Positions 1 through 64,000 of a stretch of DNA of 64,000 bases are shown here, in pieces. The notes beneath the pieces are model-generated. The model ran no database searches and was not told the DNA's origin. It saw only the letters and a program-made list of their open reading frames with translations. Positions within the stretch are counted from its first letter, which is position 1. The number at the start of each line of letters is the position of its first letter. The translations under genes and the position numbers were made by a program. The DNA comes from a virus. Location of the stretch: the IMG/VR virus record IMGVR_UViG_3300027759_000071, positions 18,227 through 82,226 of that record. One strand, written 5' to 3'.

Positions 1-35
1 ATAGGTAACATTCAAAAAAGTGCTTAAGCAGAGGT

Positions 36-3000
36 ATGTATAATAGCGATTTCAACACAAGTAGATATAATGACCCAAACGTAACGGTAACTAAGATTAC
101 TGAAAATATAAATCGTGTCACAATATCACAAGCGGGAGTTCCTGGTCCAAAGGGCGATAAGGGTGACCCGTATGGTTCATCTGGAACGGCAGGGTCATCG
201 GGAACATCTGGGACAAGTGGTACATCGGGCTCTGCTGGAAGTAGTGGTACAAGCGGTACAACTGGTTCACATGGCACATCTGGTTTTAGAGGCCCTGCCG
301 GAACAAGTGGTACAACGGGTAAAGATGGTACATATTTCGGAAGTAGTGGAACTTCAGGAACAACTGGTTCGCATGGTACATCTGGTACAAGCGGCTCATC
401 GGGAACATCTGGCACAAGTGGTACATCGGGAACATCTGGAACAAGTGGTACATCTGCAACGGATGGTAGTGCTGGCACTGACGGTAGCGCTGGTACTGAT
501 GGTAGTGCAGGAACGGATGGAACGGCTGGAACTGATGGTTCAGCTGGTACAACAGGTTCACATGGCACATCTGGTACTAGTGGAAAAAATGGTACATCTG
601 GCTCATCGGGAACATCTGGCACAAGTGGTTCATCTGGAAGTAGTGGTTCAACGGGAACTGCTGGTACATCTGGTACAACCGGCTCACAAGGTACATCTGG
701 TACATCTGGAAGTAGTGGAAGTGATGGTTCGTCTGGTACATCTGGTACTGATGGCTCTGCTGGTACATCGGGAAGTAGTGGAAGTAGCGGAAGTAGTGGT
801 ACTGATGGTAGTGCTGGAACTGATGGTAGTGCGGGAACAGATGGTTCAGCCGGTACATCGGGAAGTTCTGGAAGTAGTGGAACTGATGGTAGTGCCGGAA
901 CATCAGGAACAAGTGGTAGCAGTGGTTTAGCAGGTAAAGCTGGTTCATCGGGAACATCCGGTACGAGAGGTACATCTGGTAGTAGTGGAGCAAGAGGACC
1001 TAATGGTTCTAATGGTTCATCTGGGTCATCGGGAACTTCAGGAAAAAATGGTACATCTGGTAGTAGTGGTAATGATGGTACATCCGGTAGTAGTGGAAGT
1101 GATGGTTCATCTGGTACAAGCGGTACTGCTGGTTTAAGTGGAGCTGATGGTCCTATTTGGATTTTTGATTCAACTATTGCAGCATTTAATGAACCTACCT
1201 CTGGACATTTTATAACAAATGATAATTTCTTTAGTTCTATTCTTAATGTTAGTATTTGTGAAGCAAATGCATCTAATGGAGATATGTATGGATGGTTTAA
1301 CGCAATTAGCGTATATGCAGCAAATGGACATGATACATATGTAAGAATTAGTCAAGTTGGAAACACTGGTAATTTTGGTATTTATAAACTTAATACTTGC
1401 AATCGTAACCTATCAGGATTAAATCCATATTGGGATATTACATTCTATCAAGTTATTGCATCATCTGGACTTTTAGATAATGGAATTTCTTTTTCATTTT
1501 CTTGGTTTACAAATGGTATAACTGGTACATCGGGAACATCTGGCACAAGCGGCACATCTGGTGAAAGTGGTAGTGATGGCTCAGCTGGTACATCTGGAAC
1601 ATCTGGTACATCTGGAAGTGGTGGCTCAACTGGTTCGGCTGGTACATCGGGAACATCTGGCACAAGTGGGAGTAGTGGAAGTAATGGTTCATCGGGAACA
1701 TCAGGAACATCTGGTACAAGCGGTACATCTGGAAGTGATGGTAGTACGGGGTCAGCGGGAACATCTGGAACATCTGGCACAAGAGGAACATCGGGAAGTA
1801 GTGGTAGAACTCCTATTCAAGGTATAGATTATATTAGTACATCAGGTACAACCGGTTCGGCTGGTACATCCGGATTAGATGGGCAATTTTTAGGAAGTAG
1901 TGGTTCGTCTGGTAAAGATGGAACATCAGGAAGTTCTGGTTTTAATGGTACGGCTGGTTCATCGGGAACATCTGGTTCATCGGGTTCATCTGGTATTTCA
2001 ATAGCAGGTACATCTGGTTCATCTGGTACAACGGGTTCATATGGCACATCTGGTAGTGGTGGGCAAACTGGTTCATCGGGAACATCTGGAAGTGATGGAT
2101 ATGATGGAACATCTGGTACATCTGGACAAGCTGGTTCATCGGGAACATCTGGTTCATCTGGTTCATCTGGAACATCTGGATTTGATGGAGGACCTGGTTT
2201 AAATGGTACGGCTGGAAGTAGTGGTACATCGGGAACGCAAGGTGCACAAGGAGATCCTGGTACATCGGGAACATCTGGTACATCTGGTAGTAGTGGACTT
2301 GCTGGATTTTCAGGAACATCTGGAACATCTGGTACTGGTGGTTCGGCTGGTACATCTGGAAGTAGTGGAACATCTGGTACGACAGGTAAAGATGGACAAA
2401 ATGGTACATCGGGAACATCTGGAACTGGTGGTACATCATCAACCGCTGGTAGTGCTGGTACGGCAGGTTCATCTGGCACAGGCGGTTCTGCTGGAACTGA
2501 TGGAGTAGCTGGTTCATCTGGAACATCCGGTAAAAGTGGTACGGATGGTGCAGCTGGTAAAGATGGTTCGTCTGGAACATCGGGAAACACAGGATATAAT
2601 GGTACTGATGGTTCAGCCGGCTCATCTGGAGTTAGTGGTACATCTGGTACAACTGGTTATAGTGGTGTTAATGGAACATCTGGAAGTAGTGGTGCTAATG
2701 GAGCAGCTGGTACATCTGGTAAAGATGGTGCTGGATTTAGTGCTATATCACCTACAACATCTGGAGCAGTATTAACGGCAAATGGTACGGCAACAAGTGC
2801 AACAGCAAATACGGGTGTAACTATTACTGGTAACACACTTTATGCAGATGCATATTATCAAAATTCATCTCGAACTTTAAAAACTAATATTCTTCCATTT
2901 AATAAATCGGCATTACAAATTATTGGAAATGTTAATGTTGTAGAATTTAATTATTTAACTGATTTAAAAAATAGACATATTGGATTTATTGCAGAAGATA

Positions 3001-3119
3001 CTCCAGTTGAATTGACAACTAAACATCAAAATACAATGGATGTTCCATCTACTGTGGGAGTATTGGTAAAAGCAGTTCAAGAATTAGAAAAAAGAGTTAA
3101 GGATTTAGAAAATAAGTAA
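36..3119 (+). CDS. Collagen-like (Gly-X-Ser) fibre protein with C-terminal intramolecular chaperone (peptidase S74-like)
   Basis: Starts with true collagen triplets GVPGPKGDKGDP. Two long G-T/S-S tracts are split by a ~120-aa globular insert. The C-terminus SSRTLKTNI...IGFIAED...LVKAVQELEKRV is typical of the S74 chaperone. Confidence 0.8.
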   Translation: MYNSDFNTSRYNDPNVTVTKITENINRVTISQAGVPGPKGDKGDPYGSSGTAGSSGTSGTSGTSGSAGSSGTSGTTGSHGTSGFRGPAGTSGTTGKDGTYFGSSGTSGTTGSHGTSGTSGSSGTSGTSGTSGTSGTSGTSATDGSAGTDGSAGTDGSAGTDGTAGTDGSAGTTGSHGTSGTSGKNGTSGSSGTSGTSGSSGSSGSTGTAGTSGTTGSQGTSGTSGSSGSDGSSGTSGTDGSAGTSGSSGSSGSSGTDGSAGTDGSAGTDGSAGTSGSSGSSGTDGSAGTSGTSGSSGLAGKAGSSGTSGTRGTSGSSGARGPNGSNGSSGSSGTSGKNGTSGSSGNDGTSGSSGSDGSSGTSGTAGLSGADGPIWIFDSTIAAFNEPTSGHFITNDNFFSSILNVSICEANASNGDMYGWFNAISVYAANGHDTYVRISQVGNTGNFGIYKLNTCNRNLSGLNPYWDITFYQVIASSGLLDNGISFSFSWFTNGITGTSGTSGTSGTSGESGSDGSAGTSGTSGTSGSGGSTGSAGTSGTSGTSGSSGSNGSSGTSGTSGTSGTSGSDGSTGSAGTSGTSGTRGTSGSSGRTPIQGIDYISTSGTTGSAGTSGLDGQFLGSSGSSGKDGTSGSSGFNGTAGSSGTSGSSGSSGISIAGTSGSSGTTGSYGTSGSGGQTGSSGTSGSDGYDGTSGTSGQAGSSGTSGSSGSSGTSGFDGGPGLNGTAGSSGTSGTQGAQGDPGTSGTSGTSGSSGLAGFSGTSGTSGTGGSAGTSGSSGTSGTTGKDGQNGTSGTSGTGGTSSTAGSAGTAGSSGTGGSAGTDGVAGSSGTSGKSGTDGAAGKDGSSGTSGNTGYNGTDGSAGSSGVSGTSGTTGYSGVNGTSGSSGANGAAGTSGKDGAGFSAISPTTSGAVLTANGTATSATANTGVTITGNTLYADAYYQNSSRTLKTNILPFNKSALQIIGNVNVVEFNYLTDLKNRHIGFIAEDTPVELTTKHQNTMDVPSTVGVLVKAVQELEKRVKDLENK

Positions 3120-5077
3120 TGAGTAAAGTTAATAATTATCTAGTAACATTTACGGAAGTTAGTACTATGGGATTTACCGCCAAAGCAACTTGGCCGGTTG
3201 GGTCTGGTAGTTACGCAATGAATAGAGGTGAGGTTGATACCTATTGGTATGTAAGACAAGATGGAGCAACTTATTCAGCATATACAAATAAGAGATATCC
3301 TCGTTATCAGGATTTAGAAGCAACTACAACTACTTCAACTACTTCAACTACTTCAACTACCACAACACCCGCCCCAAGTACTATGTTTGGTAAATCAACC
3401 AGTACATATGCTACTGTTGGATTGGCCTGTGCCGGAACAATAACTGGAACGGTATATCAAGACCCAGCATACGGAACAACGCCAACATCTGGACAGCAAT
3501 TATATACTGATAGTGGTAGAACTACAACTTGGACTCCACCATCAACATCTGGATATTATCTATTTCAATATGGAAGTACCTCAAAATGGGCAGTTAGTGT
3601 AAGTAGTGGAGGTGTTATTACAGGAGTTACATCGTGTTATTACTCAGCAGTTATTGGATATGATGCATCATCTGTAACTACCGCTTGTTCTCTTACAAAT
3701 TCAATAGGTGTTACTGGTAATGATACTGATTTTTGTAATTCAACAAGCTTTACATCTGCTGCAGGATTTTCAATGGCTACTGGAAATTATTATCTATCGG
3801 ATGGAACTAATTATATACAATGTAGTCACACAACTAGTACTAATTTATTCACTAGAATTAGTTTTGGGTGTACTACATGTCCAGGTACAACCACAACAAC
3901 TACAACCACAACAGCAGGTCCTTGTCAAGTATCATTGAGTCCTAGTAATGTTGATGGCGCTACGGCATGTGATAATTGGAATAATGTAATTGATAGAACA
4001 ACATATTATGCATTATATGCAGGATGTTCTGCAACCAATGGCCAACAACTTTATACTAATAGTGGATTAACAACATTAATTCCAAATGGTTGGTATTCTG
4101 ATGGTACTAATTATTGGTTAGTTGCTGGCGGAGCTGGTACTTTAAATAGCCAAACTGCATGTGCTGGAACAACTACAACCACTACAACCACTACAACTAC
4201 AACAACTACAACAACTACAACAGCAGCTCCATTAAATTCAGTAACCTATGGGTATCACTTATCTGACCCAGACCAAGCATGTACAAATTATGAAACAAAT
4301 GTACATGTGACGAAATATAATGCAGGGAATGCAGCTTCTGCAAATGGTATTACAATATACAATAACTCTAATGGTAGTGGTACACCTACGGATGGATATT
4401 ATGCTAGAGGCAGTAATGTTTGGTATTCTACCAGTGGTGTATTAGGAAGTGAAGCTGCATGTTATGGAGGAACAACCACTACAACCACTACAACTACAAC
4501 AACGGAGCCGCCAACAACAACGACTACAACAACAACGACTACAACAACGGAGCCGCCAACAACAACGACTACAACAACGGAGCCGCCAACAACAACGACT
4601 ACAACAAGTACTTCAACTACAACGGAGCCGCCAACAACTACGACTACAACAACTGCAGCACCATCTGTAGTGAATATCACAGTTAATTATGAGAGTGCAA
4701 ATAATTTAGGAAACATAACATCTTTAGAAATAATAGGAAATGATGGTACGGGATACCCAGTTACCATAACATCGGGAACATTCCCATTAACTACCGTTGG
4801 GCAATCGGTAACAGCAACCACACCGCACTACGATGGTGAATATACATGGGATACTGACTATCCAAACGGTGTATATGCACCTGTTTTATGGGAAGTTAGA
4901 CTTTACTATAATAATATTGGTGGAGCAATTGATAAAACAGTTGCAACAAGAAATGGAACAGAATCTGTTTGTTTTGGTTTAAGTTCAGTATCAGGACCGG
5001 GAGCAACTCAATTTGGATTTAGTGCACTAAACCTAGGGGACAGTATTGTAATTGAAGCTAAAGCTGGAATTTGTTAA
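3119..5077 (+). CDS. Mucin-like Thr-rich protein with four Cys-bracketed beta-rich repeats (probable virion appendage)
   Basis: Poly-Thr linkers, 4x TEPP, and repeated AC...Y...G(Y/W/N)Y...C domains. TAATG overlap with the upstream gene. No signal peptide evident. Confidence 0.7.
   Translation: MSKVNNYLVTFTEVSTMGFTAKATWPVGSGSYAMNRGEVDTYWYVRQDGATYSAYTNKRYPRYQDLEATTTTSTTSTTSTTTTPAPSTMFGKSTSTYATVGLACAGTITGTVYQDPAYGTTPTSGQQLYTDSGRTTTWTPPSTSGYYLFQYGSTSKWAVSVSSGGVITGVTSCYYSAVIGYDASSVTTACSLTNSIGVTGNDTDFCNSTSFTSAAGFSMATGNYYLSDGTNYIQCSHTTSTNLFTRISFGCTTCPGTTTTTTTTTAGPCQVSLSPSNVDGATACDNWNNVIDRTTYYALYAGCSATNGQQLYTNSGLTTLIPNGWYSDGTNYWLVAGGAGTLNSQTACAGTTTTTTTTTTTTTTTTTTAAPLNSVTYGYHLSDPDQACTNYETNVHVTKYNAGNAASANGITIYNNSNGSGTPTDGYYARGSNVWYSTSGVLGSEAACYGGTTTTTTTTTTTEPPTTTTTTTTTTTTEPPTTTTTTTEPPTTTTTTSTSTTTEPPTTTTTTTAAPSVVNITVNYESANNLGNITSLEIIGNDGTGYPVTITSGTFPLTTVGQSVTATTPHYDGEYTWDTDYPNGVYAPVLWEVRLYYNNIGGAIDKTVATRNGTESVCFGLSSVSGPGATQFGFSALNLGDSIVIEAKAGIC
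4466..4655 (+). repeat. Thr-codon low-complexity tract with 4 copies of ACGGAGCCGCCAACAAC (TEPPT)
   Basis: Copies start at 4502, 4547, 4577 and 4622. Confidence 0.9.
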
Positions 5078-5130
5078 TAAGAAAGAATAAAACAAAAAAT
5101 TGATAATTATATTAAATAAAGGTTACAAAA

Positions 5131-7350
5131 ATGGAAGAACTATTTAAATCTTGGGGAATTCAATATGACCCAAATAATAGCATAAATGAATTAGCATCCA
5201 AACGAATTGAAGTTTGTAATTCATGCGAAAATAAAATACAAAACCAATTATCTAATAATATTTGTAATTTATGCGGATGTGGATTAAAATCAAAAGTATT
5301 CTCATCTGAAAAGGGTGAATGTCCTGCTGGAAAATGGAATGAGGTTGATAATATTCTGTTAAAAAAGAAAATACCACAAAATATAAGATATATATGTTGC
5401 CAACCAGCAATCACTTATTATACTTGGCAAGTTGAAGTTTTAATTAATAACTTCAAAAAGATGGGAGTTAATCCAAATTACATTGATATTGTATGTGCTA
5501 TTGATAATAATGTAATTCCACCAGAATGGATTAAATTAATGACTCATTATAATAGTGTTAGATTTTTCTTTTATAATGATACTAGAAAAGATAAAAATTA
5601 CCAACCATCCATTTATTTTAATCTGATGAAGCAGCATATTGTTGCAAGACCGGAAATTCAAAAGGATGTTTTATTTTTACATGATTCGGATATTGTATTT
5701 ACTAAACCAGTAAATTTTAATTCAATGATGTTTGGAGATGCTTGGTATGTAAGTAACACAAATTCTTATATAAACTACGATTACATACAAGTTAAAGGAA
5801 ACGATATTTACGAAAAAATGTGTGATATAGTTGGTATAAATAAAAATATACCAAAGTTGATGAATAACAATTCAGGCGGAGCTCAGTATATTGTTAAAAA
5901 TACTACTTATAAATTTTGGGATAAAGTAGAAAATGATAGTATTGAATTGTATAAATATTTTTGTGAAGTAGAACCGCAATATGTAAAAAAGAATGAATAT
6001 GATTATCCAATTCAAAAATGGACTGCTGGCATGTGGTCTTTACTTTGGAATGCTTGGTTAGCTGGACATGAAACTATTGTTGATACAAGAATGGATTTTG
6101 GATGGGTTACAAATTCTTACGATGATGTAAATAAATATGCAATATTACATAATTCTGGAGTTACTCCTGCTTTTAAAAATTTGTTTTTAAAAAGTAATTA
6201 TATAAATAAATTACCATATTTTGAAAATATTGAAGTAGATACAAATAGGGCATCTTATTATTATTGGCAAGAAGTGTGTGAAACTGCAAATAAATCTATA
6301 TTAATAGAGTCAACGCCTGAGATGAAAATTAAAAAAGATTTTGAAAAATACAAAATAACTCAATTACAATTAGACCCTTATGGTGTATGTAACGCAAAAT
6401 GTTGGTATTGTCCTGTAAAATATAAAGGAAATCCGGTAGAGGGTAGAGAAGTAATGAGTATTGAATTGATGGAAAAGATAATTAAAAATCTAATAGATGA
6501 AAGAGATAAGCCAAACGGATTAGTAGGAAAAACATTTAACGGATTATATACAGCGCATTATAACGAAATTTTATTATATCCACATTTTGAAGAATTTTTA
6601 AAACTATGTAGAAAATATAAATTAGTTACAATGGTACTTTCAAACGGAGTACCTTTGACTCGTAGTAAAATTGATATACTAAAAGAATATCAAGATGTAC
6701 TAAGTGGAATATGCCTAAATACCCCAGCATTTGATGCAGAAACTTGGAGTAAACGAAGTGGTATTAATATAAAGCAGTTTGATACTTTAATTGATAATAT
6801 AACATATGCAGTTGAACAATTACCAAATATGGTTAAAAACAAAGCATTTTCAATTCAAATAAATGGAGTGCATGATTTATCATTTGGAGATAAAGGTGGA
6901 TGGTTAGAAAAGGGAGAGCAATTTCCACATGATATAGATTTGGATGTTGAAACTGGAGAATTGGTACAACAAAAGAAAAAAGCTGAGGAATTATTTCCTG
7001 ATGTAAACATATTCACTGTCCCATATCTAATTGATAGAGCAGGATTACTGGATGAAGTAATAACCAACAAACCTGCAATTGAGAGAAATTTAATGAGAAA
7101 TAACGAAAGTAAGAAAGTTATTGGATGTGGTAATGGTAGAGAGGTGGGTGGTAGACCTATTGGTTGGTTACATGTAAATGCCGCTGGGGATGCTTTCCTA
7201 TGTTGTAACGATTATGATTTTGATTTTAAATTTGGTAATTTTAAAACGCAAGAATTAAGAGATTTTTGGGGAAACGAAGAACATATCCAAAAAATTAAAA
7301 CCTCTTATGAAACTATATGTACGAATTGCGCATCTGCAGTTTTTGAGTAA
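5131..7350 (+). CDS. Fusion protein: Cys-rich N-terminal domain + GT-A glycosyltransferase (GT95/GT96-like) + radical SAM with SPASM/twitch domain
   Basis: N-terminus CxxC...CxxCGC...CPxGKW. GT part: YYTWQVEVLINNFKKMG, DxD motif in FLHDSDIVF (5683-5691), GGAQY, KWTAGMW. Radical SAM CNAKCWYC (6388-6411). C-terminal C...GDAFLCCND...CxxC. Confidence 0.8.
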   Translation: MEELFKSWGIQYDPNNSINELASKRIEVCNSCENKIQNQLSNNICNLCGCGLKSKVFSSEKGECPAGKWNEVDNILLKKKIPQNIRYICCQPAITYYTWQVEVLINNFKKMGVNPNYIDIVCAIDNNVIPPEWIKLMTHYNSVRFFFYNDTRKDKNYQPSIYFNLMKQHIVARPEIQKDVLFLHDSDIVFTKPVNFNSMMFGDAWYVSNTNSYINYDYIQVKGNDIYEKMCDIVGINKNIPKLMNNNSGGAQYIVKNTTYKFWDKVENDSIELYKYFCEVEPQYVKKNEYDYPIQKWTAGMWSLLWNAWLAGHETIVDTRMDFGWVTNSYDDVNKYAILHNSGVTPAFKNLFLKSNYINKLPYFENIEVDTNRASYYYWQEVCETANKSILIESTPEMKIKKDFEKYKITQLQLDPYGVCNAKCWYCPVKYKGNPVEGREVMSIELMEKIIKNLIDERDKPNGLVGKTFNGLYTAHYNEILLYPHFEEFLKLCRKYKLVTMVLSNGVPLTRSKIDILKEYQDVLSGICLNTPAFDAETWSKRSGINIKQFDTLIDNITYAVEQLPNMVKNKAFSIQINGVHDLSFGDKGGWLEKGEQFPHDIDLDVETGELVQQKKKAEELFPDVNIFTVPYLIDRAGLLDEVITNKPAIERNLMRNNESKKVIGCGNGREVGGRPIGWLHVNAAGDAFLCCNDYDFDFKFGNFKTQELRDFWGNEEHIQKIKTSYETICTNCASAVFE

Positions 7351-7372
7351 AATAGTATTCTTTTGATTTCTA

Positions 7373-7381
7373 ATATTTATA
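7373..7381 (+). promoter_or_regulatory. Putative phage late promoter ATATTTATA
   Basis: The motif recurs in intergenic gaps ahead of structural genes; here it is 26 nt before the ATG at 7408. Confidence 0.6.
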
Positions 7382-7407
7382 GGTAACGTTAAAATAAGTA
7401 CTTATAA

Positions 7408-8598
7408 ATGGAACAACAATATCAACCGGGCCAAGTAACAGAAATACTAATATATCCGGGTTCATCTTCTTTTTTTCCTGGTCAAACACCATTTGGAATA
7501 TATGATGAGGATTACCGATTTAGTGAAGATGCTCCTAAAATGGCACTTTGGTGTGCTAGAAGATTGGGATACCCTATTCAAAATATCGAATTAATAGATG
7601 AAAACTTCTATGCATGTTTTGAAGAAGCAACATCGGAATACTCCGCACAAGTAAATCAATTTAATATCAGAAATGACCTTTATTCACTTAAAGGTAGACC
7701 ATCTGGTACAAACTATTCACAAAAATTAGTAGAAGGTACTATTTTGCCACACTTAGTACAAATTTCAGACGCATATGGTACTTTGGTAGGAGTTGGTGGA
7801 AATACTGAAATTAAGAAAACAAAGATAACTTTAACAGCGGGTCAGCAAGTATATGATTTAGATACATTGATATCAGTTGTGAGTGAAAGTGGTAATCGTA
7901 TTGATATTAGTAGAGTTTATTTTGAAGCAACGCCAGCAATCAATAGATTCTTTGACCCATATTCAGTAAGTGGACAAGGTACATTGAATTTAATTGATGA
8001 ATTTGGATTTGGTTCATATTCACCAGCAGCACAATTTGTATTGATGCCTGTATTTGAAGATTTACTTAGAATACAACATATTGAGTTTAATGACCAGATT
8101 AGAAAATCGGCACATACATTTAATATAATAGATAATAAACTTACTATATTTCCAAGACCAACAACTACAACAATCTCAACAAAACCAAATCTTTACATAG
8201 ATTATTTTGTAAGAAACGATTTTATAACAAATTCTACATCTGTTAAAAGCGATGTGGTAGCTGATTATTCTAATGTAGGATATGATTTTATTACATATGA
8301 TTCAATAAACGATGTTGGTAAGCAATGGATTAGAAAATATACATTAGCTTTAGTAAAAGAAATGTTAGGTGCTATTAGAGAGAAATATTCTAATATTCCT
8401 ATTCCTGGCGCAGAGATATCATTAGATGGAGCTGCATTGAGAAGTGAAGCACAAACCGAAAAAGATAACTTGATGACTCAATTAAGAGAAACTTTAGAAG
8501 AATTAAGTAGAAAGGTTCAGTTTGAAAACAGAGCTAATGAAGCTAAGCAACAGCAAGAAATGTTACAAAAAGTACCGTTGGCAATATACATTGGATAA
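7408..8598 (+). CDS. Neck / head-tail adaptor protein (T4 gp13-like)
   Basis: RRLGYP...IEL near the N-terminus and WIRKYTLALVKEMLG.IR.KY..IP.PG...LDG..L..EA near the C-terminus; first gene of the neck cluster. Confidence 0.7.
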   Translation: MEQQYQPGQVTEILIYPGSSSFFPGQTPFGIYDEDYRFSEDAPKMALWCARRLGYPIQNIELIDENFYACFEEATSEYSAQVNQFNIRNDLYSLKGRPSGTNYSQKLVEGTILPHLVQISDAYGTLVGVGGNTEIKKTKITLTAGQQVYDLDTLISVVSESGNRIDISRVYFEATPAINRFFDPYSVSGQGTLNLIDEFGFGSYSPAAQFVLMPVFEDLLRIQHIEFNDQIRKSAHTFNIIDNKLTIFPRPTTTTISTKPNLYIDYFVRNDFITNSTSVKSDVVADYSNVGYDFITYDSINDVGKQWIRKYTLALVKEMLGAIREKYSNIPIPGAEISLDGAALRSEAQTEKDNLMTQLRETLEELSRKVQFENRANEAKQQQEMLQKVPLAIYIG

Positions 8599-8600
8599 TT

Positions 8601-9056
8601 ATGGCAAGATTTGCATTAAGTAGAGATATAAAATTCTTTGAAGGAATATCAAGAGAATTAGTAGAAGCAGTAGTTGAAAACATTGTAGTTTTTTACAAGC
8701 TTATTATTAATGATTCTAAAGTAAACCTATATGGTGAATCGCTTTCTAAAAGTTATTACGATGGAGTACATTGTGCAGCTATGCTCGATAGACAAGATAC
8801 AACTGCTAATTATGAGGGATTTGGCGCAGATGCATCTCAAATTGTTCAATTCCGTTTTAATAGATTTACTTTAGAAGACAAAAACTTTTATCCTGAAATT
8901 GGCGATTTAATTTTTCATAATAACGCATATTACGAAATTGATAATGTAAATGAAGACCAGTTTATAGCTGGACAAGAATCTCATAAATTTTCAATAATAT
9001 GTTCTACATTTATGAGTAGAAAATCAACAATTCAAACTGAACCAAGAACTATATAA
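8601..9056 (+). CDS. Head closure / neck protein (T4 gp14-like)
   Basis: NLYGE, P.IGDLIF and YYEIDNV motifs; lies between the adaptor and the terminator. Confidence 0.6.
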   Translation: MARFALSRDIKFFEGISRELVEAVVENIVVFYKLIINDSKVNLYGESLSKSYYDGVHCAAMLDRQDTTANYEGFGADASQIVQFRFNRFTLEDKNFYPEIGDLIFHNNAYYEIDNVNEDQFIAGQESHKFSIICSTFMSRKSTIQTEPRTI

Positions 9057-10135
9057 TGGAAAGAAAAGATACAAATAGGGCAAACCAATTATCAATAGAT
9101 AAACAATTCCAAAAAGGAGTTTCTCTTATTGATGTGGATGGTGCTATTGCAGAGTATATGGTTAATCATATTATTCCGGATTTAACGGAAAATGGTAACA
9201 CAGTAAAAGTTCCAATGATATATGGTAATGCTGAGAGATGGGAAGGTGCACGAAAGAATGGATATCTAAGAGACCAAAGAGGTAGAATACAAATACCTTT
9301 AGTAATGTTTAAAAGAAATTCAATACAAAGAGATGATTCGCATCCAATATTAAAGGATGTGTATAAAATGCCAGCATATAAAAAATATTCTACAACAAAT
9401 AGATATGATAGATTCACTACAATAAATGGAGCAACTCCTACATACGAAACATATGAGGTATCTATTCCATCTTATGTAACTGTAACTTACGAAGTAATGA
9501 TTTGGACATCATTTACAGAACATATGAATAAAATAGTTGAAGCATTTCAATACGCTACTGATAGATATTGGGGAAATGAGGAAGGATATAAATTTAGAAC
9601 TAAAATAGATTCATTTGAAAATCAGCAAGAAGTTGGTGAGGGAACTGAAAGAGTTATCCGCACAACGTTTACAATGGCTGTAAATGCATATCTTTTACCT
9701 GAAGTATTTGATAAGAAGCCAGTTGTTAAAAAAAGATTTACTCCAAAAAGAGTAATATTTGGAATTGAAACGGACTTAACTGGAAATTCATTTTCAAATG
9801 GTAGTGTTTATAATGAATATTCAAATGTGATTAATTTTATTGCTGTTAGAGGTTCTCAATTAGCAGAGTTTGTAAATTCAAATACTATAAAATTAACAAA
9901 TGTATCAATACCTATATTACCTAAAGAATTGATAGGTTCATTTGATACAACTAATTGGTTTAGAGTTTATTTAAATGGTAAATTTATATCACCATCTCTT
10001 TATACATACAACTATAATTCTTTTACAAACGAAATAGTATTTTCATTTGTTGAACCTTGTGAATGGACAAATGATTGTAGCGGATTTGAAGATATTGATG
10101 AGATTGCAATAACTGGTAAATTTGAGCAAATATGA
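9056..10135 (+). CDS. Tail terminator / sheath stabiliser (T4 gp15-like) with C-terminal extension
   Basis: VPMIYGNAERW...RD..G.IQIP, P.YVTVTYE..IWT...HMNKIVE, ERVIRTTF; gene order. Confidence 0.65.
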   Translation: MERKDTNRANQLSIDKQFQKGVSLIDVDGAIAEYMVNHIIPDLTENGNTVKVPMIYGNAERWEGARKNGYLRDQRGRIQIPLVMFKRNSIQRDDSHPILKDVYKMPAYKKYSTTNRYDRFTTINGATPTYETYEVSIPSYVTVTYEVMIWTSFTEHMNKIVEAFQYATDRYWGNEEGYKFRTKIDSFENQQEVGEGTERVIRTTFTMAVNAYLLPEVFDKKPVVKKRFTPKRVIFGIETDLTGNSFSNGSVYNEYSNVINFIAVRGSQLAEFVNSNTIKLTNVSIPILPKELIGSFDTTNWFRVYLNGKFISPSLYTYNYNSFTNEIVFSFVEPCEWTNDCSGFEDIDEIAITGKFEQI

Positions 10136-10485
10136 ATTTAGTAGGATTAAAAGAAATATTAAAAGAAATAAATGAGCCAAACGAATTTGTATTGGAGCCG
10201 TTAAATTTGGAACACCCTTTATATTGGGTATATTCAGTACCAAATGTAAGATTAAAAAAATTAAATCCAAATCTTAATGACTTAAGAAAATTTGAAGCTC
10301 AGTTTGATGTTTTTATAAATGGTTTATTTATAATACATGATGATTTTTTAATTGATAATAAAGCAAATCAGTTTGTTATAAATTTCATAAAAAGTAGATT
10401 TCCGGTATTAGACCGTTTTGGTAATCCGTATATACTTGATGAAACCGATATTGTAACAATTAAAGGTGATTTAGAAAATTTTTAA
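10132..10485 (+). CDS. Small structural protein (paralogous to the C-terminal domain of the terminator)
   Basis: ATGA overlap; FDVFINGLFI...DIVTIKGDL motif. Confidence 0.55.
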   Translation: MNLVGLKEILKEINEPNEFVLEPLNLEHPLYWVYSVPNVRLKKLNPNLNDLRKFEAQFDVFINGLFIIHDDFLIDNKANQFVINFIKSRFPVLDRFGNPYILDETDIVTIKGDLENF

Positions 10486-10486
10486 T

Positions 10487-10873
10487 ATGCCAAGACAAAA
10501 ACCAAATATCAACATAAATAATTCAAATCTACCTGGAGATAGAAATCAATTAAAGGATTTAATTTTACAAGCAATTACTGATACTTTTATATATTCATAT
10601 TATCCAAATGACATAGCGCTGGATGGAACAGGTAACCTGTTTACTTTATATTTATATAACAAATACCTGGTAATAGATGCTTTACAAGTAGACAACTATT
10701 CGGATTATGTAGATGTTTATTTATATGGTATTAAACAACCAAATGAAAGATATACTATAACAACAGACGGAACTGATATAACAATTGAATTTAATGTTAG
10801 TATCACTCTAGTACCAAATGAAGTTATAAAAACAGATTTTGAAATTAAAGGAAAAATAGTAGAAATAGTATAA
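10487..10873 (+). CDS. Small structural protein (same beta-domain family)
   Basis: VDVYLYGIKQ...DFEIKGKI motif; TAATG overlap with the next gene. Confidence 0.55.
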   Translation: MPRQKPNININNSNLPGDRNQLKDLILQAITDTFIYSYYPNDIALDGTGNLFTLYLYNKYLVIDALQVDNYSDYVDVYLYGIKQPNERYTITTDGTDITIEFNVSITLVPNEVIKTDFEIKGKIVEIV

Positions 10874-13800
10874 TGGCAAGATTAATACCTCGTAAACAGA
10901 TTGAAGAACAACAAAATATTAGCGCTTCGCTTAGTATTAGAGAAAACGTATTTGTTGGGCAAGATGCCATTATAAGTGGTTCTTTATTTGTATCTCAAAG
11001 TTTTTTCTTTGGAAACGATACTGGTTCTATAAATGAAATAACTGGTTCTGTATTTTTAACAGGTTCATTGGTAATTGATGGATTATTTCAAACAACAAAC
11101 CCATCTGCAATATTTTCAGTAACAGCATCTAATGCATTGGAATCATTTGATACTACCCGCTATGGTGGAGTTTTAGCTAGAGATTTTGGTGCTAACGTTC
11201 CTACTCTTTATGTATCATCTACTGATGGTGATGATACAAATGATGGTAGAACAATTCAATTCCCACTTCGTACAGTTAAAAGAGCAGCTCAATTAGCAAC
11301 TCCGGGATACGATGGTAGATATGGGTTGAGTAGTTCTTCATTATTTTCTGGATATGTAATAAGAGTTCAGGCAGGAACTTATTTAGAGGATAATCCTGTG
11401 ATATTACCAAAGAACGCTAGTATATGGGGTTCTGGACTTCGTATTACAAAAATAAATGCATTAAATAAAGGAGAAGACCTATTCTATGTAAACTCTGGAT
11501 GTTATGTAGCTGAGGTAACAATGGGTGGTTTGAGATTATTCCCAGACCAAATAAATCCTGTAAAAGGATTTGCTATTGCTTTCCAACCTGGTGCATTTAT
11601 TACAACATCACCATATATTCAGAACTGTTCTCAAATTTCAAACCAAGAGAATTCATTTACCGAACTTTACGAAGATATTCCACCAGGAGGTGGTGGTCTT
11701 TATGTTAATGGTGATGTGATTGATCCCGATTCTCCATTGGCTTCAATGGTATTGGATGCTTACACTCAAATTTCTCCAAACGGCGTAGGTTGTTTGGTAA
11801 ATGGTAGAGGTTTCATTCAGCTGGTATCTTTCTTTAATAACTTTTCATACTACGCAATTAGAGTAAACAATGGTGGACATGCTACATTAAACAACTCAAA
11901 CATTTCGTTTGGTTTGTATGGTATGTATGCATCCGGTTCTCGTCTTATTTCTGGAAGTGGTGGTAACATCGCAGCTAGAGATAGTGTAAGAGGAACTTGG
12001 AGTTGTGTTGTTGATGTTTTAAATAAAGGATTAGAAAACGGATTACCTACAATAACAAAATTAAATACGGCTGAAGGTATTCGTTTAACATCGCCAGCAT
12101 TATATACACAAAGTAGAGTATCTGCAGGTACTACATTATCAACTACCGCAGCAGATGAAATATCAGCAGATTATACGTTAATAAGTGAAATTGTTGATAA
12201 GGGTGTAACTAACTTTCCAACTCTATTAGCAAAAAGTTCTATAAAGGGATATGGATTTGATTCTCCATATAATATTTTAGGAGCAGAGCAAATAACATCA
12301 TCTATATCAGCATCGGTAGGAGATTTAACACAAATAAGTGCATCCTACGCAGCTATTTTAAGTATATTAGCAAATGGTACTGGTTCATTTAATTTTAAAT
12401 CTAATACAAGTGCTAGTAGACAAATTGGTACTGATGTAATTGAACAAATAGGAAATATTGCAACAAACTATACTGCATCGGTTAGCTCATCATTTGGTAC
12501 GGTAATTAATATTATTACAAAAGGTGTTTCTGTTAAACCAACTTATATAGCAAACACAAGCGCTAGTATAAAGGGTGGAAGTGTTGAACAAACAATGTTG
12601 GGTGTAACATCATCTTTAGCAACAATAAATTCGGTAAGTGCAAGTTTTAGTATTGTTTATAATATTTTAGCAAATGGTACTGGTAGTAATATTTTACAAA
12701 TACCGGCTAATCATCAAAAATCGTTTGTAATAACTAATAACAATAGTTCTTCATTTAATTTTGAAGGAATTGGTAGTAATCCTACATTAACTTTATTTAG
12801 AGGAGAAACTTACAAATTCAATATAGATGCTATCGAAGATTTTGGTGGTATTGAATATCCATTTTGGATTAGAACGGAGCAATTAGAAGGTATTACTGAA
12901 AAATATGATTATAATATTGGTATGGTAAATAATGGAGATAGTAGAGGTACAATAACCTTTACAGTACCATATAATGCACCAAATAGATTATATTATGTAT
13001 CTCAAAATAAAAGTTCAATGGGTGGTGTGATTGATATAGTAAACTCATCTACAACTCCATTCGACTTAATTAAAAATACATTAACATATCCAGCTACAAT
13101 ACAAAGTGGTTCGATAGCGAAAACAAACATTGATGTTGTAACAGCATACGAAATATTAGTAAATAACATAACATTTATTCAAGATGAGGTAATACAATAT
13201 GTATCATCATCTTGGAGTGGATTTTCATATCCAGAAGAAACTTGTAAAAGAGATGTTGCATATATTGTAAGTGGTTCGGCAAAAGACCTTTTATTTGGTG
13301 GAAATGAAGAAAGTATTAGAAATGGTTTATTTTATTACCAATACCCATCTCAGGCAACTACTACACAATTAGGACCTACACTAACTGCTATGAAACATGC
13401 AGCCGAAGTTTCATTAAATTTAATTAGAGGTAAAGTATATGTAGAACCAATAAATGATGTAGTTGATGTTTGGAGTACAATCAGAGATAATAAAACATTT
13501 GTACAAAATGAAGTTATAACTTATTTATCATCATCTTGGTCTAATTTTTATTATAACGAAGAAAAATGTAGACGTGATACTGGTTACATATTAGATGCGG
13601 TAGCAACTGATATAAAATATGGTGGTAATGAAAGAAGTATAACTGCTGGTGAGTATTATTATCAATATCCATCTTTAGCAATTGTAAGAGGTGATGGTGA
13701 TGGTGTTGGGCAATTAGGACAAACATCAGATGGTATTAGATATGCTAGTGGGTTAGTTGATAGTTTATTAAAACGAAAAACATTTACAGCACCATCAGCA

Positions 13801-16800
13801 TCAACTCTATCAGCATATAATAACTTAAAAAATAATAAAGAATTAATTCAAAACGAAACAATTCAATTTATCAATGTTGCGTTTCCAAATTTAAAATATA
13901 ATCAAGCAACTTGTAAAAGAGATGTTGGTTATATTATTGATAATGTAGCAACGGATTTACTATATGGTGGAATTGAAAGAGGTGTAACTGCTGGTAGATA
14001 TTATTATGATTATCCATCAATAGCAACAAAAACACAAAAAACATCAACTATTGCTGGTGTTAAGTATGCAAAAATAATTGGAGATACGATTGTTCAAAAT
14101 ATTATATTAGATACACCACGTATTGTTTATAATGATGAGAAGAATTTTAGAGCATCATCTTTAACAAACGTAACATCTTCATTTAGTGGTTCGGCAACTC
14201 AACAAACTTCTATTGGTAATACATTCTCAATTATAGAAGGAATTGTAGCAAGAGGATTGAGCTCAATTAAATCTTTGTTAGCACAAAATACTGGATTAAC
14301 TTGGAATAAATATAATCCAATAAGTGTAAGTAGTGGTTCTCAAATAACTTCATCTTATACAACACCAAACGAAGTAACTACAATTGGTAGAAATTTTGAT
14401 GTTGTAAATACTATTATTGGTGGTGGTTTAGTAGCAGAACCTTTATTCACATCATCGCATGCCGGATTAACTAAAGTAACTACTGGAACACAAACAACTG
14501 CATCATTTGCGGTAAGTGGTTCGGCAACTGCATCACTCTCATCATCATTCGCTTTAATTACTGGAATTATAACTGATGGAGTAAAATCATTTACACCAAC
14601 TACGGCAACGTATAACCCAGCAGATGGTAATTTTGTAATGACTATTCCAAGTCATACATTAAAAACATCTAATGGAATTTATTTAAAACCTGAATCATTT
14701 GTATTCACTTGTGATATGGATGGTAATAGAACAGAACATAAATTACCATCAGTAGGTCAACCGGCTCATACTAATAGATTAAAAATTCAATCGGTAACAA
14801 ATAATACTGTAACTGTAAATGTTGGTGCTTCTGGTCCTGATGTATATTTCAATCCTACTAACGCAACATATAATCCAGCAACTGGAGATTTTGTAATAAC
14901 GGTAGCAAGTCATAGTTTAAGTGTTGGTGAGGGTATAGTACTTTCTACTGGTTCATTCGCATTTACTTGTGATATGGATGGTAATCAATCTACTAAATCT
15001 TATCCTAGATTTGGTATTGACCCATATTCAGTTCGTTCAATTCCAATTACTGCTGTAACTGCAACTACAATGACAGTTAATGTTGGTGTATCGGCAGCTA
15101 ATAAATACTTTACACCTACATCGGCTAGTTATAACGCACTTACAGGCGATATGTCTGTAACCGTTGGACAGCACGGATTGGGAGTTGGTAGAAGTGTTAT
15201 TTTAGTAAGTTCATCAATAGCATTTACTTGTGACCAAGACAATAACGCAACAACACATTCTTATCCAAGAAGTGGTAGTGACCCATATGCTGGTAAATCA
15301 ATAGAGATAACATCAGTTGGGTTTACTGAACATACCGTAACTAATGCACCATATAATGCTGAAACTGGTGATGTTACTTTAACAATAGCATCTCACTCAT
15401 TTAGTAATGGAGATTATATTAAACTTTCAGACAACTCTTTAACTTACACTTGTATATTAGATGGTAATTTAGTTTCAAAATCGTATCCAAGAGTTGGTTA
15501 TGATTACCCAAGCGGAAGATGGTTAAGTATATCTGGGGTAACTACATCATCATTTGATATTAATATAGGAGCATCTTCATATACAAGCGCACATACATTT
15601 GTAACAGCAAGTATTAATGGATTACAAAGACAAAATGGTATCTTTACAATTAATGTAGGAGATGCAGGAAGTGCTTCTGGCTCTATACACACATTTGTAT
15701 CGGCATCAGCAAACGCTATACAACACTTACCACAATCAGTTCATACTTTTGTATCAGCATCCTCTGGGGCAGTTAAACACTTACCACAAGCAGCACATAC
15801 ATTTGTTAGAACAAATCAAAATTCGGTAAGTACTGTACCTGTGTTAGTACAAAATACTTATGGTTTAATTAAAGTTACTAATACGGTATTTACAGCAAGT
15901 TCTGCAGCAACAACTGCGGAAAGTGCAAGTATTAGTTCATCATTCGCTTTAGTTGAAAGAGTATTAAAAAATGGAACATCTATTATACCAGCATTAACAT
16001 CTTCGTTAAATGCAAATATAAAAGTAACAAATGCATCACAATATATTTCCGCATCTTATTCGGCAAGTGCAAGTGATGTAAACTTTATATCATCATCAAT
16101 ATCAATAGTAACAAAGATAATTGAAGGTGGTGAGTTTTCAGCACCGGCTTTCCAAACATATACAAATAGAATAACATCATCTAATAGTGTAGCAGCTTAT
16201 GAAATTCTTAAAAATAATATTGGATTTATTGTTTCGGAATCAATCGCATACTTAAGTTCGTCTTGGTCAACTGCATCTTACGATGAAGATAAATGCAGAC
16301 GTGATTTAGGATTTATACTTAGTGGTTCTGCAGAAGATTTAATATGGAACGCAAATTCAGCATCAATATTTAACGGATTATTCTATTGGGAATTCCCATC
16401 ACAAGCGCAAGGAGCACAGCTTCAACAAACATTAGATGGTATAAACTACGCATCACGTTTAGCACAAAAAGTAATATTAAATACTCCATTTGTTACGGCA
16501 TCTTCGGATATAACAAAAGCAAAAGTATTATTAAGAAACAACACTCAATTTATTAAAGATGAAACAATAGCATATTTATCATCTTCTTGGATTGGGCATG
16601 ATTATAACGAAACAACTTGTAAAAGAGATGTTGGTCATATATTAGATGCAGCAATTACTGATATGGTGTATGGTGGTAACGAAAGAAGTAGAATAGCATC
16701 ATATTATTACTTTACATATCCATCGGCAGCAACAGGTTCACAATTAATGCAAACTGTTGATGGTATTAACTATGCAAATAGATTAGCACAAAAGACAGTA

Positions 16801-19800
16801 TTAAATTCAACATTTATACAAGCTGAAAGCAATAAAGTAAATGCAAGTAATTTAATAAGATTGAATAGAGATTTGATTGCAAATGAAGTAGTTGAATATG
16901 TTAGTTCTTCTTGGAGTGATGCACCTTACGATGATATCAAATGTAGAAGGGATGTTAAGTATATTTTAGATGCGGTTAGAACTGACTTAGTATATGGTGG
17001 TAATGAACGAAGTAAATTTGCAGGAGAATACTATTATGAATATCCATCTAAAGCAATCGTAGCTGGTGTACCATCAGCAACTGCTCAATTAGATAGTACT
17101 ATAACTGGTATTGATTATGGTAGTGGGTTGGTACAAAATATAATTAAAAATAATATATTAAGTGTACCATCCGTAGCAATAACAAACGCTGCAGCTTTAG
17201 TAAGAAAAAATAGATTATTCTTACAACAAAATACTGTTGATTATGTAAATGATGTATATCCTAATTTAGATTATATTGAAAGTAAGTGTTATAGAGATAC
17301 TGGATTTATTGTAGATGCAGTAATTACTGATTTAGTATATGGTGGAAATGAAAGAAGTATAACTGCCGGAAGATTCTATTATTTGTATCCATCTCAAGCT
17401 ACTGGAGTTCAATCTGAAGAAACAATTGATTCCCTAAACTTCACAAAAGGTTTAGCAAAATTAGTAGCAATAGGTGGCAAATCAATAGAGGATGGTTTTG
17501 ATATTGTAGCAAACGTAATCGAAAGTGGAAGTAATTCAGCACCTTCAGTGGTATTAAATACTGCAGCGGGAATTAAAGCAACTACTGCTCAACAAATTAC
17601 ATCATCAATATCAGTAGCAACAAATGATAAATCTATTATATCATCTTCATTTGGTAACATACTTAATATCGTATCAAACGGAACTGGTTCAATTCCAACA
17701 ACAATTGTTAAAAATACAAATAAAGGTGTAAATGTTTTAGGTGGTACACAAATAACATCATCAACTGCTCCAAATACTTCAGAAAAGGTAAAAGTAACTA
17801 CTGGATTTGATACTGTAATTGATATTGTAGCAAATGGCACTGGTTCAATTCCAACTATTGTAACAAATGTAAATTCTTTAATTAAAAGAACTACTACAAA
17901 TAGTTATATAACAACAGCATCAATATCATCTACATATCTTACAGCTTCAAATAATAGTTTTGATATTGTTTTGGATATTGTTGAAAATGGTACTGGTTCT
18001 TTACCTACATTAGTAAAAAATACTGATTCATTAGTAAAGATAACAAATACAAATCAATTTACATCTTCTGTAATTATATCATCTTCATTAGCAAGAAATA
18101 TATCTGGAAGTTTTGATAAAATTATAAACATATTAGAAAATGGTACTGGTTCTTTACCTACTATTGTAACAAATGTAAATAATATTAAAGTAACCGATGC
18201 TACTCAATATTTCGGAGTAAATGCGGCAACACAAACTGAAGCTAACGCGATATCCGCATCTATTTCTATTGTAACAAATATAATAGCAAATGGTACGGGT
18301 TCTTTACCAACCGTAACTTTATATACATCATCAATATCATCTTCAAATGTATTAGCAGCTTATGCTATACTAAAAAGTAACTTAGATTTTATAGTATCGG
18401 AAAGTATTGCATATTTAAGTTCATCTTGGTCAACTGCATCTTATGATGAAAGTAAGTGTAGACGTGATTTGAAATTCATAATAAGTGGTTCAGCTGAAGA
18501 TTTAATATTCAATGCAAATTCAGCATCGGTATTCAATGGTGTGTTTTATTATCAGTTCCCATCACAAGCGCAAGGAGCACAATTAAATCAAACTTTAGAT
18601 GGTATTAAATACGCATCACGTTTAGCACAAAAATTAGTATTAAATACTTTATTTGTAACTCAATCGGCGCAAATTAAAGATGCATATACTCTTTTGGTTA
18701 ATAACAAAGAGTTTATTAAGGATGAAGTAATACCTTATATAAGTTCATCTTGGAGTACACATCAATACGTTGAATCAACTTGTAAGAGAGATATAGTACA
18801 TATTATAGATGCAGTTTCTACGGATTTATTATATGGTGGAAATGAGAGAAGTATAAATGCTGGAGTATTCTATTATAGATATCCATCTGAAGCAACTGGT
18901 TCACAAATACAGGAGACTGTAACAGGTATTGAATATGCTAGAAACCTTGCATTCAAAATTCTTAGAGGAAATACATTCGTAAAAGTATCACAAAATAAAT
19001 TACAAGCAAAAGAATTAATTTATAACAATAGAGCATTTATACAAAATGAAGTTATAAGTTATATTTCGGCAAGTTGGAGTACAGCATCTTATAACGAAAC
19101 AACTTGTAAGAGAGATGTAGGACATATCTTAGATGCGGTAACAACTGATATAGTTTATGGTGGTAATGAGAGAAGTGTAAATGCTGGAAAATTCTATTAT
19201 GAGTATCCATCACAAGCTACAACATCTCAATTAGGACCAACATTAAGTGGAATCAAATACGCTAAAGATTTAACCGATAGTGTGTTAAAGAATTCCACAT
19301 TTGCATCAGCATCTAATTCTAATGTTACTGCATACGAATTGATATTCAATAATAAGGCATTTATACAAAATGAAACTATTGCTTATCTATCTTCTTCTTG
19401 GAGTGCATTCTCTTATAACCAAACTACTTGTAAAAGAGATATTGGTTATATATTAGATGCGGTAGCAACTGATATTCTTTATGGTGGTAACGAAAGAGTA
19501 GCTAAAGCTGGTGAGTATTATTACTTATATCCTTCATCGGCATCAGTTGCTAACGATGGTGATACTGGTGGACAATTAAATCAAACTTTAGATGGTATAA
19601 AATACGCTAAAGGAATTACTGAAAAAATTGTAGCAAATTTATTATTACAATCACCAACAACATCTGAATTAACTGGATTTAATTTATTACTTGATAATAA
19701 GAAGTTCATACAAAGTGAATCAATTGCTTACCTATCTTCTTCTTGGAGTGGTGGTGATGGATTCTATTATAACGAAACAACTTGTAAGAGAGATATTGGG

Positions 19801-22800
19801 CATATTATAGATGCAGTTAGAACTGATTTAGTATATGGTGGAAATGAAAGAAGTTCAAAAGCTGGAGAATATTATTATCTATATCCATCAGCAGCAATCC
19901 TAACTGGTTCTGTTTCACCAACTGTAACAACACAAAAAGGACCTACACTTGATGGAATAAAATATGTAGCTGGTACTGCAGAAAATATAATAGCAAATAC
20001 ACAATTAATATCACCAAATGGATTTGCAACAGCATCTGTTAATTTATTAAGACAGAATAAATTATTTATACAAAACGAAACTGTACAATACATAGATGCT
20101 TTCTTCCCTAATTTAGTTTATTTAAGAGAAACATGTAGACGTGATGTTGGATATATTTTAGATGCAGTTATAACCGATACTTTCTATGGTGGAAATCAAA
20201 GAAGTGTTATAGCTGGACAATATTATTATTTATATCCATCATTAGCAACAAAAAGTACGCAAGTTATAGAAACTGTTGCTGGTGTTGATTATGCAAAAGC
20301 ATTAGCTAAAGCAATAGTTCAAAATATAAAATTAAATTCTCCAACACTAACTACAAATACTGATGGAAATATTAAGGTAACTAATACTACACAATATACA
20401 TCATCATTATCAGCATCAATAATTGAAGTAAATCAAATTAGTTCATCATTTGGGTTAGTAACTGGAATTATAACTGATGGAGTAAAATCATTTACACCAA
20501 CTACGGCAACATACAATCCAGCGAATGGAGAATTTGTAATTACTATACCAAGTCATACATTGACAAAGTATAATAGCATTTACATTAGACCTGAATCATT
20601 TGTATTCACTTGTGATATGGATGGTAATAGAACGGAACATAAGTTACCTTCAATTGGACAATACGCATATTCTAACAAATTACAAATACAATCAGTAACA
20701 ACTAATACGATAACTGTAAATGTTGGAGCATCAGGACCTAATGTAGAGTTCACACCTACTAACGCAACTTACAATCCAGCTACTGGAGATTTTGTAATGA
20801 CAGTAGGAACACATAGTTTAAGTATTGGTGAGGGAATTGTAATAACAACGGGTTCAATCGCATTTACTTGTGATATGGATAACAATCAATCGGTTAAATC
20901 ATATCCTAGATTTGGAATAGACCCATACGCTGGTCGTTCTATGGTGATAACTAACACTACACCAACTACATTGACGGTTAGTGTTGGCGCATCTGCGGCT
21001 AACAAATACTTTACACCATCTGCAGCTAATTATAACGCACTTACAGGCGATATGTCTGTAACTGTTGGACAGCATGGCTTGGGTGTTGGTAGAAGTGTTA
21101 TTTTAGCAACGGGTTCAATCGCATTTACTTGTGACCAAGATGGTAACACAACAACACATAGTTATCCTAGAGTTGGTAGTGACCCATATGTTGGAAAATC
21201 AATTGAGATAAAATCAGTTGGATTCACTCAACACACAGTAACTAATGCACCATATAACGCTGAAACTGGCGATGTTACTTTAACAATAGCATCTCACGGA
21301 TTTAGTAATGGAGATTATATTAAACTTTCCGATAACTCATTAACTTACAATTGTGTATTGGATGATAATGTAGTTTCAAAATCTTACCCTAGGGCTGGAT
21401 ATGATTATCCAAGCGGAAGATGGTTAAGTATATCTGGTGTAACTACAAATACGTTTAACATCAATATAGGTGCATCATCATATACAAACTCACATACATT
21501 TGTGACAGCAAGTATTAATGGAGTACAAAGACAGAATGGTATCTTCACAATCAATGTAGGGGATGCTGGGAGTGCTTCTGGTTCAATACATACATTTGTA
21601 TCAGCATCATCAAACGCTGTAAAATACCTGCCACAATCAGTTCATACGTTTGTATCAGCATCAGCTGGGGCAATTAAACATTTACCTCAAGCAACTCATA
21701 CATTTGTTAGAACTAATAAAAATTCAATAAGTACATTACCTGTATTAGTTGAAAATGGTAATGGTTTAATTAAAGTAACAAATACAACTCAATACTCATC
21801 ATCAATATCAGCAAGTAGAGCTGAATTAGATATTATCACATCATCATTTAAGCATGTAGCTGATATTATTGAAAATGGTGTTGCATTTGTACCGGATTCA
21901 TTGGCAAGAAACTATAATTACGGATTTGAATTATCTACACCAACTTTATTACATATAAGTTCTAAAGAGCAAACAATTGGTACGGGTTCATATAACTTAT
22001 CAACTCAAATTACAAACGTAAGTTCTTCTTATGGTACTGTTGTAAACGTTGTTAAAAACGGATTGAGTGTATTACCTACATTAGTAACAAATACATCATC
22101 ATCGTTAAAAGTAACAAACGCAAATCCTGTAAGACAAGCAACATCAGCATCATCTTTTGATACTAATAAGATTGCAAGTGGATTTGATTTGATATTAAGT
22201 GTAATTGAAAATGGAACATCGGTTCTACCAACAATTATATCAAATACATCAGCAAGTATTAAGGTAACTAACACACCACAATTAATAAGTGGAAGTGCGG
22301 CAGGAAGATTGCAGGGTAAATTAATATCATCATCTTTATCTTTGGTAATTGATGTGTTATTAAATAATGGTACAAGCTCAATTACATATAGACCATCCGC
22401 ATATCCAATAGCAAATACAAATGCAAAAATAAATTCAGCATATAATCTATTAGTAAGTAACTCTAAATTTATAGTTGATGAAACTATTGCTTATATGAGT
22501 TCATCTTGGAGTGGATTTGCATATACACAAAGTAAATGTGAAAGAGATTTGACAGGAATCCTTAGTGGTTCTGCATTTGACCTTTTATATGGTGGTAATT
22601 CAGCATCTTTGTTTAATGGTAAGTTCTATTTTGATTTCCCATCTCAAGCAACTGGTTCACAATTAGACCAAACTATAACTGCATTAAAGTACGCAAGTGG
22701 ATTAGCAGAAAAGGTTGTATTGAATACTGTATTTACACATATATCAGCATCACAATTGGTATCATCATCGGCATCTTACAATTCATTGAGAGAAAACAAA

Positions 22801-25800
22801 GGATTTATACAAAGTGAATCAATTGCATATCTATCAGCAAGTTGGGCTAAGCATGATTATAATGAAACTACTTGTAAGAGAGATATTGGATACATTATAG
22901 ATGCAGTAGCAACTGATTTGTTGTATGGTGGTAACGAAAGAAGTGTGATAGCAGGAAGATATTATTATGATTATCCATCTCAAGCTACAAACGCACAATT
23001 AGAACCAACATTGACTGGTGTAAGATATGCAAAAGGAACGGCTATGAACGTAGTTGTTAATAAGCAGATATTTACAGCATCTTTGGAAGTTCAATACGCA
23101 TACGATTTAATAAAAGCTAACAAACTATTCATACAAAGTGAAAGTGTTGCATATGTAAACGTTAAATACCCTAACTTAGATTATAGTGAAAGTAAATGTT
23201 ATAGAGATTTAGGATATATCATTGATGGTGTAGCAACTGATTTACTTTATGGTGGAAATGAGAGAAGTAGAGATAATGCAGATTACTATTATCAGTTCCC
23301 ATCTCAAGCAAATGGGTTTGGTTCGCAAGTAATTCAAACAACGGATGCAATTAAGTACGCAGCTAGAATAACAACGGCATCTATTAGTAGTACATTAATA
23401 GCAGCACCTTCTATCGTACTTAATACTTTAGAAAACATTAAAGTAACTAACGCTACACAACTTGTAACATCATCATTGTTTGGAACTGTGGCTGAAGCTA
23501 ACGCAATATCGGCATCAATTTCTATTGTAGCAAATATAGTAAGAAATGGTACGGGTTCATTACCAACTTTAATTCCATATACAACTCAATCGGTTGATAC
23601 TAATGTAATATACTCATATAATTTATTAAAAGCAAATATTGGATTTATTGTATCGGAATCAATAGCATATTTAAGTTCATCTTGGTCAACAGCATCTTAT
23701 AATGAAGAAAGTTGTTCTCGTGACTTACGATTTATATTGAGTGGTTCGGCTGAGGATTTATTGTACAACGCAAATTCGGCATCTATATTTAATGGTGTAT
23801 TCTATTATCAGTTCCCATCAGCAGCAACAAGTTCACAATTGAATCAAACTCTTGATGGAATAAACTACGCAAGTAGATTAGCACAAAATATAGTACAAAA
23901 CGTAACTTATGTAACTGCATCAGCAATCGTATCAGCATCATACGCATTGATTAGAAAAAATAGAGAGTTTATACAAAATGAAACTATTGCGTATCTATCT
24001 TCTTCTTGGAGTACAGCATCTTATGATGAAGTAACTTGTAAAAGAGATGTTGGTCATATTATAGATGCGGTTTCTACGGATTTACTTTATGGTGGAAACG
24101 AAAGAAGTACAAACGCTGGGGTGTTCTATTACTTATATCCATCACAAGCGCAAGGTTCACAATTACAACCAACATTAGCAGGTGTTAATTACGCAGGACA
24201 ACTTTCTAAGAATGTTGCGGCATCATTAACATTTGTGACAGCATCTCAAATAGTATCAGCATCGGTTAATTTGTTAAGAAAGAATAGAGAGTTTATACAA
24301 AATGAAACCCTAGCTTACTTAACTGCTAGCTGGAGTACATTTGAGTATGATAAAGATAAGTGTAAGAGAGATGTTGGCTATATATTAGATGGTGTAACAA
24401 CTGATTTATTATATGGTGGAAATGAAAGAGGTGTATTCAGCGGAGAGTTCTATTACAAATATCCATCTAAGGCAATTATTGAAGGAGATGGTGATGGTGT
24501 AGGACAATTAGGGCAAACAATTGATGGTATAAACTACGCAAGTAGAATAGCACAAAAGATTGTAAAAAATACATTGTTTGTAACAGCATCAGTAGAGGCA
24601 TCCGCATCGTTTGATTTATTAAGAAAGAATAAATCATTTGTGGCAGCTGAAACTATCGCTTATGTATCTTCATCTTGGAGTAGTGTATATTATAACGAAG
24701 CAACTTGTAAAAGAGATGTAGGATATCTAATAGATGCAGCAGCAACGGATGTATTGTATGGTGGACAAGAAAGAACTGTGATAGCAGGGCAGTATTATTA
24801 CTTATATCCTTCTAACGCAATTAATTCAGGCGTACCATCAACTCTAAATCAATTAGACCCAACTCTTACTGGTATCAGATATGCTGGAAAGGTATCCAAA
24901 AAGATAATAACCAATCCAACTTATTTAGTACCATCTGCATCATTATTACTAACAGCAAAATTGTTGACAGATAATAAACAATTGATACAAAAAGAAACTA
25001 TAACATTCTTAAGTTCCTCTTGGAGTAATTTAAAATATAATGAAGTAAGTTGTTCTAGAGATTTAGGATTTATTATAGATGCAATCAGAACGGATTTAGT
25101 TTATGGTGGTAATGAGAGAAGTATTGAAGCAGGTTCATACTACTACAAATTCCCATCAGTAGCAATTGTGGAAAGTTACGCTGATAATACTGGACAGAAA
25201 AAACAAACGGTAGATGGTATTAACTTCGCAAGAGGAATTTCTGAAAAGGTAGTAGCAAATACTTTATTAACTTATTTAGCACCGGCAACTAAAAGAAGAC
25301 AAGCAGCTGAAAGGTTAAAATCTGGTAAGGATGAATTGAAACAAAGAGCAATTGGATATACAAATGGAGCATTTCCATATTTAGTATATAATGAGGCAAG
25401 TTGTTCACGTGATACTGGATTTATTGTAGATGCGTGTGTAACTGATTTATTATATGGTGGAAATGAGAGAGGAATTGCAGCAGCATCTTCTTACTACGAT
25501 GGCCAGTACGGAAGTGCAATAGCTGTGACTAGAGACCAATTATTAGAAACATTGGAAACAAATCGTTATCTAAGAACTAGAGCAGAGTTTATAGCAGCTG
25601 GTGCACCATTGGAATCATTTGGTTCTTTGATTGTGGCAACTGGTATTGACTACTCTTATAATGGTAGTGGTGTAACATTTAAAGCACTTCCTCCAAATCA
25701 GGGTGGTAGTGGTGTTGCAAATCCATTATTTGAAATTACGGAATTGGGTGGTGGTAGAATCTTCTTCACATCCGGTAACGAAACTGGTGACTTTAGAATT

Positions 25801-25908
25801 GGTACTGGATTGAGTATTAATCAGGCAACTGGTACTTTGGTGGGTAGAACATTTAGTAAATCTCTATTCTCATTAGTAACTCCGTTCTCATTGGCACTAC
25901 AAATATAA
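10873..25908 (+). CDS. Giant (5011 aa) virion structural/appendage protein: N-terminal beta-helix-like domain, degenerate cupredoxin-like domain, 22 C-x-R-D helical repeats, duplicated FTCD/YPR/HTFV block
   Basis: LYVSSTDGDDTNDG...RTVKRAA, SPYIQNCS and SMVLDAYTQ (pectin-lyase-like beta-helix start). Repeats Y.E..CKRDVG.I.DA..TDL.YGGNERS. C-terminus GRTFSKSLFSLVTPFSLAL. Confidence 0.75.
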   Translation: MARLIPRKQIEEQQNISASLSIRENVFVGQDAIISGSLFVSQSFFFGNDTGSINEITGSVFLTGSLVIDGLFQTTNPSAIFSVTASNALESFDTTRYGGVLARDFGANVPTLYVSSTDGDDTNDGRTIQFPLRTVKRAAQLATPGYDGRYGLSSSSLFSGYVIRVQAGTYLEDNPVILPKNASIWGSGLRITKINALNKGEDLFYVNSGCYVAEVTMGGLRLFPDQINPVKGFAIAFQPGAFITTSPYIQNCSQISNQENSFTELYEDIPPGGGGLYVNGDVIDPDSPLASMVLDAYTQISPNGVGCLVNGRGFIQLVSFFNNFSYYAIRVNNGGHATLNNSNISFGLYGMYASGSRLISGSGGNIAARDSVRGTWSCVVDVLNKGLENGLPTITKLNTAEGIRLTSPALYTQSRVSAGTTLSTTAADEISADYTLISEIVDKGVTNFPTLLAKSSIKGYGFDSPYNILGAEQITSSISASVGDLTQISASYAAILSILANGTGSFNFKSNTSASRQIGTDVIEQIGNIATNYTASVSSSFGTVINIITKGVSVKPTYIANTSASIKGGSVEQTMLGVTSSLATINSVSASFSIVYNILANGTGSNILQIPANHQKSFVITNNNSSSFNFEGIGSNPTLTLFRGETYKFNIDAIEDFGGIEYPFWIRTEQLEGITEKYDYNIGMVNNGDSRGTITFTVPYNAPNRLYYVSQNKSSMGGVIDIVNSSTTPFDLIKNTLTYPATIQSGSIAKTNIDVVTAYEILVNNITFIQDEVIQYVSSSWSGFSYPEETCKRDVAYIVSGSAKDLLFGGNEESIRNGLFYYQYPSQATTTQLGPTLTAMKHAAEVSLNLIRGKVYVEPINDVVDVWSTIRDNKTFVQNEVITYLSSSWSNFYYNEEKCRRDTGYILDAVATDIKYGGNERSITAGEYYYQYPSLAIVRGDGDGVGQLGQTSDGIRYASGLVDSLLKRKTFTAPSASTLSAYNNLKNNKELIQNETIQFINVAFPNLKYNQATCKRDVGYIIDNVATDLLYGGIERGVTAGRYYYDYPSIATKTQKTSTIAGVKYAKIIGDTIVQNIILDTPRIVYNDEKNFRASSLTNVTSSFSGSATQQTSIGNTFSIIEGIVARGLSSIKSLLAQNTGLTWNKYNPISVSSGSQITSSYTTPNEVTTIGRNFDVVNTIIGGGLVAEPLFTSSHAGLTKVTTGTQTTASFAVSGSATASLSSSFALITGIITDGVKSFTPTTATYNPADGNFVMTIPSHTLKTSNGIYLKPESFVFTCDMDGNRTEHKLPSVGQPAHTNRLKIQSVTNNTVTVNVGASGPDVYFNPTNATYNPATGDFVITVASHSLSVGEGIVLSTGSFAFTCDMDGNQSTKSYPRFGIDPYSVRSIPITAVTATTMTVNVGVSAANKYFTPTSASYNALTGDMSVTVGQHGLGVGRSVILVSSSIAFTCDQDNNATTHSYPRSGSDPYAGKSIEITSVGFTEHTVTNAPYNAETGDVTLTIASHSFSNGDYIKLSDNSLTYTCILDGNLVSKSYPRVGYDYPSGRWLSISGVTTSSFDINIGASSYTSAHTFVTASINGLQRQNGIFTINVGDAGSASGSIHTFVSASANAIQHLPQSVHTFVSASSGAVKHLPQAAHTFVRTNQNSVSTVPVLVQNTYGLIKVTNTVFTASSAATTAESASISSSFALVERVLKNGTSIIPALTSSLNANIKVTNASQYISASYSASASDVNFISSSISIVTKIIEGGEFSAPAFQTYTNRITSSNSVAAYEILKNNIGFIVSESIAYLSSSWSTASYDEDKCRRDLGFILSGSAEDLIWNANSASIFNGLFYWEFPSQAQGAQLQQTLDGINYASRLAQKVILNTPFVTASSDITKAKVLLRNNTQFIKDETIAYLSSSWIGHDYNETTCKRDVGHILDAAITDMVYGGNERSRIASYYYFTYPSAATGSQLMQTVDGINYANRLAQKTVLNSTFIQAESNKVNASNLIRLNRDLIANEVVEYVSSSWSDAPYDDIKCRRDVKYILDAVRTDLVYGGNERSKFAGEYYYEYPSKAIVAGVPSATAQLDSTITGIDYGSGLVQNIIKNNILSVPSVAITNAAALVRKNRLFLQQNTVDYVNDVYPNLDYIESKCYRDTGFIVDAVITDLVYGGNERSITAGRFYYLYPSQATGVQSEETIDSLNFTKGLAKLVAIGGKSIEDGFDIVANVIESGSNSAPSVVLNTAAGIKATTAQQITSSISVATNDKSIISSSFGNILNIVSNGTGSIPTTIVKNTNKGVNVLGGTQITSSTAPNTSEKVKVTTGFDTVIDIVANGTGSIPTIVTNVNSLIKRTTTNSYITTASISSTYLTASNNSFDIVLDIVENGTGSLPTLVKNTDSLVKITNTNQFTSSVIISSSLARNISGSFDKIINILENGTGSLPTIVTNVNNIKVTDATQYFGVNAATQTEANAISASISIVTNIIANGTGSLPTVTLYTSSISSSNVLAAYAILKSNLDFIVSESIAYLSSSWSTASYDESKCRRDLKFIISGSAEDLIFNANSASVFNGVFYYQFPSQAQGAQLNQTLDGIKYASRLAQKLVLNTLFVTQSAQIKDAYTLLVNNKEFIKDEVIPYISSSWSTHQYVESTCKRDIVHIIDAVSTDLLYGGNERSINAGVFYYRYPSEATGSQIQETVTGIEYARNLAFKILRGNTFVKVSQNKLQAKELIYNNRAFIQNEVISYISASWSTASYNETTCKRDVGHILDAVTTDIVYGGNERSVNAGKFYYEYPSQATTSQLGPTLSGIKYAKDLTDSVLKNSTFASASNSNVTAYELIFNNKAFIQNETIAYLSSSWSAFSYNQTTCKRDIGYILDAVATDILYGGNERVAKAGEYYYLYPSSASVANDGDTGGQLNQTLDGIKYAKGITEKIVANLLLQSPTTSELTGFNLLLDNKKFIQSESIAYLSSSWSGGDGFYYNETTCKRDIGHIIDAVRTDLVYGGNERSSKAGEYYYLYPSAAILTGSVSPTVTTQKGPTLDGIKYVAGTAENIIANTQLISPNGFATASVNLLRQNKLFIQNETVQYIDAFFPNLVYLRETCRRDVGYILDAVITDTFYGGNQRSVIAGQYYYLYPSLATKSTQVIETVAGVDYAKALAKAIVQNIKLNSPTLTTNTDGNIKVTNTTQYTSSLSASIIEVNQISSSFGLVTGIITDGVKSFTPTTATYNPANGEFVITIPSHTLTKYNSIYIRPESFVFTCDMDGNRTEHKLPSIGQYAYSNKLQIQSVTTNTITVNVGASGPNVEFTPTNATYNPATGDFVMTVGTHSLSIGEGIVITTGSIAFTCDMDNNQSVKSYPRFGIDPYAGRSMVITNTTPTTLTVSVGASAANKYFTPSAANYNALTGDMSVTVGQHGLGVGRSVILATGSIAFTCDQDGNTTTHSYPRVGSDPYVGKSIEIKSVGFTQHTVTNAPYNAETGDVTLTIASHGFSNGDYIKLSDNSLTYNCVLDDNVVSKSYPRAGYDYPSGRWLSISGVTTNTFNINIGASSYTNSHTFVTASINGVQRQNGIFTINVGDAGSASGSIHTFVSASSNAVKYLPQSVHTFVSASAGAIKHLPQATHTFVRTNKNSISTLPVLVENGNGLIKVTNTTQYSSSISASRAELDIITSSFKHVADIIENGVAFVPDSLARNYNYGFELSTPTLLHISSKEQTIGTGSYNLSTQITNVSSSYGTVVNVVKNGLSVLPTLVTNTSSSLKVTNANPVRQATSASSFDTNKIASGFDLILSVIENGTSVLPTIISNTSASIKVTNTPQLISGSAAGRLQGKLISSSLSLVIDVLLNNGTSSITYRPSAYPIANTNAKINSAYNLLVSNSKFIVDETIAYMSSSWSGFAYTQSKCERDLTGILSGSAFDLLYGGNSASLFNGKFYFDFPSQATGSQLDQTITALKYASGLAEKVVLNTVFTHISASQLVSSSASYNSLRENKGFIQSESIAYLSASWAKHDYNETTCKRDIGYIIDAVATDLLYGGNERSVIAGRYYYDYPSQATNAQLEPTLTGVRYAKGTAMNVVVNKQIFTASLEVQYAYDLIKANKLFIQSESVAYVNVKYPNLDYSESKCYRDLGYIIDGVATDLLYGGNERSRDNADYYYQFPSQANGFGSQVIQTTDAIKYAARITTASISSTLIAAPSIVLNTLENIKVTNATQLVTSSLFGTVAEANAISASISIVANIVRNGTGSLPTLIPYTTQSVDTNVIYSYNLLKANIGFIVSESIAYLSSSWSTASYNEESCSRDLRFILSGSAEDLLYNANSASIFNGVFYYQFPSAATSSQLNQTLDGINYASRLAQNIVQNVTYVTASAIVSASYALIRKNREFIQNETIAYLSSSWSTASYDEVTCKRDVGHIIDAVSTDLLYGGNERSTNAGVFYYLYPSQAQGSQLQPTLAGVNYAGQLSKNVAASLTFVTASQIVSASVNLLRKNREFIQNETLAYLTASWSTFEYDKDKCKRDVGYILDGVTTDLLYGGNERGVFSGEFYYKYPSKAIIEGDGDGVGQLGQTIDGINYASRIAQKIVKNTLFVTASVEASASFDLLRKNKSFVAAETIAYVSSSWSSVYYNEATCKRDVGYLIDAAATDVLYGGQERTVIAGQYYYLYPSNAINSGVPSTLNQLDPTLTGIRYAGKVSKKIITNPTYLVPSASLLLTAKLLTDNKQLIQKETITFLSSSWSNLKYNEVSCSRDLGFIIDAIRTDLVYGGNERSIEAGSYYYKFPSVAIVESYADNTGQKKQTVDGINFARGISEKVVANTLLTYLAPATKRRQAAERLKSGKDELKQRAIGYTNGAFPYLVYNEASCSRDTGFIVDACVTDLLYGGNERGIAAASSYYDGQYGSAIAVTRDQLLETLETNRYLRTRAEFIAAGAPLESFGSLIVATGIDYSYNGSGVTFKALPPNQGGSGVANPLFEITELGGGRIFFTSGNETGDFRIGTGLSINQATGTLVGRTFSKSLFSLVTPFSLALQI
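13130..25560 (+). repeat. 22 copies of a ~108-aa C-x-R-D...YGGNERS repeat, in clusters
   Basis: Cys codons at e.g. 16618, 16942 and 18457, 18781, 19105, 19429 (324-nt period). Confidence 0.9.
14560..21781 (+). repeat. Internal ~1.32-kb direct duplication (14560-15880 and 20461-21781)
   Basis: Both copies begin actggaattataactgatggagtaaaatcatttacaccaactacggcaac and stay colinear (offset 5901) to ggtttaattaaagt. Confidence 0.9.
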
Positions 25909-25932
25909 AAAAGAAAATAAAAAAATAAAAAA

Positions 25933-26850
25933 ATGGCAGAAGTTTTTGTACCCTTAAATCGGTTTCAGTCAGTAGTAACAGGCCTGACTGGAGAACCTGA
26001 TGAAATATATGCAACTCCGGCGGGTGTATCATCTATTGTGTTATCATGTCAAATTACAAACAATAGTTTGATAACACAACCTGTAACTATATTTGTAATA
26101 TCAAATAAAGAAATACCCTTACCTGAATTTGGTAATGTATATAGTGGAAGTTCCTTTATAAGTTCTTCCGTATCTTTATTAGATTTTAGTGGTAGTTTTG
26201 CTAGTGCATCTTTATTACTTAATTCAAATAGACAATTTTTAAGAAAAGAAATAGCGGCATATACTGATAATCAAAATAGTTTATCGGAAACTCCATTTAC
26301 TTTTATATCATCCTATTTTGAGCAAAATACTTTAGATGATGTGGATGCAATAAAGTATGATATAGTTAATAATACAACTATTAGAACAAATAAAGCAGCT
26401 AAAGCATATTTTGATAAAAATGGTGTATCTTTAATTGATTCAACTGAATATTCGGCATCTTTGTTCGCTTTAGATTATTTAAAAGTATTATCAAATCAAA
26501 TTATAAAAAATGAATCAACAACAGGTTCGTTGGATTCACCATTATTATTTCAAAGTGGCGTTACACAATCTGTATTAAGTGGATTTACAAATGGCACAAC
26601 TGCTGGTATATCAGCATCTATATATGTAGTAAATTCTTTAGTAGATGTTATAAAAGCTACAATTGAATCTCCTGTACTTGTTGAACAAGAAGCTGTGAGA
26701 TTGGTTACTAACGTATCAATTCCGCCAGCAGATTCTTTATCTCCTGTTGTTTCTGGTAAATTAGTATTAGAAGAAACTTATGGATTTATTGTTTCTGGTT
26801 CACCTGAATTAACTGTGGTTCTTTCCTTGTTAGAAAGTGCAAATGAATAA
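25933..26850 (+). CDS. Fibre adaptor-like protein with one inserted degenerate helical repeat
   Basis: N-terminal IYATPAGVSSIVLSCQITN and C-terminal IPPADSL...KLVLE...VVLSLLE resemble 41123..41458. The middle part NRQFLRKE...VDAIKYD resembles the 5011-aa repeat but lacks the Cys. Confidence 0.6.
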   Translation: MAEVFVPLNRFQSVVTGLTGEPDEIYATPAGVSSIVLSCQITNNSLITQPVTIFVISNKEIPLPEFGNVYSGSSFISSSVSLLDFSGSFASASLLLNSNRQFLRKEIAAYTDNQNSLSETPFTFISSYFEQNTLDDVDAIKYDIVNNTTIRTNKAAKAYFDKNGVSLIDSTEYSASLFALDYLKVLSNQIIKNESTTGSLDSPLLFQSGVTQSVLSGFTNGTTAGISASIYVVNSLVDVIKATIESPVLVEQEAVRLVTNVSIPPADSLSPVVSGKLVLEETYGFIVSGSPELTVVLSLLESANE

Positions 26851-26868
26851 CAATAATATCATTGATTG

Positions 26869-26897
26869 ATATTTATAAGGGATTCTCTATATTTATA
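26869..26897 (+). promoter_or_regulatory. Tandem putative late promoters ATATTTATA (26869-26877, 26889-26897)
   Basis: Two exact copies in the 67-nt gap before the ATG at 26918. Confidence 0.6.
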
Positions 26898-26917
26898 ACA
26901 AAGCTGGAAAGTAACGC

Positions 26918-29900
26918 ATGGCAATTAGTAATCTATTAACAGGAAGGGTAAGGGTTGTAAGCCCAAAAAATGTAACATCTGACAGATATCAGTTTTTGGA
27001 TTTGTCACAGGCCGAACCAAATTTTGGAGTCCCATCGTTCAGCGCATCTCTTTATGATAATCCAGCGATATTAGTTTCAGATTCCGATGGAAATAGAGGA
27101 TTTGTTCAATTACCATCATCCACAAAATTAGTAACTGGTTCAATAACGGCATCTGTAACTCCTGAATATGGATTTCAGGTAGTTTCTGTAGATAGTGGTT
27201 CTCAATTTACTGGTAGTGTATTTGTAAGTGGTAGTGTAACGGCCAATTATTTTATTGGAGATGGTTCACAACTTACAAATGTTGCATCGACTGTAGCACC
27301 TAGAATTGCTAGTGGTAGTGCAACCGCATCTATTTCTCCTGATTTGGGATTGCAAATAAATGTTGATACTACAATATTAGGAAATCTTTATGTATCCCAA
27401 TCAATAATTGCAGACCAACTTATTGTTAATTTAATCTCATCGTCTGTAATTTTTTCGTCTGGGTCTAATATATTTGGAAACACCAATACTAATATCCAAC
27501 AATTTACTGGTTCTGTTCAAATACAAACGGAATTAATAGCGGGATATGTAACAGCATCATCTTTTAGTGGTTCATTTACTGGAGATGGTAGTAATTTATT
27601 TAATGTACCTGCCGCAACTTCTCCTAGAATTGTTTCTGGTTCTGCAACAGCATCCATATCTCCGAATGAGGGATTATTAGTTAATACTGGAGTAACTATT
27701 GCGGATTATTTAATAGTTACTGGTTCGGCAACATTTTATTCAGCTGTATCCGCTTCAGTATTTAGTGGTAGTGGTGAATCATTGTTTAATTTACCTGACT
27801 CAAAAAGAATAGCAAGTGGTAGTGTAACCGCATCTGTAAGTCCTGATTCTGGATTTATTGTTGAATCATTAATTAAAGGTTCTCAATTTACTGGTAGTAT
27901 AAATGTTAGTGGTAGTGTATTAGTACAAAGTGGTTCATATCTTGTTGGAGATGGTAGATATTTAAGCAATATTTCTTTTGCAAATTTATCAATAGATTCA
28001 ACAAGAATATTTAGTGGAAGTGCAACAGCATCTATTTCACCATCAGAAGGATTTAAAGTAAATGTTAATTCAAGTATTAGTGGTAGTTTAAATGTATCTC
28101 AATCAATTATAGCATCACAATTTAGTGGCTCATTCTCTGGTTCTTTTCAAGGGGATGGTAGTAGATTAATAAATTTACCAATAGCTACTAAAATAGCAAG
28201 TGGTAGTGTAACTGCATCGGTTGACCCAAATAATGGATTTGTAGTAACATCGGTAGCAAATGGTTCTACTTTTAGTGGTAGTGTATTTTTAAGTAGCGGC
28301 TCTTATTTCTCTGGTAGTGGTAAATATATATTTGATATACCATTTGCAAATTTAACAGGAGATACAATTAGAATATCAAATGGTAATGTAACTGCATCAG
28401 TAAGTCCTGATTATGGATTTAAAGTAGAATCATTAGTAAGTGGTTCTCAATTTACTGGAAGTATAAGTGTAAGTGGAAGTATAAGTGTAAGTGGTAGTGT
28501 GACAGCATCATTTTTTGTTGGAGATGGTAGTAAATTATTTAACATACCAGCTTTAACCGCTGTATTAATAGCAAGTGGTAGTGTAACTGCTTCGGTAGCA
28601 CCTGATAAAGGATTTATTGTAACATCTACGGCAAGTGGTTCTAAATTTACTGGTTCAATAAATGTAAGTGGTAGTGTAACTGCATTTAATTTTTATGGTT
28701 CTGCATCTCAAGCTGAAAATGCAAATTTATTTGATGGTAGAGAATCATCAACATTTGCAACAACTGGTTCAAACTTATTTACTGGTTCTCAATTTATTAC
28801 TGGTAGCTTAACTGCTAATTTCTTTATTGGGGATGGTTCTGGATTAACTGGAGTAAGAGCTGATGTTACACCTCGTATAGCAAGTGGTAGTGTAACGGCA
28901 TCTATATCTCCTGATACTGGATTATTAGTAAACACAACTGTATCAGCATCTTCATTTAGTGGTAGTGGTGATGGATTATTTAATATTCCATTATCTGCAT
29001 TTAGTAGTGAAGTATCTAGAATAGCAACTGGTAGTATAACAGCATCTGTTAATCCTGATTATGGATTTAGAGTAGAATCTATTAGTAGTGGTTCTCAGTT
29101 TACGGGTTCATTATTTGTAAGTGGTAATATCCAAGTATCTTCTGGTTCATTTTTTAGTGGTAGTGGTGAGGGATTATTTAATATACCATTTGCATCTATA
29201 TCTGGAGAAATATCAAAAATTTCAAGCGGTTCTGCAACGGCATCAATTTCTCCTGATAAAGGATTTGAAATAAATGTAAATACAAGAATAACTGGCTCTC
29301 TATTAGTAGTTAGTTCTAGTAATTTTTTATCATCAGTATCTGCATCTATATTTAGTGGTAGTGGTGAATCTTTATTTAATATTCCATTAGCAGCATTAGC
29401 AACGGAAGCTCTAAGAATAGCAAATGGTGATGTAACCGCATCTGTTTCTAATGATGGATTTGTAGTAAAAACTCCATTCTCTGGTTCTCAAATTGGTTCT
29501 AGATTTACTGGTAGTTTATCAATTAGTGGTAGTGTATTTTTAAGTAGTGGTTCTTTTTATTCTGGATCTGGAGAAGGGTTATTTAATATTCCGTTTTCAG
29601 CATTATCTACTGAAGTGTTTAGAATTGCAAGTGGTAGTGTAACTGCATCAGCAAGTCCTAATTTTGGATTTGTCGTAACATCTGCTGCAAGTGGTTCTCA
29701 GTTTAGTGGTAGTGTTAGTATTAGTGGTTCATTAAGTGCATATGGAAATGGATTTATTAGTGGTACATTACTTGTAACATCTGCCTCTAATTTCTTTGAT
29801 AGTACTTTAATTATAACTCGCCAATATTCTCAATTTAGTGGTAGTGTATATGGTTCAATATTTAGTGGTTCTAATTTCTTTGGACAATCATTTAGTGGTT

Positions 29901-32900
29901 CGCATATTGGAGATGGTTCTCAATTAACTAATGTAAATGCATTATCGGCATATGTATTACAATCTGGCTCATTCACAGCATCATTTATACCAAATATCGG
30001 ATTAAAAGTTAATACAAATTTATTTGTTGAAAATGGTAGTGTAACCGCAAGTAATTTAAATTTAGTAAATAGTGCATATGTAGGAAATAATCTTTATGTA
30101 GAAAATAATATATACGCTAAACAAATATCTGTTCAATTTATATCATCATCGATAATTTATTCAACCGGTTCAAATATATTTGGAAACACCAATACCAATA
30201 TCCAACAATTTACTGGTTCTGTTAAAATACAAACGGAATTAATAGCAGGATTTGTAACAGCATCATCATATACTGGTTCATTTAGTGGGGCATTTAAAGG
30301 TGATGGTAGTGGATTAATAAATATCCCAGCAACAATACCAACATTAATAGCAACAGGCAGTGTATCTGCATCTGTATCATTACAAAATGGATTTGTAGTA
30401 AGAGCTTCTGAAAGTGGTTCTTTGTTTTATGGTAATGTTATTATTACTGGTTCTAAAACTGAATTAACTTCAAGTTTATTTGTAGAAGGACCTGCATTAT
30501 TTAAAAGTGGTATATCGGCATCTGTATTTAGTGGTAGTGGTGCGGGATTAACAAATTTACCAGAAACTACTAGATTGGGTAGTGGTAATGTAACAGCTTC
30601 AGTAAATTCTAATTTTGGATTTATTGTAATATCAACCGATAGTGGGTCTGTATTTACTGGTTCTATTTTAATAACCGGTAGTGTAACAATACCATCTGGG
30701 TCTGGATATTTTAGTGGTAGTGGTGAAGGATTGAGTAATATTCCATTCTCTGCTTTATCTGGGGATGCATTAAGATTAGCAAGTGGAAGTGTAACAGCTT
30801 CTATTTCTCCAAATAAAGGATTCGAAGTAAATACTTTTACAAAAATATCTGGAAGTTTAGTTGTATCATCATCGGGACATGTAGTAGATGTATCTGATAT
30901 TAATAAAGTATTTGCTGTAACTAATAACTCTTCTATGGAGTATTATTTTACCGGTGCAGTTAGTGGTTCAAATCCTACAATAACTTTAGTAAAAGGAGTA
31001 ACTTATACATTTAACGTAAACGCAAGTGGCCACCCATTTTACATAAAAGCTGCACCTGTAACTGGAACAGGTAGTACATATAATACGGGTGTATCTGGAA
31101 ATGGAACACAGGTAGGAACAATAACATTTACTGTACCAAATACCGCACCAGCAACTTTATATTATATTTGCCAATACCATTCAATGATGGTAGGTACAAT
31201 TAATATTGTTGATGAATTGGTAATACCAGCTACTATTGAATTAATTGGAGATGTGAATGTTACTGGAAGTGTAAGTATAACATTTGGTTCAACATTTAGT
31301 GGTAGTGGGGCAAACTTATTTGATATTCCATTCTCTGCATTTAGTGGAGATGCAATTCGTATAGCAAGTGGTTCTGCAACGGCATCAATATCTCCGATTA
31401 ATGGATTTTTGGTAAATACTAAAGCACAATTTGAAGGTAATGTGTCGGCATCAATGTTTACTGGTAGTGGTGCTGGATTATTTGATATTCCGTTCTCATC
31501 ATTTACCGGAGATGCATCTAGAATTTCTAGTGCTAGTGTAACGGCATCTGTTTCACCTACATTTGGATTTAAAGTGGAATCATTGAAAAGTGGTTCGCAA
31601 TTTACTGGTAGTATAAATGTAAGTGGAAGTATTTCAATATCATCTGGGTCTTTTTATTCTGGTAGTGGTAGATTTTTATTTGATATTCCAGAATCTGCAT
31701 TATCATTTTCTCCAAATAAAATAATAAGTGGTTCAGTAACAGCTTCTGTAAGTCCGGATTATGGATTTAGAATAGAATCAGTAGATTATGGTTCTGAATT
31801 TACTGGAAGTATTAGAGTATCTGGCTCTGTGAATATAGATAATTCATTGACTGTAACTAATTCGGTTATAGCAAACGAATTTAGTGGTTCATTTAGTGGT
31901 AGTGGTGCAAATTTATTTGATATTCCATTATCTGCGCTAGTACAAAATGTTTACCAAATAGCAACAGGTTCAGTAACCGCATCAGTAGACCCTAATATTG
32001 GATTTATTGTAAATTCAAACGCAACAATTACAGGTAGTTTAATTGTATCATCATCAACCACATTACAACAAGGTTTAAATGTATTGGGTAATGTAAATGT
32101 TGATACTCTTAATAGTGGTAGCTACGGAACTATTAATTTAAGTGGCTCTACAAATATAACTGGAGCATTGGATATTATAGGAGATGCTCATTTACATAAT
32201 GATTTATATGTTGATGGTAAAATTATAGCAAACCAAATAGTTACTAATTTAATTTCATCCTCAATAATTTATTCGTCTGGTTCTAATATATTTGGAAATG
32301 ATGTAACAAACTTCCAACAATTCACTGGTTCACTATATGTAAGTGGTGGAGTTGGTGGCGGGGTATTTTTAAATACTGGTTCAACATTTAGTGGTAGTGG
32401 TAGGGGGTTATTTGATATTCCTTTATCGGCATTAGCAGAAAATGTTTATCAGATGGCATCTGGTAGTGTAACTGCATCTGTATCTCCTAATAACGGATTT
32501 AAAGTTTATTCATTGGATGCTGGTTCTCAATTTACCGGTTCAGTTTATGTAACAGGTAGTGTATCGGCATCATTCTTTGTAGGAGATGGTTCACAATTAA
32601 CAAATGTTCTTGCAATAGTAGCTCCATTTATTGGTAGTGGTTCTGCAACTGGTTCGGTAACAAGCGGGGACCAATTTATAGTAACAACAGCAAAAACTGG
32701 TTCTCAACTTGGTTCTATATTTACTGGTTCAATAGAAGTTAGTGGAAGCATTAGAGCAACTGATTATCTTATTGGGGATGGTACATATATTACAAATGTA
32801 TTTGCACAATCATCTCCAAAAATTGAAAGTGGTAGTGTAACGGCTTCAGTAAGTCCTAATTTTGGATTTAGAGTACAAACTCCATTTACACAATCTCAAA

Positions 32901-35900
32901 TAGGTTCTCAATTTACTGGTTCAATTGAAGTTAGTGGAAGTATTAGAGCAACTCAATATTTATTTGGTGATGGTACGTTTATTACTAACGTACAAGCATC
33001 AGCAGCCCCTTTAATAGCAAGTGGTTCAGCAACAGCATCGGTATCAAGTGGTAATACATTTGTAGTAACAACTGGAGCAACTGGTTCAGCTATTGGTTCT
33101 AGATTTACCGGTTCTATTGATGTAAGTGGTAGTGTTAAGGCATTTACGTTTATAGGAGATGGTTCTCAATTAACCAATGTACAAGCATCATCTGCGCCAT
33201 TTATCGCTAGTGGTTCGGCAACAGCATCTGTACAAAGTGGTGATACATTTATAGTTATAACTGGTGCAACGTCTGGTTCGGCAGTAGGTTCTCAATTTAC
33301 TGGTTCGGTGGCAATTAGTGGTTCACTAAGCGCATCCTTATTTGTAGGAGATGGTGGTGGATTATTTAACATTCCAGCCGCAGCATTGCAAGATCTTGAA
33401 TTAAATAAAATTATTTCTGGTTCGGCTATAGCAATAATTTCACCTAATAATGGTTTGAATATTAATACAACAATATCAGCATCTCTTTATTTTGGAGATG
33501 GTGGTGGATTGTTTAACATCCCTGCAAATGCATTAACAGACCTTAAGTTAGATAAATTAGTTTCTGGTTCTGCAACAGCATCTATTTCACCTATTGATGG
33601 ATTTAGAACAAATATATTTGCAGCAATTACCGGTGGTATTTATGTAACTGGTGGGAATTTTGTAGCAGCATCCGGTTCTACATATGTAGGAGATGGAAGT
33701 GGATTGACAAATATTAATATTGCAAACTTAGCATTTGAAACATCAATATTAAAATCAGGATCATTTACAGCATCTGTTTCTCCTAATAATGGATTTGTTA
33801 CAAACGCATCTGCAAGTATTTACGGTAACTTATATGTTGATAAAGGAATTACTAGTTCATTTATATATTCTCCATATTTTACTGGTTCATTCAATGGCAC
33901 ATATACATTTAGAGGAACTGGGCCAACCGCATCTGCTGAATATGATATTTTAAGATATGATGAAGCTAGGGGATATTATATTCCTCAACCTGAATATTCA
34001 AATGTGGAAACTGTTGGATTTAGTAATGTAAACATTTTAACAATTGTTCACAACTTAGGAGTTTTATATCCGGTTGTTCAGGTTTATCAAACTGGTTCAC
34101 AACAACAAATTCTACCAGCAACTATTGAATCAATTGACTTAAACACTATAAAAATTACATTTAGTGGAACTGAAAGTGGACAAGTAGTAATTGGTAGTGG
34201 GGGTAGTGTAATTAGTGGTACAATACAAGGTAATAGAGTAGTAGGAACTGTTAATTCCGCATCTTACGCAGTATATGCTGAAAATGCAGGAACGGCATCT
34301 ACTTTACTTGGTTTAACAAATGAAAATGTACAACAATTATTGTCAGCATCATTACAGCCTGGCAATTACGTTTTATCATCTCAAACTGCATCGATGAGAG
34401 TATTAAGCTCATCTTACGCAGCAACTGCATCTTACGCATTAAATGCAAATATTGATACAACATTATTTGTATTAAATTCACAAACAGCTTCAATGTTTGT
34501 AGGTACAGCATCTTTAGCATACCAAGCGATATCAGCATCATTCTCTGCCAATGGCGGTGGCGGTGGTGGTTTTGTTGATACGGCTAGTTTTGTATTAAAT
34601 TCACAAACAGCTTCAATGCGTGTATTAAGTGCATCATATGCTATAACAGCATCTTACGCAGCTTACGCAGCAAATGCTTCAAACGTAGACACAACAGCAT
34701 TTATTAATAAGTACTTAGATAGTACTATGTTCGCAAACTTTGTTGTAACAGGAAGTTTTGGTGCTAGTGGTAGTGTTTATGTAAATAATTTATATACATC
34801 CTCTTTATCATCTTATGTATTAACTTGGAATACAACAACTCATCAATTAGAAGCTAGAGACGTAGCTGGAGCAAGTGGTACATCCGGAACATCTGGCACA
34901 TCGGGAACATCTGGGTCATCTGGTACATCTGGTTCATCTGGAAGTAGTGGTACTGATGGTTCTGGTGGTACATCTGGTACTAGTGGTACATCTGGTAGTG
35001 ATGGTACATCTGGAAGTAGTGGTACGGATGGCTCAGCTGGTACATCGGGAACATCTGGTACATCTGGAACATCGGGTTCGTCTGGTTCAAGCGGTTCATC
35101 TGGTAGTGATGGTTCATCTGGTTCAAGCGGAAGTAGTGGAACATCAGGAACATCTGGTACATCTGGGTCATCTGGTACATCTGGTTCATCTGGAAGTAGT
35201 GGTAGTAGTGGAACAAGTGGTTCATCTGGAAGTAGTGGTTCTGCTGGTACATCGGGAACATCTGGTTCTACGGGTTCGGCTGGAAGTAGTGGTACATCAG
35301 GAACATCTGGTACATCTGGAAGTAGCGGTTCATCTGGAACATCTGGAACATCTGGCACAAGCGGCTCATCGGGAACATCTGGTACAAGTGGTACATCGGG
35401 AACATCTGGTACAAGCGGAAGTAGTGGTTCATCGGGATATGATGGTTCATCCGGTAGTAGTGGTTCATCTGGTTCATCTGGAAGTAGTGGAACATCCGGT
35501 ACATCTGGTACATCGGGAACATCTGGTACATCTGGAAGTAGTGGTGAATCTGGAACGGATGGTTCGGCTGGTTCATCTGGTACAAGTGGTGAATCAGGAA
35601 CATCTGGTACATCTGGAAGTAGTGGTACATCTGGAAGTAGTGGTACATCTGGAAGTAGTGGTTCATCGGGAACAACTGGTTCAGCTGGTACATCTGGCTC
35701 ATCTGGAACATCTGGAACAAGCGGTTCATCTGGAAGTAGTGGTTCATCGGGAACATCTGGAACATCTGGAACATCTGGTTCAACAGGTTCGGCTGGTTCA
35801 TCTGGGTCATCTGGAACATCTGGAAGTAGTGGAACGCGTGGTACATCTGGAAGTAGTGGTACATCAGGTTCAACTGGTTCGGCTGGTACATCTGGTACAA

Positions 35901-38900
35901 GTGGTTCATCTGGTTCGGCTGGCTCATCGGGAACATCTGGAAGTAGTGGTACATCAGGAACATCTGGTAGTAGTGGTTCGTCTGGTTCTACTGGTAGTGA
36001 TGGTACATCTGGAAGTAGTGGTTCATCTGGTTTAGACGGAACATCTGGTACAAGCGGAAGTAGTGGTAGTAGTGGAACATCAGGTACATCAGGTAAAAGT
36101 GGTACGGATGGCACATCTGGTTCGTCTGGGTCATCTGGTTCGTCTGGTTCGTCTGGATTAAGTGGAACATCTGGTACATCAGGTAAAAGTGGTACGGATG
36201 GTACAAGCGGCTCATCTGGAACATCTGGTAAAGCTGGTTCATCGGGAACATCTGGTAGTAGTGGTTCATCTGGTACATCAGGTAAAAGTGGTTCATCGGG
36301 AACATCTGGTTCGTCTGGATTAAGTGGTACTGATGGTACATCTGGAAGTAGTGGTTCATCTGGAAGTAGTGGCAGTAGTGGTACTGACGGTTCGGCTGGA
36401 ACATCTGGCTCAAGTGGTACTGATGGTTCAGCTGGTACAAGTGGTTCATCTGGTACAAGCGGTTCATCTGGTTCAGCTGGAAGTAGTGGTAGCAGTGGTA
36501 CTGATGGTTCTGCAGGAACAAGCGCTACAAGCGGTTCATCTGGTTCATCTGGAAGTAGTGGTAGTGATGGTACATCTGGCACAAGTGGTTCATCTGGAAG
36601 TAGTGGTACTGATGGTTCAGCTGGAACATCTGGAAGTAGTGGAGAAAATGGAACATCAGGAACATCTGGCACAAGCGGTACATCTGGTACATCAGGAACA
36701 TCTGGAGAAAGTGGTACTGATGGTTCATCTGGAAGTAGTGGTATTTCTTGTTTAACATATCTTTTATCTAATGAGGATCCTGATAATCCTGCAGTGTTCG
36801 ATTGGACACGATGTGATTTTACATCAGGAGACCAAATAACAATAAACCCTGGTGACCCGAATGTAGAAATTTGTGCAATTGGAGAATCTGTTGTATTAGC
36901 AAATCCACCATACGGAACAATAAATTTAGTAGGTGCATGTCATGGTACATCTGGTGTTGATGGTTTACCTGGATATACTCCTGAATTTGGAGTAGATTAC
37001 TTTAATGGTACGGATGGTTCATCTGGTTCATCTGGTTTAAATGGATTAGCTGGTACATCTGGTACATCTGGTACATCGGGCAGTAGTGGAAGTAGTGGTT
37101 CATCGGGAACATCTGGTACAAGAGGTACAAGCGGCTCATCTGGTACGAGTGGTTCATCAGGATTAAGTGGAACATCTGGAAGTAGTGGTACATCTGGCAC
37201 ATCAGGTATATCTGGTTCAGCTGGTACATCTGGAACATCTGGAAGTAGTGGTGAAAATGGTTCATCGGGAACATCTGGTAGTAGTGGTTCATCTGGTACA
37301 TCAGGAATAAGTGGTACAGCTGGAAGTAGTGGTACATCTGGTAGTGGTGGTAAAGATGGTACATCTGGAAGTAGTGGAGCAGACGGTACATCTGGAACAT
37401 CTGGTACATCTGGTTCTTCTGGATATTCTGGAACGGATGGTTCAGCTGGTACATCTGGTACATCTGGAAGTAGTGGAATAAGTGGTTCATCAGGAACATC
37501 AGGAACATCCGGAACAAGTGGAAGTAGTGGTTCATCGGGAACATCTGGTATTAGTGGAGCTGGTTCAACATCTGGAACTTCGGGAACATCTGGAACATCG
37601 GGACAAAGTGGTTCGTCTGGAACAAGCGGTACATCTGGAGAAAGTGGTTCGGCTGGTACAAGCGGAACATCTGGTGTAAGTGGTAAAGACGGTAAAGATG
37701 GTACATTTGTTGGAAGTAGTGGTTCGTCTGGAACATCAGGAACATCTGGTTCGTCTGGTACAAGCGGAACATCTGGGTCATCTGGTTCATCGGGAACATC
37801 TGGTATTAGTGGAGCAAGTACAACATCAGGAACATCTGGTTCATCTGGTACATCCGGGCAAAGTGGTACATCTGGTTCATCAGGAACATCTGGCACAAGC
37901 GGCATTAGCGGTACGGATGGTACTTACTTTGGTACAAGCGGAACATCAGGAACATCTGGTACATCTGGTTCATCTGGTGAAAGTGGCTCTGCTGGTACAT
38001 CTGGAACTTCGGGAACATCTGGAGCAAGTGGTAAAGATGGTACTTATTTTGGTTCAGCTGGTACAAGCGGTACAAGCGGTACAAGCGGTACATCTGGAGA
38101 AAGTGGTACATCTGGCATATCCGGCTCATCAGGAACATCTGGTGTAAGTGGTACGGATGGTACATTCTTTGGTACATCCGGAACTTCGGGAGTAAGCGGT
38201 TCATCTGGAACATCTGGTATTAGTGGAGTAGCATCAACATCTGGTTCATCAGGAACATCTGGTACATCTGGAGCAAGTGGTAAAGATGGAACATTCTTTG
38301 GCTCATCAGGAACGTCTGGAGTTAGTGGTTCGGCTGGTACATCTGGTACATCTGGTATTAGTGGAGCTGGTGCAACGTCTGGTTCATCTGGTACATCTGG
38401 AAGTAGTGGTAAAGACGGAACTTACTTTGGAAGTAGTGGTACATCTGGAGTTAGCGGTTCATCTGGTACATCGGGTCTTAGTGGAGCTGGTGCAACATCT
38501 GGGACATCGGGAACATCCGGTGTAAGTGGTAAAGACGGTACTTATTTTGGAAGTAGTGGAACATCTGGAGTTAGCGGAACATCTGGTACATCAGGTCTTA
38601 GTGGTGTAACCGCAACCGCCGGTACATCTGGAACATCTGGGTCATCTGGTACATCTGGTATTAGTGGTTTAAATGGTACATATTTTGGAAGTAGTGGAAC
38701 ATCGGGCACATCGGGTCTTAGTGGTGCAACGGCAACAGCAGGTTCATCCGGCACATCTGGGTCATCTGGTACAAGCGGTATTAGTGGAACTGATGGTACT
38801 TATTTTGGTACAAGCGGAACATCAGGAGTAAGTGGAACATCTGGTACATCATTCTATGGTGTAACATCTGGAACGTCTGGAGTATCTGGAACATCTGGTA

Positions 38901-39412
38901 CATCCTTTTACGGAGTAACATCTGGTACGCGTGGTTCTGCTGGTACATCTGGAACTTCTGGGTTTTTAACTTTAACCGGTACAACTGATAATGGTATATT
39001 AACATTAAATGGTGCACAACCAAATGCAAGTGTTGAAGCTAATTTAACATTTGATGGTAGCTTGTTGACAGTAGCTGGAGCAGTATCACCAACAACATAT
39101 AGAGAAACATATTCTGATTTAGGAACTGGTGGAGCAACATTCTCAATCGATTTAAGTACAGCAAACAATTTTAAGAAAACTGTAAACGCAAATGGAACGG
39201 TTACAATAACAAATCCACCAGCTGGAAAAGCATTTGGATTTACACTAGCATTAACAAATGGTGGTGGATATACAATAGCTTGGACTAGTGTTAAATGGGC
39301 TGGTGGAGCACAACCAACTCTAACAACATCTGGTACGGATATTATTGTAATATATACTTATGATGGAGGCAGTACCTATTATGGTTTCTTAGCCGGAAAA
39401 AATATGATATAA
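26918..39412 (+). CDS. Giant (4164 aa) fibre protein: IASGSVTAS/GSQFTGS repeats, cupredoxin domain, ~1300-aa Gly-X-Ser tract, C-terminal globular domain
   Basis: Dozens of RIASGS.TAS.SP..GF.V...FTGS..VSGS...F.G.GS.L.N units; HPF...YYICQYHSMM; G-X-S tract from 34870 to 38960. Confidence 0.75.
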   Translation: MAISNLLTGRVRVVSPKNVTSDRYQFLDLSQAEPNFGVPSFSASLYDNPAILVSDSDGNRGFVQLPSSTKLVTGSITASVTPEYGFQVVSVDSGSQFTGSVFVSGSVTANYFIGDGSQLTNVASTVAPRIASGSATASISPDLGLQINVDTTILGNLYVSQSIIADQLIVNLISSSVIFSSGSNIFGNTNTNIQQFTGSVQIQTELIAGYVTASSFSGSFTGDGSNLFNVPAATSPRIVSGSATASISPNEGLLVNTGVTIADYLIVTGSATFYSAVSASVFSGSGESLFNLPDSKRIASGSVTASVSPDSGFIVESLIKGSQFTGSINVSGSVLVQSGSYLVGDGRYLSNISFANLSIDSTRIFSGSATASISPSEGFKVNVNSSISGSLNVSQSIIASQFSGSFSGSFQGDGSRLINLPIATKIASGSVTASVDPNNGFVVTSVANGSTFSGSVFLSSGSYFSGSGKYIFDIPFANLTGDTIRISNGNVTASVSPDYGFKVESLVSGSQFTGSISVSGSISVSGSVTASFFVGDGSKLFNIPALTAVLIASGSVTASVAPDKGFIVTSTASGSKFTGSINVSGSVTAFNFYGSASQAENANLFDGRESSTFATTGSNLFTGSQFITGSLTANFFIGDGSGLTGVRADVTPRIASGSVTASISPDTGLLVNTTVSASSFSGSGDGLFNIPLSAFSSEVSRIATGSITASVNPDYGFRVESISSGSQFTGSLFVSGNIQVSSGSFFSGSGEGLFNIPFASISGEISKISSGSATASISPDKGFEINVNTRITGSLLVVSSSNFLSSVSASIFSGSGESLFNIPLAALATEALRIANGDVTASVSNDGFVVKTPFSGSQIGSRFTGSLSISGSVFLSSGSFYSGSGEGLFNIPFSALSTEVFRIASGSVTASASPNFGFVVTSAASGSQFSGSVSISGSLSAYGNGFISGTLLVTSASNFFDSTLIITRQYSQFSGSVYGSIFSGSNFFGQSFSGSHIGDGSQLTNVNALSAYVLQSGSFTASFIPNIGLKVNTNLFVENGSVTASNLNLVNSAYVGNNLYVENNIYAKQISVQFISSSIIYSTGSNIFGNTNTNIQQFTGSVKIQTELIAGFVTASSYTGSFSGAFKGDGSGLINIPATIPTLIATGSVSASVSLQNGFVVRASESGSLFYGNVIITGSKTELTSSLFVEGPALFKSGISASVFSGSGAGLTNLPETTRLGSGNVTASVNSNFGFIVISTDSGSVFTGSILITGSVTIPSGSGYFSGSGEGLSNIPFSALSGDALRLASGSVTASISPNKGFEVNTFTKISGSLVVSSSGHVVDVSDINKVFAVTNNSSMEYYFTGAVSGSNPTITLVKGVTYTFNVNASGHPFYIKAAPVTGTGSTYNTGVSGNGTQVGTITFTVPNTAPATLYYICQYHSMMVGTINIVDELVIPATIELIGDVNVTGSVSITFGSTFSGSGANLFDIPFSAFSGDAIRIASGSATASISPINGFLVNTKAQFEGNVSASMFTGSGAGLFDIPFSSFTGDASRISSASVTASVSPTFGFKVESLKSGSQFTGSINVSGSISISSGSFYSGSGRFLFDIPESALSFSPNKIISGSVTASVSPDYGFRIESVDYGSEFTGSIRVSGSVNIDNSLTVTNSVIANEFSGSFSGSGANLFDIPLSALVQNVYQIATGSVTASVDPNIGFIVNSNATITGSLIVSSSTTLQQGLNVLGNVNVDTLNSGSYGTINLSGSTNITGALDIIGDAHLHNDLYVDGKIIANQIVTNLISSSIIYSSGSNIFGNDVTNFQQFTGSLYVSGGVGGGVFLNTGSTFSGSGRGLFDIPLSALAENVYQMASGSVTASVSPNNGFKVYSLDAGSQFTGSVYVTGSVSASFFVGDGSQLTNVLAIVAPFIGSGSATGSVTSGDQFIVTTAKTGSQLGSIFTGSIEVSGSIRATDYLIGDGTYITNVFAQSSPKIESGSVTASVSPNFGFRVQTPFTQSQIGSQFTGSIEVSGSIRATQYLFGDGTFITNVQASAAPLIASGSATASVSSGNTFVVTTGATGSAIGSRFTGSIDVSGSVKAFTFIGDGSQLTNVQASSAPFIASGSATASVQSGDTFIVITGATSGSAVGSQFTGSVAISGSLSASLFVGDGGGLFNIPAAALQDLELNKIISGSAIAIISPNNGLNINTTISASLYFGDGGGLFNIPANALTDLKLDKLVSGSATASISPIDGFRTNIFAAITGGIYVTGGNFVAASGSTYVGDGSGLTNINIANLAFETSILKSGSFTASVSPNNGFVTNASASIYGNLYVDKGITSSFIYSPYFTGSFNGTYTFRGTGPTASAEYDILRYDEARGYYIPQPEYSNVETVGFSNVNILTIVHNLGVLYPVVQVYQTGSQQQILPATIESIDLNTIKITFSGTESGQVVIGSGGSVISGTIQGNRVVGTVNSASYAVYAENAGTASTLLGLTNENVQQLLSASLQPGNYVLSSQTASMRVLSSSYAATASYALNANIDTTLFVLNSQTASMFVGTASLAYQAISASFSANGGGGGGFVDTASFVLNSQTASMRVLSASYAITASYAAYAANASNVDTTAFINKYLDSTMFANFVVTGSFGASGSVYVNNLYTSSLSSYVLTWNTTTHQLEARDVAGASGTSGTSGTSGTSGSSGTSGSSGSSGTDGSGGTSGTSGTSGSDGTSGSSGTDGSAGTSGTSGTSGTSGSSGSSGSSGSDGSSGSSGSSGTSGTSGTSGSSGTSGSSGSSGSSGTSGSSGSSGSAGTSGTSGSTGSAGSSGTSGTSGTSGSSGSSGTSGTSGTSGSSGTSGTSGTSGTSGTSGSSGSSGYDGSSGSSGSSGSSGSSGTSGTSGTSGTSGTSGSSGESGTDGSAGSSGTSGESGTSGTSGSSGTSGSSGTSGSSGSSGTTGSAGTSGSSGTSGTSGSSGSSGSSGTSGTSGTSGSTGSAGSSGSSGTSGSSGTRGTSGSSGTSGSTGSAGTSGTSGSSGSAGSSGTSGSSGTSGTSGSSGSSGSTGSDGTSGSSGSSGLDGTSGTSGSSGSSGTSGTSGKSGTDGTSGSSGSSGSSGSSGLSGTSGTSGKSGTDGTSGSSGTSGKAGSSGTSGSSGSSGTSGKSGSSGTSGSSGLSGTDGTSGSSGSSGSSGSSGTDGSAGTSGSSGTDGSAGTSGSSGTSGSSGSAGSSGSSGTDGSAGTSATSGSSGSSGSSGSDGTSGTSGSSGSSGTDGSAGTSGSSGENGTSGTSGTSGTSGTSGTSGESGTDGSSGSSGISCLTYLLSNEDPDNPAVFDWTRCDFTSGDQITINPGDPNVEICAIGESVVLANPPYGTINLVGACHGTSGVDGLPGYTPEFGVDYFNGTDGSSGSSGLNGLAGTSGTSGTSGSSGSSGSSGTSGTRGTSGSSGTSGSSGLSGTSGSSGTSGTSGISGSAGTSGTSGSSGENGSSGTSGSSGSSGTSGISGTAGSSGTSGSGGKDGTSGSSGADGTSGTSGTSGSSGYSGTDGSAGTSGTSGSSGISGSSGTSGTSGTSGSSGSSGTSGISGAGSTSGTSGTSGTSGQSGSSGTSGTSGESGSAGTSGTSGVSGKDGKDGTFVGSSGSSGTSGTSGSSGTSGTSGSSGSSGTSGISGASTTSGTSGSSGTSGQSGTSGSSGTSGTSGISGTDGTYFGTSGTSGTSGTSGSSGESGSAGTSGTSGTSGASGKDGTYFGSAGTSGTSGTSGTSGESGTSGISGSSGTSGVSGTDGTFFGTSGTSGVSGSSGTSGISGVASTSGSSGTSGTSGASGKDGTFFGSSGTSGVSGSAGTSGTSGISGAGATSGSSGTSGSSGKDGTYFGSSGTSGVSGSSGTSGLSGAGATSGTSGTSGVSGKDGTYFGSSGTSGVSGTSGTSGLSGVTATAGTSGTSGSSGTSGISGLNGTYFGSSGTSGTSGLSGATATAGSSGTSGSSGTSGISGTDGTYFGTSGTSGVSGTSGTSFYGVTSGTSGVSGTSGTSFYGVTSGTRGSAGTSGTSGFLTLTGTTDNGILTLNGAQPNASVEANLTFDGSLLTVAGAVSPTTYRETYSDLGTGGATFSIDLSTANNFKKTVNANGTVTITNPPAGKAFGFTLALTNGGGYTIAWTSVKWAGGAQPTLTTSGTDIIVIYTYDGGSTYYGFLAGKNMI
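34870..38960 (+). repeat. Gly-X-Ser triplet tract (9-nt period, e.g. ggtacatct, ggaagtagt), interrupted at ~36740-37000
   Basis: Read directly from the DNA and translation. Comparable tracts lie at ~175-1145, ~1515-2730 and ~42500-44335. Confidence 0.95.
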
Positions 39413-39418
39413 TAAGTT

Positions 39419-40282
39419 ATGGGAATAGCAAGAAGATTAATACCTAGCGGAATGGCAGAACCTTTCAAATTTACAATAGCAGTTGGTGCTGGTGGTTTAT
39501 TTACTTTACCATTGAATGATTATAATGGATTAACTCCAAACTTTAGTGTAAGTTGGGGCGATGCTACGTCAAATAGTATAACAGCATATAATGATACTAA
39601 TAGAGCACACACATATACATCAGCTGGTACATATCAAATAGAAATAACTGGATTCATGCCATCATTTGCAGTTGATAATAAAGCAGCAATAAAAAGTTTG
39701 ATTACATCTGTTGATGCATGGGGGACTGTTGGTTTAAGAGTTATCAATTTTTATGGTTGTAATAATATTAGTACTCTACCAACTGATTATATTGGATTAG
39801 CTGATGTTGAGATATTTTCAAATTTTATGCGTTCAACTGCTATAACAACAATTCCTTCAACAATATTTTCAAATTCAACACAAGCATTATCTTTTACGGA
39901 TATTTTTTCATTTACAGCCATAACAAGTATACCATCTGGGTTGTTTACTAATAATGTTAATGCTACTGATTTTGGTGCTGCATTTAGTACATGTCTTTCT
40001 TTAGCAACATACCCATCTAATTTATTTGATACTAATATAAATGTATCTGGTTTTGCTGGTACATTTAAATTATGCAAATTATTAACATCACCATTACAAT
40101 TTACATATAATACTGCTGTAACTGATTTTTCTAATTTATATTTTCAAAACACAACAACAAATAGTATGTCTGGTACGGCACCATCACTTTGGACTAGAGT
40201 TCCTCAACCATATGGAGTGGGTGCATTTAAAAATTGTACTGGTTTATCAAATTTCGCATCAATACCTTCAAATTTTAAATAA
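39419..40282 (+). CDS. PKD-like domain + BspA/DUF285-type leucine-rich repeat protein (candidate receptor-binding protein)
   Basis: VSWGD...HTYTSAGTYQI is PKD-like; IPS.LF.NN...T.F...F..C..L repeats. Confidence 0.65.
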   Translation: MGIARRLIPSGMAEPFKFTIAVGAGGLFTLPLNDYNGLTPNFSVSWGDATSNSITAYNDTNRAHTYTSAGTYQIEITGFMPSFAVDNKAAIKSLITSVDAWGTVGLRVINFYGCNNISTLPTDYIGLADVEIFSNFMRSTAITTIPSTIFSNSTQALSFTDIFSFTAITSIPSGLFTNNVNATDFGAAFSTCLSLATYPSNLFDTNINVSGFAGTFKLCKLLTSPLQFTYNTAVTDFSNLYFQNTTTNSMSGTAPSLWTRVPQPYGVGAFKNCTGLSNFASIPSNFK

Positions 40283-40284
40283 TT

Positions 40285-40728
40285 ATGTATTTAAGAATTA
40301 TAAACGATACTATAATATATCCATATACAATTCAACAATTAAAGTTAGATAATTCAAATGTAACTTTTCCTGAAAATTTAACTAATGCTGTTTTACTTCA
40401 ATGGGATATGATTAGTGTTCAACCAACAGTAAAACCAAACGATTATACAAAAAATATTTCCGAAGGAACTCCTGAATTAATAGATGGTACATATAATCAA
40501 GTTTGGAATCAATCAAACGCATCTGAAACGGAAATTAATATTCGTATAGAAAATAAATGGATAGAAATCAGAAATTTGAGAGACCAATTACTTTTAGAAT
40601 CTGATTGGACACAATTAGCAGATTCTCCGCAAATTACAAATAATGACTGGAAAACATACAGACAATATCTTAGAGATATTACCAGTCAAAGTAACCCTTT
40701 TGGTATAAGCTGGCCTACAAAACCTTAA
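40285..40728 (+). CDS. Phage tail fibre assembly chaperone
   Basis: W..IR..RD.LL.ESDWTQL.D.P...W..YRQ.LRDIT.Q...WP.KP signature. Confidence 0.8.
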   Translation: MYLRIINDTIIYPYTIQQLKLDNSNVTFPENLTNAVLLQWDMISVQPTVKPNDYTKNISEGTPELIDGTYNQVWNQSNASETEINIRIENKWIEIRNLRDQLLLESDWTQLADSPQITNNDWKTYRQYLRDITSQSNPFGISWPTKP

Positions 40729-40741
40729 AAGGAAATTTATT

Positions 40742-40750
40742 ATATTTATA
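40742..40750 (+). promoter_or_regulatory. Putative late promoter ATATTTATA
   Basis: Intergenic, 24 nt before the ATG at 40775. Confidence 0.6.
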
Positions 40751-40774
40751 CCTATAACAAAATTACGGATATAA

Positions 40775-41110
40775 ATGAAAATAAATAGTCCCATTTTTTC
40801 AGGCTCAATAACGCAAGCAGTTAATGCGTATGCTACATTGAGTGGTTCGTTTACGGGCTCATTTACAGGTTCATTCAAAGGTTCTATTGATGTTCAGCAA
40901 GCATCTTTTGATTATTTAACAATTGGTCAAAGATTAATAGTTAGCGGAAGCTTAATTGTTACTGGTTCTGGAAATATAATTGGCCCATTAAATGTAACCG
41001 GTTCTACTAATATATTATCTGGCTCGGTGAATGTATTATCTGGCTCGGTAACAATAGAAGGTGTAAGTGTGTTAGATACAGCTTTAGCATATGCTATCGC
41101 ATTAGGATAA
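40775..41110 (+). CDS. Short fibre-like protein ending in AIALG
   Basis: SGSFTGSF and L.VTGS repeats; terminal ALAYAIALG. Confidence 0.6.
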   Translation: MKINSPIFSGSITQAVNAYATLSGSFTGSFTGSFKGSIDVQQASFDYLTIGQRLIVSGSLIVTGSGNIIGPLNVTGSTNILSGSVNVLSGSVTIEGVSVLDTALAYAIALG

Positions 41111-41122
41111 AAATAAAAATAA

Positions 41123-41458
41123 ATGGCAAATACATTTAAAAATAGTATAAGTGGTTCGATTGGTACGGCAAATACAATTGTATATCAAGCACCAGCTGCT
41201 ACATCAACAACTGTAATTGGGATGAGTGTTGCAAATACTAACCTTAATAATAATATTAATGTTAGTGCAACTTTAACAAGTGCTGGACAAGCTAAGACGG
41301 TATATGTAGTTAGAAATACTACTATACCTGTTGGAGGAAGTGTAGTGTTTGTTGGTGGTGACCAAAAAATAGCAATGAGTGCAGGAGATTTTATTTCGGT
41401 ACAATCTTCAGTAGCTGCATCGGCAGATGTAATTGTTTCGGTTTTAGAAATTAGTTAA
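41123..41458 (+). CDS. Small fibre adaptor-like protein
   Basis: MANTFK...VY.APA...TVIG..VAN...IPVG...K......D.I.V...DVIVS.LEI; paralogous to the ends of 25933..26850. Confidence 0.6.
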   Translation: MANTFKNSISGSIGTANTIVYQAPAATSTTVIGMSVANTNLNNNINVSATLTSAGQAKTVYVVRNTTIPVGGSVVFVGGDQKIAMSAGDFISVQSSVAASADVIVSVLEIS

Positions 41459-41472
41459 AAGTAATAAAATAG

Positions 41473-44400
41473 ATGAATGTTTTAGGCAAAAATCCTAACG
41501 GGTTTAATCAGATTAGTCAAAGTGTATTAGCGGTAACGGTAAATGGTATTGACCAAGTAAATGTATCAACATCATCGGTATCAGTTAATACATCGTTAAA
41601 TGTAATAAACTCAATAACCGCATCTATATTTAGTGGTTCACAATTTAGTGGTTCGTTTAGTGGTTCGTTTACTGGAGATGCTAGTAAGTTATATAATGTA
41701 ACTCAAATAGCTAGTGGTTCTATCTATGTAAAAGTAAATGAAAATAATGTACTAATAAGTGGTAGTACTCAAATTACTGGTAGTGTAAGAGTAACTGGTA
41801 GTGTATATGTAGAAACTGGTTCTTATTTTGTTGGAGATGGTTCTCAATTAAGAAATATTAATGCTGATTCAATTGGCGATATAAATAGAATTAAGTCAGG
41901 TTCAGCAATTGCTGTAATATCTCCTGATAAAGGATTGGAGATAAATATAAAAACAACTATAACAGGTTCTTTAATAGTTAGTGGAAGTGAAATAATTACT
42001 GGTAGTGTAAACATTTTAGGTAATGAAACTATCAATGGTAATGTAATTGTAAACGGAACGGAAAATATAAATGGTAACTTAAATGTTACTGGAGCTTTAC
42101 AGGTAACAGCTGGTGAAAATATAACTGGTAGTTTGAATGTAAGTGGTAGTGAAAATTTAATTGGTAACTTAACAATAACTGGTAACGAAAATATAAATGG
42201 AAATTTAGTTGTTACTGGTTCTCAAATAATAACACAAAATTTAACTGTAGCTGGTACTATTGTTTCAAATCAAATTGTAACAAACATAGTATCATCATCA
42301 GTAGTATATTCATCTGGCTCAAACATATTTGGTAATTCTGTAACAAATATACAACAATTAACTGGTAGTGTAAAAATAACAGGTAGTTTAATTGTTAGTG
42401 GTAGTGTTTATGTGGATAGTATCCCATCATCATTATCAAACCAAGTATTAGTAGTTGATACATCAACTGGTCAAATTGGTTCTAGATTTGCAGCAGCAAC
42501 ATCCGGTACATCTGGCACATCGGGAACATCTGGTACTTCAGGAGTAAGTGGTACATCTGGTAGTAGTGGTTCATCGGGAACATCTGGAAGTAGTGGTTCA
42601 TCTGGTAGTACTGGTACAGCTGGTACAACGGGTTCGGCTGGAACATCTGGAAGTAGTGGAACATCAGGAACATCTGGTACAAGCGGTTCATCCGGAACAT
42701 CTGGCACATCGGGAACATCTGGTTCATCCGGAACATCTGGTACACGTGGTACATCAGGAACATCTGGAGTAAGTGGTAGTAGTGGTTCGTCTGGAAGTAC
42801 TGGTTCTGCTGGTACATCTGGTTTGACTGGTACAAGTGGTTCATCTGGTACATCCGGAAGTAGTGGTTCATCTGGTAAAGATGGTTCATCTGGTACATCC
42901 GGAAGTAGTGGAAGTAGTGGAACAAGAGGTTCAGCTGGTTCATCGGGATTGACAGGAACAAGTGGTTCATCTGGTGTATCTGGTAGTAGTGGAACATCTG
43001 GTAAAGATGGAAGTAGTGGTAAAGATGGTTCATCTGGTACATCTGGTACATCTGGAAGTAGTGGAATAAGTGGTTCAGCCGGAACATCTGGCACAAGTGG
43101 AATAAGTGGGTCATCAGGAACATCTGGAACATCTGGTTCATCTGGAAGTAGTGGTTTAACTGGTGGTGGTGGTACATCTGGAATAAGCGGTACAAGCGGT
43201 ACAAGTGGCACAAGTGGCACAAGTGGAAGTAGTGGTTCGTCTGGTTCATCCGGCTCTACTGGTACGGCTGGTACATCTGGAAGTAGCGGTACATCTGGTA
43301 CATCAGGAATAAGTGGTTCATCTGGAACAAGTGGGGTTAGTGGTTCATCAGGATTATCTGGAACTGCTGGTTCATCTGGAAGTAGTGGTTCATCGGGAAC
43401 AACTGGTTCAGCTGGTACATCAGGAACATCTGGGACAAGTGGGTCATCAGGAACAAGTGGATTATCTGGTGCTACTGGTACATCAGGATTATCTGGAACT
43501 GCTGGTTCATCTGGTACAAGTGGTACATCGGGAATATCTGGCACAGCTGGAACATCTGGTAAAGATGGAGTAATAGGTTCATCTGGTTCGGCTGGCACAT
43601 CGGGAACATCTGGCACATCGGGAACATCTGGAAGTAGTGGTTCATCTGGTTCAGCTGGTACATCGGGAACATCTGGTTCATCGGGTTCATCTGGAGCACA
43701 AGGTTCATCTGGCTCAGCTGGTACATCGGGTACATCTGGAAGTAGTGGTTCAAGTGGTAGTAGTGGGACTAGTGGAACAAGCGGAAGTAGTGGTTCATCT
43801 GGAAGTAGTGGTTCATCTGGAGCACAAGGTTCATCTGGTTCAGCTGGAACATCGGGAACATCTGGCACAAGCGGTTCATCGGGAACGTCTGGTACAAGTG
43901 GCTCATCGGGAACATCTGGTATAAGCGGTTCATCAGGAACATCTGGCACAAGCGGTTCATCAGGAACATCTGGAGTAAGTGGAAGTAGTGGTTCATCGGG
44001 AACATCGGGAACATCGGGCACATCTGGAAGTAGTGGAACATCTGGTTCATCTGGTACGTCAGGAACAAGAGGTACATCTGGAAGTAGTGGTAGTAGTGGT
44101 TCATCTGGTTCATCCGGAAGTAGTGGTGCTACGGGAGCCAGTGGTTCATCTGGAAGTAGTGGTAGTAGTGGCACAAGCGGTACATCAGGAACATCTGGCA
44201 CAAGCGGTACTTCAGGAACATCTGGAAGTAGTGGTTCATCCGGTTCATCTGGTTCATCGGGAACATCTGGCACAAGCGGTACATCTGGAAGTAGTGGTAC
44301 ATCAGGATCAAGAGGTACATCCGGTTCATCTGGATTGTTATCTTTAAGTGGTGGTACTGATAATGGTGTAATAACACTAAATGGTACTGCACCAAATGCA

Positions 44401-47400
44401 ACCGTTGAAAGTAATTTATTATTTGATGGTACTACATTGACGGTAACTGGAAATAATACTGTTTCTGGAAATAGTGTTATGGGTGGTTTAACGGCAATTG
44501 GTAATACAACAATATATAAAGCTGGTGTAAGCGCACCAACAACTGCGGATAATACAAATAATGCACATTTAGTATTAGCTGGAACTAACGCATTAGTAAG
44601 ATTACAATTAGGTACTCAAAACGTTTCACCATTCGCAGGATGGATTCAAGCATCATATGATAATACAGGTGGAGCAAATGGTGTAGAACCCATAACATTA
44701 AATCCTTTAGGTGGTAATATTAATATCAATGGTAGTACATATTATCTTAGTAATGCTACATCAAACTTAAACGCATTAACATTAGCTGGTACTTTAAATG
44801 GTACAAACGCTGTGTTTTCATCAAATGTATCAGCAACAAATTTTTATGATGGTACTGGTACATTTAACGTAAATTTAGGTAATGGCGGTTCTGAAGGTAG
44901 AGGTATTGTAGCTGGTTATAGTGGTGGTTCTTATGGAGGATTAGGATACAACGTTAGACATACAACAACAGGTGGTAGCTGGAGAGCACCATTAGCAGAC
45001 ACATCAACTTATTTATTATTTAATAGTGGATTTACTTTCTATAATGATGCAGGTACAACATTAAATAGATTTGCATCATATACTCAAATAGGTAGATTGG
45101 ATGGTAGTGGTAACTTTACTATTCCTGGTAACTCACAAGTAGGAACTTCATATGTAGGTAACGCAACAACTTATTATGTTAATTCAGGTACATCCTATTT
45201 AAACAATTTAAGTTTAGCTGGAAACTTAGTAGCAGCTGGTGGTATGTATTCATCTGGTGTTTACAACTACGCATTCTTACAAGTAACTGATACTAATAAT
45301 TTCTGGATTACACCGGGAGCTAATAACTGGGGTTTATATTTTGAAACTACGGCTGGTGGATTATTGGGTGGTAGTGGTGATTCTAATAGATTAGGTTTTG
45401 TTGGTAGTGGTGTTGCTAGATTCTATGTAGATTTAAATAATGGAACTGGTTGGTTTGGAGGAAATTTAACAGCAGGTACGATTTATACTGGTGGTGGTTC
45501 TACATATTATATTAATGCAGGTACATCTTATTTAAACTCATTAACATTAGCTGGTAACTTAACTGCTAATACTGGAACTGTAATTGGAAATGTACTTTCA
45601 TTTGGTAATAATAATTCACCTTTAGTTTATTGTGGCTTTAGTGGAGGTTATTTATATAATGGATTTGCATATTCATCGGTTTGGTCTAATTTAAGACATG
45701 GTGATTTAATAACGTATGAAACATCGGCAAATAATTCATCTTGGACATCACAAACTATTACCGATACAATTAGAAATACATTTTTAGGAGAAAAAGCTAT
45801 ATCTTCTTATAGTGGTGGTGGATTTACTATTGATGCTAGTGGTGGCGGTAGAGGTCAAAGATTTACATTTAGTATAGGATATAAAAACTTTGATATGTTC
45901 CATGTGGTAGGTAGTACCAATGGAGCAAATATTACAATTACAGTAGAAACATCAACAAATGGAGGAAGTAGTTGGAGTACTGCATTCAGTCACAACTGGA
46001 GTAGCTGGCCTGGTAACTTTACTAAATTCTATTCTTTATTTGATTCTGCTATCAATAGAATAAGGGTATCATTCTACAATACGGGTGGTAGTGGAAATGC
46101 TGGATCTGTAGCTGCACTTGCATACTATGGTGGATATAGTGGATATAATCAACCATACCATCAAGCGGTTTATGATTACGATTATTATAGAGCATACATT
46201 AGTAGAGATACTACAATTGGTGGAAACTTAACTGCAAACACTGTATATGTTGGAGGAGCAACAACTTATTATGTAAACGCGACAACATCAAACTTAAGAG
46301 GTTTGATAGCTGGTGGTGTTGATAATGGGTCTGTAATTTTCTATCGTTCATCAAATCCATATTCAATTGGAGGTACTGATGCGGTATTGACTGTTTCTGA
46401 TAGAAGTGGAGCAGACTGGGGTATTTTTGTTGACAAGACTGGATTTGATTATGGTATTTATACAACTATATCATCCGGTGGTTCTTATGGATTTGCGGTT
46501 AATGATGGTAGTGGTTGGGTATGGAGAGTAAATGGAGCAGGTAATCAATTCTTTACTAATTATCTATCTGGTAATGGTAAGCAAGCACTTGATACAACAG
46601 ATAGTTATTTAAGATTAAATCAATCTAATGCATTTACTAATGGTACTTATACTCCATATAACTTTAGAGCAGATGGTAATCTTTATGTAGGTGGTACAAC
46701 TTATTACATTAGTAGTGGTGGACAAGCTAACTTAAGTTCAGCATATATTGGAGCACATTTATTTGACGCATTCAATACGGCAAATATTAGAATTAGAACA
46801 TCTGGAAATAGTGATGGTGGTATCGTAGTACAAAATAGTTCTGGTGGCTTCAAATTCCAATTATATGGTGATAATAGTAGTAACTATGGTTTTTTAAATG
46901 GTACATGGGCAAGCTGGGATTTGAGAAAAAATCTGAGTGATGGTAACTTGTATATGAATAATAATAGTAGTTATTACTTGAATACAAATGGTACAAGTGT
47001 TTTAAATATATTAAGAACTAATCAAGTATCAACTCCATATCATAGTTTAACATCTACATTTAACGCACTTAACTATTCAACTGGAAACGGATATTTAATT
47101 ACTACGAATATTGATTATGGTACTTTCAATATGCCAACTGTAATTATTGAGGGTTATGCATATGGAAATGCACAATCAATTAATTTACAAATTGTTTGGT
47201 ACGCATATGGTGGTAGTTGGACGAATCATTCATATATAAATAACGGTGATTGGGATCCTGGTACTGTAAGAATTGGTAGAAATGGGGCTGGTAAGGTGTG
47301 TATTCATCTATCATCAAACATCTATTATGGTAGATTTAACGTAAGATGTATATATGACCAAGGCTCAGGATATTTGGAAAGTTGGGCTATTACAGATGCA

Positions 47401-50355
47401 ACTTATACTGGTTTAAGTATAATAACAACTGTTCCAAAAAATTCATTAAATACATCAATTACTGGTAACGCAACATCTGAAACTTTAGCTACTGTAACAT
47501 CAAGAGGTAATGTTGCTAGTGGTGATTTAATTACTCCAAATTCATCTTATCATTTTAGAGCAAGATATGTAGATAACTCTGGTATTTATAATGCATCTCT
47601 TAATTGGTACGGTTTACAATTAGGTAATAATGGTGCAAACTATATAGTAGCAGGTAGAACTAATACAAATGGTTGGTTAGATTTCTATGTTAATAATACA
47701 TCAGATTTCCCTTCTATAAACGGACAGCACGCTGTAAGAATTGATTCGGACAGACGATTATATTCATATGTTGATACTCGTTCACCTATATTCTATGATT
47801 ATGATAATGCATATTATAAGTGGGATGGCAATGGTACATCAATAGGATATTTAATACAAGCTGAAGCTTACTTTAGACAAAATAACGATGGTGGTACATT
47901 CTTAGTATCCGATAACTCTGAAGCAAATAACTGGTTATTCCAAGAAAATGCTAGAGGCTGGGGTATATTTTATTTCAACAAAGGTTCTCAATCTGGACAA
48001 ACTTATGGTGCATACACTATGGTTGGTGCAGAAACTGTATTTGTTGGGCAAGGTTCTGGACCTGCAATGCCAGGTTGGGTTGGGTATAATGGTAGTAGTA
48101 AAGTAAATGCAATAATATCGCACTATAATGGTTCATTCTGGACATATGGTAGACAATATTCAGCAGACAGCATGCAGGCACCTGCATTTTATGGTACATC
48201 TAGTACTGGATACTATTCAGTTCCTGATGGTACTTCTAACTTGGTTGGAATGTATGCAAACTATTATAGAGGTAATACAAACGCCGGTGGTACTGGTAAC
48301 GCATCGTATCATCCATCTGGTATTTATTCATTAGGATATAACTGGTTGTATGGTGGTATTAATGCTGGTGGTAGTGATGTTGTAAGTGTAAACAATCTTA
48401 CGGTTGGATATTCTGGTTGGTTCAACTCTAATAATAATAACTCATCAAGAGATGGTGGTATTACATTGTGGAGTACTGGTAACACTACTACATCTTGGAT
48501 GGGATTCAAATATGGTGCAAACATTGGATATGGTACGCATGGTTATCAATCCGATAACTATGGTACTTGGTTTATAATGGATACATCTGGTAGAGCTTGG
48601 GTATTCAGAAATATGAGTACCAATACGAATGTGGCATCTATTAATAACTATGGTGATTTCTATACAAATGGTGTTCATAATGGTAGTACTTTAATTGCTC
48701 GTAGTTCTGTAAACTCAGATTACTACTATGATTATGGTGGAACATTCGCATTCAGAATTAATAGTGGAACTGGTAACACTAGAAGTATTGATTTGGGTAA
48801 TAGTGGAACTGACCCATCTGCAGTAGGTTCTCAAACTGGTATTACATCTGGTACTAGAAGTGATGCTCAACCTTACTATATGATATTTGTAAGAGGACCA
48901 TACAACAATGGTTACTCAACACATACTCGTTTAGTATTAGGATGGCACACTGGGGTTGAAATTGGTGGTAGATGGGATTATGGTGGAACTAGATTCTATA
49001 ATAATGACCCTTATCACGGTTCTGAAATTATGTCTGTTGGTGCTGGTGACCAAAATATTAGAATTTCTAATACTCTATACGTTCCGTATATTGTAGATAG
49101 AGATAATGGTGGATATTATATTGATATGAATGGTTCATCTTATATGAATACATTAACGATGGCCAATACAATATATTCTAATAACTGGTTTAGAAGTTAT
49201 GGTGGTACTGGATGGTATAATGAATCTTATGGTGGTGGTTGGTTTATGCAGGATTCTACTTGGTTAAGAACATATAATGGTAAAAACATTTATTGTGATT
49301 CATATATTAGAGCACAAGGTTCATTTAGAGTAGGTAGTGAATATTCTATTTGGGGAAACTATGGTTCATATAGCTCCTATATTAGTAGATTGGCATTTGT
49401 ATCATTTGACTGGAACGCAACATATGATACATTTAATAATCACGGATATGCATCGCAAGATTATAACGCTAACTGGGCTGATTCAGTTTCATTAAACTCA
49501 TTCAATGATATTACATTGAGAGTTGATGCGAATAACAATAACACTTATTCGTATTTGAGATTGATGGATAACTCAACTGGTGATAACACATTCACTTACA
49601 TGAGTGGTGAGAATGGTAACCCAATTGCATATTTCTACAATAGAATGTATTCTGGTACTATGTATAATAGATACGATGGTTCTAAATACTTAGACCGTTA
49701 TACTGGAGATTATACATCTTGGTATATGGGTGGTTCTAATAATGGATATTCTGGATGGAGAGTTGATGGTAGTATGGCATTGATGATACATACTGCTGGT
49801 GCTGGTGCACCTTGTGGATTCTGGCATCCTTCATATGGTTGGTCATTCTTATCATATTGTAATGGTAACGTTTATTTAGCATACGCAGCTGGTTGGAGAG
49901 CATATACTACTGATTGGGGATTCTATATTAGTGGTGATTTGAGAGCAAGTGGTAACGTAATTGCATACTATTCTGATATTAGACTTAAAGAAAATATAGA
50001 AACAATTCCTAACGCTTTAGAAAAAATCCAAAAGCTTAGAGGTGTTACTTATGATTGGAATAATGAAAAGGTAAACATTAATAGTAAGCGTGCTGGAACT
50101 AGAGATATTGGATTGATTGCACAGGAAGTTGAAGAAATAGAACCATTATTAACAACGGAATACCAAACTCAACTTACACATCAAGATTCTAAAAACGCAA
50201 TGGATGCGGTTGATTTTGTTCCTGAAATGTCTCCAATGTATAAGACTATCAAATACGATAAGATTACCGCACTATTGGTAGAGGCAGTTAAAGAATTAAA
50301 AGCAGAATTGGACGAAGCAAGAGCTGAAATCAAAGAATTGAAAAATAAAAAGTAA
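41473..50355 (+). CDS. Long tail fibre (2960 aa) with Gly-X-Ser tract and C-terminal S74 intramolecular chaperone
   Basis: L.VTG.E.I.G repeats; G-X-S tract at ~42500-44335; aromatic/Asn/Gly-rich distal part; YYSDIRLKENI...IGLIAQEVE...LLVEAVKEL. Confidence 0.85.
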   Translation: MNVLGKNPNGFNQISQSVLAVTVNGIDQVNVSTSSVSVNTSLNVINSITASIFSGSQFSGSFSGSFTGDASKLYNVTQIASGSIYVKVNENNVLISGSTQITGSVRVTGSVYVETGSYFVGDGSQLRNINADSIGDINRIKSGSAIAVISPDKGLEINIKTTITGSLIVSGSEIITGSVNILGNETINGNVIVNGTENINGNLNVTGALQVTAGENITGSLNVSGSENLIGNLTITGNENINGNLVVTGSQIITQNLTVAGTIVSNQIVTNIVSSSVVYSSGSNIFGNSVTNIQQLTGSVKITGSLIVSGSVYVDSIPSSLSNQVLVVDTSTGQIGSRFAAATSGTSGTSGTSGTSGVSGTSGSSGSSGTSGSSGSSGSTGTAGTTGSAGTSGSSGTSGTSGTSGSSGTSGTSGTSGSSGTSGTRGTSGTSGVSGSSGSSGSTGSAGTSGLTGTSGSSGTSGSSGSSGKDGSSGTSGSSGSSGTRGSAGSSGLTGTSGSSGVSGSSGTSGKDGSSGKDGSSGTSGTSGSSGISGSAGTSGTSGISGSSGTSGTSGSSGSSGLTGGGGTSGISGTSGTSGTSGTSGSSGSSGSSGSTGTAGTSGSSGTSGTSGISGSSGTSGVSGSSGLSGTAGSSGSSGSSGTTGSAGTSGTSGTSGSSGTSGLSGATGTSGLSGTAGSSGTSGTSGISGTAGTSGKDGVIGSSGSAGTSGTSGTSGTSGSSGSSGSAGTSGTSGSSGSSGAQGSSGSAGTSGTSGSSGSSGSSGTSGTSGSSGSSGSSGSSGAQGSSGSAGTSGTSGTSGSSGTSGTSGSSGTSGISGSSGTSGTSGSSGTSGVSGSSGSSGTSGTSGTSGSSGTSGSSGTSGTRGTSGSSGSSGSSGSSGSSGATGASGSSGSSGSSGTSGTSGTSGTSGTSGTSGSSGSSGSSGSSGTSGTSGTSGSSGTSGSRGTSGSSGLLSLSGGTDNGVITLNGTAPNATVESNLLFDGTTLTVTGNNTVSGNSVMGGLTAIGNTTIYKAGVSAPTTADNTNNAHLVLAGTNALVRLQLGTQNVSPFAGWIQASYDNTGGANGVEPITLNPLGGNININGSTYYLSNATSNLNALTLAGTLNGTNAVFSSNVSATNFYDGTGTFNVNLGNGGSEGRGIVAGYSGGSYGGLGYNVRHTTTGGSWRAPLADTSTYLLFNSGFTFYNDAGTTLNRFASYTQIGRLDGSGNFTIPGNSQVGTSYVGNATTYYVNSGTSYLNNLSLAGNLVAAGGMYSSGVYNYAFLQVTDTNNFWITPGANNWGLYFETTAGGLLGGSGDSNRLGFVGSGVARFYVDLNNGTGWFGGNLTAGTIYTGGGSTYYINAGTSYLNSLTLAGNLTANTGTVIGNVLSFGNNNSPLVYCGFSGGYLYNGFAYSSVWSNLRHGDLITYETSANNSSWTSQTITDTIRNTFLGEKAISSYSGGGFTIDASGGGRGQRFTFSIGYKNFDMFHVVGSTNGANITITVETSTNGGSSWSTAFSHNWSSWPGNFTKFYSLFDSAINRIRVSFYNTGGSGNAGSVAALAYYGGYSGYNQPYHQAVYDYDYYRAYISRDTTIGGNLTANTVYVGGATTYYVNATTSNLRGLIAGGVDNGSVIFYRSSNPYSIGGTDAVLTVSDRSGADWGIFVDKTGFDYGIYTTISSGGSYGFAVNDGSGWVWRVNGAGNQFFTNYLSGNGKQALDTTDSYLRLNQSNAFTNGTYTPYNFRADGNLYVGGTTYYISSGGQANLSSAYIGAHLFDAFNTANIRIRTSGNSDGGIVVQNSSGGFKFQLYGDNSSNYGFLNGTWASWDLRKNLSDGNLYMNNNSSYYLNTNGTSVLNILRTNQVSTPYHSLTSTFNALNYSTGNGYLITTNIDYGTFNMPTVIIEGYAYGNAQSINLQIVWYAYGGSWTNHSYINNGDWDPGTVRIGRNGAGKVCIHLSSNIYYGRFNVRCIYDQGSGYLESWAITDATYTGLSIITTVPKNSLNTSITGNATSETLATVTSRGNVASGDLITPNSSYHFRARYVDNSGIYNASLNWYGLQLGNNGANYIVAGRTNTNGWLDFYVNNTSDFPSINGQHAVRIDSDRRLYSYVDTRSPIFYDYDNAYYKWDGNGTSIGYLIQAEAYFRQNNDGGTFLVSDNSEANNWLFQENARGWGIFYFNKGSQSGQTYGAYTMVGAETVFVGQGSGPAMPGWVGYNGSSKVNAIISHYNGSFWTYGRQYSADSMQAPAFYGTSSTGYYSVPDGTSNLVGMYANYYRGNTNAGGTGNASYHPSGIYSLGYNWLYGGINAGGSDVVSVNNLTVGYSGWFNSNNNNSSRDGGITLWSTGNTTTSWMGFKYGANIGYGTHGYQSDNYGTWFIMDTSGRAWVFRNMSTNTNVASINNYGDFYTNGVHNGSTLIARSSVNSDYYYDYGGTFAFRINSGTGNTRSIDLGNSGTDPSAVGSQTGITSGTRSDAQPYYMIFVRGPYNNGYSTHTRLVLGWHTGVEIGGRWDYGGTRFYNNDPYHGSEIMSVGAGDQNIRISNTLYVPYIVDRDNGGYYIDMNGSSYMNTLTMANTIYSNNWFRSYGGTGWYNESYGGGWFMQDSTWLRTYNGKNIYCDSYIRAQGSFRVGSEYSIWGNYGSYSSYISRLAFVSFDWNATYDTFNNHGYASQDYNANWADSVSLNSFNDITLRVDANNNNTYSYLRLMDNSTGDNTFTYMSGENGNPIAYFYNRMYSGTMYNRYDGSKYLDRYTGDYTSWYMGGSNNGYSGWRVDGSMALMIHTAGAGAPCGFWHPSYGWSFLSYCNGNVYLAYAAGWRAYTTDWGFYISGDLRASGNVIAYYSDIRLKENIETIPNALEKIQKLRGVTYDWNNEKVNINSKRAGTRDIGLIAQEVEEIEPLLTTEYQTQLTHQDSKNAMDAVDFVPEMSPMYKTIKYDKITALLVEAVKELKAELDEARAEIKELKNKK

Positions 50356-50356
50356 C

Positions 50357-50365
50357 ATATTTATA
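50357..50365 (+). promoter_or_regulatory. Putative late promoter ATATTTATA
   Basis: Immediately after the fibre stop codon, 15 nt before the ATG at 50381. Confidence 0.55.
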
Positions 50366-50380
50366 TAAAATAACAAAACT

Positions 50381-50776
50381 ATGGCATTCGAATACAAATG
50401 GTCATTAACAGGACTTAGAAAGCAAAATACATCTGATAAATCAGATGTTATTGTTGGTACACAATGGAAACTTGAAGCTACTGATGAAGAAGGATATGTG
50501 GCTACATTTACTGGAGGAACTCCATTTGAAATATCTGATTTAAACGAAGATGGATTCATCGATTACAAAGATTTATCTGAAGATTTAATATTGGGTTGGG
50601 TTAAAACATATGTAAGTGGTTCGGAATCACCGAATCCTCATTATTGGCAACATATAAATGAGCAATTAAATAAACACATTGATTCACATAAATGGGAAAA
50701 GCAAGAAGTTGGTCCTAAAAATTTCCCTTGGTCTGAAGCATCTGGTAGTAATATACCTGACGCACCTCCTGTATAA
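50381..50776 (+). CDS. Small fibre-associated protein
   Basis: Y.W.L..L...DV....W...D...G.T.F...FI.Y.DL.E..ILGWV pattern, seen in small proteins that follow phage fibres. Confidence 0.5.
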   Translation: MAFEYKWSLTGLRKQNTSDKSDVIVGTQWKLEATDEEGYVATFTGGTPFEISDLNEDGFIDYKDLSEDLILGWVKTYVSGSESPNPHYWQHINEQLNKHIDSHKWEKQEVGPKNFPWSEASGSNIPDAPPV

Positions 50777-50799
50777 TATACCAAAAATATATTATTTTG

Positions 50800-50850
50800 A
50801 ATGTCCAAAGTATAGTTTAATAAAATAAATTATGTTTTGGACATTTTCTT
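50800..50850 (+). terminator. Long hairpin / probable intrinsic terminator
   Basis: aatgtccaaagtata (50800-50814) pairs with tatgttttggacatt (50831-50845); followed by ttcttt. Confidence 0.6.
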
Positions 50851-50851
50851 T

Positions 50852-50860
50852 ATATTTATA
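50852..50860 (+). promoter_or_regulatory. Putative late promoter ATATTTATA for the sheath gene
   Basis: Directly after the hairpin and followed by taggtaa, similar to the site at 7373. Confidence 0.6.
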
Positions 50861-50920
50861 TAGGTAATATTGTACATACTCAATATTAGCATTTTAAAAC
50901 ATAATAATCGGAGAAATAAC

Positions 50921-53197
50921 ATGGCAGAAAGAATTGTATCCCCTGGTGTATTTACTAGAGAAAACGATTTATCATTCCTTTCTCAAGGAATCGGTGAAAT
51001 CGGAGCAGCATTTATAGGACCTCTAAAAGAAGGACCTGCATTTGTACCTACAATCGTAACAACTCAATCAGAATTTGAGGAAAAGTTCGGTAAAGTAGAC
51101 GGAACATATTATACTGAATACGCAGTACAAAATTATTTAAGAGAAGCTGGACAAGCTACTATCGTAAGAGTTGCAGGTATCGGAGGATACTACCAAGCAG
51201 CACCATTAGCAATAGTTGCTGGTGGTAAAATAGCTGGTGTATTATACTCAACTTCAAACGGATTCCAAAACTATGGTTTTACTGGAGGAAGTGCAACCGG
51301 TACATCTGGTTCATTTGTAATTACTGGAGCAACCGGTAGTGCAACGAATGTATCAGCATCAACAGTAACATCAGCTACAAATGATTTATCAGATGTATTT
51401 GGTGAATCTCCACTTGGACCAAAAGAAGCATACACTTATGTTTACTTTGAAAATGCAGCAAATGGTTTACCAACAGCTAGTATATCTAGTATTGTATTAC
51501 CTACACAGGATTATACATTTGATGCACAGCCTGCACAAACTCCAATGGTTACCTCTCAATTGATTAGTGGTGTAAGATATGACCTTTTCAAATTTGTAAC
51601 TTTAGGTGATGGTGCAAATTATAATACTAAATTTAAAGTTGGTATTTCTAATGTAAAGGCAGCTGGTGAAGATGGTGGTACTGATTATTCAACTTTTACT
51701 GTAACTATTAGAAGTTATTCTGATATTGATAAGAGAAAGAGTGTTGTTGAAACATTTAACAATGTAAACTTAGACCCTGCTTCTCCAAACTTTATAGCTA
51801 GAAGAATGGGTGATTCTTATATTACAATTGATTCTGCTGGCAAAATCACACAAAATGGTGATTACGCTAATAAATCAAAATATGTAAGAGTTGAAGTAGC
51901 AATAGCTGGTTCATATCCTATATCAGCAGCACCATTCGGACATGCAGCATATATAAATCCAATTGAAACAGCAGCTGGCGATGTAACTAAAGTACCTGCG
52001 GTTGTATATCAAACAGGTTCAGCAGCTAACACAGCCGGTTCTCCAATCTATTATAGTGGATTTGATTTTGAAGGTGAGGGTGTATCAATTGATAACGCTC
52101 AATATTTAAAACCAATTCCTGATGGAGCATTATCAGGTTCAAACGCTGTTTTCGGATTTGATTCTCAATTATCATACCAAATGACTGGTTCAAAGGCAGT
52201 TGATATGGTTAAGAGACAATTTGTATTAGCATTCCAATATGGATTTGATGGTATCAATCCAATCACACCAATAGCTAAAGCTGGTGATGCAAATTGGAGC
52301 AATGCAAATCAGCAAGGATTCAATTGTTCAACTTCAGCAGCATCTGGTTCAGTAGCATATACAAAAGCAATTAACGCAATTTCTAATCCTGATGAGTGGG
52401 ATATCAATATGGTGGTAACACCTGGTCTAAACTACCAAAGCCATCCAGCAGCTGTTCAAGCAGTTATTGATATGGTTGAAGATAGACAAGATGCATTCTA
52501 CATAGCTGAATTTTCTGATTATGATGCAACAATTGCAGATGTAACTGAAAAAGCGCAAGGAGTAGATTCAAATTATGTTGGTACTTATTATCCTTGGATT
52601 AAAACAATTGATACAAATACAAACAAATTAACAATAGTTCCTCCATCAGTATTATTACCAGCGGTTTACGCAAGTAATGATAGATTGGCGGCAGAGTGGT
52701 TCGCACCGGCTGGTTTGAATAGAGGTGGTATCACTGGAGCAGTTAGTGTATTGAATAGATTAACACATGCAGAGAGAGACACTCTATATGAGAACAAAGT
52801 AAACCCAATCGCAGCATTCCCTGGACAAGGTATTGTAGCATTCGGACAGAAGACATTGCAAGATAAGGCTTCGGCATTAGATAGAATCAATGTAAGAAGA
52901 TTACTTATCACAATGAAGAAGTTCATCGCTTCAACATCTCGTTACTTAGTGTTTGAACAAAATACATCTACAACTAGAACTCGTTTCTTAAACACTGTAA
53001 ACCCTTATTTAGAGGCTATCCAACAAAGACAAGGTTTATACGCATTCAAAGTTGTAATGGATGAAACTAACAACACACCGGATGTAATCGATAGAAATGT
53101 ATTAGCAGGACAAGTGTTCTTACAACCGGCAAAGACAGCTGAATTCATCGTAATTGATTTCAACATCTTACCAACGGGAGCATCTTTCAACGCATAA
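50921..53197 (+). CDS. Tail sheath protein
   Basis: MAERIVSPGVFTREND, YYPWIK, WFAPAGLNRG, GQKTLQ..SALDRINVRRL, FEQN, LQPAKTAEFI. The true start is the ATG at 50921 rather than 50870. Confidence 0.95.
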   Translation: MAERIVSPGVFTRENDLSFLSQGIGEIGAAFIGPLKEGPAFVPTIVTTQSEFEEKFGKVDGTYYTEYAVQNYLREAGQATIVRVAGIGGYYQAAPLAIVAGGKIAGVLYSTSNGFQNYGFTGGSATGTSGSFVITGATGSATNVSASTVTSATNDLSDVFGESPLGPKEAYTYVYFENAANGLPTASISSIVLPTQDYTFDAQPAQTPMVTSQLISGVRYDLFKFVTLGDGANYNTKFKVGISNVKAAGEDGGTDYSTFTVTIRSYSDIDKRKSVVETFNNVNLDPASPNFIARRMGDSYITIDSAGKITQNGDYANKSKYVRVEVAIAGSYPISAAPFGHAAYINPIETAAGDVTKVPAVVYQTGSAANTAGSPIYYSGFDFEGEGVSIDNAQYLKPIPDGALSGSNAVFGFDSQLSYQMTGSKAVDMVKRQFVLAFQYGFDGINPITPIAKAGDANWSNANQQGFNCSTSAASGSVAYTKAINAISNPDEWDINMVVTPGLNYQSHPAAVQAVIDMVEDRQDAFYIAEFSDYDATIADVTEKAQGVDSNYVGTYYPWIKTIDTNTNKLTIVPPSVLLPAVYASNDRLAAEWFAPAGLNRGGITGAVSVLNRLTHAERDTLYENKVNPIAAFPGQGIVAFGQKTLQDKASALDRINVRRLLITMKKFIASTSRYLVFEQNTSTTRTRFLNTVNPYLEAIQQRQGLYAFKVVMDETNNTPDVIDRNVLAGQVFLQPAKTAEFIVIDFNILPTGASFNA

Positions 53198-53217
53198 TTT
53201 GAAAATAAAGGAATTGG

Positions 53218-53226
53218 ATATTTATT
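53218..53226 (+). promoter_or_regulatory. Putative late promoter ATATTTATT
   Basis: In the sheath-tube gap, 23 nt before the ATG at 53250. Confidence 0.5.
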
Positions 53227-53249
53227 AATATAAAATAAACGGAACAAAA

Positions 53250-53738
53250 ATGGCAGAAATATTAGAATTTGATAAGATGTTCTATACGAACTTCGAACCT
53301 AAAATGAAGAACAGATACATCATGGAAATTGATGGTATTCAATCATATTTAGTAAAAGCTGGTAACAGACCTCAAATTAACTTTGAGAAAGTAACCTTAG
53401 ACCATATCAACGTTAAAAGACAGTTGAAAGGTAAAGGTGAGTGGCAAGATTTAGAAATCACTCTTTATGACCCAATCGTTCCATCTGGAGCACAAGCGGT
53501 AATGGAGTGGGTGAGATTATCACATGAATCTATTACTGGTAGAGATGGATACGCTGATTTCTACAAAAAGGATATCGATATCTATATGTTAGGACCGGTT
53601 GGTGATAAAATCGAACAATGGAAACTTAAAGGAGCTTTCATTCTTCAGGCTAACTTTGGTGATTTAGATTTCACTTCAAACGAAGTAGCAACTATCACTT
53701 TAACATTAGCTTATGATTACGCTATCTTAGAATACTAA
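53250..53738 (+). CDS. Tail tube protein (T4 gp19-like)
   Basis: FEPK..NR, W..L.ITLYDPI, W.LKGAF...FG.LD, ITLTLAYDYA; directly after the sheath gene. Confidence 0.9.
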   Translation: MAEILEFDKMFYTNFEPKMKNRYIMEIDGIQSYLVKAGNRPQINFEKVTLDHINVKRQLKGKGEWQDLEITLYDPIVPSGAQAVMEWVRLSHESITGRDGYADFYKKDIDIYMLGPVGDKIEQWKLKGAFILQANFGDLDFTSNEVATITLTLAYDYAILEY

Positions 53739-53760
53739 TCTAAAAATAATAAAAACAATC

Positions 53761-53787
53761 AGGGGATATCAAAATATCCCCTTTTTT
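53761..53787 (+). terminator. Rho-independent terminator
   Basis: aggggatat-caaa-atatcccct followed by a T run. Confidence 0.9.
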
Positions 53788-53814
53788 GTGCTTTCTAATT
53801 TTTTAAAAACTATG

Positions 53815-53822
53815 TATTTATA
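53815..53822 (+). promoter_or_regulatory. Putative late promoter TATTTATA
   Basis: Between the terminator and the ATG at 53849. Confidence 0.55.
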
Positions 53823-53848
53823 TATACAAACTTAAAACAAGTAAAGTT

Positions 53849-54607
53849 ATGACAGACAAAGTATATGATTTTCCAACGGAAGTATTAGACCTTCCATCTC
53901 AAGGTAAAGTATATCCACCAGAACATCCATTATCATCTGGGCAAATTAGAATTAAATTAATGACTGCAAAGGAGGAAGATATTCTTTCTTCATCTAATCT
54001 TATTAAAAAAGGATTAGCAATTGATACATTATTTGAATCTATTATAGTAGATGGTATAAAATCGGATGATATTATTATTGGTGATAAAAACGCTATCCTT
54101 TTAGCAACTAGATTATTAGGATATGGTGCAGAATATAATTTACAATTCTTTTCATCTAAAAAAGGTGAAACAATTAATGTAAATTTTGATTTATCTACAA
54201 TCCAAACTAAAGAAGTTGATTTTTCAATATTCAAAAACAAAAATGAATTTGATTATACAACACCAAGTGGTACTAAATTAACATTTAAGATATTAACACA
54301 TGGTGATGAAAGATTAATTGATAAAGATGTAGAAGCTCTTAAAAAAATAAATAAAGATGTATCATCTGAGATTAGTACTAGATTAAGATATATGATTAAA
54401 TCAGTTGATGGTAAGAATGATTTAGCAACTATTAACAAATTTGTAAACAATATGTTAGCTAAAGATAGTAGAGCATTAAGAGAGCATATTAAGAGTATGT
54501 CACCTGATATGAATATGAAATTTGAATATACTCACGAAGATGGTGAGGTGGAGGAGGCACCTATTGCATTAGGAGTTGGGTTTTTTTGGCCTTCCTACCA
54601 ATCATAG
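53849..54607 (+). CDS. Tail/baseplate assembly chaperone (T4 gp26-like)
   Basis: LPSQG..YP, MTAKEEDIL, GD.NAIL.A.R..GYG.EY, DSRALR, terminal GFFWP; lies between tube and tape measure. Confidence 0.75.
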   Translation: MTDKVYDFPTEVLDLPSQGKVYPPEHPLSSGQIRIKLMTAKEEDILSSSNLIKKGLAIDTLFESIIVDGIKSDDIIIGDKNAILLATRLLGYGAEYNLQFFSSKKGETINVNFDLSTIQTKEVDFSIFKNKNEFDYTTPSGTKLTFKILTHGDERLIDKDVEALKKINKDVSSEISTRLRYMIKSVDGKNDLATINKFVNNMLAKDSRALREHIKSMSPDMNMKFEYTHEDGEVEEAPIALGVGFFWPSYQS

Positions 54608-54794
54608 TATAAACCTTCATTCGCAGATTTTTGATATGGTTAATTATGGTAATGGATTTACTATGATGGAATTGTATCAAATGCCAACCAGACTAAGGTT
54701 ATTTTATTATAATAAACTGGTGGACTCTAAGAAAAAAGAGAATGAGCAAGTAAAATCATCACAAAGACAATCAAAAGTTAGGATAAAGAGATAA
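54576..54794 (+). CDS. Chaperone C-terminal extension (T4 gp51-like), probably expressed by programmed frameshift
   Basis: Overlaps the upstream ORF at GGG-TTTTTTT in the +1 frame; LH.QIF...GF...ELY.MP..LR.FY motif; no ATG ahead of the start of that motif. Confidence 0.65.
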   Translation: MGFFGLPTNHSINLHSQIFDMVNYGNGFTMMELYQMPTRLRLFYYNKLVDSKKKENEQVKSSQRQSKVRIKR

Positions 54795-54820
54795 TTTCTC
54801 CAAATCCTAACTTTTTCTTT
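54773..54820 (+). terminator. Hairpin / possible terminator
   Basis: aaaagttaggat (54773-54784) pairs with atcctaactttt (54804-54815); followed by tcttt. Confidence 0.55.
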
Positions 54821-54826
54821 TATAAG

Positions 54827-54835
54827 ATATTTATT
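54827..54835 (+). promoter_or_regulatory. Putative late promoter ATATTTATT
   Basis: After the hairpin, 25 nt before the ATG at 54861. Confidence 0.5.
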
Positions 54836-54860
54836 ATCGTATAAGTAAACAAATTCAAAT

Positions 54861-55103
54861 ATGAAAAAATACAAATTATCAGAATCTAAAATTAATGAAT
54901 TTTGGGATTTATTTTTTAAAAAGAAAAAAACGCCATATGAAATTCAAAAAATAGTAGATAATGACCCTATATTAAAGAAATTACAAGCCGATTATGATAA
55001 ACTTGATTCAAAGGCATCGGATGGATTAAAAACTATAAAAAGACAAGATCCTGATATTTTTAATACATTAGTTAAAATGGGACTAGCTCCAAAAGATATA
55101 TAA
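54861..55103 (+). CDS. Hypothetical protein (80 aa)
   Basis: Fills the gap before the tape measure gene, has its own promoter-like motif and an A-rich leader. Confidence 0.6.
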   Translation: MKKYKLSESKINEFWDLFFKKKKTPYEIQKIVDNDPILKKLQADYDKLDSKASDGLKTIKRQDPDIFNTLVKMGLAPKDI

Positions 55104-55122
55104 TCCATTTAAAAAATAATTA

Positions 55123-57669
55123 ATGGCAGATTCCAAAAATAGTAGAGAATTAAACGAATTGCTTAAACAGCAAGGAGAACTTCAAACTCGCTTAAATGAG
55201 CAAGTAAAGGCTGCCGCAGTACTTAGTGGTAAGGAAGCTCAAGAAATGGAAAATAAAATAGCTAGTACTAAAATACTTTTGGGATTGACTGAGGAGGAAG
55301 CAAAAAAGAGACAAAAAGCATTAGAACAAAATGAAAAAAGACAAACTAAAATTAATGCATTAAAAGAAAAAGAAAAAACTCATCAAAAAGAATATAATGA
55401 ATTAATAGATGAATTTGCAACATCTATTTCAAAAATGAATCCTCAATTACAAAAAGCTTTACAAATAAATACTAATAGTGCTGGTACTTTTGGAGAAATC
55501 GAAGGTAGAATTTTACAACTTAAAAAAAATGAACTAAACTTATCAGAAGAACAAAAGAAAATAAACGATAGTCAAATAGAAGCATTAAGTGGTTCACGTG
55601 ATATGCTTATAGATGCAAATGATGAGTATATTAAGCAAATAAATAGTATGCTTGGCATACAAGAGGTAGATAAAAAAAGAATTGAATTTTTAGAAAAAAT
55701 AAAAGATTTAGGGGAAGCTGATAGAGAATTGGCATTACGAGCATTTGAACAATCTGAAAAAAAAGAACATCAATTAGAACGTTTAAAAGAAATTCAAGAA
55801 CAAACAAATGAGATAGCTTCAGAATTACCGGAATCATTAACATCAGCCGCAGGAGCAGCAAAAAAATTAATGGGAGCTCTTATAGCAGGTTCTCCTATAT
55901 TATTATTATTTACGGCAATAGGACTTGCAGTTGAAGATTTTTTAGAATTAGATAAAGCAGCGGGTAAATTTAGAGAGGATACTGGATATACAAAAAAGCA
56001 AACATATGAAATAGAACATTCAGCTCATGAAATTGCATTAGAATATGCAAAGATGGGAGTGGATGCAGCTATTGTATATGAAATAACAAATCAACTTAAG
56101 AATGAATTTAGTGATATAGCTCAATTTAGTGAAAGTACTTTAGGTGCACTATCAATAATGACAACCAATTTAGGTATATCAGAAGGTGAAGCAGCTAAAT
56201 TACAAGCCGTATTTGAGCAAGTATCTGGATTATCACAAGAAACAGCAGCTAATGTAGGATTGCAAGTAGCTAGTATGGCAGAGATGGCCGGTGTATCTCC
56301 TAAAGAGGTATTAGAAGATATTTCAAAAAGTGCAGGAATTACATCAAAATATTTTCATGGTGATGTTGGTTTGCTTAAAGAGCAAGTAATAAAAGCCCAT
56401 CAATTAGGACAAGAACTTTCTGATGTTGAAAGGGTTGCTAAGAGTTTATTAAATTTTGAAGAAAACATTGGAGATGAATTAGTAGCAGCAACTTTTGTTG
56501 GAGGGCAATTTAATTTATCGCAAGCAAGAGGTTTAGCAGCTGCCGGTAAAATGGTTCAAGCTCAAGACGAGGTATTAAACCAAATTCAAAGAAGTGGAGA
56601 ATTTTCCAAACAGGATGTATTCACTCAAGAGGCTTTAGCTAAAGCATCTAATATGACTGTTGAAGAGATTAATAAACAATTATCAATTAGAAAACGATTA
56701 GGAAACCTTACTACAGAAGAAAAAGAAAAAGCAACAGCTGCTATAAACGCAGGATTAGATATAACGGAATTAAATGATGAGCAGTTAAAACAAAAAACGG
56801 AAGAATTTGCATTAAATACACAAATACAATCATCTCAACAACAAATGGGTAATGGATTGAAAGCAATTGGTACTCAAATTGGTTCATTGTTATTAAAACC
56901 AATGCAGTTATTAGCAAGTGTATTTGAATTTATAGCACAACATTCATTTGTACTTTACGGACTTATGGGTGCTCTTGGAGTTGGTGCATTTTTCTATGCA
57001 AAATCTGTAAAAGAAGCTGCCGCTTCTAAAGCTCTAGAGGCAACGATGCAAAGTGCAATATTGAAATCCCAATATGAACAATTATTAGTATCACAAGAAC
57101 AAGCAGCTCTTAATGCTGAAAAGGTAGTAGCAGAAGGAATAGTTACAACTGAAAAAGAAGCTGCAGTAATTGCAGATACTGCAGATTTAGGAATGGCAGG
57201 ACCTAAAATAGCAGCAGCTACTACAGAGGCAGGCATAAAAGAACAAAGTGCAATTGCATCTATTTTTGCTGGAAATGCATGGATGGGTCCTTTGGGTTTA
57301 TTGGCAATTGGTGGAATACTTGGATACTTAGCATCATCTATGAGTAAAGCGGGAGATGTAATGTCACCAGCTAATGGTAAAACGGTAGTATCAACTAAAG
57401 AGGGTGGTTTATTTGAATTATCTGCAAATGATGATTTAGTAGCAGCACCCGGAGCAGCAAATGCATTATCTGGTGGTGGAGGAGGTGGAGTACAAATGAA
57501 TTTAGCAGCATTATCAGCACCATTAAACTCAATGATTAATGAAATAAAAGCACTTAGAGCAGATTTAAATGCAGGTAAGATATCTGTTTATATGGATGGT
57601 TCTAAAGTTACATCCGGAATTACTAAACAGGTTGAAAAGACAAGCAGAAATAGTTTTAATTTAGCGTAA
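55123..57669 (+). CDS. Tape measure protein
   Basis: 848 aa, helical and Ala/Glu/Lys-rich with hydrophobic stretches, C-terminal VYMDG.KV; follows tube and chaperone genes. Confidence 0.8.
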   Translation: MADSKNSRELNELLKQQGELQTRLNEQVKAAAVLSGKEAQEMENKIASTKILLGLTEEEAKKRQKALEQNEKRQTKINALKEKEKTHQKEYNELIDEFATSISKMNPQLQKALQINTNSAGTFGEIEGRILQLKKNELNLSEEQKKINDSQIEALSGSRDMLIDANDEYIKQINSMLGIQEVDKKRIEFLEKIKDLGEADRELALRAFEQSEKKEHQLERLKEIQEQTNEIASELPESLTSAAGAAKKLMGALIAGSPILLLFTAIGLAVEDFLELDKAAGKFREDTGYTKKQTYEIEHSAHEIALEYAKMGVDAAIVYEITNQLKNEFSDIAQFSESTLGALSIMTTNLGISEGEAAKLQAVFEQVSGLSQETAANVGLQVASMAEMAGVSPKEVLEDISKSAGITSKYFHGDVGLLKEQVIKAHQLGQELSDVERVAKSLLNFEENIGDELVAATFVGGQFNLSQARGLAAAGKMVQAQDEVLNQIQRSGEFSKQDVFTQEALAKASNMTVEEINKQLSIRKRLGNLTTEEKEKATAAINAGLDITELNDEQLKQKTEEFALNTQIQSSQQQMGNGLKAIGTQIGSLLLKPMQLLASVFEFIAQHSFVLYGLMGALGVGAFFYAKSVKEAAASKALEATMQSAILKSQYEQLLVSQEQAALNAEKVVAEGIVTTEKEAAVIADTADLGMAGPKIAAATTEAGIKEQSAIASIFAGNAWMGPLGLLAIGGILGYLASSMSKAGDVMSPANGKTVVSTKEGGLFELSANDDLVAAPGAANALSGGGGGGVQMNLAALSAPLNSMINEIKALRADLNAGKISVYMDGSKVTSGITKQVEKTSRNSFNLA

Positions 57670-57681
57670 ATATAGAATAGC

Positions 57682-59745
57682 ATGCCATCATTAAAAGAAT
57701 TATTTAAATCTCAAAAGTTAAGCAACGGCCAAACGGCTCAACAAAAGTATGATATTCAAAATAGTAAAGAGAATAAACCTACTTCTGCAAATGCATTAAT
57801 GACGGCAATATCATTTCCATTACAGCAAATAGCAAGACGAAATTTATCTGCAAAAGGTAGAGAAACTAGATTTGAGGAAGAAATAACCGGATTGAGAATA
57901 TTAAAAAATGTAGCATCTCCGATTATATATGGTACTGATATTATTAGATTAAAAACTCGTACTACAACGGATTTGGATAATATGAGAGAAGCAGCGAATG
58001 GTAGTAATGCTGGTGGTATTCTTAGTGCATTTGCAAATAAGATTAAAAGTTCAGTATCTAATTTTTTAGGATTACCTCAAAGTATAATTCCAACTTTAGT
58101 ATTTAATGATACTAAAAATAAGCTTACAAAAAAAGGCAAATTTCATATAGGGTTTAATAGAAAGGATAGTAGTGTTTGGAATACAATGACATCTTTAAGT
58201 GAAATAAAAGATGATGCGGCAGGTTCTTTATTAGGTAAATTTTTACAACAAAATGCGCAAGGTACACCAAATCAAATGGGTGGCCAAATTTTAGGTGGTG
58301 GTATTCAAGCAGCAAAAAGTGCACTTACTAAAAAATTATTTGGAAGTTCTGCAGCTGGTATTGCTGACCCTTTATACAAAAACACACCTACTTTATTTGT
58401 AAAGAATAGAAATAAATATGGACAATTAGAATTCAATTCATTGAAGCAAGATTATTCGTTATTTGAATATAAGCACTACGCAAATAATAATGTGTACGGA
58501 TTTAATTATTCTCAAAAAATATCCCCAAAAAGTGTAGAAGTTGGCGATAGAGATGATTTATCTACAATTCTTACAAACATTGAAAATATATTTCCACAAA
58601 AGTTATTACCTAAAAAAATAACTAAAATACAATACCAAAACGATTACACTAATACACCATATTCCAAAGCTAAAAATGGAGTATTGGGCACAGTAAATGA
58701 ATATGGTGATTACGTAGCAGAAAATTCATTAAATACTAAAAGAGGATTTACATACAATGAATTAATGTATGATGCTAATGGTAACGCAACTGCTATGCCT
58801 GGTAATTATGGAGATGCTTTAAATAGCTTAGTTGCTTTTAGTGAAGAAGACGAATTAAAATTAAATGATTATACTAAAAATTTAGATTTTATACCATTAA
58901 AATTTTATTCTGTTGCAAAGAAATCCGTTGTTATGTTTAGAGCAACAATAAGTGGATTTAGTGAAACTCTTAGACCTACTTGGGAGCCGGGTAAATTTGT
59001 AGGAAACCCATTTAACTATTATACATACAGTGCAATAGAAAGAACGGCAACATTTAAATTTAAAATATATTCATTATCAGCTGGAGAACATATAGCAGCA
59101 TGGCAAAGAATTAAATTCTTAACATCATTAGTATATCCACAAGGATATAATAGTCCTGCCAAATATGTAGTACCACCATTTATAAAATTTACTTTAGGAG
59201 ATTTATATCACAAAAAAGAAGGATTTATAGAATCATTAACATATACTGTGGATGATAATTATTCTTGGGAAACGGGCCTTAATGCAATACCTGGCGCTTC
59301 TGGAAATGGAGCTATTGGACAAAACGAATTAACAAATTATAAATTACCAATGATTATAGATGTCGATGTATCTATAAAATTTGTAGAATCGGCCGCATCT
59401 CATGGTAGTGAAACAAAAGGAAAAGATTCCAAAGGAAACGATATAACTATATTTAATCCAGCAAGTAATTTATATGCATATGGTAAGAAAGCAGATGATG
59501 CAAAAAAGAACATAGACAGTGGAGGTAATCCAAAAACAAATACAGCGGCATCTCAACCAAAAGCTAAAGATGGTGCTAAAAAAGAAAATCCTGTTAAAAA
59601 AGCAAATACAAAAGTAGATTTTTCAAGAGAATCAAATTTAGCAGCTGGAATGAAAGATGGTAGTGGTAAAAAGGAATATATTTTAGATGGTAAGAAAGTT
59701 AGTAAAGAAGAATTGGAAACAGCCGCAGGAATAAAAAAGCAATAG
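57682..59745 (+). CDS. Baseplate / tube-initiator protein (gp48/gp54-like domain in the C-terminal half)
   Basis: FRATISGFSE...P.W...GNP..YY.YS..ER...F.F.I...L.SL.YP...PP.IKFTLGD...GFIESL.Y motif; position after the tape measure. Confidence 0.6.
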   Translation: MPSLKELFKSQKLSNGQTAQQKYDIQNSKENKPTSANALMTAISFPLQQIARRNLSAKGRETRFEEEITGLRILKNVASPIIYGTDIIRLKTRTTTDLDNMREAANGSNAGGILSAFANKIKSSVSNFLGLPQSIIPTLVFNDTKNKLTKKGKFHIGFNRKDSSVWNTMTSLSEIKDDAAGSLLGKFLQQNAQGTPNQMGGQILGGGIQAAKSALTKKLFGSSAAGIADPLYKNTPTLFVKNRNKYGQLEFNSLKQDYSLFEYKHYANNNVYGFNYSQKISPKSVEVGDRDDLSTILTNIENIFPQKLLPKKITKIQYQNDYTNTPYSKAKNGVLGTVNEYGDYVAENSLNTKRGFTYNELMYDANGNATAMPGNYGDALNSLVAFSEEDELKLNDYTKNLDFIPLKFYSVAKKSVVMFRATISGFSETLRPTWEPGKFVGNPFNYYTYSAIERTATFKFKIYSLSAGEHIAAWQRIKFLTSLVYPQGYNSPAKYVVPPFIKFTLGDLYHKKEGFIESLTYTVDDNYSWETGLNAIPGASGNGAIGQNELTNYKLPMIIDVDVSIKFVESAASHGSETKGKDSKGNDITIFNPASNLYAYGKKADDAKKNIDSGGNPKTNTAASQPKAKDGAKKENPVKKANTKVDFSRESNLAAGMKDGSGKKEYILDGKKVSKEELETAAGIKKQ

Positions 59746-59748
59746 AAT

Positions 59749-60039
59749 ATGTCAAGTAGATATCAAAATAATAGAACTAAAAAAACAATTGATGGTAGAG
59801 AGGTATATCAATCAAAAATATATGCTAATATTCCATTGAGAGATGATGATATATATGTAGCAACTGAAACTGGTGATAGATTAGATTCACTTGCTTATCA
59901 ATTCTATGAAGATGCATCTCTTTGGTGGATAATAGCATCTGCAAATAATATACACAATGCTGTATTTGGTTTTGAGGATGGGACAATATTAAGAATACCA
60001 CAAAACTATTTAGAAATCGTAAATAATTTTAATAGATAA
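59749..60039 (+). CDS. LysM-like baseplate wedge / tail X-type protein
   Basis: GDRLDSLAYQFYEDASLWWIIASAN...G.ILRIP. Confidence 0.8.
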   Translation: MSSRYQNNRTKKTIDGREVYQSKIYANIPLRDDDIYVATETGDRLDSLAYQFYEDASLWWIIASANNIHNAVFGFEDGTILRIPQNYLEIVNNFNR

Positions 60040-60040
60040 T

Positions 60041-62638
60041 ATGTGGCCTAAGCTATCAAATATAGAAGCAAATATCGCTTCCAAAATAAAGAATAGAAAT
60101 AATGTAGCAGCTAGTACATTGAATTGCTGGGTAAGAGTTATTTCTGGAGCAAATGCTGGATTGATATTTGAATCACATCCCGAATATCCAATATTTTCGC
60201 TTGCAGGTGAACCATCAGTATATGGTAATTCAACAACAAGCGGTACTATTGGCACAGATTGGAACGGTAAAATAGTATCTACTAAAGCTGGTAGAGCATT
60301 AAGACCAAGACCAATTATAACTGGATTGGAAGTTAAAGAAGGACATGACCAAATATCAAGAGAAGCAACTTTAAAAATAAAATGTTTTACATTAGAACAA
60401 TTAGAAAAGATTCAAGAATATTTTATGGAACCGGGTTATACATTGTGTATTGAATTTGGATGGAACACTCCAAATGCTGCAGCTGGTATAATAAAAACAA
60501 AAGAAATATTATCCGATGGAGTTTCATCAAATTTAAATCAAAATAAATTACATGCTAAACGAATTAAATCAAATGGAGATTATGATTCTTTTTTAGGATT
60601 TATAGTTGGTGGTAGTATTAGTAATGAAAGTGAAGCATTTGATGTTGAAATATCTTTAAGAGGGTCTCCATCTTTACCTACATTTATGCAATCTCATAAT
60701 TTACCATTAGAAAAAAATAATAAAGGAGATATTGATTTACGAATAAATAACACAGGTCCCCACCCATTTCCATCAGCAGACGCGGAAAATGAAAAAGTTA
60801 ATGTATTAGACCGAAGATTTATTGCAATGTTCAATGCATTGCCAACATTTAGACAAACGGATGATGTTAAAAACATATTAAAAGATGGTATTACTCCGTC
60901 GGTTAAATTAAATGAACTTGATTTTATAAATTTTGATAAAGTAGTTAGTAATTCTGTAAATTCATTTGCAGACCCATCTTTTTTTAAAAGATTTCAAAAA
61001 GGACAAGGAAAAGAAGTTAATGTTAATGGAACTGCTGGTGATATTCCAATAGAAAAAGATAAACTTTTTTCAAAAAATAGATATATTAGACTTGAATTGG
61101 CTGTGGCAATATTAAATAGAATTGGTGTTATTGAAGCATATCAAATAGGAAATGAAAGTATTGATTTACGAATTGATATTTCAAATTCTGTTATTGGTGC
61201 TTTTCCAAAAATCTTTTCAGCTAAAGCTGATAAATTACTAATAGCAGGTACACTACCTGATTTTAGTAAATATTTTTTAAAGCTACCAGAGGAAAACCAA
61301 CAGGCGTTATATGATAGTGAGTTTATTGGACTTGGTGTCCCTTTTGTTGAAACAGACCCACTACCAAATGCCAATGTAAAGGGGTATAGTGAGAATGCTC
61401 AACATTGGGGCTATATTAAAAATCTTTATGTAAATTTTGATATGTTTAAAAATAAAATTGAACAAAAAAATAAAAACATAAGAGAAATATTTTTAGATAT
61501 ATTAAATGAAATGTCTGATGCAGTAAATTCATATTGGAATTTTCAAATAGTAGAAATTCAAGATGAAAATGGAAATATAAGTAAAGTAACTGAAATAAAC
61601 GCATCTACAATTCCTTTATTAAATCCAACTAATATAACAAATCCAATAAAACTTACTCAAATTGAAGATACTAAAACTACTATAAAATTGGGTGTAATAG
61701 ATGAGCATTGGATAGGTAAGCCACCAACGATAGAACCAATACAAACATTTTATCATAATGGAGCTAATTGTACATTTTTACAATCAACTTTAGAATCATC
61801 TATACCAGGTGAAATGACAAGTGCAATAGTTTCTAGAAGATTAAATGTTGTAACAAATCCGGATTCTCCTATAACAGATGTTGGTGGATTTTTTAATGCA
61901 AGTGTTGATTTATTTTTAAAAGAAGTAATAGCTAACGGACAGACTAGAAAAGTAACTACTGAAGCAGCGGTTGGTGACAGTACAAACCCACCAGTTAAAA
62001 AAACTGAATTAGAAGAACTACAAGAAAACAAGGGAAAGTTAGGTGTAGTTAGAGATACAGATGAATTAGGAAATAAAAAATATACATATAGTAAAACACC
62101 AGGACAACCAGATCCACCCAAGGTATCAGATGATGATATACGTGCATATGAAGCATTAGAAACAGCTATAAATGCAAAAAAAGAGCAAACGCAAAAACAG
62201 GAAAAAACAACTCTTACACAAAATTTAGATAAACTTGATGTAGTACCAAATCCAAAACAAGCTACACCATTAAAATTAGATAATTCAAGTATTACAGATA
62301 CAAACAAATTTAAAGAAAATTTTGCAATATATTGCTTTAATGATACTTCATTTTTTGATAAAATTAAAAATAAAAATTTCTTTTTAAGTAAACCAACAGA
62401 TAATTTAGTAAATAAAAATGGTTCAATAGATAAAAGATTATCGCACCCATTACCTATAAAATATAGTTTTAAAATATTGGGAACAAGCGGATTAAGAAGA
62501 GGTGATATGTTTAATATAATTGGTATTCCTACAAAATATGCAAAATATGGATTGTTTCAAATAACTCAAGTTGAACATACAATTGAAAATATGAATTGGT
62601 TTACATCAGTAAAAGGAGAATATAGACAAATACAATAA
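60041..62638 (+). CDS. Baseplate hub protein (probable)
   Basis: RP.P.ITG.EVK, REATLKIKCF..EQLE...YF.EPG....EFGW, and C-terminal G.SG...G..F.I..IP..Y...FQIT.VEH.I...W.T. Confidence 0.6.
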   Translation: MWPKLSNIEANIASKIKNRNNVAASTLNCWVRVISGANAGLIFESHPEYPIFSLAGEPSVYGNSTTSGTIGTDWNGKIVSTKAGRALRPRPIITGLEVKEGHDQISREATLKIKCFTLEQLEKIQEYFMEPGYTLCIEFGWNTPNAAAGIIKTKEILSDGVSSNLNQNKLHAKRIKSNGDYDSFLGFIVGGSISNESEAFDVEISLRGSPSLPTFMQSHNLPLEKNNKGDIDLRINNTGPHPFPSADAENEKVNVLDRRFIAMFNALPTFRQTDDVKNILKDGITPSVKLNELDFINFDKVVSNSVNSFADPSFFKRFQKGQGKEVNVNGTAGDIPIEKDKLFSKNRYIRLELAVAILNRIGVIEAYQIGNESIDLRIDISNSVIGAFPKIFSAKADKLLIAGTLPDFSKYFLKLPEENQQALYDSEFIGLGVPFVETDPLPNANVKGYSENAQHWGYIKNLYVNFDMFKNKIEQKNKNIREIFLDILNEMSDAVNSYWNFQIVEIQDENGNISKVTEINASTIPLLNPTNITNPIKLTQIEDTKTTIKLGVIDEHWIGKPPTIEPIQTFYHNGANCTFLQSTLESSIPGEMTSAIVSRRLNVVTNPDSPITDVGGFFNASVDLFLKEVIANGQTRKVTTEAAVGDSTNPPVKKTELEELQENKGKLGVVRDTDELGNKKYTYSKTPGQPDPPKVSDDDIRAYEALETAINAKKEQTQKQEKTTLTQNLDKLDVVPNPKQATPLKLDNSSITDTNKFKENFAIYCFNDTSFFDKIKNKNFFLSKPTDNLVNKNGSIDKRLSHPLPIKYSFKILGTSGLRRGDMFNIIGIPTKYAKYGLFQITQVEHTIENMNWFTSVKGEYRQIQ

Positions 62639-62639
62639 T

Positions 62640-63002
62640 ATGAGTATATACAGAGTAGTATATGATAGACTTAATAGAAGTAAAATAAATCAATTTGAAA
62701 TACCAAATATAGAAACTCATGTGCCAAAGCCAATAGATACTGATTATACAACGGGATATATTACTAGATATTTTATACAAAAATCAAATGATATAAATTC
62801 TGTTGTGCGTGAAATATCAAAAACAGGATATCAAGAATTTATAAATAATAGTTTTTATACAATCGTAACATTAGATTGGAAGATAGCAGGTACTGCTGAA
62901 GAAATAAAAGAAGGAAATTTAAAATCGGTAAAAAGAGCAGCTAAGGTATTACCAGCTGTTCAACTTTATTTACCATACCTTTTACAATTTTCTAAACAAT
63001 AA
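62640..63002 (+). CDS. Conserved hypothetical phage protein (baseplate region)
   Basis: P.P...DY..G.ITRYF..K.N; last gene of the structural run. Confidence 0.55.
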   Translation: MSIYRVVYDRLNRSKINQFEIPNIETHVPKPIDTDYTTGYITRYFIQKSNDINSVVREISKTGYQEFINNSFYTIVTLDWKIAGTAEEIKEGNLKSVKRAAKVLPAVQLYLPYLLQFSKQ

Positions 63003-63034
63003 TTTGGCAGTTTAAGAAATTATTCGTATATTTA
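63003..63034 (+). promoter_or_regulatory. Promoter for tmRNA: TTTG (63003-63006) N20 TATATTTA (63027-63034)
   Basis: Bacteroidota -33/-7 spacing, with one mismatch (terminal A instead of G) in the -7 box. Confidence 0.6.
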
Positions 63035-63045
63035 CATTATATAAT

Positions 63046-63432
63046 GGGGATGCCATGGACTTGATTGCAATGAGAATGGTAGTACCACACGTAGAGAGAT
63101 GTGCTAGAGCTCTTTAAATCTGCGCAAACAAACAACTGACGAAATGTCAACTATGACCTTTGATTCTATGATGGAATTCATTGGGGCTTCTGAGTACGCA
63201 TACGCTGCTTAGTTCATTCCGCATCACTCGTGGAACATTTAAATAGAAGTGAACAAAACGGAGCTCTACCTATCGGCTCTTTAAAACTGATAGGATGGTG
63301 GAATTGCTGAATTAACCATTCGGCCCCAATTATTTTGGAAAGTTTGTAAGATTAAACTTTACCTAAACGTGTGATATGCTGGTATTATGATTACTTTGTA
63401 AGACAGGGGTTCGATTCCCCTCATCTCCACCA
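63046..63432 (+). ncRNA. ssrA: tmRNA (transfer-messenger RNA)
   Basis: Acceptor stem GGGGATG/CATCTCC with a G3-U wobble, and 3' ACCA. T-arm AGGGG-TTCGATT-CCCCT. Long-range pairs TTGCAA/TTGTAA and CACACGT (63086)/ACGTGTG (63367). Internal tag ORF ending YAYAA*. 387 nt. Confidence 0.95.
63138..63212 (+). other. tmRNA tag reading frame (A)DEMSTMTFDSMMEFIGASEYAYAA*
   Basis: Resume codon GAC follows ACAACT; ends GCT GCT TAG. Confidence 0.75.
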
Positions 63433-63474
63433 AAATCCCATTCTACATTAATTTGGTAGTTTGGGATTTTTTTT
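63432..63474 (+). terminator. Terminator hairpin after tmRNA
   Basis: aaaatccca...tgggatttt stem with inner ctac/gtag pairing, followed by a T run. Confidence 0.7.
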
Positions 63475-63483
63475 GTATCTTTG
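63452..63483 (+). promoter_or_regulatory. Bacteroidota housekeeping-sigma promoter: TTTG N20 TATCTTTG
   Basis: Exact match to the -33 TTTG / -7 TAnnTTTG consensus with a 20-nt spacer. Confidence 0.85.
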
Positions 63484-63489
63484 TATCCT

Positions 63490-64000
63490 ATGATAATTAT
63501 TGAGTCTATTGAAGAAATTAATGAATTAAAAGAAAAGCTGGAAACTGAAACTTCGGTTTGGTATCCATTGTGGGTAGATAATAGTAAGCATCCTTTAAAC
63601 ACTTCTCTTTCGCTCGTAGTTGTACGATGTTCAGATGGCTTATACGTTTTACCACATAAACATACAGACGCTCTATCGCTAAGTAATGAGCAAATAGAGA
63701 CCTTACTTAATACCAACGGACAAAAGTGGATATTTCAAAAAAAGAAGATATTACATACTCTTAATGTATTAGTAAATCTATATGATGTAGATTCAGCATA
63801 CTTTAGAAAGGAAGCAAAGGTAATTGATTATGAAGCCCCTTTAAATCCTCTCCTTTCAACGTTGACTCACAAAGGGTATAGAGATGATTTAATCCAATCC
63901 CTTCCTCTAATGAAGATTGTAGAAGCAATAGAACCTCAATTCGGTAAGTACTTCCATAATGAACCTTATACTCCTACACTTAAATGGTATAATGAAGTGT
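63490..64000 (+). CDS. 5' part of an ORF running off the window; probable family A DNA polymerase-like protein (N-terminal exonuclease-like region)
   Basis: Open frame MIIIESIEEINELKEKL...HPLNT.LS...Y.LP..H.D... to the window end, absent from the ORF track because it has no stop. The product call rests on recalled resemblance only. Confidence 0.5.
   Translation, partial: MIIIESIEEINELKEKLETETSVWYPLWVDNSKHPLNTSLSLVVVRCSDGLYVLPHKHTDALSLSNEQIETLLNTNGQKWIFQKKKILHTLNVLVNLYDVDSAYFRKEAKVIDYEAPLNPLLSTLTHKGYRDDLIQSLPLMKIVEAIEPQFGKYFHNEPYTPTLKWYNEV

Follow-up and report, generated by a model that had tools for sequence, protein, structure and literature searches.

Analysis of the window, the whole stretch of 64,000 nucleotides considered here, revealed three giant fibre genes (ORFs A, B and C) of an uncultured, T4-like phage from water, all of which carried long Gly-X-Y tracts (Table 1). 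When Gly was required at each third residue and runs of at least four triplets were counted, the tracts comprised 2,586 residues in 862 in-register triplets: 726 aa in ORF A (longest run, 77 triplets), 1,248 aa in ORF B (22 runs) and 612 aa in ORF C, all in a single run. The total rose to about 2,650-2,700 aa once the single register-breaking residues in the C-terminal array of ORF B were counted, which bears out the figure of about 2,700 residues of nearly proline-free Gly-X-Ser given by an earlier, sequence-only reading of this DNA. That reading had named three collagen-like genes; the number holds for the window and is too low for the 82-kb contig, where two further Gly-X-Y proteins are encoded just upstream of the window and bring the count to at least five.

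Table 1. Positions of the fibre genes, their tracts and associated features in the window.
Feature	Position	Strand	Description
ORF A, collagen-like fibre protein	36..3119	+	1,027 aa; 242 Gly-X-Y triplets in 9 runs
ORF A runs, first four	nt 135-170, 174-335, 339-455, 465-1157	+	
ORF A runs, last five	nt 1515-1811, 1845-1889, 1893-2000, 2007-2438, 2448-2735	+	
ORF A globular insert	aa 375-493	+	
ORF A C-terminal S74 chaperone	aa 944-988, nt about 2865-2999	+	36.3 bits
Fusion protein	5131..7350	+	739 aa; aa 1-81 low-confidence model, predicted GT-A-fold domain aa 82-390, then radical SAM/SPASM
ORF B, fibre protein	26918..39412	+	4,164 aa; 416 Gly-X-Y triplets; no S74 domain
ORF B layout			N-terminal 2,650 aa of beta-type repeats, then triplets, then 147-aa C-terminal domain
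ORF B cupredoxin-like module	aa about 1330-1432		inside the beta-type repeat region
ORF B longest tract	34868..36523	+	184 unbroken triplets
ORF B interrupted array	37574..38968	+	about 10 units of 40 or 43 aa
Shadow ORF	34843..36672	-	609 aa; opposite strand of the ORF B tract
Further shadow ORFs	42471-44273, 1829-2590, 36997-37905		opposite Gly-X-Y tracts
Tail-fibre assembly chaperone-like gene	40285..40728	+	Pfam Phage_tail_APC; between B and C
ORF C, tail-fibre protein	41473..50355	+	2,960 aa
ORF C tract	42505..44340	+	204 unbroken triplets, Pro-free
ORF C S74 chaperone	aa 2834-2891, nt about 49972-50145	+	62.2 bits

Over the 862 triplets position X was mostly T (47%) or S (36%; T/S 83%), while position Y was mostly S (73%), followed by A (8%) and D (7%). 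The commonest triplets were GTS, GSS, GSA and GTD, and GTS and GSS together made up 561 of the 862. Pro was found at 9 of 2,586 positions (0.35%) and never in the tract of ORF C, and D, E, K and R together accounted for 112 (4.3%); the imino acids and/or charge pairs that stabilise characterised animal, bacterial and viral collagens are absent from the tracts. The Pfam Collagen profile (PF01391) matched A, B and C with E values of 7e-92, 3e-139 and 3e-79 (301.6, 453.2 and 261.2 bits against a curated cut-off of 27.2 bits), and these matches, with S74 domains on two of the proteins, agree with the earlier assignment of the tracts to collagen-type repeats in fibre proteins. The underlying DNA consists of imperfect tandems whose copies, as delimited by TRF, match at 60-75%, and 595 of the 604 in-frame 27-mers of tract C were distinct. 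Each unit of the interrupted array of ORF B contains one +1 break, GT(Y/F)FG, and also one loss of Gly that keeps the register, such as GAGATSG or GVASTSG.

Both Peptidase_S74 (PF13884) scores exceeded the Pfam cut-off of 22 bits and no such domain was found on B, so that the chaperone sits on two of the three proteins, as had been noted before. The S74 region, compared by eye with the Ser-Lys self-cleavage motif, reads ..YYSDIRLKENI.. in C and ..NSSRTLKTNI.. in A. Members of this family, such as those of endosialidase and of the T5 L-shaped fibre family, fold trimers from the C-terminus. PHROG tail-fibre families matched the C-terminal part of ORF C, whose tract is preceded by a conserved stretch (aa 231-344) and followed by the conserved motif TDNG..TLNG...LxFDGxxLxVxG; among 119 tract-bearing IMG/VR loci, 21-24 share these flanking stretches. 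The Phage_tail_APC gene is syntenic in the relatives L090, L017, L008 and L046. The S74 domains, the PHROG matches and this assembly chaperone gene support a trimeric fibre setting as the predicted one. Searched against the PDB, the sequence of the tract end together with the domain that follows retrieved nothing but collagen chains and 8zxl, annotated 'spindlefibril/axialfibril', for which a literature trace found nothing. A poly-Thr protein adjoins ORF A.

The shadow ORFs exist because GGN-ACN-TCN, read as its reverse complement, is free of stop codons, and the plus-strand frame over them continues into recognised domains. This creates an annotation problem, in that an opposite-strand shadow ORF may be annotated where the real gene lies. 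The GenBank entry for Microcystis phage Mel-JY01, a cultured phage that carries such a tract, appears to be an example.

We infer that the tracts are probably homotrimeric collagen-like fibre shafts on the virion. The reading draws on the Pfam Collagen matches, the S74 chaperones on two proteins, the conserved stretches that flank the tract and the modules that ORF B has in common with Pro-rich collagen fibres of the cyanophage P-SSM2; Pro-free Bucl proteins and the trimeric prophage fibre EPclA offer precedents. Three identical chains, extended and polyproline-II-like with Gly at the axis, would wind into a collagen-type triple helix. Its register would be set by conserved non-collagen modules at either end, helped in A and C by the C-terminal S74 intramolecular chaperone. 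Since the X and Y side chains would face outward, the surface of the rod would be nearly uncharged and dense in hydroxyl groups, and such fibres may serve to keep distal binding domains far off the particle. At 0.286 nm per residue the rods would measure about 175 nm for C, about 210 nm for A (208 nm) and, with its runs added together, up to about 360 nm for B (357 nm). The earlier range of about 175-380 nm is thus arithmetically right if the tracts are triple-helical, while its comparison with the tail length depends on an 848-aa 'tape measure' that matched no profile and was called by position only.

Several observations stand against the triple-helical shaft. ORF B has no S74 domain, and the tracts lack the two stabilisers known from non-animal collagens (imino acids at 0.35%, charge at 4%). 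The (GAS)19 sequence of Bucl8 gave a shallow 220-nm CD band at 25 C that was lost at 50 C, and the Tm of the GAS host-guest peptide is only 33 C (PMC7682875). The same signal implies that Pro-free Gly-small-Ser sequences can form a weak triple helix; the earlier statement that an unmodified helix should be weak is a fair expectation from a composition without the usual stabilisers and agrees with these Bucl8 data.

Selection was assessed on a single sequence pair, tract C and its counterpart in the close relative L090, in an alignment of 203 triplets. At Gly codons there were 61 synonymous and 0 amino-acid changes, whereas about twice as many non-synonymous as synonymous changes are expected at an unconstrained Gly codon (six versus three of the nine single-base changes). 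The Y codons showed 62 synonymous and 9 amino-acid changes and the X codons 18 and 37, respectively, 27 of the latter being S/T swaps. The sole indel was one whole triplet, so that tract length was kept (204 versus 203) despite a nucleotide divergence of 14%. The codon contrast in this pair shows that Gly, and Ser at Y, are under purifying selection, and indicates that the repeat is maintained by selection and is not the product of slippage alone. The Gly periodicity by itself is weaker evidence than this contrast, because all TRF periods in the unbroken tracts were multiples of 9 nt and unequal recombination of such DNA keeps the register mechanically. The two variable positions also differed in the residues that they admit: I, L and V were found about 63 times at X versus about 3 at Y, K 24 times at X versus 2 at Y, and D 62 times at Y versus 3 at X. 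This asymmetry fits a fixed geometry in which Y would accept small residues only.

These results bear on a second explanation, which we consider improbable, namely that the tracts are extended but not triple-helical and act as flexible hydrophilic, possibly glycosylated mucin-like spacers whose periodicity comes mainly from repeat recombination. Low complexity, richness in S/T and poor predicted helix stability would agree with such spacers, as would the register-preserving 9-nt periods, but the complete lack of amino-acid changes at Gly is contrary to the ratio of about 2:1 expected without constraint. A disordered spacer would need neither the strong X/Y asymmetry nor the conservation of tract length and flanking modules between relatives. 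The three-residue Gly period is common to polyglycine-II proteins as well, and PGII sandwiches occur in phage adhesins; the sequence-only reading had raised a PGII bundle with the snow-flea antifreeze protein as its example. In a bundle of this kind, or like that of gp38-type adhesins, short PGII helices of one chain would lie side by side. Autocorrelation revealed no 9-13-residue super-period or turn motif in the 612 or 552 unbroken residues, the peaks being weak and at multiples of three only. With Gly at exactly 33.3% and not over 40%, X mostly beta-branched Thr and trimeric fibre modules at the flanks, such a bundle is very unlikely.

Returning to the triple-helical shaft, its weakness had previously been linked to an 'adjacent GT', the fusion protein downstream of ORF A. 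Profiles of Pfam, NCBIfam and PHROG detected no glycosyltransferase in the window, and the domain was seen by fold comparison only; on the structural model we are confident that aa 82-390 adopt a GT-A fold and are glycosyltransferase-like, with invariant D185 and D187. Around relatives of this gene Gly-X-Y tracts lay within 10 kb at 1 of 80 loci, and in whole-record scans tracts were present in one of five GT-A-carrying records and the GT-A gene in one of four tract-bearing records. The earlier suggestion therefore stands as regards the fold and fails as regards a link to the tracts, and the gene was dropped as their partner. A recurring hydroxylase partner was likewise rejected: a 2OG-Fe(II) oxygenase is encoded ahead of one collagen-like ORF, but it had no relatives in the 119 tract loci and no similarity to PiuC of P-SSM2, which is encoded near orf028.

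A Glyco_transf_9 (PF01075) gene was found in 16 of 25 tract-bearing phage records versus 0 of 15 tract-less ones (Fisher p = 4e-5; 13 of 25 and p = 5e-4 with hits above the Pfam cut-off only), an association that may partly reflect phage lineage because all tract-less controls had been chosen through the GT-A gene. It lay 1.3-5.8 kb from the tract in 6 of 13 records inspected and about 5 kb from it in Mel-JY01. The Thr residues of vent-worm cuticle collagen are O-glycosylated, which is thought to aid stability. It is conceivable, though less likely than not, that the shaft is a sugar-dependent collagen comparable with this worm collagen and with glycosylated BclA, a refinement of the preferred reading in which the helix would form, or be stable, only after dense Ser/Thr O-glycosylation by a phage-encoded transferase. 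Two hydroxyl groups per triplet in the absence of the usual stabilisers speak for this, as do the co-occurrence and proximity of Glyco_transf_9 and the presence in the window of the GT-A-fold/radical SAM enzyme and the poly-Thr protein. On the other hand, no Glyco_transf_9 gene was found in the 82-kb contig, though this represents 41% of the genome; the GT-A-like gene is unlinked to tracts elsewhere; the choice of controls leaves room for a lineage effect; and the helix signal of Bucl8 (GAS)19 came from E. coli-made protein with no report of glycosylation (PMC7682875).

Such tracts are present at no fewer than 65 IMG/VR loci, the longest of 929 triplets. The isolates closest in their sheath (Flavobacterium phage immuto, P-SSM2 and the 484-kb LR756508) contained no run of seven G-[ST]-[ST] triplets, a weak negative since the same pattern missed Mel-JY01, in whose tract GTR, GTD and GTG are interspersed. 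Literature searches found no paper on Mel-JY01 and nothing specific on proline-free collagen in phages. Judged from these loci, the Ser/Thr collagen-like tracts most likely represent a widespread, so far unstudied variant of phage collagen.

Collagen stability is usually ascribed to imino acids, to hydroxyproline or to charge pairs, and in rare cases to glycosylated Thr. Here purifying selection has kept Gly-(Thr/Ser)-Ser runs of 200 to more than 900 triplets without imino acids, hydroxyproline or charge pairs. Our most far-reaching proposal, which is tentative and on balance rather doubtful, is that these are true imino-acid-free, near-chargeless triple helices hundreds of nm long, held together either purely by networks of water and Ser/Thr hydroxyl groups or by dense O-glycosylation, the work of a phage transferase of GT9 type, and that aquatic phages of a large and mostly uncultured group use them for micrometre-scale filaments. 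If true, this would be a stabilisation regime uncharacterised for any collagen. If the tracts fold, they would offer a clean natural system in which to ask how little chemistry a triple helix requires, and biomaterials work would gain an uncharged rod that is rich in hydroxyl groups and free of Pro. Many aquatic myoviruses and jumbo phages would then bear very long and thin, possibly sugar-coated fibres; if the tracts are only ordinary weak collagen stalks, they would be a compositional footnote to 'bacteriophage collagen', a term of Smith et al. 1998 as cited in PMC1079782.

Comparison with S74 fibres and spikes indicated that A and C share their C-terminal domain, while the best-known substrates of this chaperone have beta-helical or triple-beta-helix stalks and not collagen. 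Burkholderia Bucl3 consists of Pro-free GTS/GSS in 38-63 triplets (PMC4565658), so the composition is not unique, and the dominance of GTS and GSS recurs here. The likeness described is one of tract composition, and the biophysical data come from Bucl8 and not from Bucl3. The Bucl proteins belong to the cell surface or to efflux pumps and are not virion fibres, whereas the flanks of the present tracts match phage fibre families; the Bucl DNA repeats, at 47-79 triplets in the scanned genomes, are short and almost perfect, those described here imperfect, with runs of up to 204 triplets. The trimeric BclA of the Bacillus anthracis/cereus exosporium carries Thr O-glycans thought to aid stability (PMC8968730), but its (GPT)n repeat places Pro at X and Thr at Y, in contrast to Thr at X and Ser at Y in the Pro-free tracts.

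In phage and prophage collagen fibres Gly-X-Y likewise lies inside trimeric fibre proteins between globular modules. EPclA of an E. coli O157:H7 prophage is trimeric with a collagen stalk, a Tm of 42 C and 48% Pro at X, and surveyed viral collagens have 22% Pro and 35% D/E at X (PMC3368898, Table 4). Their tracts are rich in Pro and charge and tens of triplets long, as opposed to 0.35% Pro, 4% charged residues and runs of up to 204 triplets. The collagen-like fibres orf023 and orf028 of the cyanomyophage P-SSM2 (PMC1079782) share an N-terminal motif with ORF B (E 4e-8), and a 100-aa module of B is 59% identical to them (E 1e-37). In P-SSM2 the same architecture carries classical GPT/GPP collagen, with Pro at X in 56 of the 89 triplets of orf028, so that the Ser/Thr tract of ORF B would stand where an ordinary collagen tract is found.

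The window takes up the right-hand 64 kb of an IMG/VR virus record of 82,226 nt (completeness 41% by CheckV) and constitutes the structural module of a T4-like myovirus, the closest isolates by sheath being Flavobacterium phage immuto (47%) and Microcystis phage Mel-JY01 (46%). The G+C content is about 31% overall and rises up to 43-46% across the Gly-X-Y tracts because GGN, ACN and TCN codons demand higher G+C. The 848-aa ORF behind an earlier estimate of tail length is a putative tape measure, called by position, and matched no Pfam or PHROG profile.

Coordinates of the features discussed (window positions; L001, whole contig)
Feature	Position	Strand	Remarks
2OG-Fe(II) oxygenase	L001:9000-9470		156 aa; PF13532, AlkB-like
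Small ORF	L001:9569-9952
Collagen-like ORF	L001:9956-11101		381 aa; Pfam Collagen E 3e-27; upstream of window
Collagen-like ORF	L001:15488-16909		473 aa; Pfam Collagen E 4e-7; upstream of window
gp23-type capsid gene			just upstream of window
ORF A	36-3119	+	collagen-like fibre protein
Mucin-like protein	3119-5077	+	652 aa
GT-A/radical SAM protein	5131-7350	+	739 aa
Neck genes	7408-10135
5,011-aa protein	10873-25908
ORF B	26918-39412	+	collagen-like fibre protein
Cupredoxin-like module	30905-31213		B aa ~1330-1432; ..YICQYHS.M.G..
Super-repeat of B	37574-38968	+	C-terminal part of collagen region
ORF C	41473-50355	+	collagen-like fibre protein
Tract C	42505-44340
Sheath	50870-53197
Tube	53250-53738
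Baseplate hub	53849-54607
Putative tape measure	55123-57669	+	848 aa; called by position after tube, hub and chaperone genes

Translation, a strict count of Gly-X-Y runs at least four triplets long, and Pfam Collagen matches (E 7e-92 to 3e-139) all confirmed the long Gly-(Thr/Ser)-Ser tracts of ORFs A, B and C, which comprise 726, 1,248 and 612 residues, respectively, or 862 triplets. Tract C is one uninterrupted run of 204 triplets and the longest run of B has 184. Over the 862 triplets X is Thr in 47% and Ser in 36%, while Y is Ser in 73%, Ala in 8% and Asp in 7%; only 9 of the 2,586 tract residues are Pro and 112 are charged. The sequence-only reading counted three fibre genes, and these three do carry tracts, but two further collagen-like ORFs lie upstream on the contig. 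The product of the first of these and ORF A have a common N-terminal start (..VT.SQAG..GPKGD..G.SGTAGSSG), whose opening triplets are of the classical Pro/charged type. The AlkB-like oxygenase gene lies about 500 nt upstream of this same collagen-like ORF, separated from it by a small ORF; it showed no similarity to P-SSM2 PiuC and had no relatives among the other tract loci compared. The long minus-strand ORFs covering the tracts are shadow frames. In its C-terminal part the B collagen region is built from super-repeat units of 40/43 residues, each with a GT(Y/F)FG one-residue insertion and a register-keeping Gly-to-Ala/Val/Ser break; these two irregularities may mark regularly spaced kinks or docking sites on the fibre.

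The tract DNA is no recent, perfect tandem repeat: TRF gives copies that match at 60-75%, of the 604 in-frame 27-mers of tract C 595 are unique, and Ser codons are drawn from both the AGY and TCN families. A close relative in IMG/VR, L090 (98-99.7% identity in the neighbouring small ORFs), carries a homologue of C with 203 triplets, the sole indel being exactly one triplet, so that length is kept despite 14% nucleotide divergence. Comparison of this one sequence pair over 203 aligned triplets revealed 61 synonymous and no amino-acid changes at Gly codons, 62 and 9 at Y codons, and 18 and 37 at X codons, 27 of the latter being Ser/Thr swaps. The mostly synonymous differences at Gly and Y point to strong purifying selection on Gly and on a small residue at Y, with X freer. 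In the tracts of A, B and C, Ile, Leu, Val, Lys and Glu are nearly confined to X, while Asp, Ala, Asn and Arg are found at Y. A disordered spacer would not need this selection, the X/Y asymmetry or the kept length. At larger distance length does shift, the B homologue in locus L017 having 321 triplets versus 416.

The S74 chaperone domains reported on two of the proteins were found, C-terminally and in A and C only. The distal part of C matches tail-fibre PHROGs, and a fibre assembly chaperone gene is located between B and C. A post-tract motif, TDNG..TLNG...LxFDGxxLxVxG, occurs in both B and C, and this motif and a pre-tract stretch recur in 21-24 of the 119 independent tract-bearing loci listed, which would match what is expected of register-setting ends. 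The N-terminal motif of B is common to P-SSM2 orf023 (E 4e-8), and the cupredoxin-like module of about 100 residues is 59% identical to one in P-SSM2 orf028 (E 1e-37), where it sits between two collagen tracts. A third, more divergent copy is seemingly present in the 5,011-aa protein. The P-SSM2 proteins, described as tail fibre-like, have classical Pro-rich GPT/GPP collagen, unlike the Ser/Thr tracts of B (PMC1079782); the shared modules suggest that the Ser/Thr tract occupies the place of an ordinary collagen tract. The alternative put forward earlier, a polyglycine-II bundle, is unlikely since Gly is exactly one third of tract residues and no short turn period appears across 612 or 552 unbroken residues. 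Judged from sequence, the most likely reading, in which we have reasonable though far from full confidence, is that the tracts would form a homotrimeric collagen-like fibre shaft that is Pro-free, nearly uncharged and made of Ser/Thr. Such shafts may be carried by the virion at the lengths estimated earlier.

The question whether such a shaft needs sugars involves the "adjacent GT" of the sequence-only reading. Within the 739-aa protein this domain occupies the middle; it is joined in a fusion with a radical SAM/SPASM domain and matched by no Pfam or NCBIfam family. AlphaFold2 modelled aa 82-390 with pLDDT >90, and Foldseek matched this region to retaining GT-A enzymes (E ~3e-6, TM to target 0.5-0.6), namely alpha-1,3-galactosyltransferase, the UGGT catalytic domain, glycogenin, Skp1 alpha-galactosyltransferase and collagen hydroxylysine galactosyltransferase. 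In its relatives, of which IMG/VR contains at least 578, the fusion partners are GT2, GT6, GT11, Glyco_transf_7C, methyltransferase or radical SAM domains. Linkage to the tracts did not hold: of 80 loci centred on GT-A relatives, a single one has 30 or more Ser/Thr triplets within 10 kb, one of five large GT-A-bearing records has tracts, one of four large tract-bearing records has the GT-A gene, and the gene is absent from the matching genomic island of close relatives L059 and L088. On the modelled fold and these counts, the GT-A domain is real but does not travel with the tracts. Between ORF A and this gene lies the mucin-like protein, in which poly-Thr and (T)nEPP linkers connect Cys-containing modules; no family in Pfam, PHROGs or NCBIfam matched it.

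A second family, Glyco_transf_9 (GT9; PF01075), was found in 16 of 25 tract-bearing versus 0 of 15 tract-less records (Fisher p = 4e-5; 13 of 25, p = 5e-4, with only matches above the Pfam cut-off), the controls all being chosen via the GT-A gene and possibly one lineage, and many records being fragments. The GT9 gene lies 1.3-5.8 kb from the tract in 6 of the 13 records inspected. This co-occurrence favours a need of the fibre shaft for sugars, but no GT9 gene was found in the 82 kb of this 41% complete record, and we regard the need as plausible but less likely than not. In record G001 a GT-A/radical SAM fusion gene and a weak GT9 match are about 3 kb apart.

A cultured carrier of such tracts exists in the cyanophage Mel-JY01 (GenBank PP395634.1), where positions 2-3049 of the plus strand encode at least 202 Gly-(T/S)-(S/R/D/G) triplets. 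The annotation places opposite-strand low-complexity ORFs there (1-651 and 739-2298, reading LVPEVPELP...), probably a shadow-ORF misannotation, and about 5 kb further downstream a GT9-type domain forms part of a 1,226-aa CDS labelled "methyltransferase FkbM". A blastn search of 50,697 phage records with tract C matched only Mel-JY01 and a 735-kb uncultured phage (LR756501.1) with a 2,816-aa ORF of 778 triplets. An IMG/VR search with a DNA pattern for GTS-GTS-xx-GTS returned at least 119 loci; at least 65 of the 117 listed loci with scripted Gly-X-Y runs have at least 300 such residues with Pro <1%. Unbroken Pro-free runs among the matches listed reach 929 (L100), 843 (L112), 670 (L115) and 470 (L092) triplets, several ending at contig ends. 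The tract class is widespread in uncultured phages. The same pattern in prokaryote genomes gave mostly short runs (Burkholderia, 47-79 triplets), with at least 100 triplets in just 2 of 120 loci.

The X position of viral collagens is on average Pro in 22%, Asp/Glu in 35% and Thr in 3% (PMC3368898, Table 4), and in bacterial collagens X is Pro and Y is Thr (PMC8968730); within the literature searched the tract composition is far from this norm, and the tracts are a variant of phage collagen-like fibres that is new in composition and size. The composition is not unprecedented, because the Burkholderia Bucl proteins likewise lack Pro and Bucl3 consists of GTS/GSS in 38-63 triplets (PMC4565658). 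For Bucl8, recombinant (GAS)19 showed a collagen CD band that was shallow at 25 C and gone at 50 C; the host-guest Tm was 33 C (PMC7682875).

What the first reader, a model, noticed from the sequence alone, without database searches (positions are those of the whole stretch)
6340..7350. Radical SAM-SPASM/twitch domain fused to the glycosyltransferase: possible novel sugar or peptide tailoring
Seen: an intact CxxxCxxC (6388-6411) and a C-terminal C...GxAxxCC...CxxC auxiliary-cluster motif are in the same polypeptide as the GT, with a further N-terminal CxxC/CxxCGC/CP..KW metal-binding domain. Established: SPASM/twitch enzymes either modify peptides (anSME Ser/Cys oxidation, RiPP cross-linking, epimerisation) or oxidise/epimerise sugars (BtrN, NeoN). 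Inference: it makes an unusual sugar for, or on, the fibre, or it modifies fibre Ser/Thr directly. I know of no characterised virion-tailoring enzyme with this architecture.
Basis: partly seen in the sequence, partly recalled or inferred. Interest (0 to 1): 0.78.

Follow-up and report, generated by a model that had tools for sequence, protein, structure and literature searches.

The report
Phage glycosyltransferase fused to BtrN-like radical SAM
An uncultured T4-like phage encodes one protein joining a sugar-transferring enzyme to a radical SAM enzyme, and this enzyme pair repeatedly sits beside mucin-like poly-threonine proteins, pointing to an undescribed way of sugar-coating phage surface proteins.

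Summary
ORF 5131-7350 (739 aa) holds a six-Cys N-terminal module, a GT-A glycosyltransferase domain and a radical SAM domain. The GT domain has no Pfam family. Its fold resembles retaining GT6/GT8/GT24 enzymes and its H-D-x-D motif is invariant. The radical SAM domain has CxxxCxxC at 6388-6411.

The auxiliary motif is twitch-type, not full SPASM. Across 45 diverse relatives only four extra Cys are invariant, and they align with the four auxiliary-cluster ligands of BtrN. BtrN is by far the closest solved relative (profile E 8.5e-19; next 2e-6). No housekeeping family (MoaA, QueE, NrdG) is reached.

The fusion is not sporadic. About 50 protein clusters (55-95% identity) carry it, and a quick tree is consistent with a single origin from adjacent GT and rSAM genes. 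The same rSAM family is independently fused or adjacent to GT60, GT2 and a sulfotransferase.

All nine proteins with a Thr run of 10 or more, among 723 ORFs in the fetched loci, lie just upstream of the rSAM gene, in six gene arrangements.

Best reading (confidence 0.55): a cassette that O-glycosylates poly-Thr proteins, probably virion surface proteins, with the rSAM domain oxidising or epimerising the sugar. The chemistry and the substrate are inferred, not shown.

The parts
5131..7350 (+). Whole gene: Cys-rich module + GT-A glycosyltransferase + twitch radical SAM, 739 aa. Soluble: maximum Kyte-Doolittle 19-residue mean is 0.96.
5131..5370 (+). N-terminal ~80-aa module with six invariant Cys (C29, C32, C45, C48, C50, C64), G49, P65 and W69. 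PHROG 13558. Probably metal-binding; role unknown.
   Evidence: Found as a stand-alone ~80-aa gene beside stand-alone rSAM genes in L045/L047/L048. Found fused to the GT alone in P0077/P0161/P0219.
5380..6300 (+). GT-A fold glycosyltransferase domain (aa ~84-390), PHROG 4417, no Pfam family.
5680..5691 (+). H184-D185-S186-D187, the invariant DxD-type metal/nucleotide-sugar motif of the GT-A domain.
6322..7347 (+). Radical SAM core plus twitch auxiliary-cluster domain (aa 398-739). Model pLDDT 95.5.
6388..6411 (+). CxxxCxxC (C420, C424, C427), the site of the radical SAM [4Fe-4S] cluster.
7126..7329 (+). Auxiliary-cluster Cys C666, C691, C730 and C733, which align with BtrN C169/C187/C232/C235. 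Also the nearly invariant C692 and the invariant D694.
3119..5077 (+). Poly-Thr mucin-like protein directly upstream: 652 aa, 35% Ser+Thr, Thr runs up to 18, T(n)EPP repeats, Cys-bracketed domains. Proposed acceptor substrate.
36..3119 (+). Collagen-like Gly-X-Y fibre rich in Ser/Thr (39% S+T). A possible second acceptor.

Best explanation
The gene encodes a soluble three-part tailoring enzyme belonging to a conserved cassette: a poly-Thr mucin-like protein, a glycosyltransferase and a BtrN-like radical SAM enzyme.

Proposed mechanism:
- The GT-A domain uses a nucleotide sugar (DxD- and metal-dependent, probably retaining) to O-glycosylate the Thr tracts of the neighbouring protein, and perhaps the Ser/Thr-rich collagen-like fibre.
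- The radical SAM domain cleaves SAM at its CxxxCxxC cluster. The resulting 5'-deoxyadenosyl radical abstracts a C-H hydrogen from a sugar carbon that bears a hydroxyl group.
- Either the electron passes to the single auxiliary [4Fe-4S] cluster, giving a keto-sugar as BtrN does, or a hydrogen is returned to the opposite face, giving an epimer as in HygY and NeoN.
- I favour action on the sugar after transfer. Action on the NDP-sugar donor before transfer is not excluded.

Shown here: the domain architecture, the cluster motifs, the nearest relatives, the recurrence of the fusion and the gene-neighbourhood pattern.

Inferred: the substrate, the reaction, the order of steps and the location of the poly-Thr protein on the virion.
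For: (1) Radical SAM identity. Pfam Radical_SAM and SPASM both pass their cutoffs. Seven Cys are invariant across 45 relatives at 26-49% identity.

(2) BtrN is the nearest characterised enzyme by three routes. Single-sequence search: E 0.03. Family profile: E 8.5e-19 against 2e-6 for the next hit, with the CN..CW(Y/F)CP loop, YxE and xNG motifs and all four auxiliary Cys aligned. Fold: top Foldseek hit, E 7e-10, TM 0.68 on BtrN. DesII and BlsE, other sugar-acting enzymes, are also among the fold hits.

(3) The rSAM family is fused to unrelated sugar-handling domains in both orders. These are the phage GT-A, PF11397/GT60 (N-terminal), GT2 (N- or C-terminal) and Sulfotransfer_2. A quick tree suggests several separate fusion events.

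(4) Stand-alone members lie beside sugar genes. These are GT60 genes (L047, L049, L052, L053), the same phage GT (L002/L003, 4-nt overlap), Mannosyl_trans3, TylF-type sugar O-methyltransferases and a sugar-1-phosphate nucleotidyltransferase.

(5) In the GT family the GT domain is always N-terminal and the C-terminal slot varies. It is filled alternatively by GT2, GT11, GT6 or methyltransferases, so the rSAM occupies a glycan-tailoring slot.

(6) The poly-Thr association. 9 of 9 proteins with a Thr run >=10, among 723 ORFs, lie 0-4 genes upstream of the rSAM gene on the same strand. This holds in six arrangements, including a Geobacter GT2-rSAM fusion.

(7) Setting. The gene is the only recognisable enzyme I found in a block of structural genes: gp23, collagen-like fibres, gp13/14/15-like neck, sheath and tube.

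(8) Phage virion O-glycosylation by phage GTs is established in mycobacteriophages (Freeman et al. 2023, as cited in PMC12363180).
Against: - There are no biochemical data.
- The GT call rests on fold and the DxD motif only. No Pfam or CAZy family and no solved sequence relative was found.
- BtrN is still a remote relative (12-15% identity in structural alignment), and this family carries ~90 extra residues.
- The GT family varies (retaining GT-A, GT60, inverting GT2) while the rSAM and the poly-Thr protein stay constant. That fits an rSAM acting on the protein just as well.
- Peptide-modifying SPASM/twitch enzymes (SuiB, CteB, SkfB, anSME, EpeE) are close behind BtrN in fold rank.
- One bacterial locus (Duganella) places the rSAM next to a C39-peptidase ABC exporter, a peptide-type context.
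- No NDP-sugar pathway genes were found on the 82 kb available. The contig is only ~41% complete.
- It is not shown that the poly-Thr protein is a virion component.
Confidence: 0.55

Rival explanations
1. The radical SAM domain acts on the protein, not the sugar. It would abstract hydrogen from Thr in the poly-Thr tracts. The outcome could be oxidation of the side-chain secondary alcohol to a ketone (as anSME does for Ser/Cys), epimerisation to a D-residue (as YydG/EpeE do), or a cross-link. The GT would glycosylate before or after that step.
For: The rSAM and the poly-Thr protein are the constant partners while the GT family changes. SPASM/twitch peptide modifiers are strong fold matches. YydG/EpeE and SkfB appear in the profile search at E 1.7e-4 and 4e-3. 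The ~90-aa insertion relative to BtrN could bind a polypeptide. The Duganella locus has a C39 ABC exporter.
Against: BtrN outranks every peptide modifier by more than 14 orders of magnitude in the profile search. There is no RRE/PqqD-like leader-binding domain. There is only one auxiliary cluster. Fusions to a sulfotransferase, and neighbours such as TylF O-methyltransferases and a nucleotidyltransferase, occur in loci without poly-Thr proteins.
Confidence: 0.2
2. The enzyme modifies host surface glycans (LPS O-chain or capsule) during infection, for example to block superinfection. This is how GTs in the hypervariable tail-fibre regions of pelagimyophages have been read.
For: PMC7029224 reports GTs and 'radical SAM cassettes' in that region and proposes host O-chain modification. 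The fold matches include LPS-type GT8 and WbbM enzymes.
Against: The protein is soluble with no membrane segment. Its conserved partner is a phage-encoded poly-Thr protein in six arrangements. It lies inside a late structural gene block with no intervening terminator.
Confidence: 0.08
3. It is a housekeeping-type, nucleotide-directed or DNA-directed radical SAM enzyme (MoaA, QueE, NrdG or viperin-like), or part of a small-molecule 'antibiotic' pathway, and is fused to a GT by chance.
For: There are weak partial NCBIfam hits to viperin (23.7 bits, cutoff 180) and, in 6 of 45 members, to MoaA. A cyanophage rSAM 'maturase' next to a sugar aminotransferase was labelled 'antibiotic synthesis' (PMC12801897).
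Against: Every such hit is far below its cutoff, and QueE and NrdG are absent from the family-wide list. MoaA and viperin rank well below BtrN in fold and are absent from the profile hits. The fusion is conserved and recurrent.
Confidence: 0.04

Closest known systems
BtrN (2-deoxy-scyllo-inosamine dehydrogenase, butirosin pathway; PDB 4M7T/4M7S)
   Same: It is a twitch-type radical SAM enzyme with one auxiliary [4Fe-4S] cluster on four Cys, and all four align with this family. It shares the CN..CW(Y/F)CP cluster loop and the YxE and xNG motifs. It is the best solved match by profile (E 8.5e-19) and by fold.
   Different: Identity is only about 12-15% in structural alignment. This family is ~90 residues longer. 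It is fused or adjacent to glycosyltransferases rather than set in an aminoglycoside cluster. It has an extra, nearly invariant Cys (C692) beside an auxiliary ligand. No 2-deoxystreptamine genes are nearby.
HygY, NeoN and SpeY: twitch radical SAM sugar epimerases and dehydrogenases of aminoglycoside pathways (from my own knowledge; HygY and NeoN references are listed in PMC10991966)
   Same: They carry out the proposed chemistry: hydrogen abstraction from a sugar carbon in an already assembled glycoside, ending in a ketone or an epimer. A Cys acts as hydrogen donor in the epimerases.
   Different: Their substrates are small molecules, not glycoproteins.
Mycobacteriophage virion glycosylation (Che8, Corndog, Myrna; Freeman et al. 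2023)
   Same: Phage-encoded GTs decorate the phage's own structural proteins.
   Different: As far as I know that system involves no radical SAM enzyme. The GTs and host phyla differ. Here the proposed acceptor is a separate mucin-like poly-Thr protein.
GT60 / PF11397 polypeptide alpha-GlcNAc transferases (Dictyostelium Gnt1 on Skp1 hydroxyproline; Trypanosoma cruzi mucin Thr GlcNAc-transferase; family function from my own knowledge)
   Same: In sister loci this family takes the place of the phage GT-A next to the same rSAM and poly-Thr proteins. It is a protein O-glycosylation initiator.
   Different: The window's GT domain is not a PF11397 member.
Mimivirus L230, a bifunctional collagen lysyl hydroxylase and glucosyltransferase (from my own knowledge)
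   Same: It is a viral fusion of a residue- or sugar-tailoring oxidoreductase with a GT, acting on collagen-like fibres.
   Different: Its oxidoreductase is a 2-oxoglutarate/Fe(II) oxygenase acting on Lys, not a radical SAM enzyme. It shows no homology to this protein.
anSME (anaerobic sulfatase-maturating enzyme)
   Same: It belongs to the SPASM/twitch superfamily and oxidises an alcohol or thiol to a carbonyl. It is a good fold match.
   Different: It has two auxiliary clusters and acts on a peptide. The NCBIfam score here is 22 bits against a cutoff of 349.

Membership tests
Radical SAM superfamily | CxxxCxxC motif binding the SAM-cleaving [4Fe-4S] cluster | tested here: met
   C420/C424/C427 are invariant in 20 fused and 45 stand-alone relatives. 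Pfam PF04055 scores 36.6 bits against a cutoff of 29.5.
Radical SAM superfamily | Partial TIM-barrel core with SAM-binding motifs (GGE-like and ribose motifs) | tested here: met
   The model has pLDDT 95.5 and matches radical SAM structures. Y477-N-E479 and S504-N-G506 align with BtrN's YGE and TNG.
Radical SAM superfamily | Reductive cleavage of SAM to 5'-deoxyadenosine | not testable with these tools
   This needs anaerobic reconstitution and an assay.
SPASM domain (two auxiliary clusters) | Seven-Cys motif CX9-15GX4C ... CX2CX5CX3C ... C | tested here: not met
   Only five Cys lie after residue 640, and only four are invariant in the family. The Pfam SPASM model does match (33.3 bits against 21.5), but it also covers twitch domains.
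Twitch subclass (single auxiliary cluster, BtrN-like) | Four Cys ligands equivalent to BtrN C169/C187/C232/C235 | tested here: met
   The profile alignment pairs family C666/C691/C730/C733 with BtrN C169/C187/C232/C235. That those residues are BtrN's ligands is from my own knowledge of the published structure.
BtrN orthologue (2-DOIA dehydrogenase) | High similarity and a 2-deoxystreptamine/aminoglycoside gene context | tested here: not met
   Single-sequence E is only 0.03, with 12-15% identity in structural alignment. Neighbours are GTs and structural genes, not aminoglycoside genes.
MoaA / QueE / NrdG housekeeping radical SAM enzymes | Score above the family model cutoff | tested here: not met
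   MoaA models are hit by 6 of 45 members at E ~1e-5, far below cutoff. QueE and NrdG are not among the listed families.
anSME / RiPP SPASM maturases | Score above the family cutoff; two auxiliary clusters; RRE domain for RiPP enzymes | tested here: not met
   Sulfatase_rSAM scores 22 bits against 349, AlbA 16.5 against 850 and ScmF 24 against 400. No RRE or PqqD hit was found.
GT-A fold glycosyltransferase | Rossmann-like GT-A fold | tested here: met
   Foldseek E 6e-7 to 2e-5, probability 1.0, against GT6 alpha-1,3-GalT/ABO, GT24 UGGT, GT8 glycogenin/LARGE1 and WbbM. TM is only 0.45-0.62, and the VIA-align check was unavailable.
GT-A fold glycosyltransferase | DxD metal/nucleotide-sugar motif | tested here: met
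   H184, D185 and D187 are invariant in 26 sequences. Structural equivalence to the DxD of the matched GTs was not inspected.
A named GT family (Pfam/CAZy) | Sequence-model match | tested here: not met
   There is no Pfam hit at E<=0.1 and no solved sequence relative by profile. The only match is PHROG 4417, 'unknown function'.
Phage virion O-glycosylation system | Phage GT encoded with Ser/Thr-rich structural proteins | tested here: met
Phage virion O-glycosylation system | Glycan demonstrated on virion proteins | not testable with these tools
   This needs glycoprotein staining or mass spectrometry of particles or of co-expressed proteins.

The most novel reading that the evidence does not exclude
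A widespread, mostly phage-borne cassette (poly-Thr mucin-like protein + interchangeable protein O-glycosyltransferase + BtrN-like twitch radical SAM enzyme) makes a radical-SAM-modified O-glycan, or a radical-modified glycosylated Thr linker, on virus surface proteins. To my knowledge this would be the first radical SAM step in protein O-glycan biosynthesis. The same enzyme pair is also placed beside T6SS spike genes in deltaproteobacteria.
Probability: 0.4. Interest if true: 0.85.

Novelty: new variant of a known kind. Interest (0 to 1): 0.72.

Why it matters
Virion glycosylation is known in only a few phage groups, and no radical SAM enzyme has been tied to protein O-glycosylation as far as I know. 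This work defines a distinct, uncharacterised radical SAM family that is largely viral. Its genomic 'grammar' (poly-Thr protein, GT, rSAM) gives a concrete, testable substrate hypothesis.

If confirmed, it would add new sugar chemistry, such as keto- or epimerised sugars on mucin-like linkers, to phage surface biology. That bears on adhesion, protease resistance and recognition. It would also re-interpret the 'radical SAM cassettes' and GTs seen in hypervariable tail-fibre regions of marine myophages. Finally, it would provide a compact bifunctional enzyme for glyco-engineering.

Tried and rejected
Contexts came from the search for related loci instead.
- A profile of the GT domain against PDB sequences gave only spurious geminin hits.
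- tblastn of the rSAM half against 50,697 deposited phage genomes gave no match. The family is known only from uncultured viral contigs and MAGs.
- The promoter/terminator scan showed nothing above the shuffled background.
- I first thought the N-terminal Cys-rich module travels only with the rSAM and could be a dedicated electron donor. I dropped this because it is also fused to the GT alone. Its role stays open.
- I first guessed a cyanophage or pelagiphage origin. The sheath protein is instead closest to Microcystis phage Mel-JY01 and the Flavobacterium 'immuto' phages at ~46%.
- The poly-Thr proteins show no detectable homology outside close relatives. Only their architecture is shared.
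- The careful tree search did not finish. A quick IQ-TREE tree was used, and three rows had over-long domain envelopes before column trimming.
- HygY, NeoN and SpeY could not be compared because no sequences were available to me.
Full report
**1. What is there**

The window is part of an 82-kb IMG/VR viral contig, about 41% complete. Its capsid, neck, sheath, tube and baseplate genes are T4-like. The sheath protein is closest, at ~46% identity, to Microcystis phage Mel-JY01 and the Flavobacterium 'immuto' myophages.

ORF 5131..7350 (+) encodes 739 aa. It lies 53 nt after a poly-Thr protein gene (3119..5077). That gene in turn overlaps the stop of a collagen-like fibre gene (36..3119). The ORF ends 57 nt before the gp13-like neck gene. 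No terminator-like site separates these genes.

The protein has no membrane-like segment.

**2.

- CxxxCxxC is C420/C424/C427 at nt 6388-6411.
- Pfam Radical_SAM (aa 417-566) and SPASM (aa 678-733) both exceed their gathering scores.
- The C-terminal Cys are C666, C691, C692, C730 and C733.
- The N-terminal module carries C29, C32, C45, C48, C50 and C64. All six, plus G49, P65 and W69, are invariant in eight homologues.

**3. The radical SAM half is a twitch enzyme related to BtrN**

An exhaustive HMMER search of 1.84 billion representatives found a compact family: 594 proteins at E<=1e-3 and 75 at E<=1e-30. Most are stand-alone proteins of 300-350 aa.

In an alignment of 45 such proteins (26-49% identity), nine columns are invariant. 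Three are the CxxxCxxC Cys. Four more are C666, C691, C730 and C733. The other two are P532 and D694. C692 is conserved in at least 90%. This is one auxiliary cluster, not the seven-Cys SPASM arrangement.

No NCBIfam model is approached. The best partial hits are spiro-SPASM, a tungsten-cofactor maturase and viperin, all far below cutoff. MoaA is hit weakly by 6 of 45 members. QueE and NrdG are not listed.

A profile of the family hits BtrN at E 8.5e-19. Next come TYW1 at 2e-6, YydG/EpeE at 1.7e-4, SkfB at 4e-3 and CteB at 0.03. The alignment pairs the four auxiliary Cys with BtrN C169/C187/C232/C235. It also pairs the cluster loop and the YxE and xNG motifs.

The AlphaFold model (pLDDT 95.5) also has BtrN as its top Foldseek match (E 7e-10). 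SuiB, DesII, CteB, SkfB, anSME, BlsE, EpeE, viperin and MoaA follow.

In BFVD the only close relative is an unnamed 'Radical_SAM domain containing protein' from an uncultured phage. Atlas neighbours are mostly viral. No deposited phage genome in the collection searched has a tblastn match.

**4. The middle domain is a GT-A glycosyltransferase by fold**

Pfam finds nothing, and PHROG 4417 is 'unknown function'. A model of residues 1-400 (pLDDT 88.7) matches retaining GT-A enzymes: GT6 alpha-1,3-galactosyltransferase and ABO transferases, GT24 UGGT, GT8 glycogenin and LARGE1, and WbbM. E values run from 6e-7 to 2e-5 with probability 1.0, though TM is only 0.45-0.62.

H184-D185-x-D187 is invariant in 26 sequences. 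A sequence profile finds no solved relative.

The domain is very common as a stand-alone ~310-aa protein, with more than 1,100 hits, all unnamed. It also occurs in Gram-positive siphophages, often next to the major tail protein gene.

**5. The fusion is conserved, and fusions recur**

About 50 clusters at 55-95% identity carry GT+rSAM. Most lack the N-terminal module. They lie on contigs up to 299 kb.

In two Flavobacteriales-binned contigs the same GT and rSAM are separate, adjacent genes that overlap by 4 nt. In a quick tree of the rSAM domain:
- the nine fused forms make one group (SH-aLRT 82);
- they are sister to a stand-alone viral gene (95);
- that clade is sister to the split pair (98).

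This is consistent with a single fusion of a pre-existing gene pair.

Elsewhere in the family the rSAM is fused to PF11397/GT60 (N-terminal; at least three placements on the tree). It is also fused to GT2 (N- or C-terminal) and to Sulfotransfer_2.

In the GT family the GT is always N-terminal. The C-terminal slot is filled alternatively by GT2, GT11, GT6 or methyltransferases.

**6. Neighbourhoods**

Stand-alone rSAM genes in viral contigs lie beside or overlap GT60 genes (L047, L049-L053). Other members lie beside a putative mannosyltransferase, TylF-type O-methyltransferases and a sugar-1-phosphate nucleotidyltransferase.

The most striking result concerns poly-Thr proteins. Among 723 non-redundant ORFs in the window and all fetched loci, only nine have a Thr run of 10 or more. 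All nine lie 0-4 genes upstream of the rSAM gene on the same strand. The six arrangements are:
- the GT-rSAM fusion (window, L042-L044);
- split GT then rSAM (L003);
- rSAM then GT60 (L049);
- GT60 then rSAM (L053);
- the Cys-rich module plus rSAM (L048);
- a Geobacter GT2-rSAM fusion (L026).

These proteins share an architecture rather than detectable homology. Small, often Cys-bracketed or FN3-like domains are joined by T(6-28) tracts punctuated by AAP, EAP or EPP.

The loci are not all independent. L042-L044 are close relatives, and the sample was gathered by searching for the enzyme. The association therefore needs an unbiased re-test.

**7. Interpretation**

The evidence supports a cassette for mucin-type O-glycosylation of poly-Thr proteins. 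These are probably surface-exposed virion proteins, though that is not shown. The rSAM would be a sugar-tailoring partner of the GT. By analogy with BtrN, and with HygY and NeoN (from my own knowledge; references in PMC10991966), the reaction is most likely oxidation of a sugar CH-OH to a ketone, or epimerisation. C692 is a candidate hydrogen donor.

The main rival is that the rSAM acts on Thr itself. The rSAM and the poly-Thr protein are the constant partners while the GT family changes.

Host-LPS modification is how such genes were read in pelagimyophages (PMC7029224). 'Antibiotic synthesis' is the label given to an rSAM gene in a cyanophage (PMC12801897; not shown to belong to this family). 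Both fit the data less well.

The role of the N-terminal six-Cys module is open. It is found next to stand-alone rSAM genes, and also fused to the GT alone.

**8. Novelty**

Phage virion glycosylation is known from mycobacteriophages, and twitch rSAM sugar enzymes are known from aminoglycoside pathways. My literature searches found no description of their combination, of the poly-Thr/GT/rSAM triad, or of this rSAM family. I class it as a new variant of a known kind.

**9. Earlier notes of this scan**

Notes on the same window had already proposed an O-glycosylation system and a mucin-like protein here. They were unchecked. The tests above agree with them.

Noticed in passing
L007, L009-L014, L018, L027 (e.g. 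L018:938-8951): In Syntrophorhabdus and other deltaproteobacterial MAGs a GT60-rSAM fusion (622 aa) of the same rSAM family directly follows a conserved cassette. The cassette is DUF2169+pentapeptide (~1300 aa), a pentapeptide-repeat protein, DUF3540 and a PAAR-like protein, which is a T6SS spike or effector setting. The enzyme may decorate the spike or repeat proteins, or may itself be cargo.
   Followed up: partly
window 5131-5370; L045:9062-9316, L047:1914-2141, L048:7935-8171: The ~80-aa six-Cys module (CxxC...CxxCGC...CP..W, PHROG 13558) exists as a stand-alone small gene beside stand-alone rSAM genes. It also exists fused to the GT alone (P0077, P0161, P0219). It may bind metal or serve for docking; its function is unknown.
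   Followed up: partly
proteins P0052-P0088: The phage GT-A domain is a fixed N-terminal unit whose C-terminal partner varies: GT2, GT11 (fucosyltransferase-like), GT6, TylF/Methyltransf_24, other SAM methyltransferases, or the rSAM. This looks like a modular two-step glycan-building enzyme family.
   Followed up: partly
phage records H1-H40, e.g. Enterococcus phages phiFL1A/phiFL2A: Stand-alone homologues of the GT domain (30-40% identity) occur in Enterococcus, Lactobacillus, Staphylococcus, Lactococcus and Clostridium siphophages. They are annotated 'hypothetical' and often lie next to the major tail protein gene. These may be unrecognised virion glycosylation genes.
   Followed up: no
L025:8010-13836 (Duganella sp. 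1411): A stand-alone rSAM family member lies beside a sugar-1-phosphate nucleotidyltransferase gene and a 1370-aa ABC exporter with a C39 peptidase domain. This could be a glycosylated secreted-peptide system.
   Followed up: no
L008:529-5135 (Sediminibacterium MAG): The rSAM gene here is flanked by two TylF-like O-methyltransferases, an IMPDH/GMP-reductase-like protein and a 2OG-Fe(II) oxygenase. This may be a sugar or nucleoside tailoring cluster.
   Followed up: no
window 3119-5077 and counterparts in L003, L026, L042-L044, L048, L049, L053: The poly-Thr proteins from unrelated loci use the same linker grammar, T(6-28) followed by AAP, EAP, EPP or PAP. Some carry FN3-like repeats (L049, L053). 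The motif may be the acceptor signature.
   Followed up: partly
literature: PMC12801897 (cyanophage S-SCSM2R ORF305-309): A T4-like cyanophage has an rSAM 'maturase' next to a DegT/AHBA-type sugar aminotransferase and an amidinotransferase, labelled 'antibiotic synthesis'. The gene order recalls BtrN-type oxidation followed by transamination of a sugar. I did not check whether that rSAM belongs to this family.
   Followed up: no
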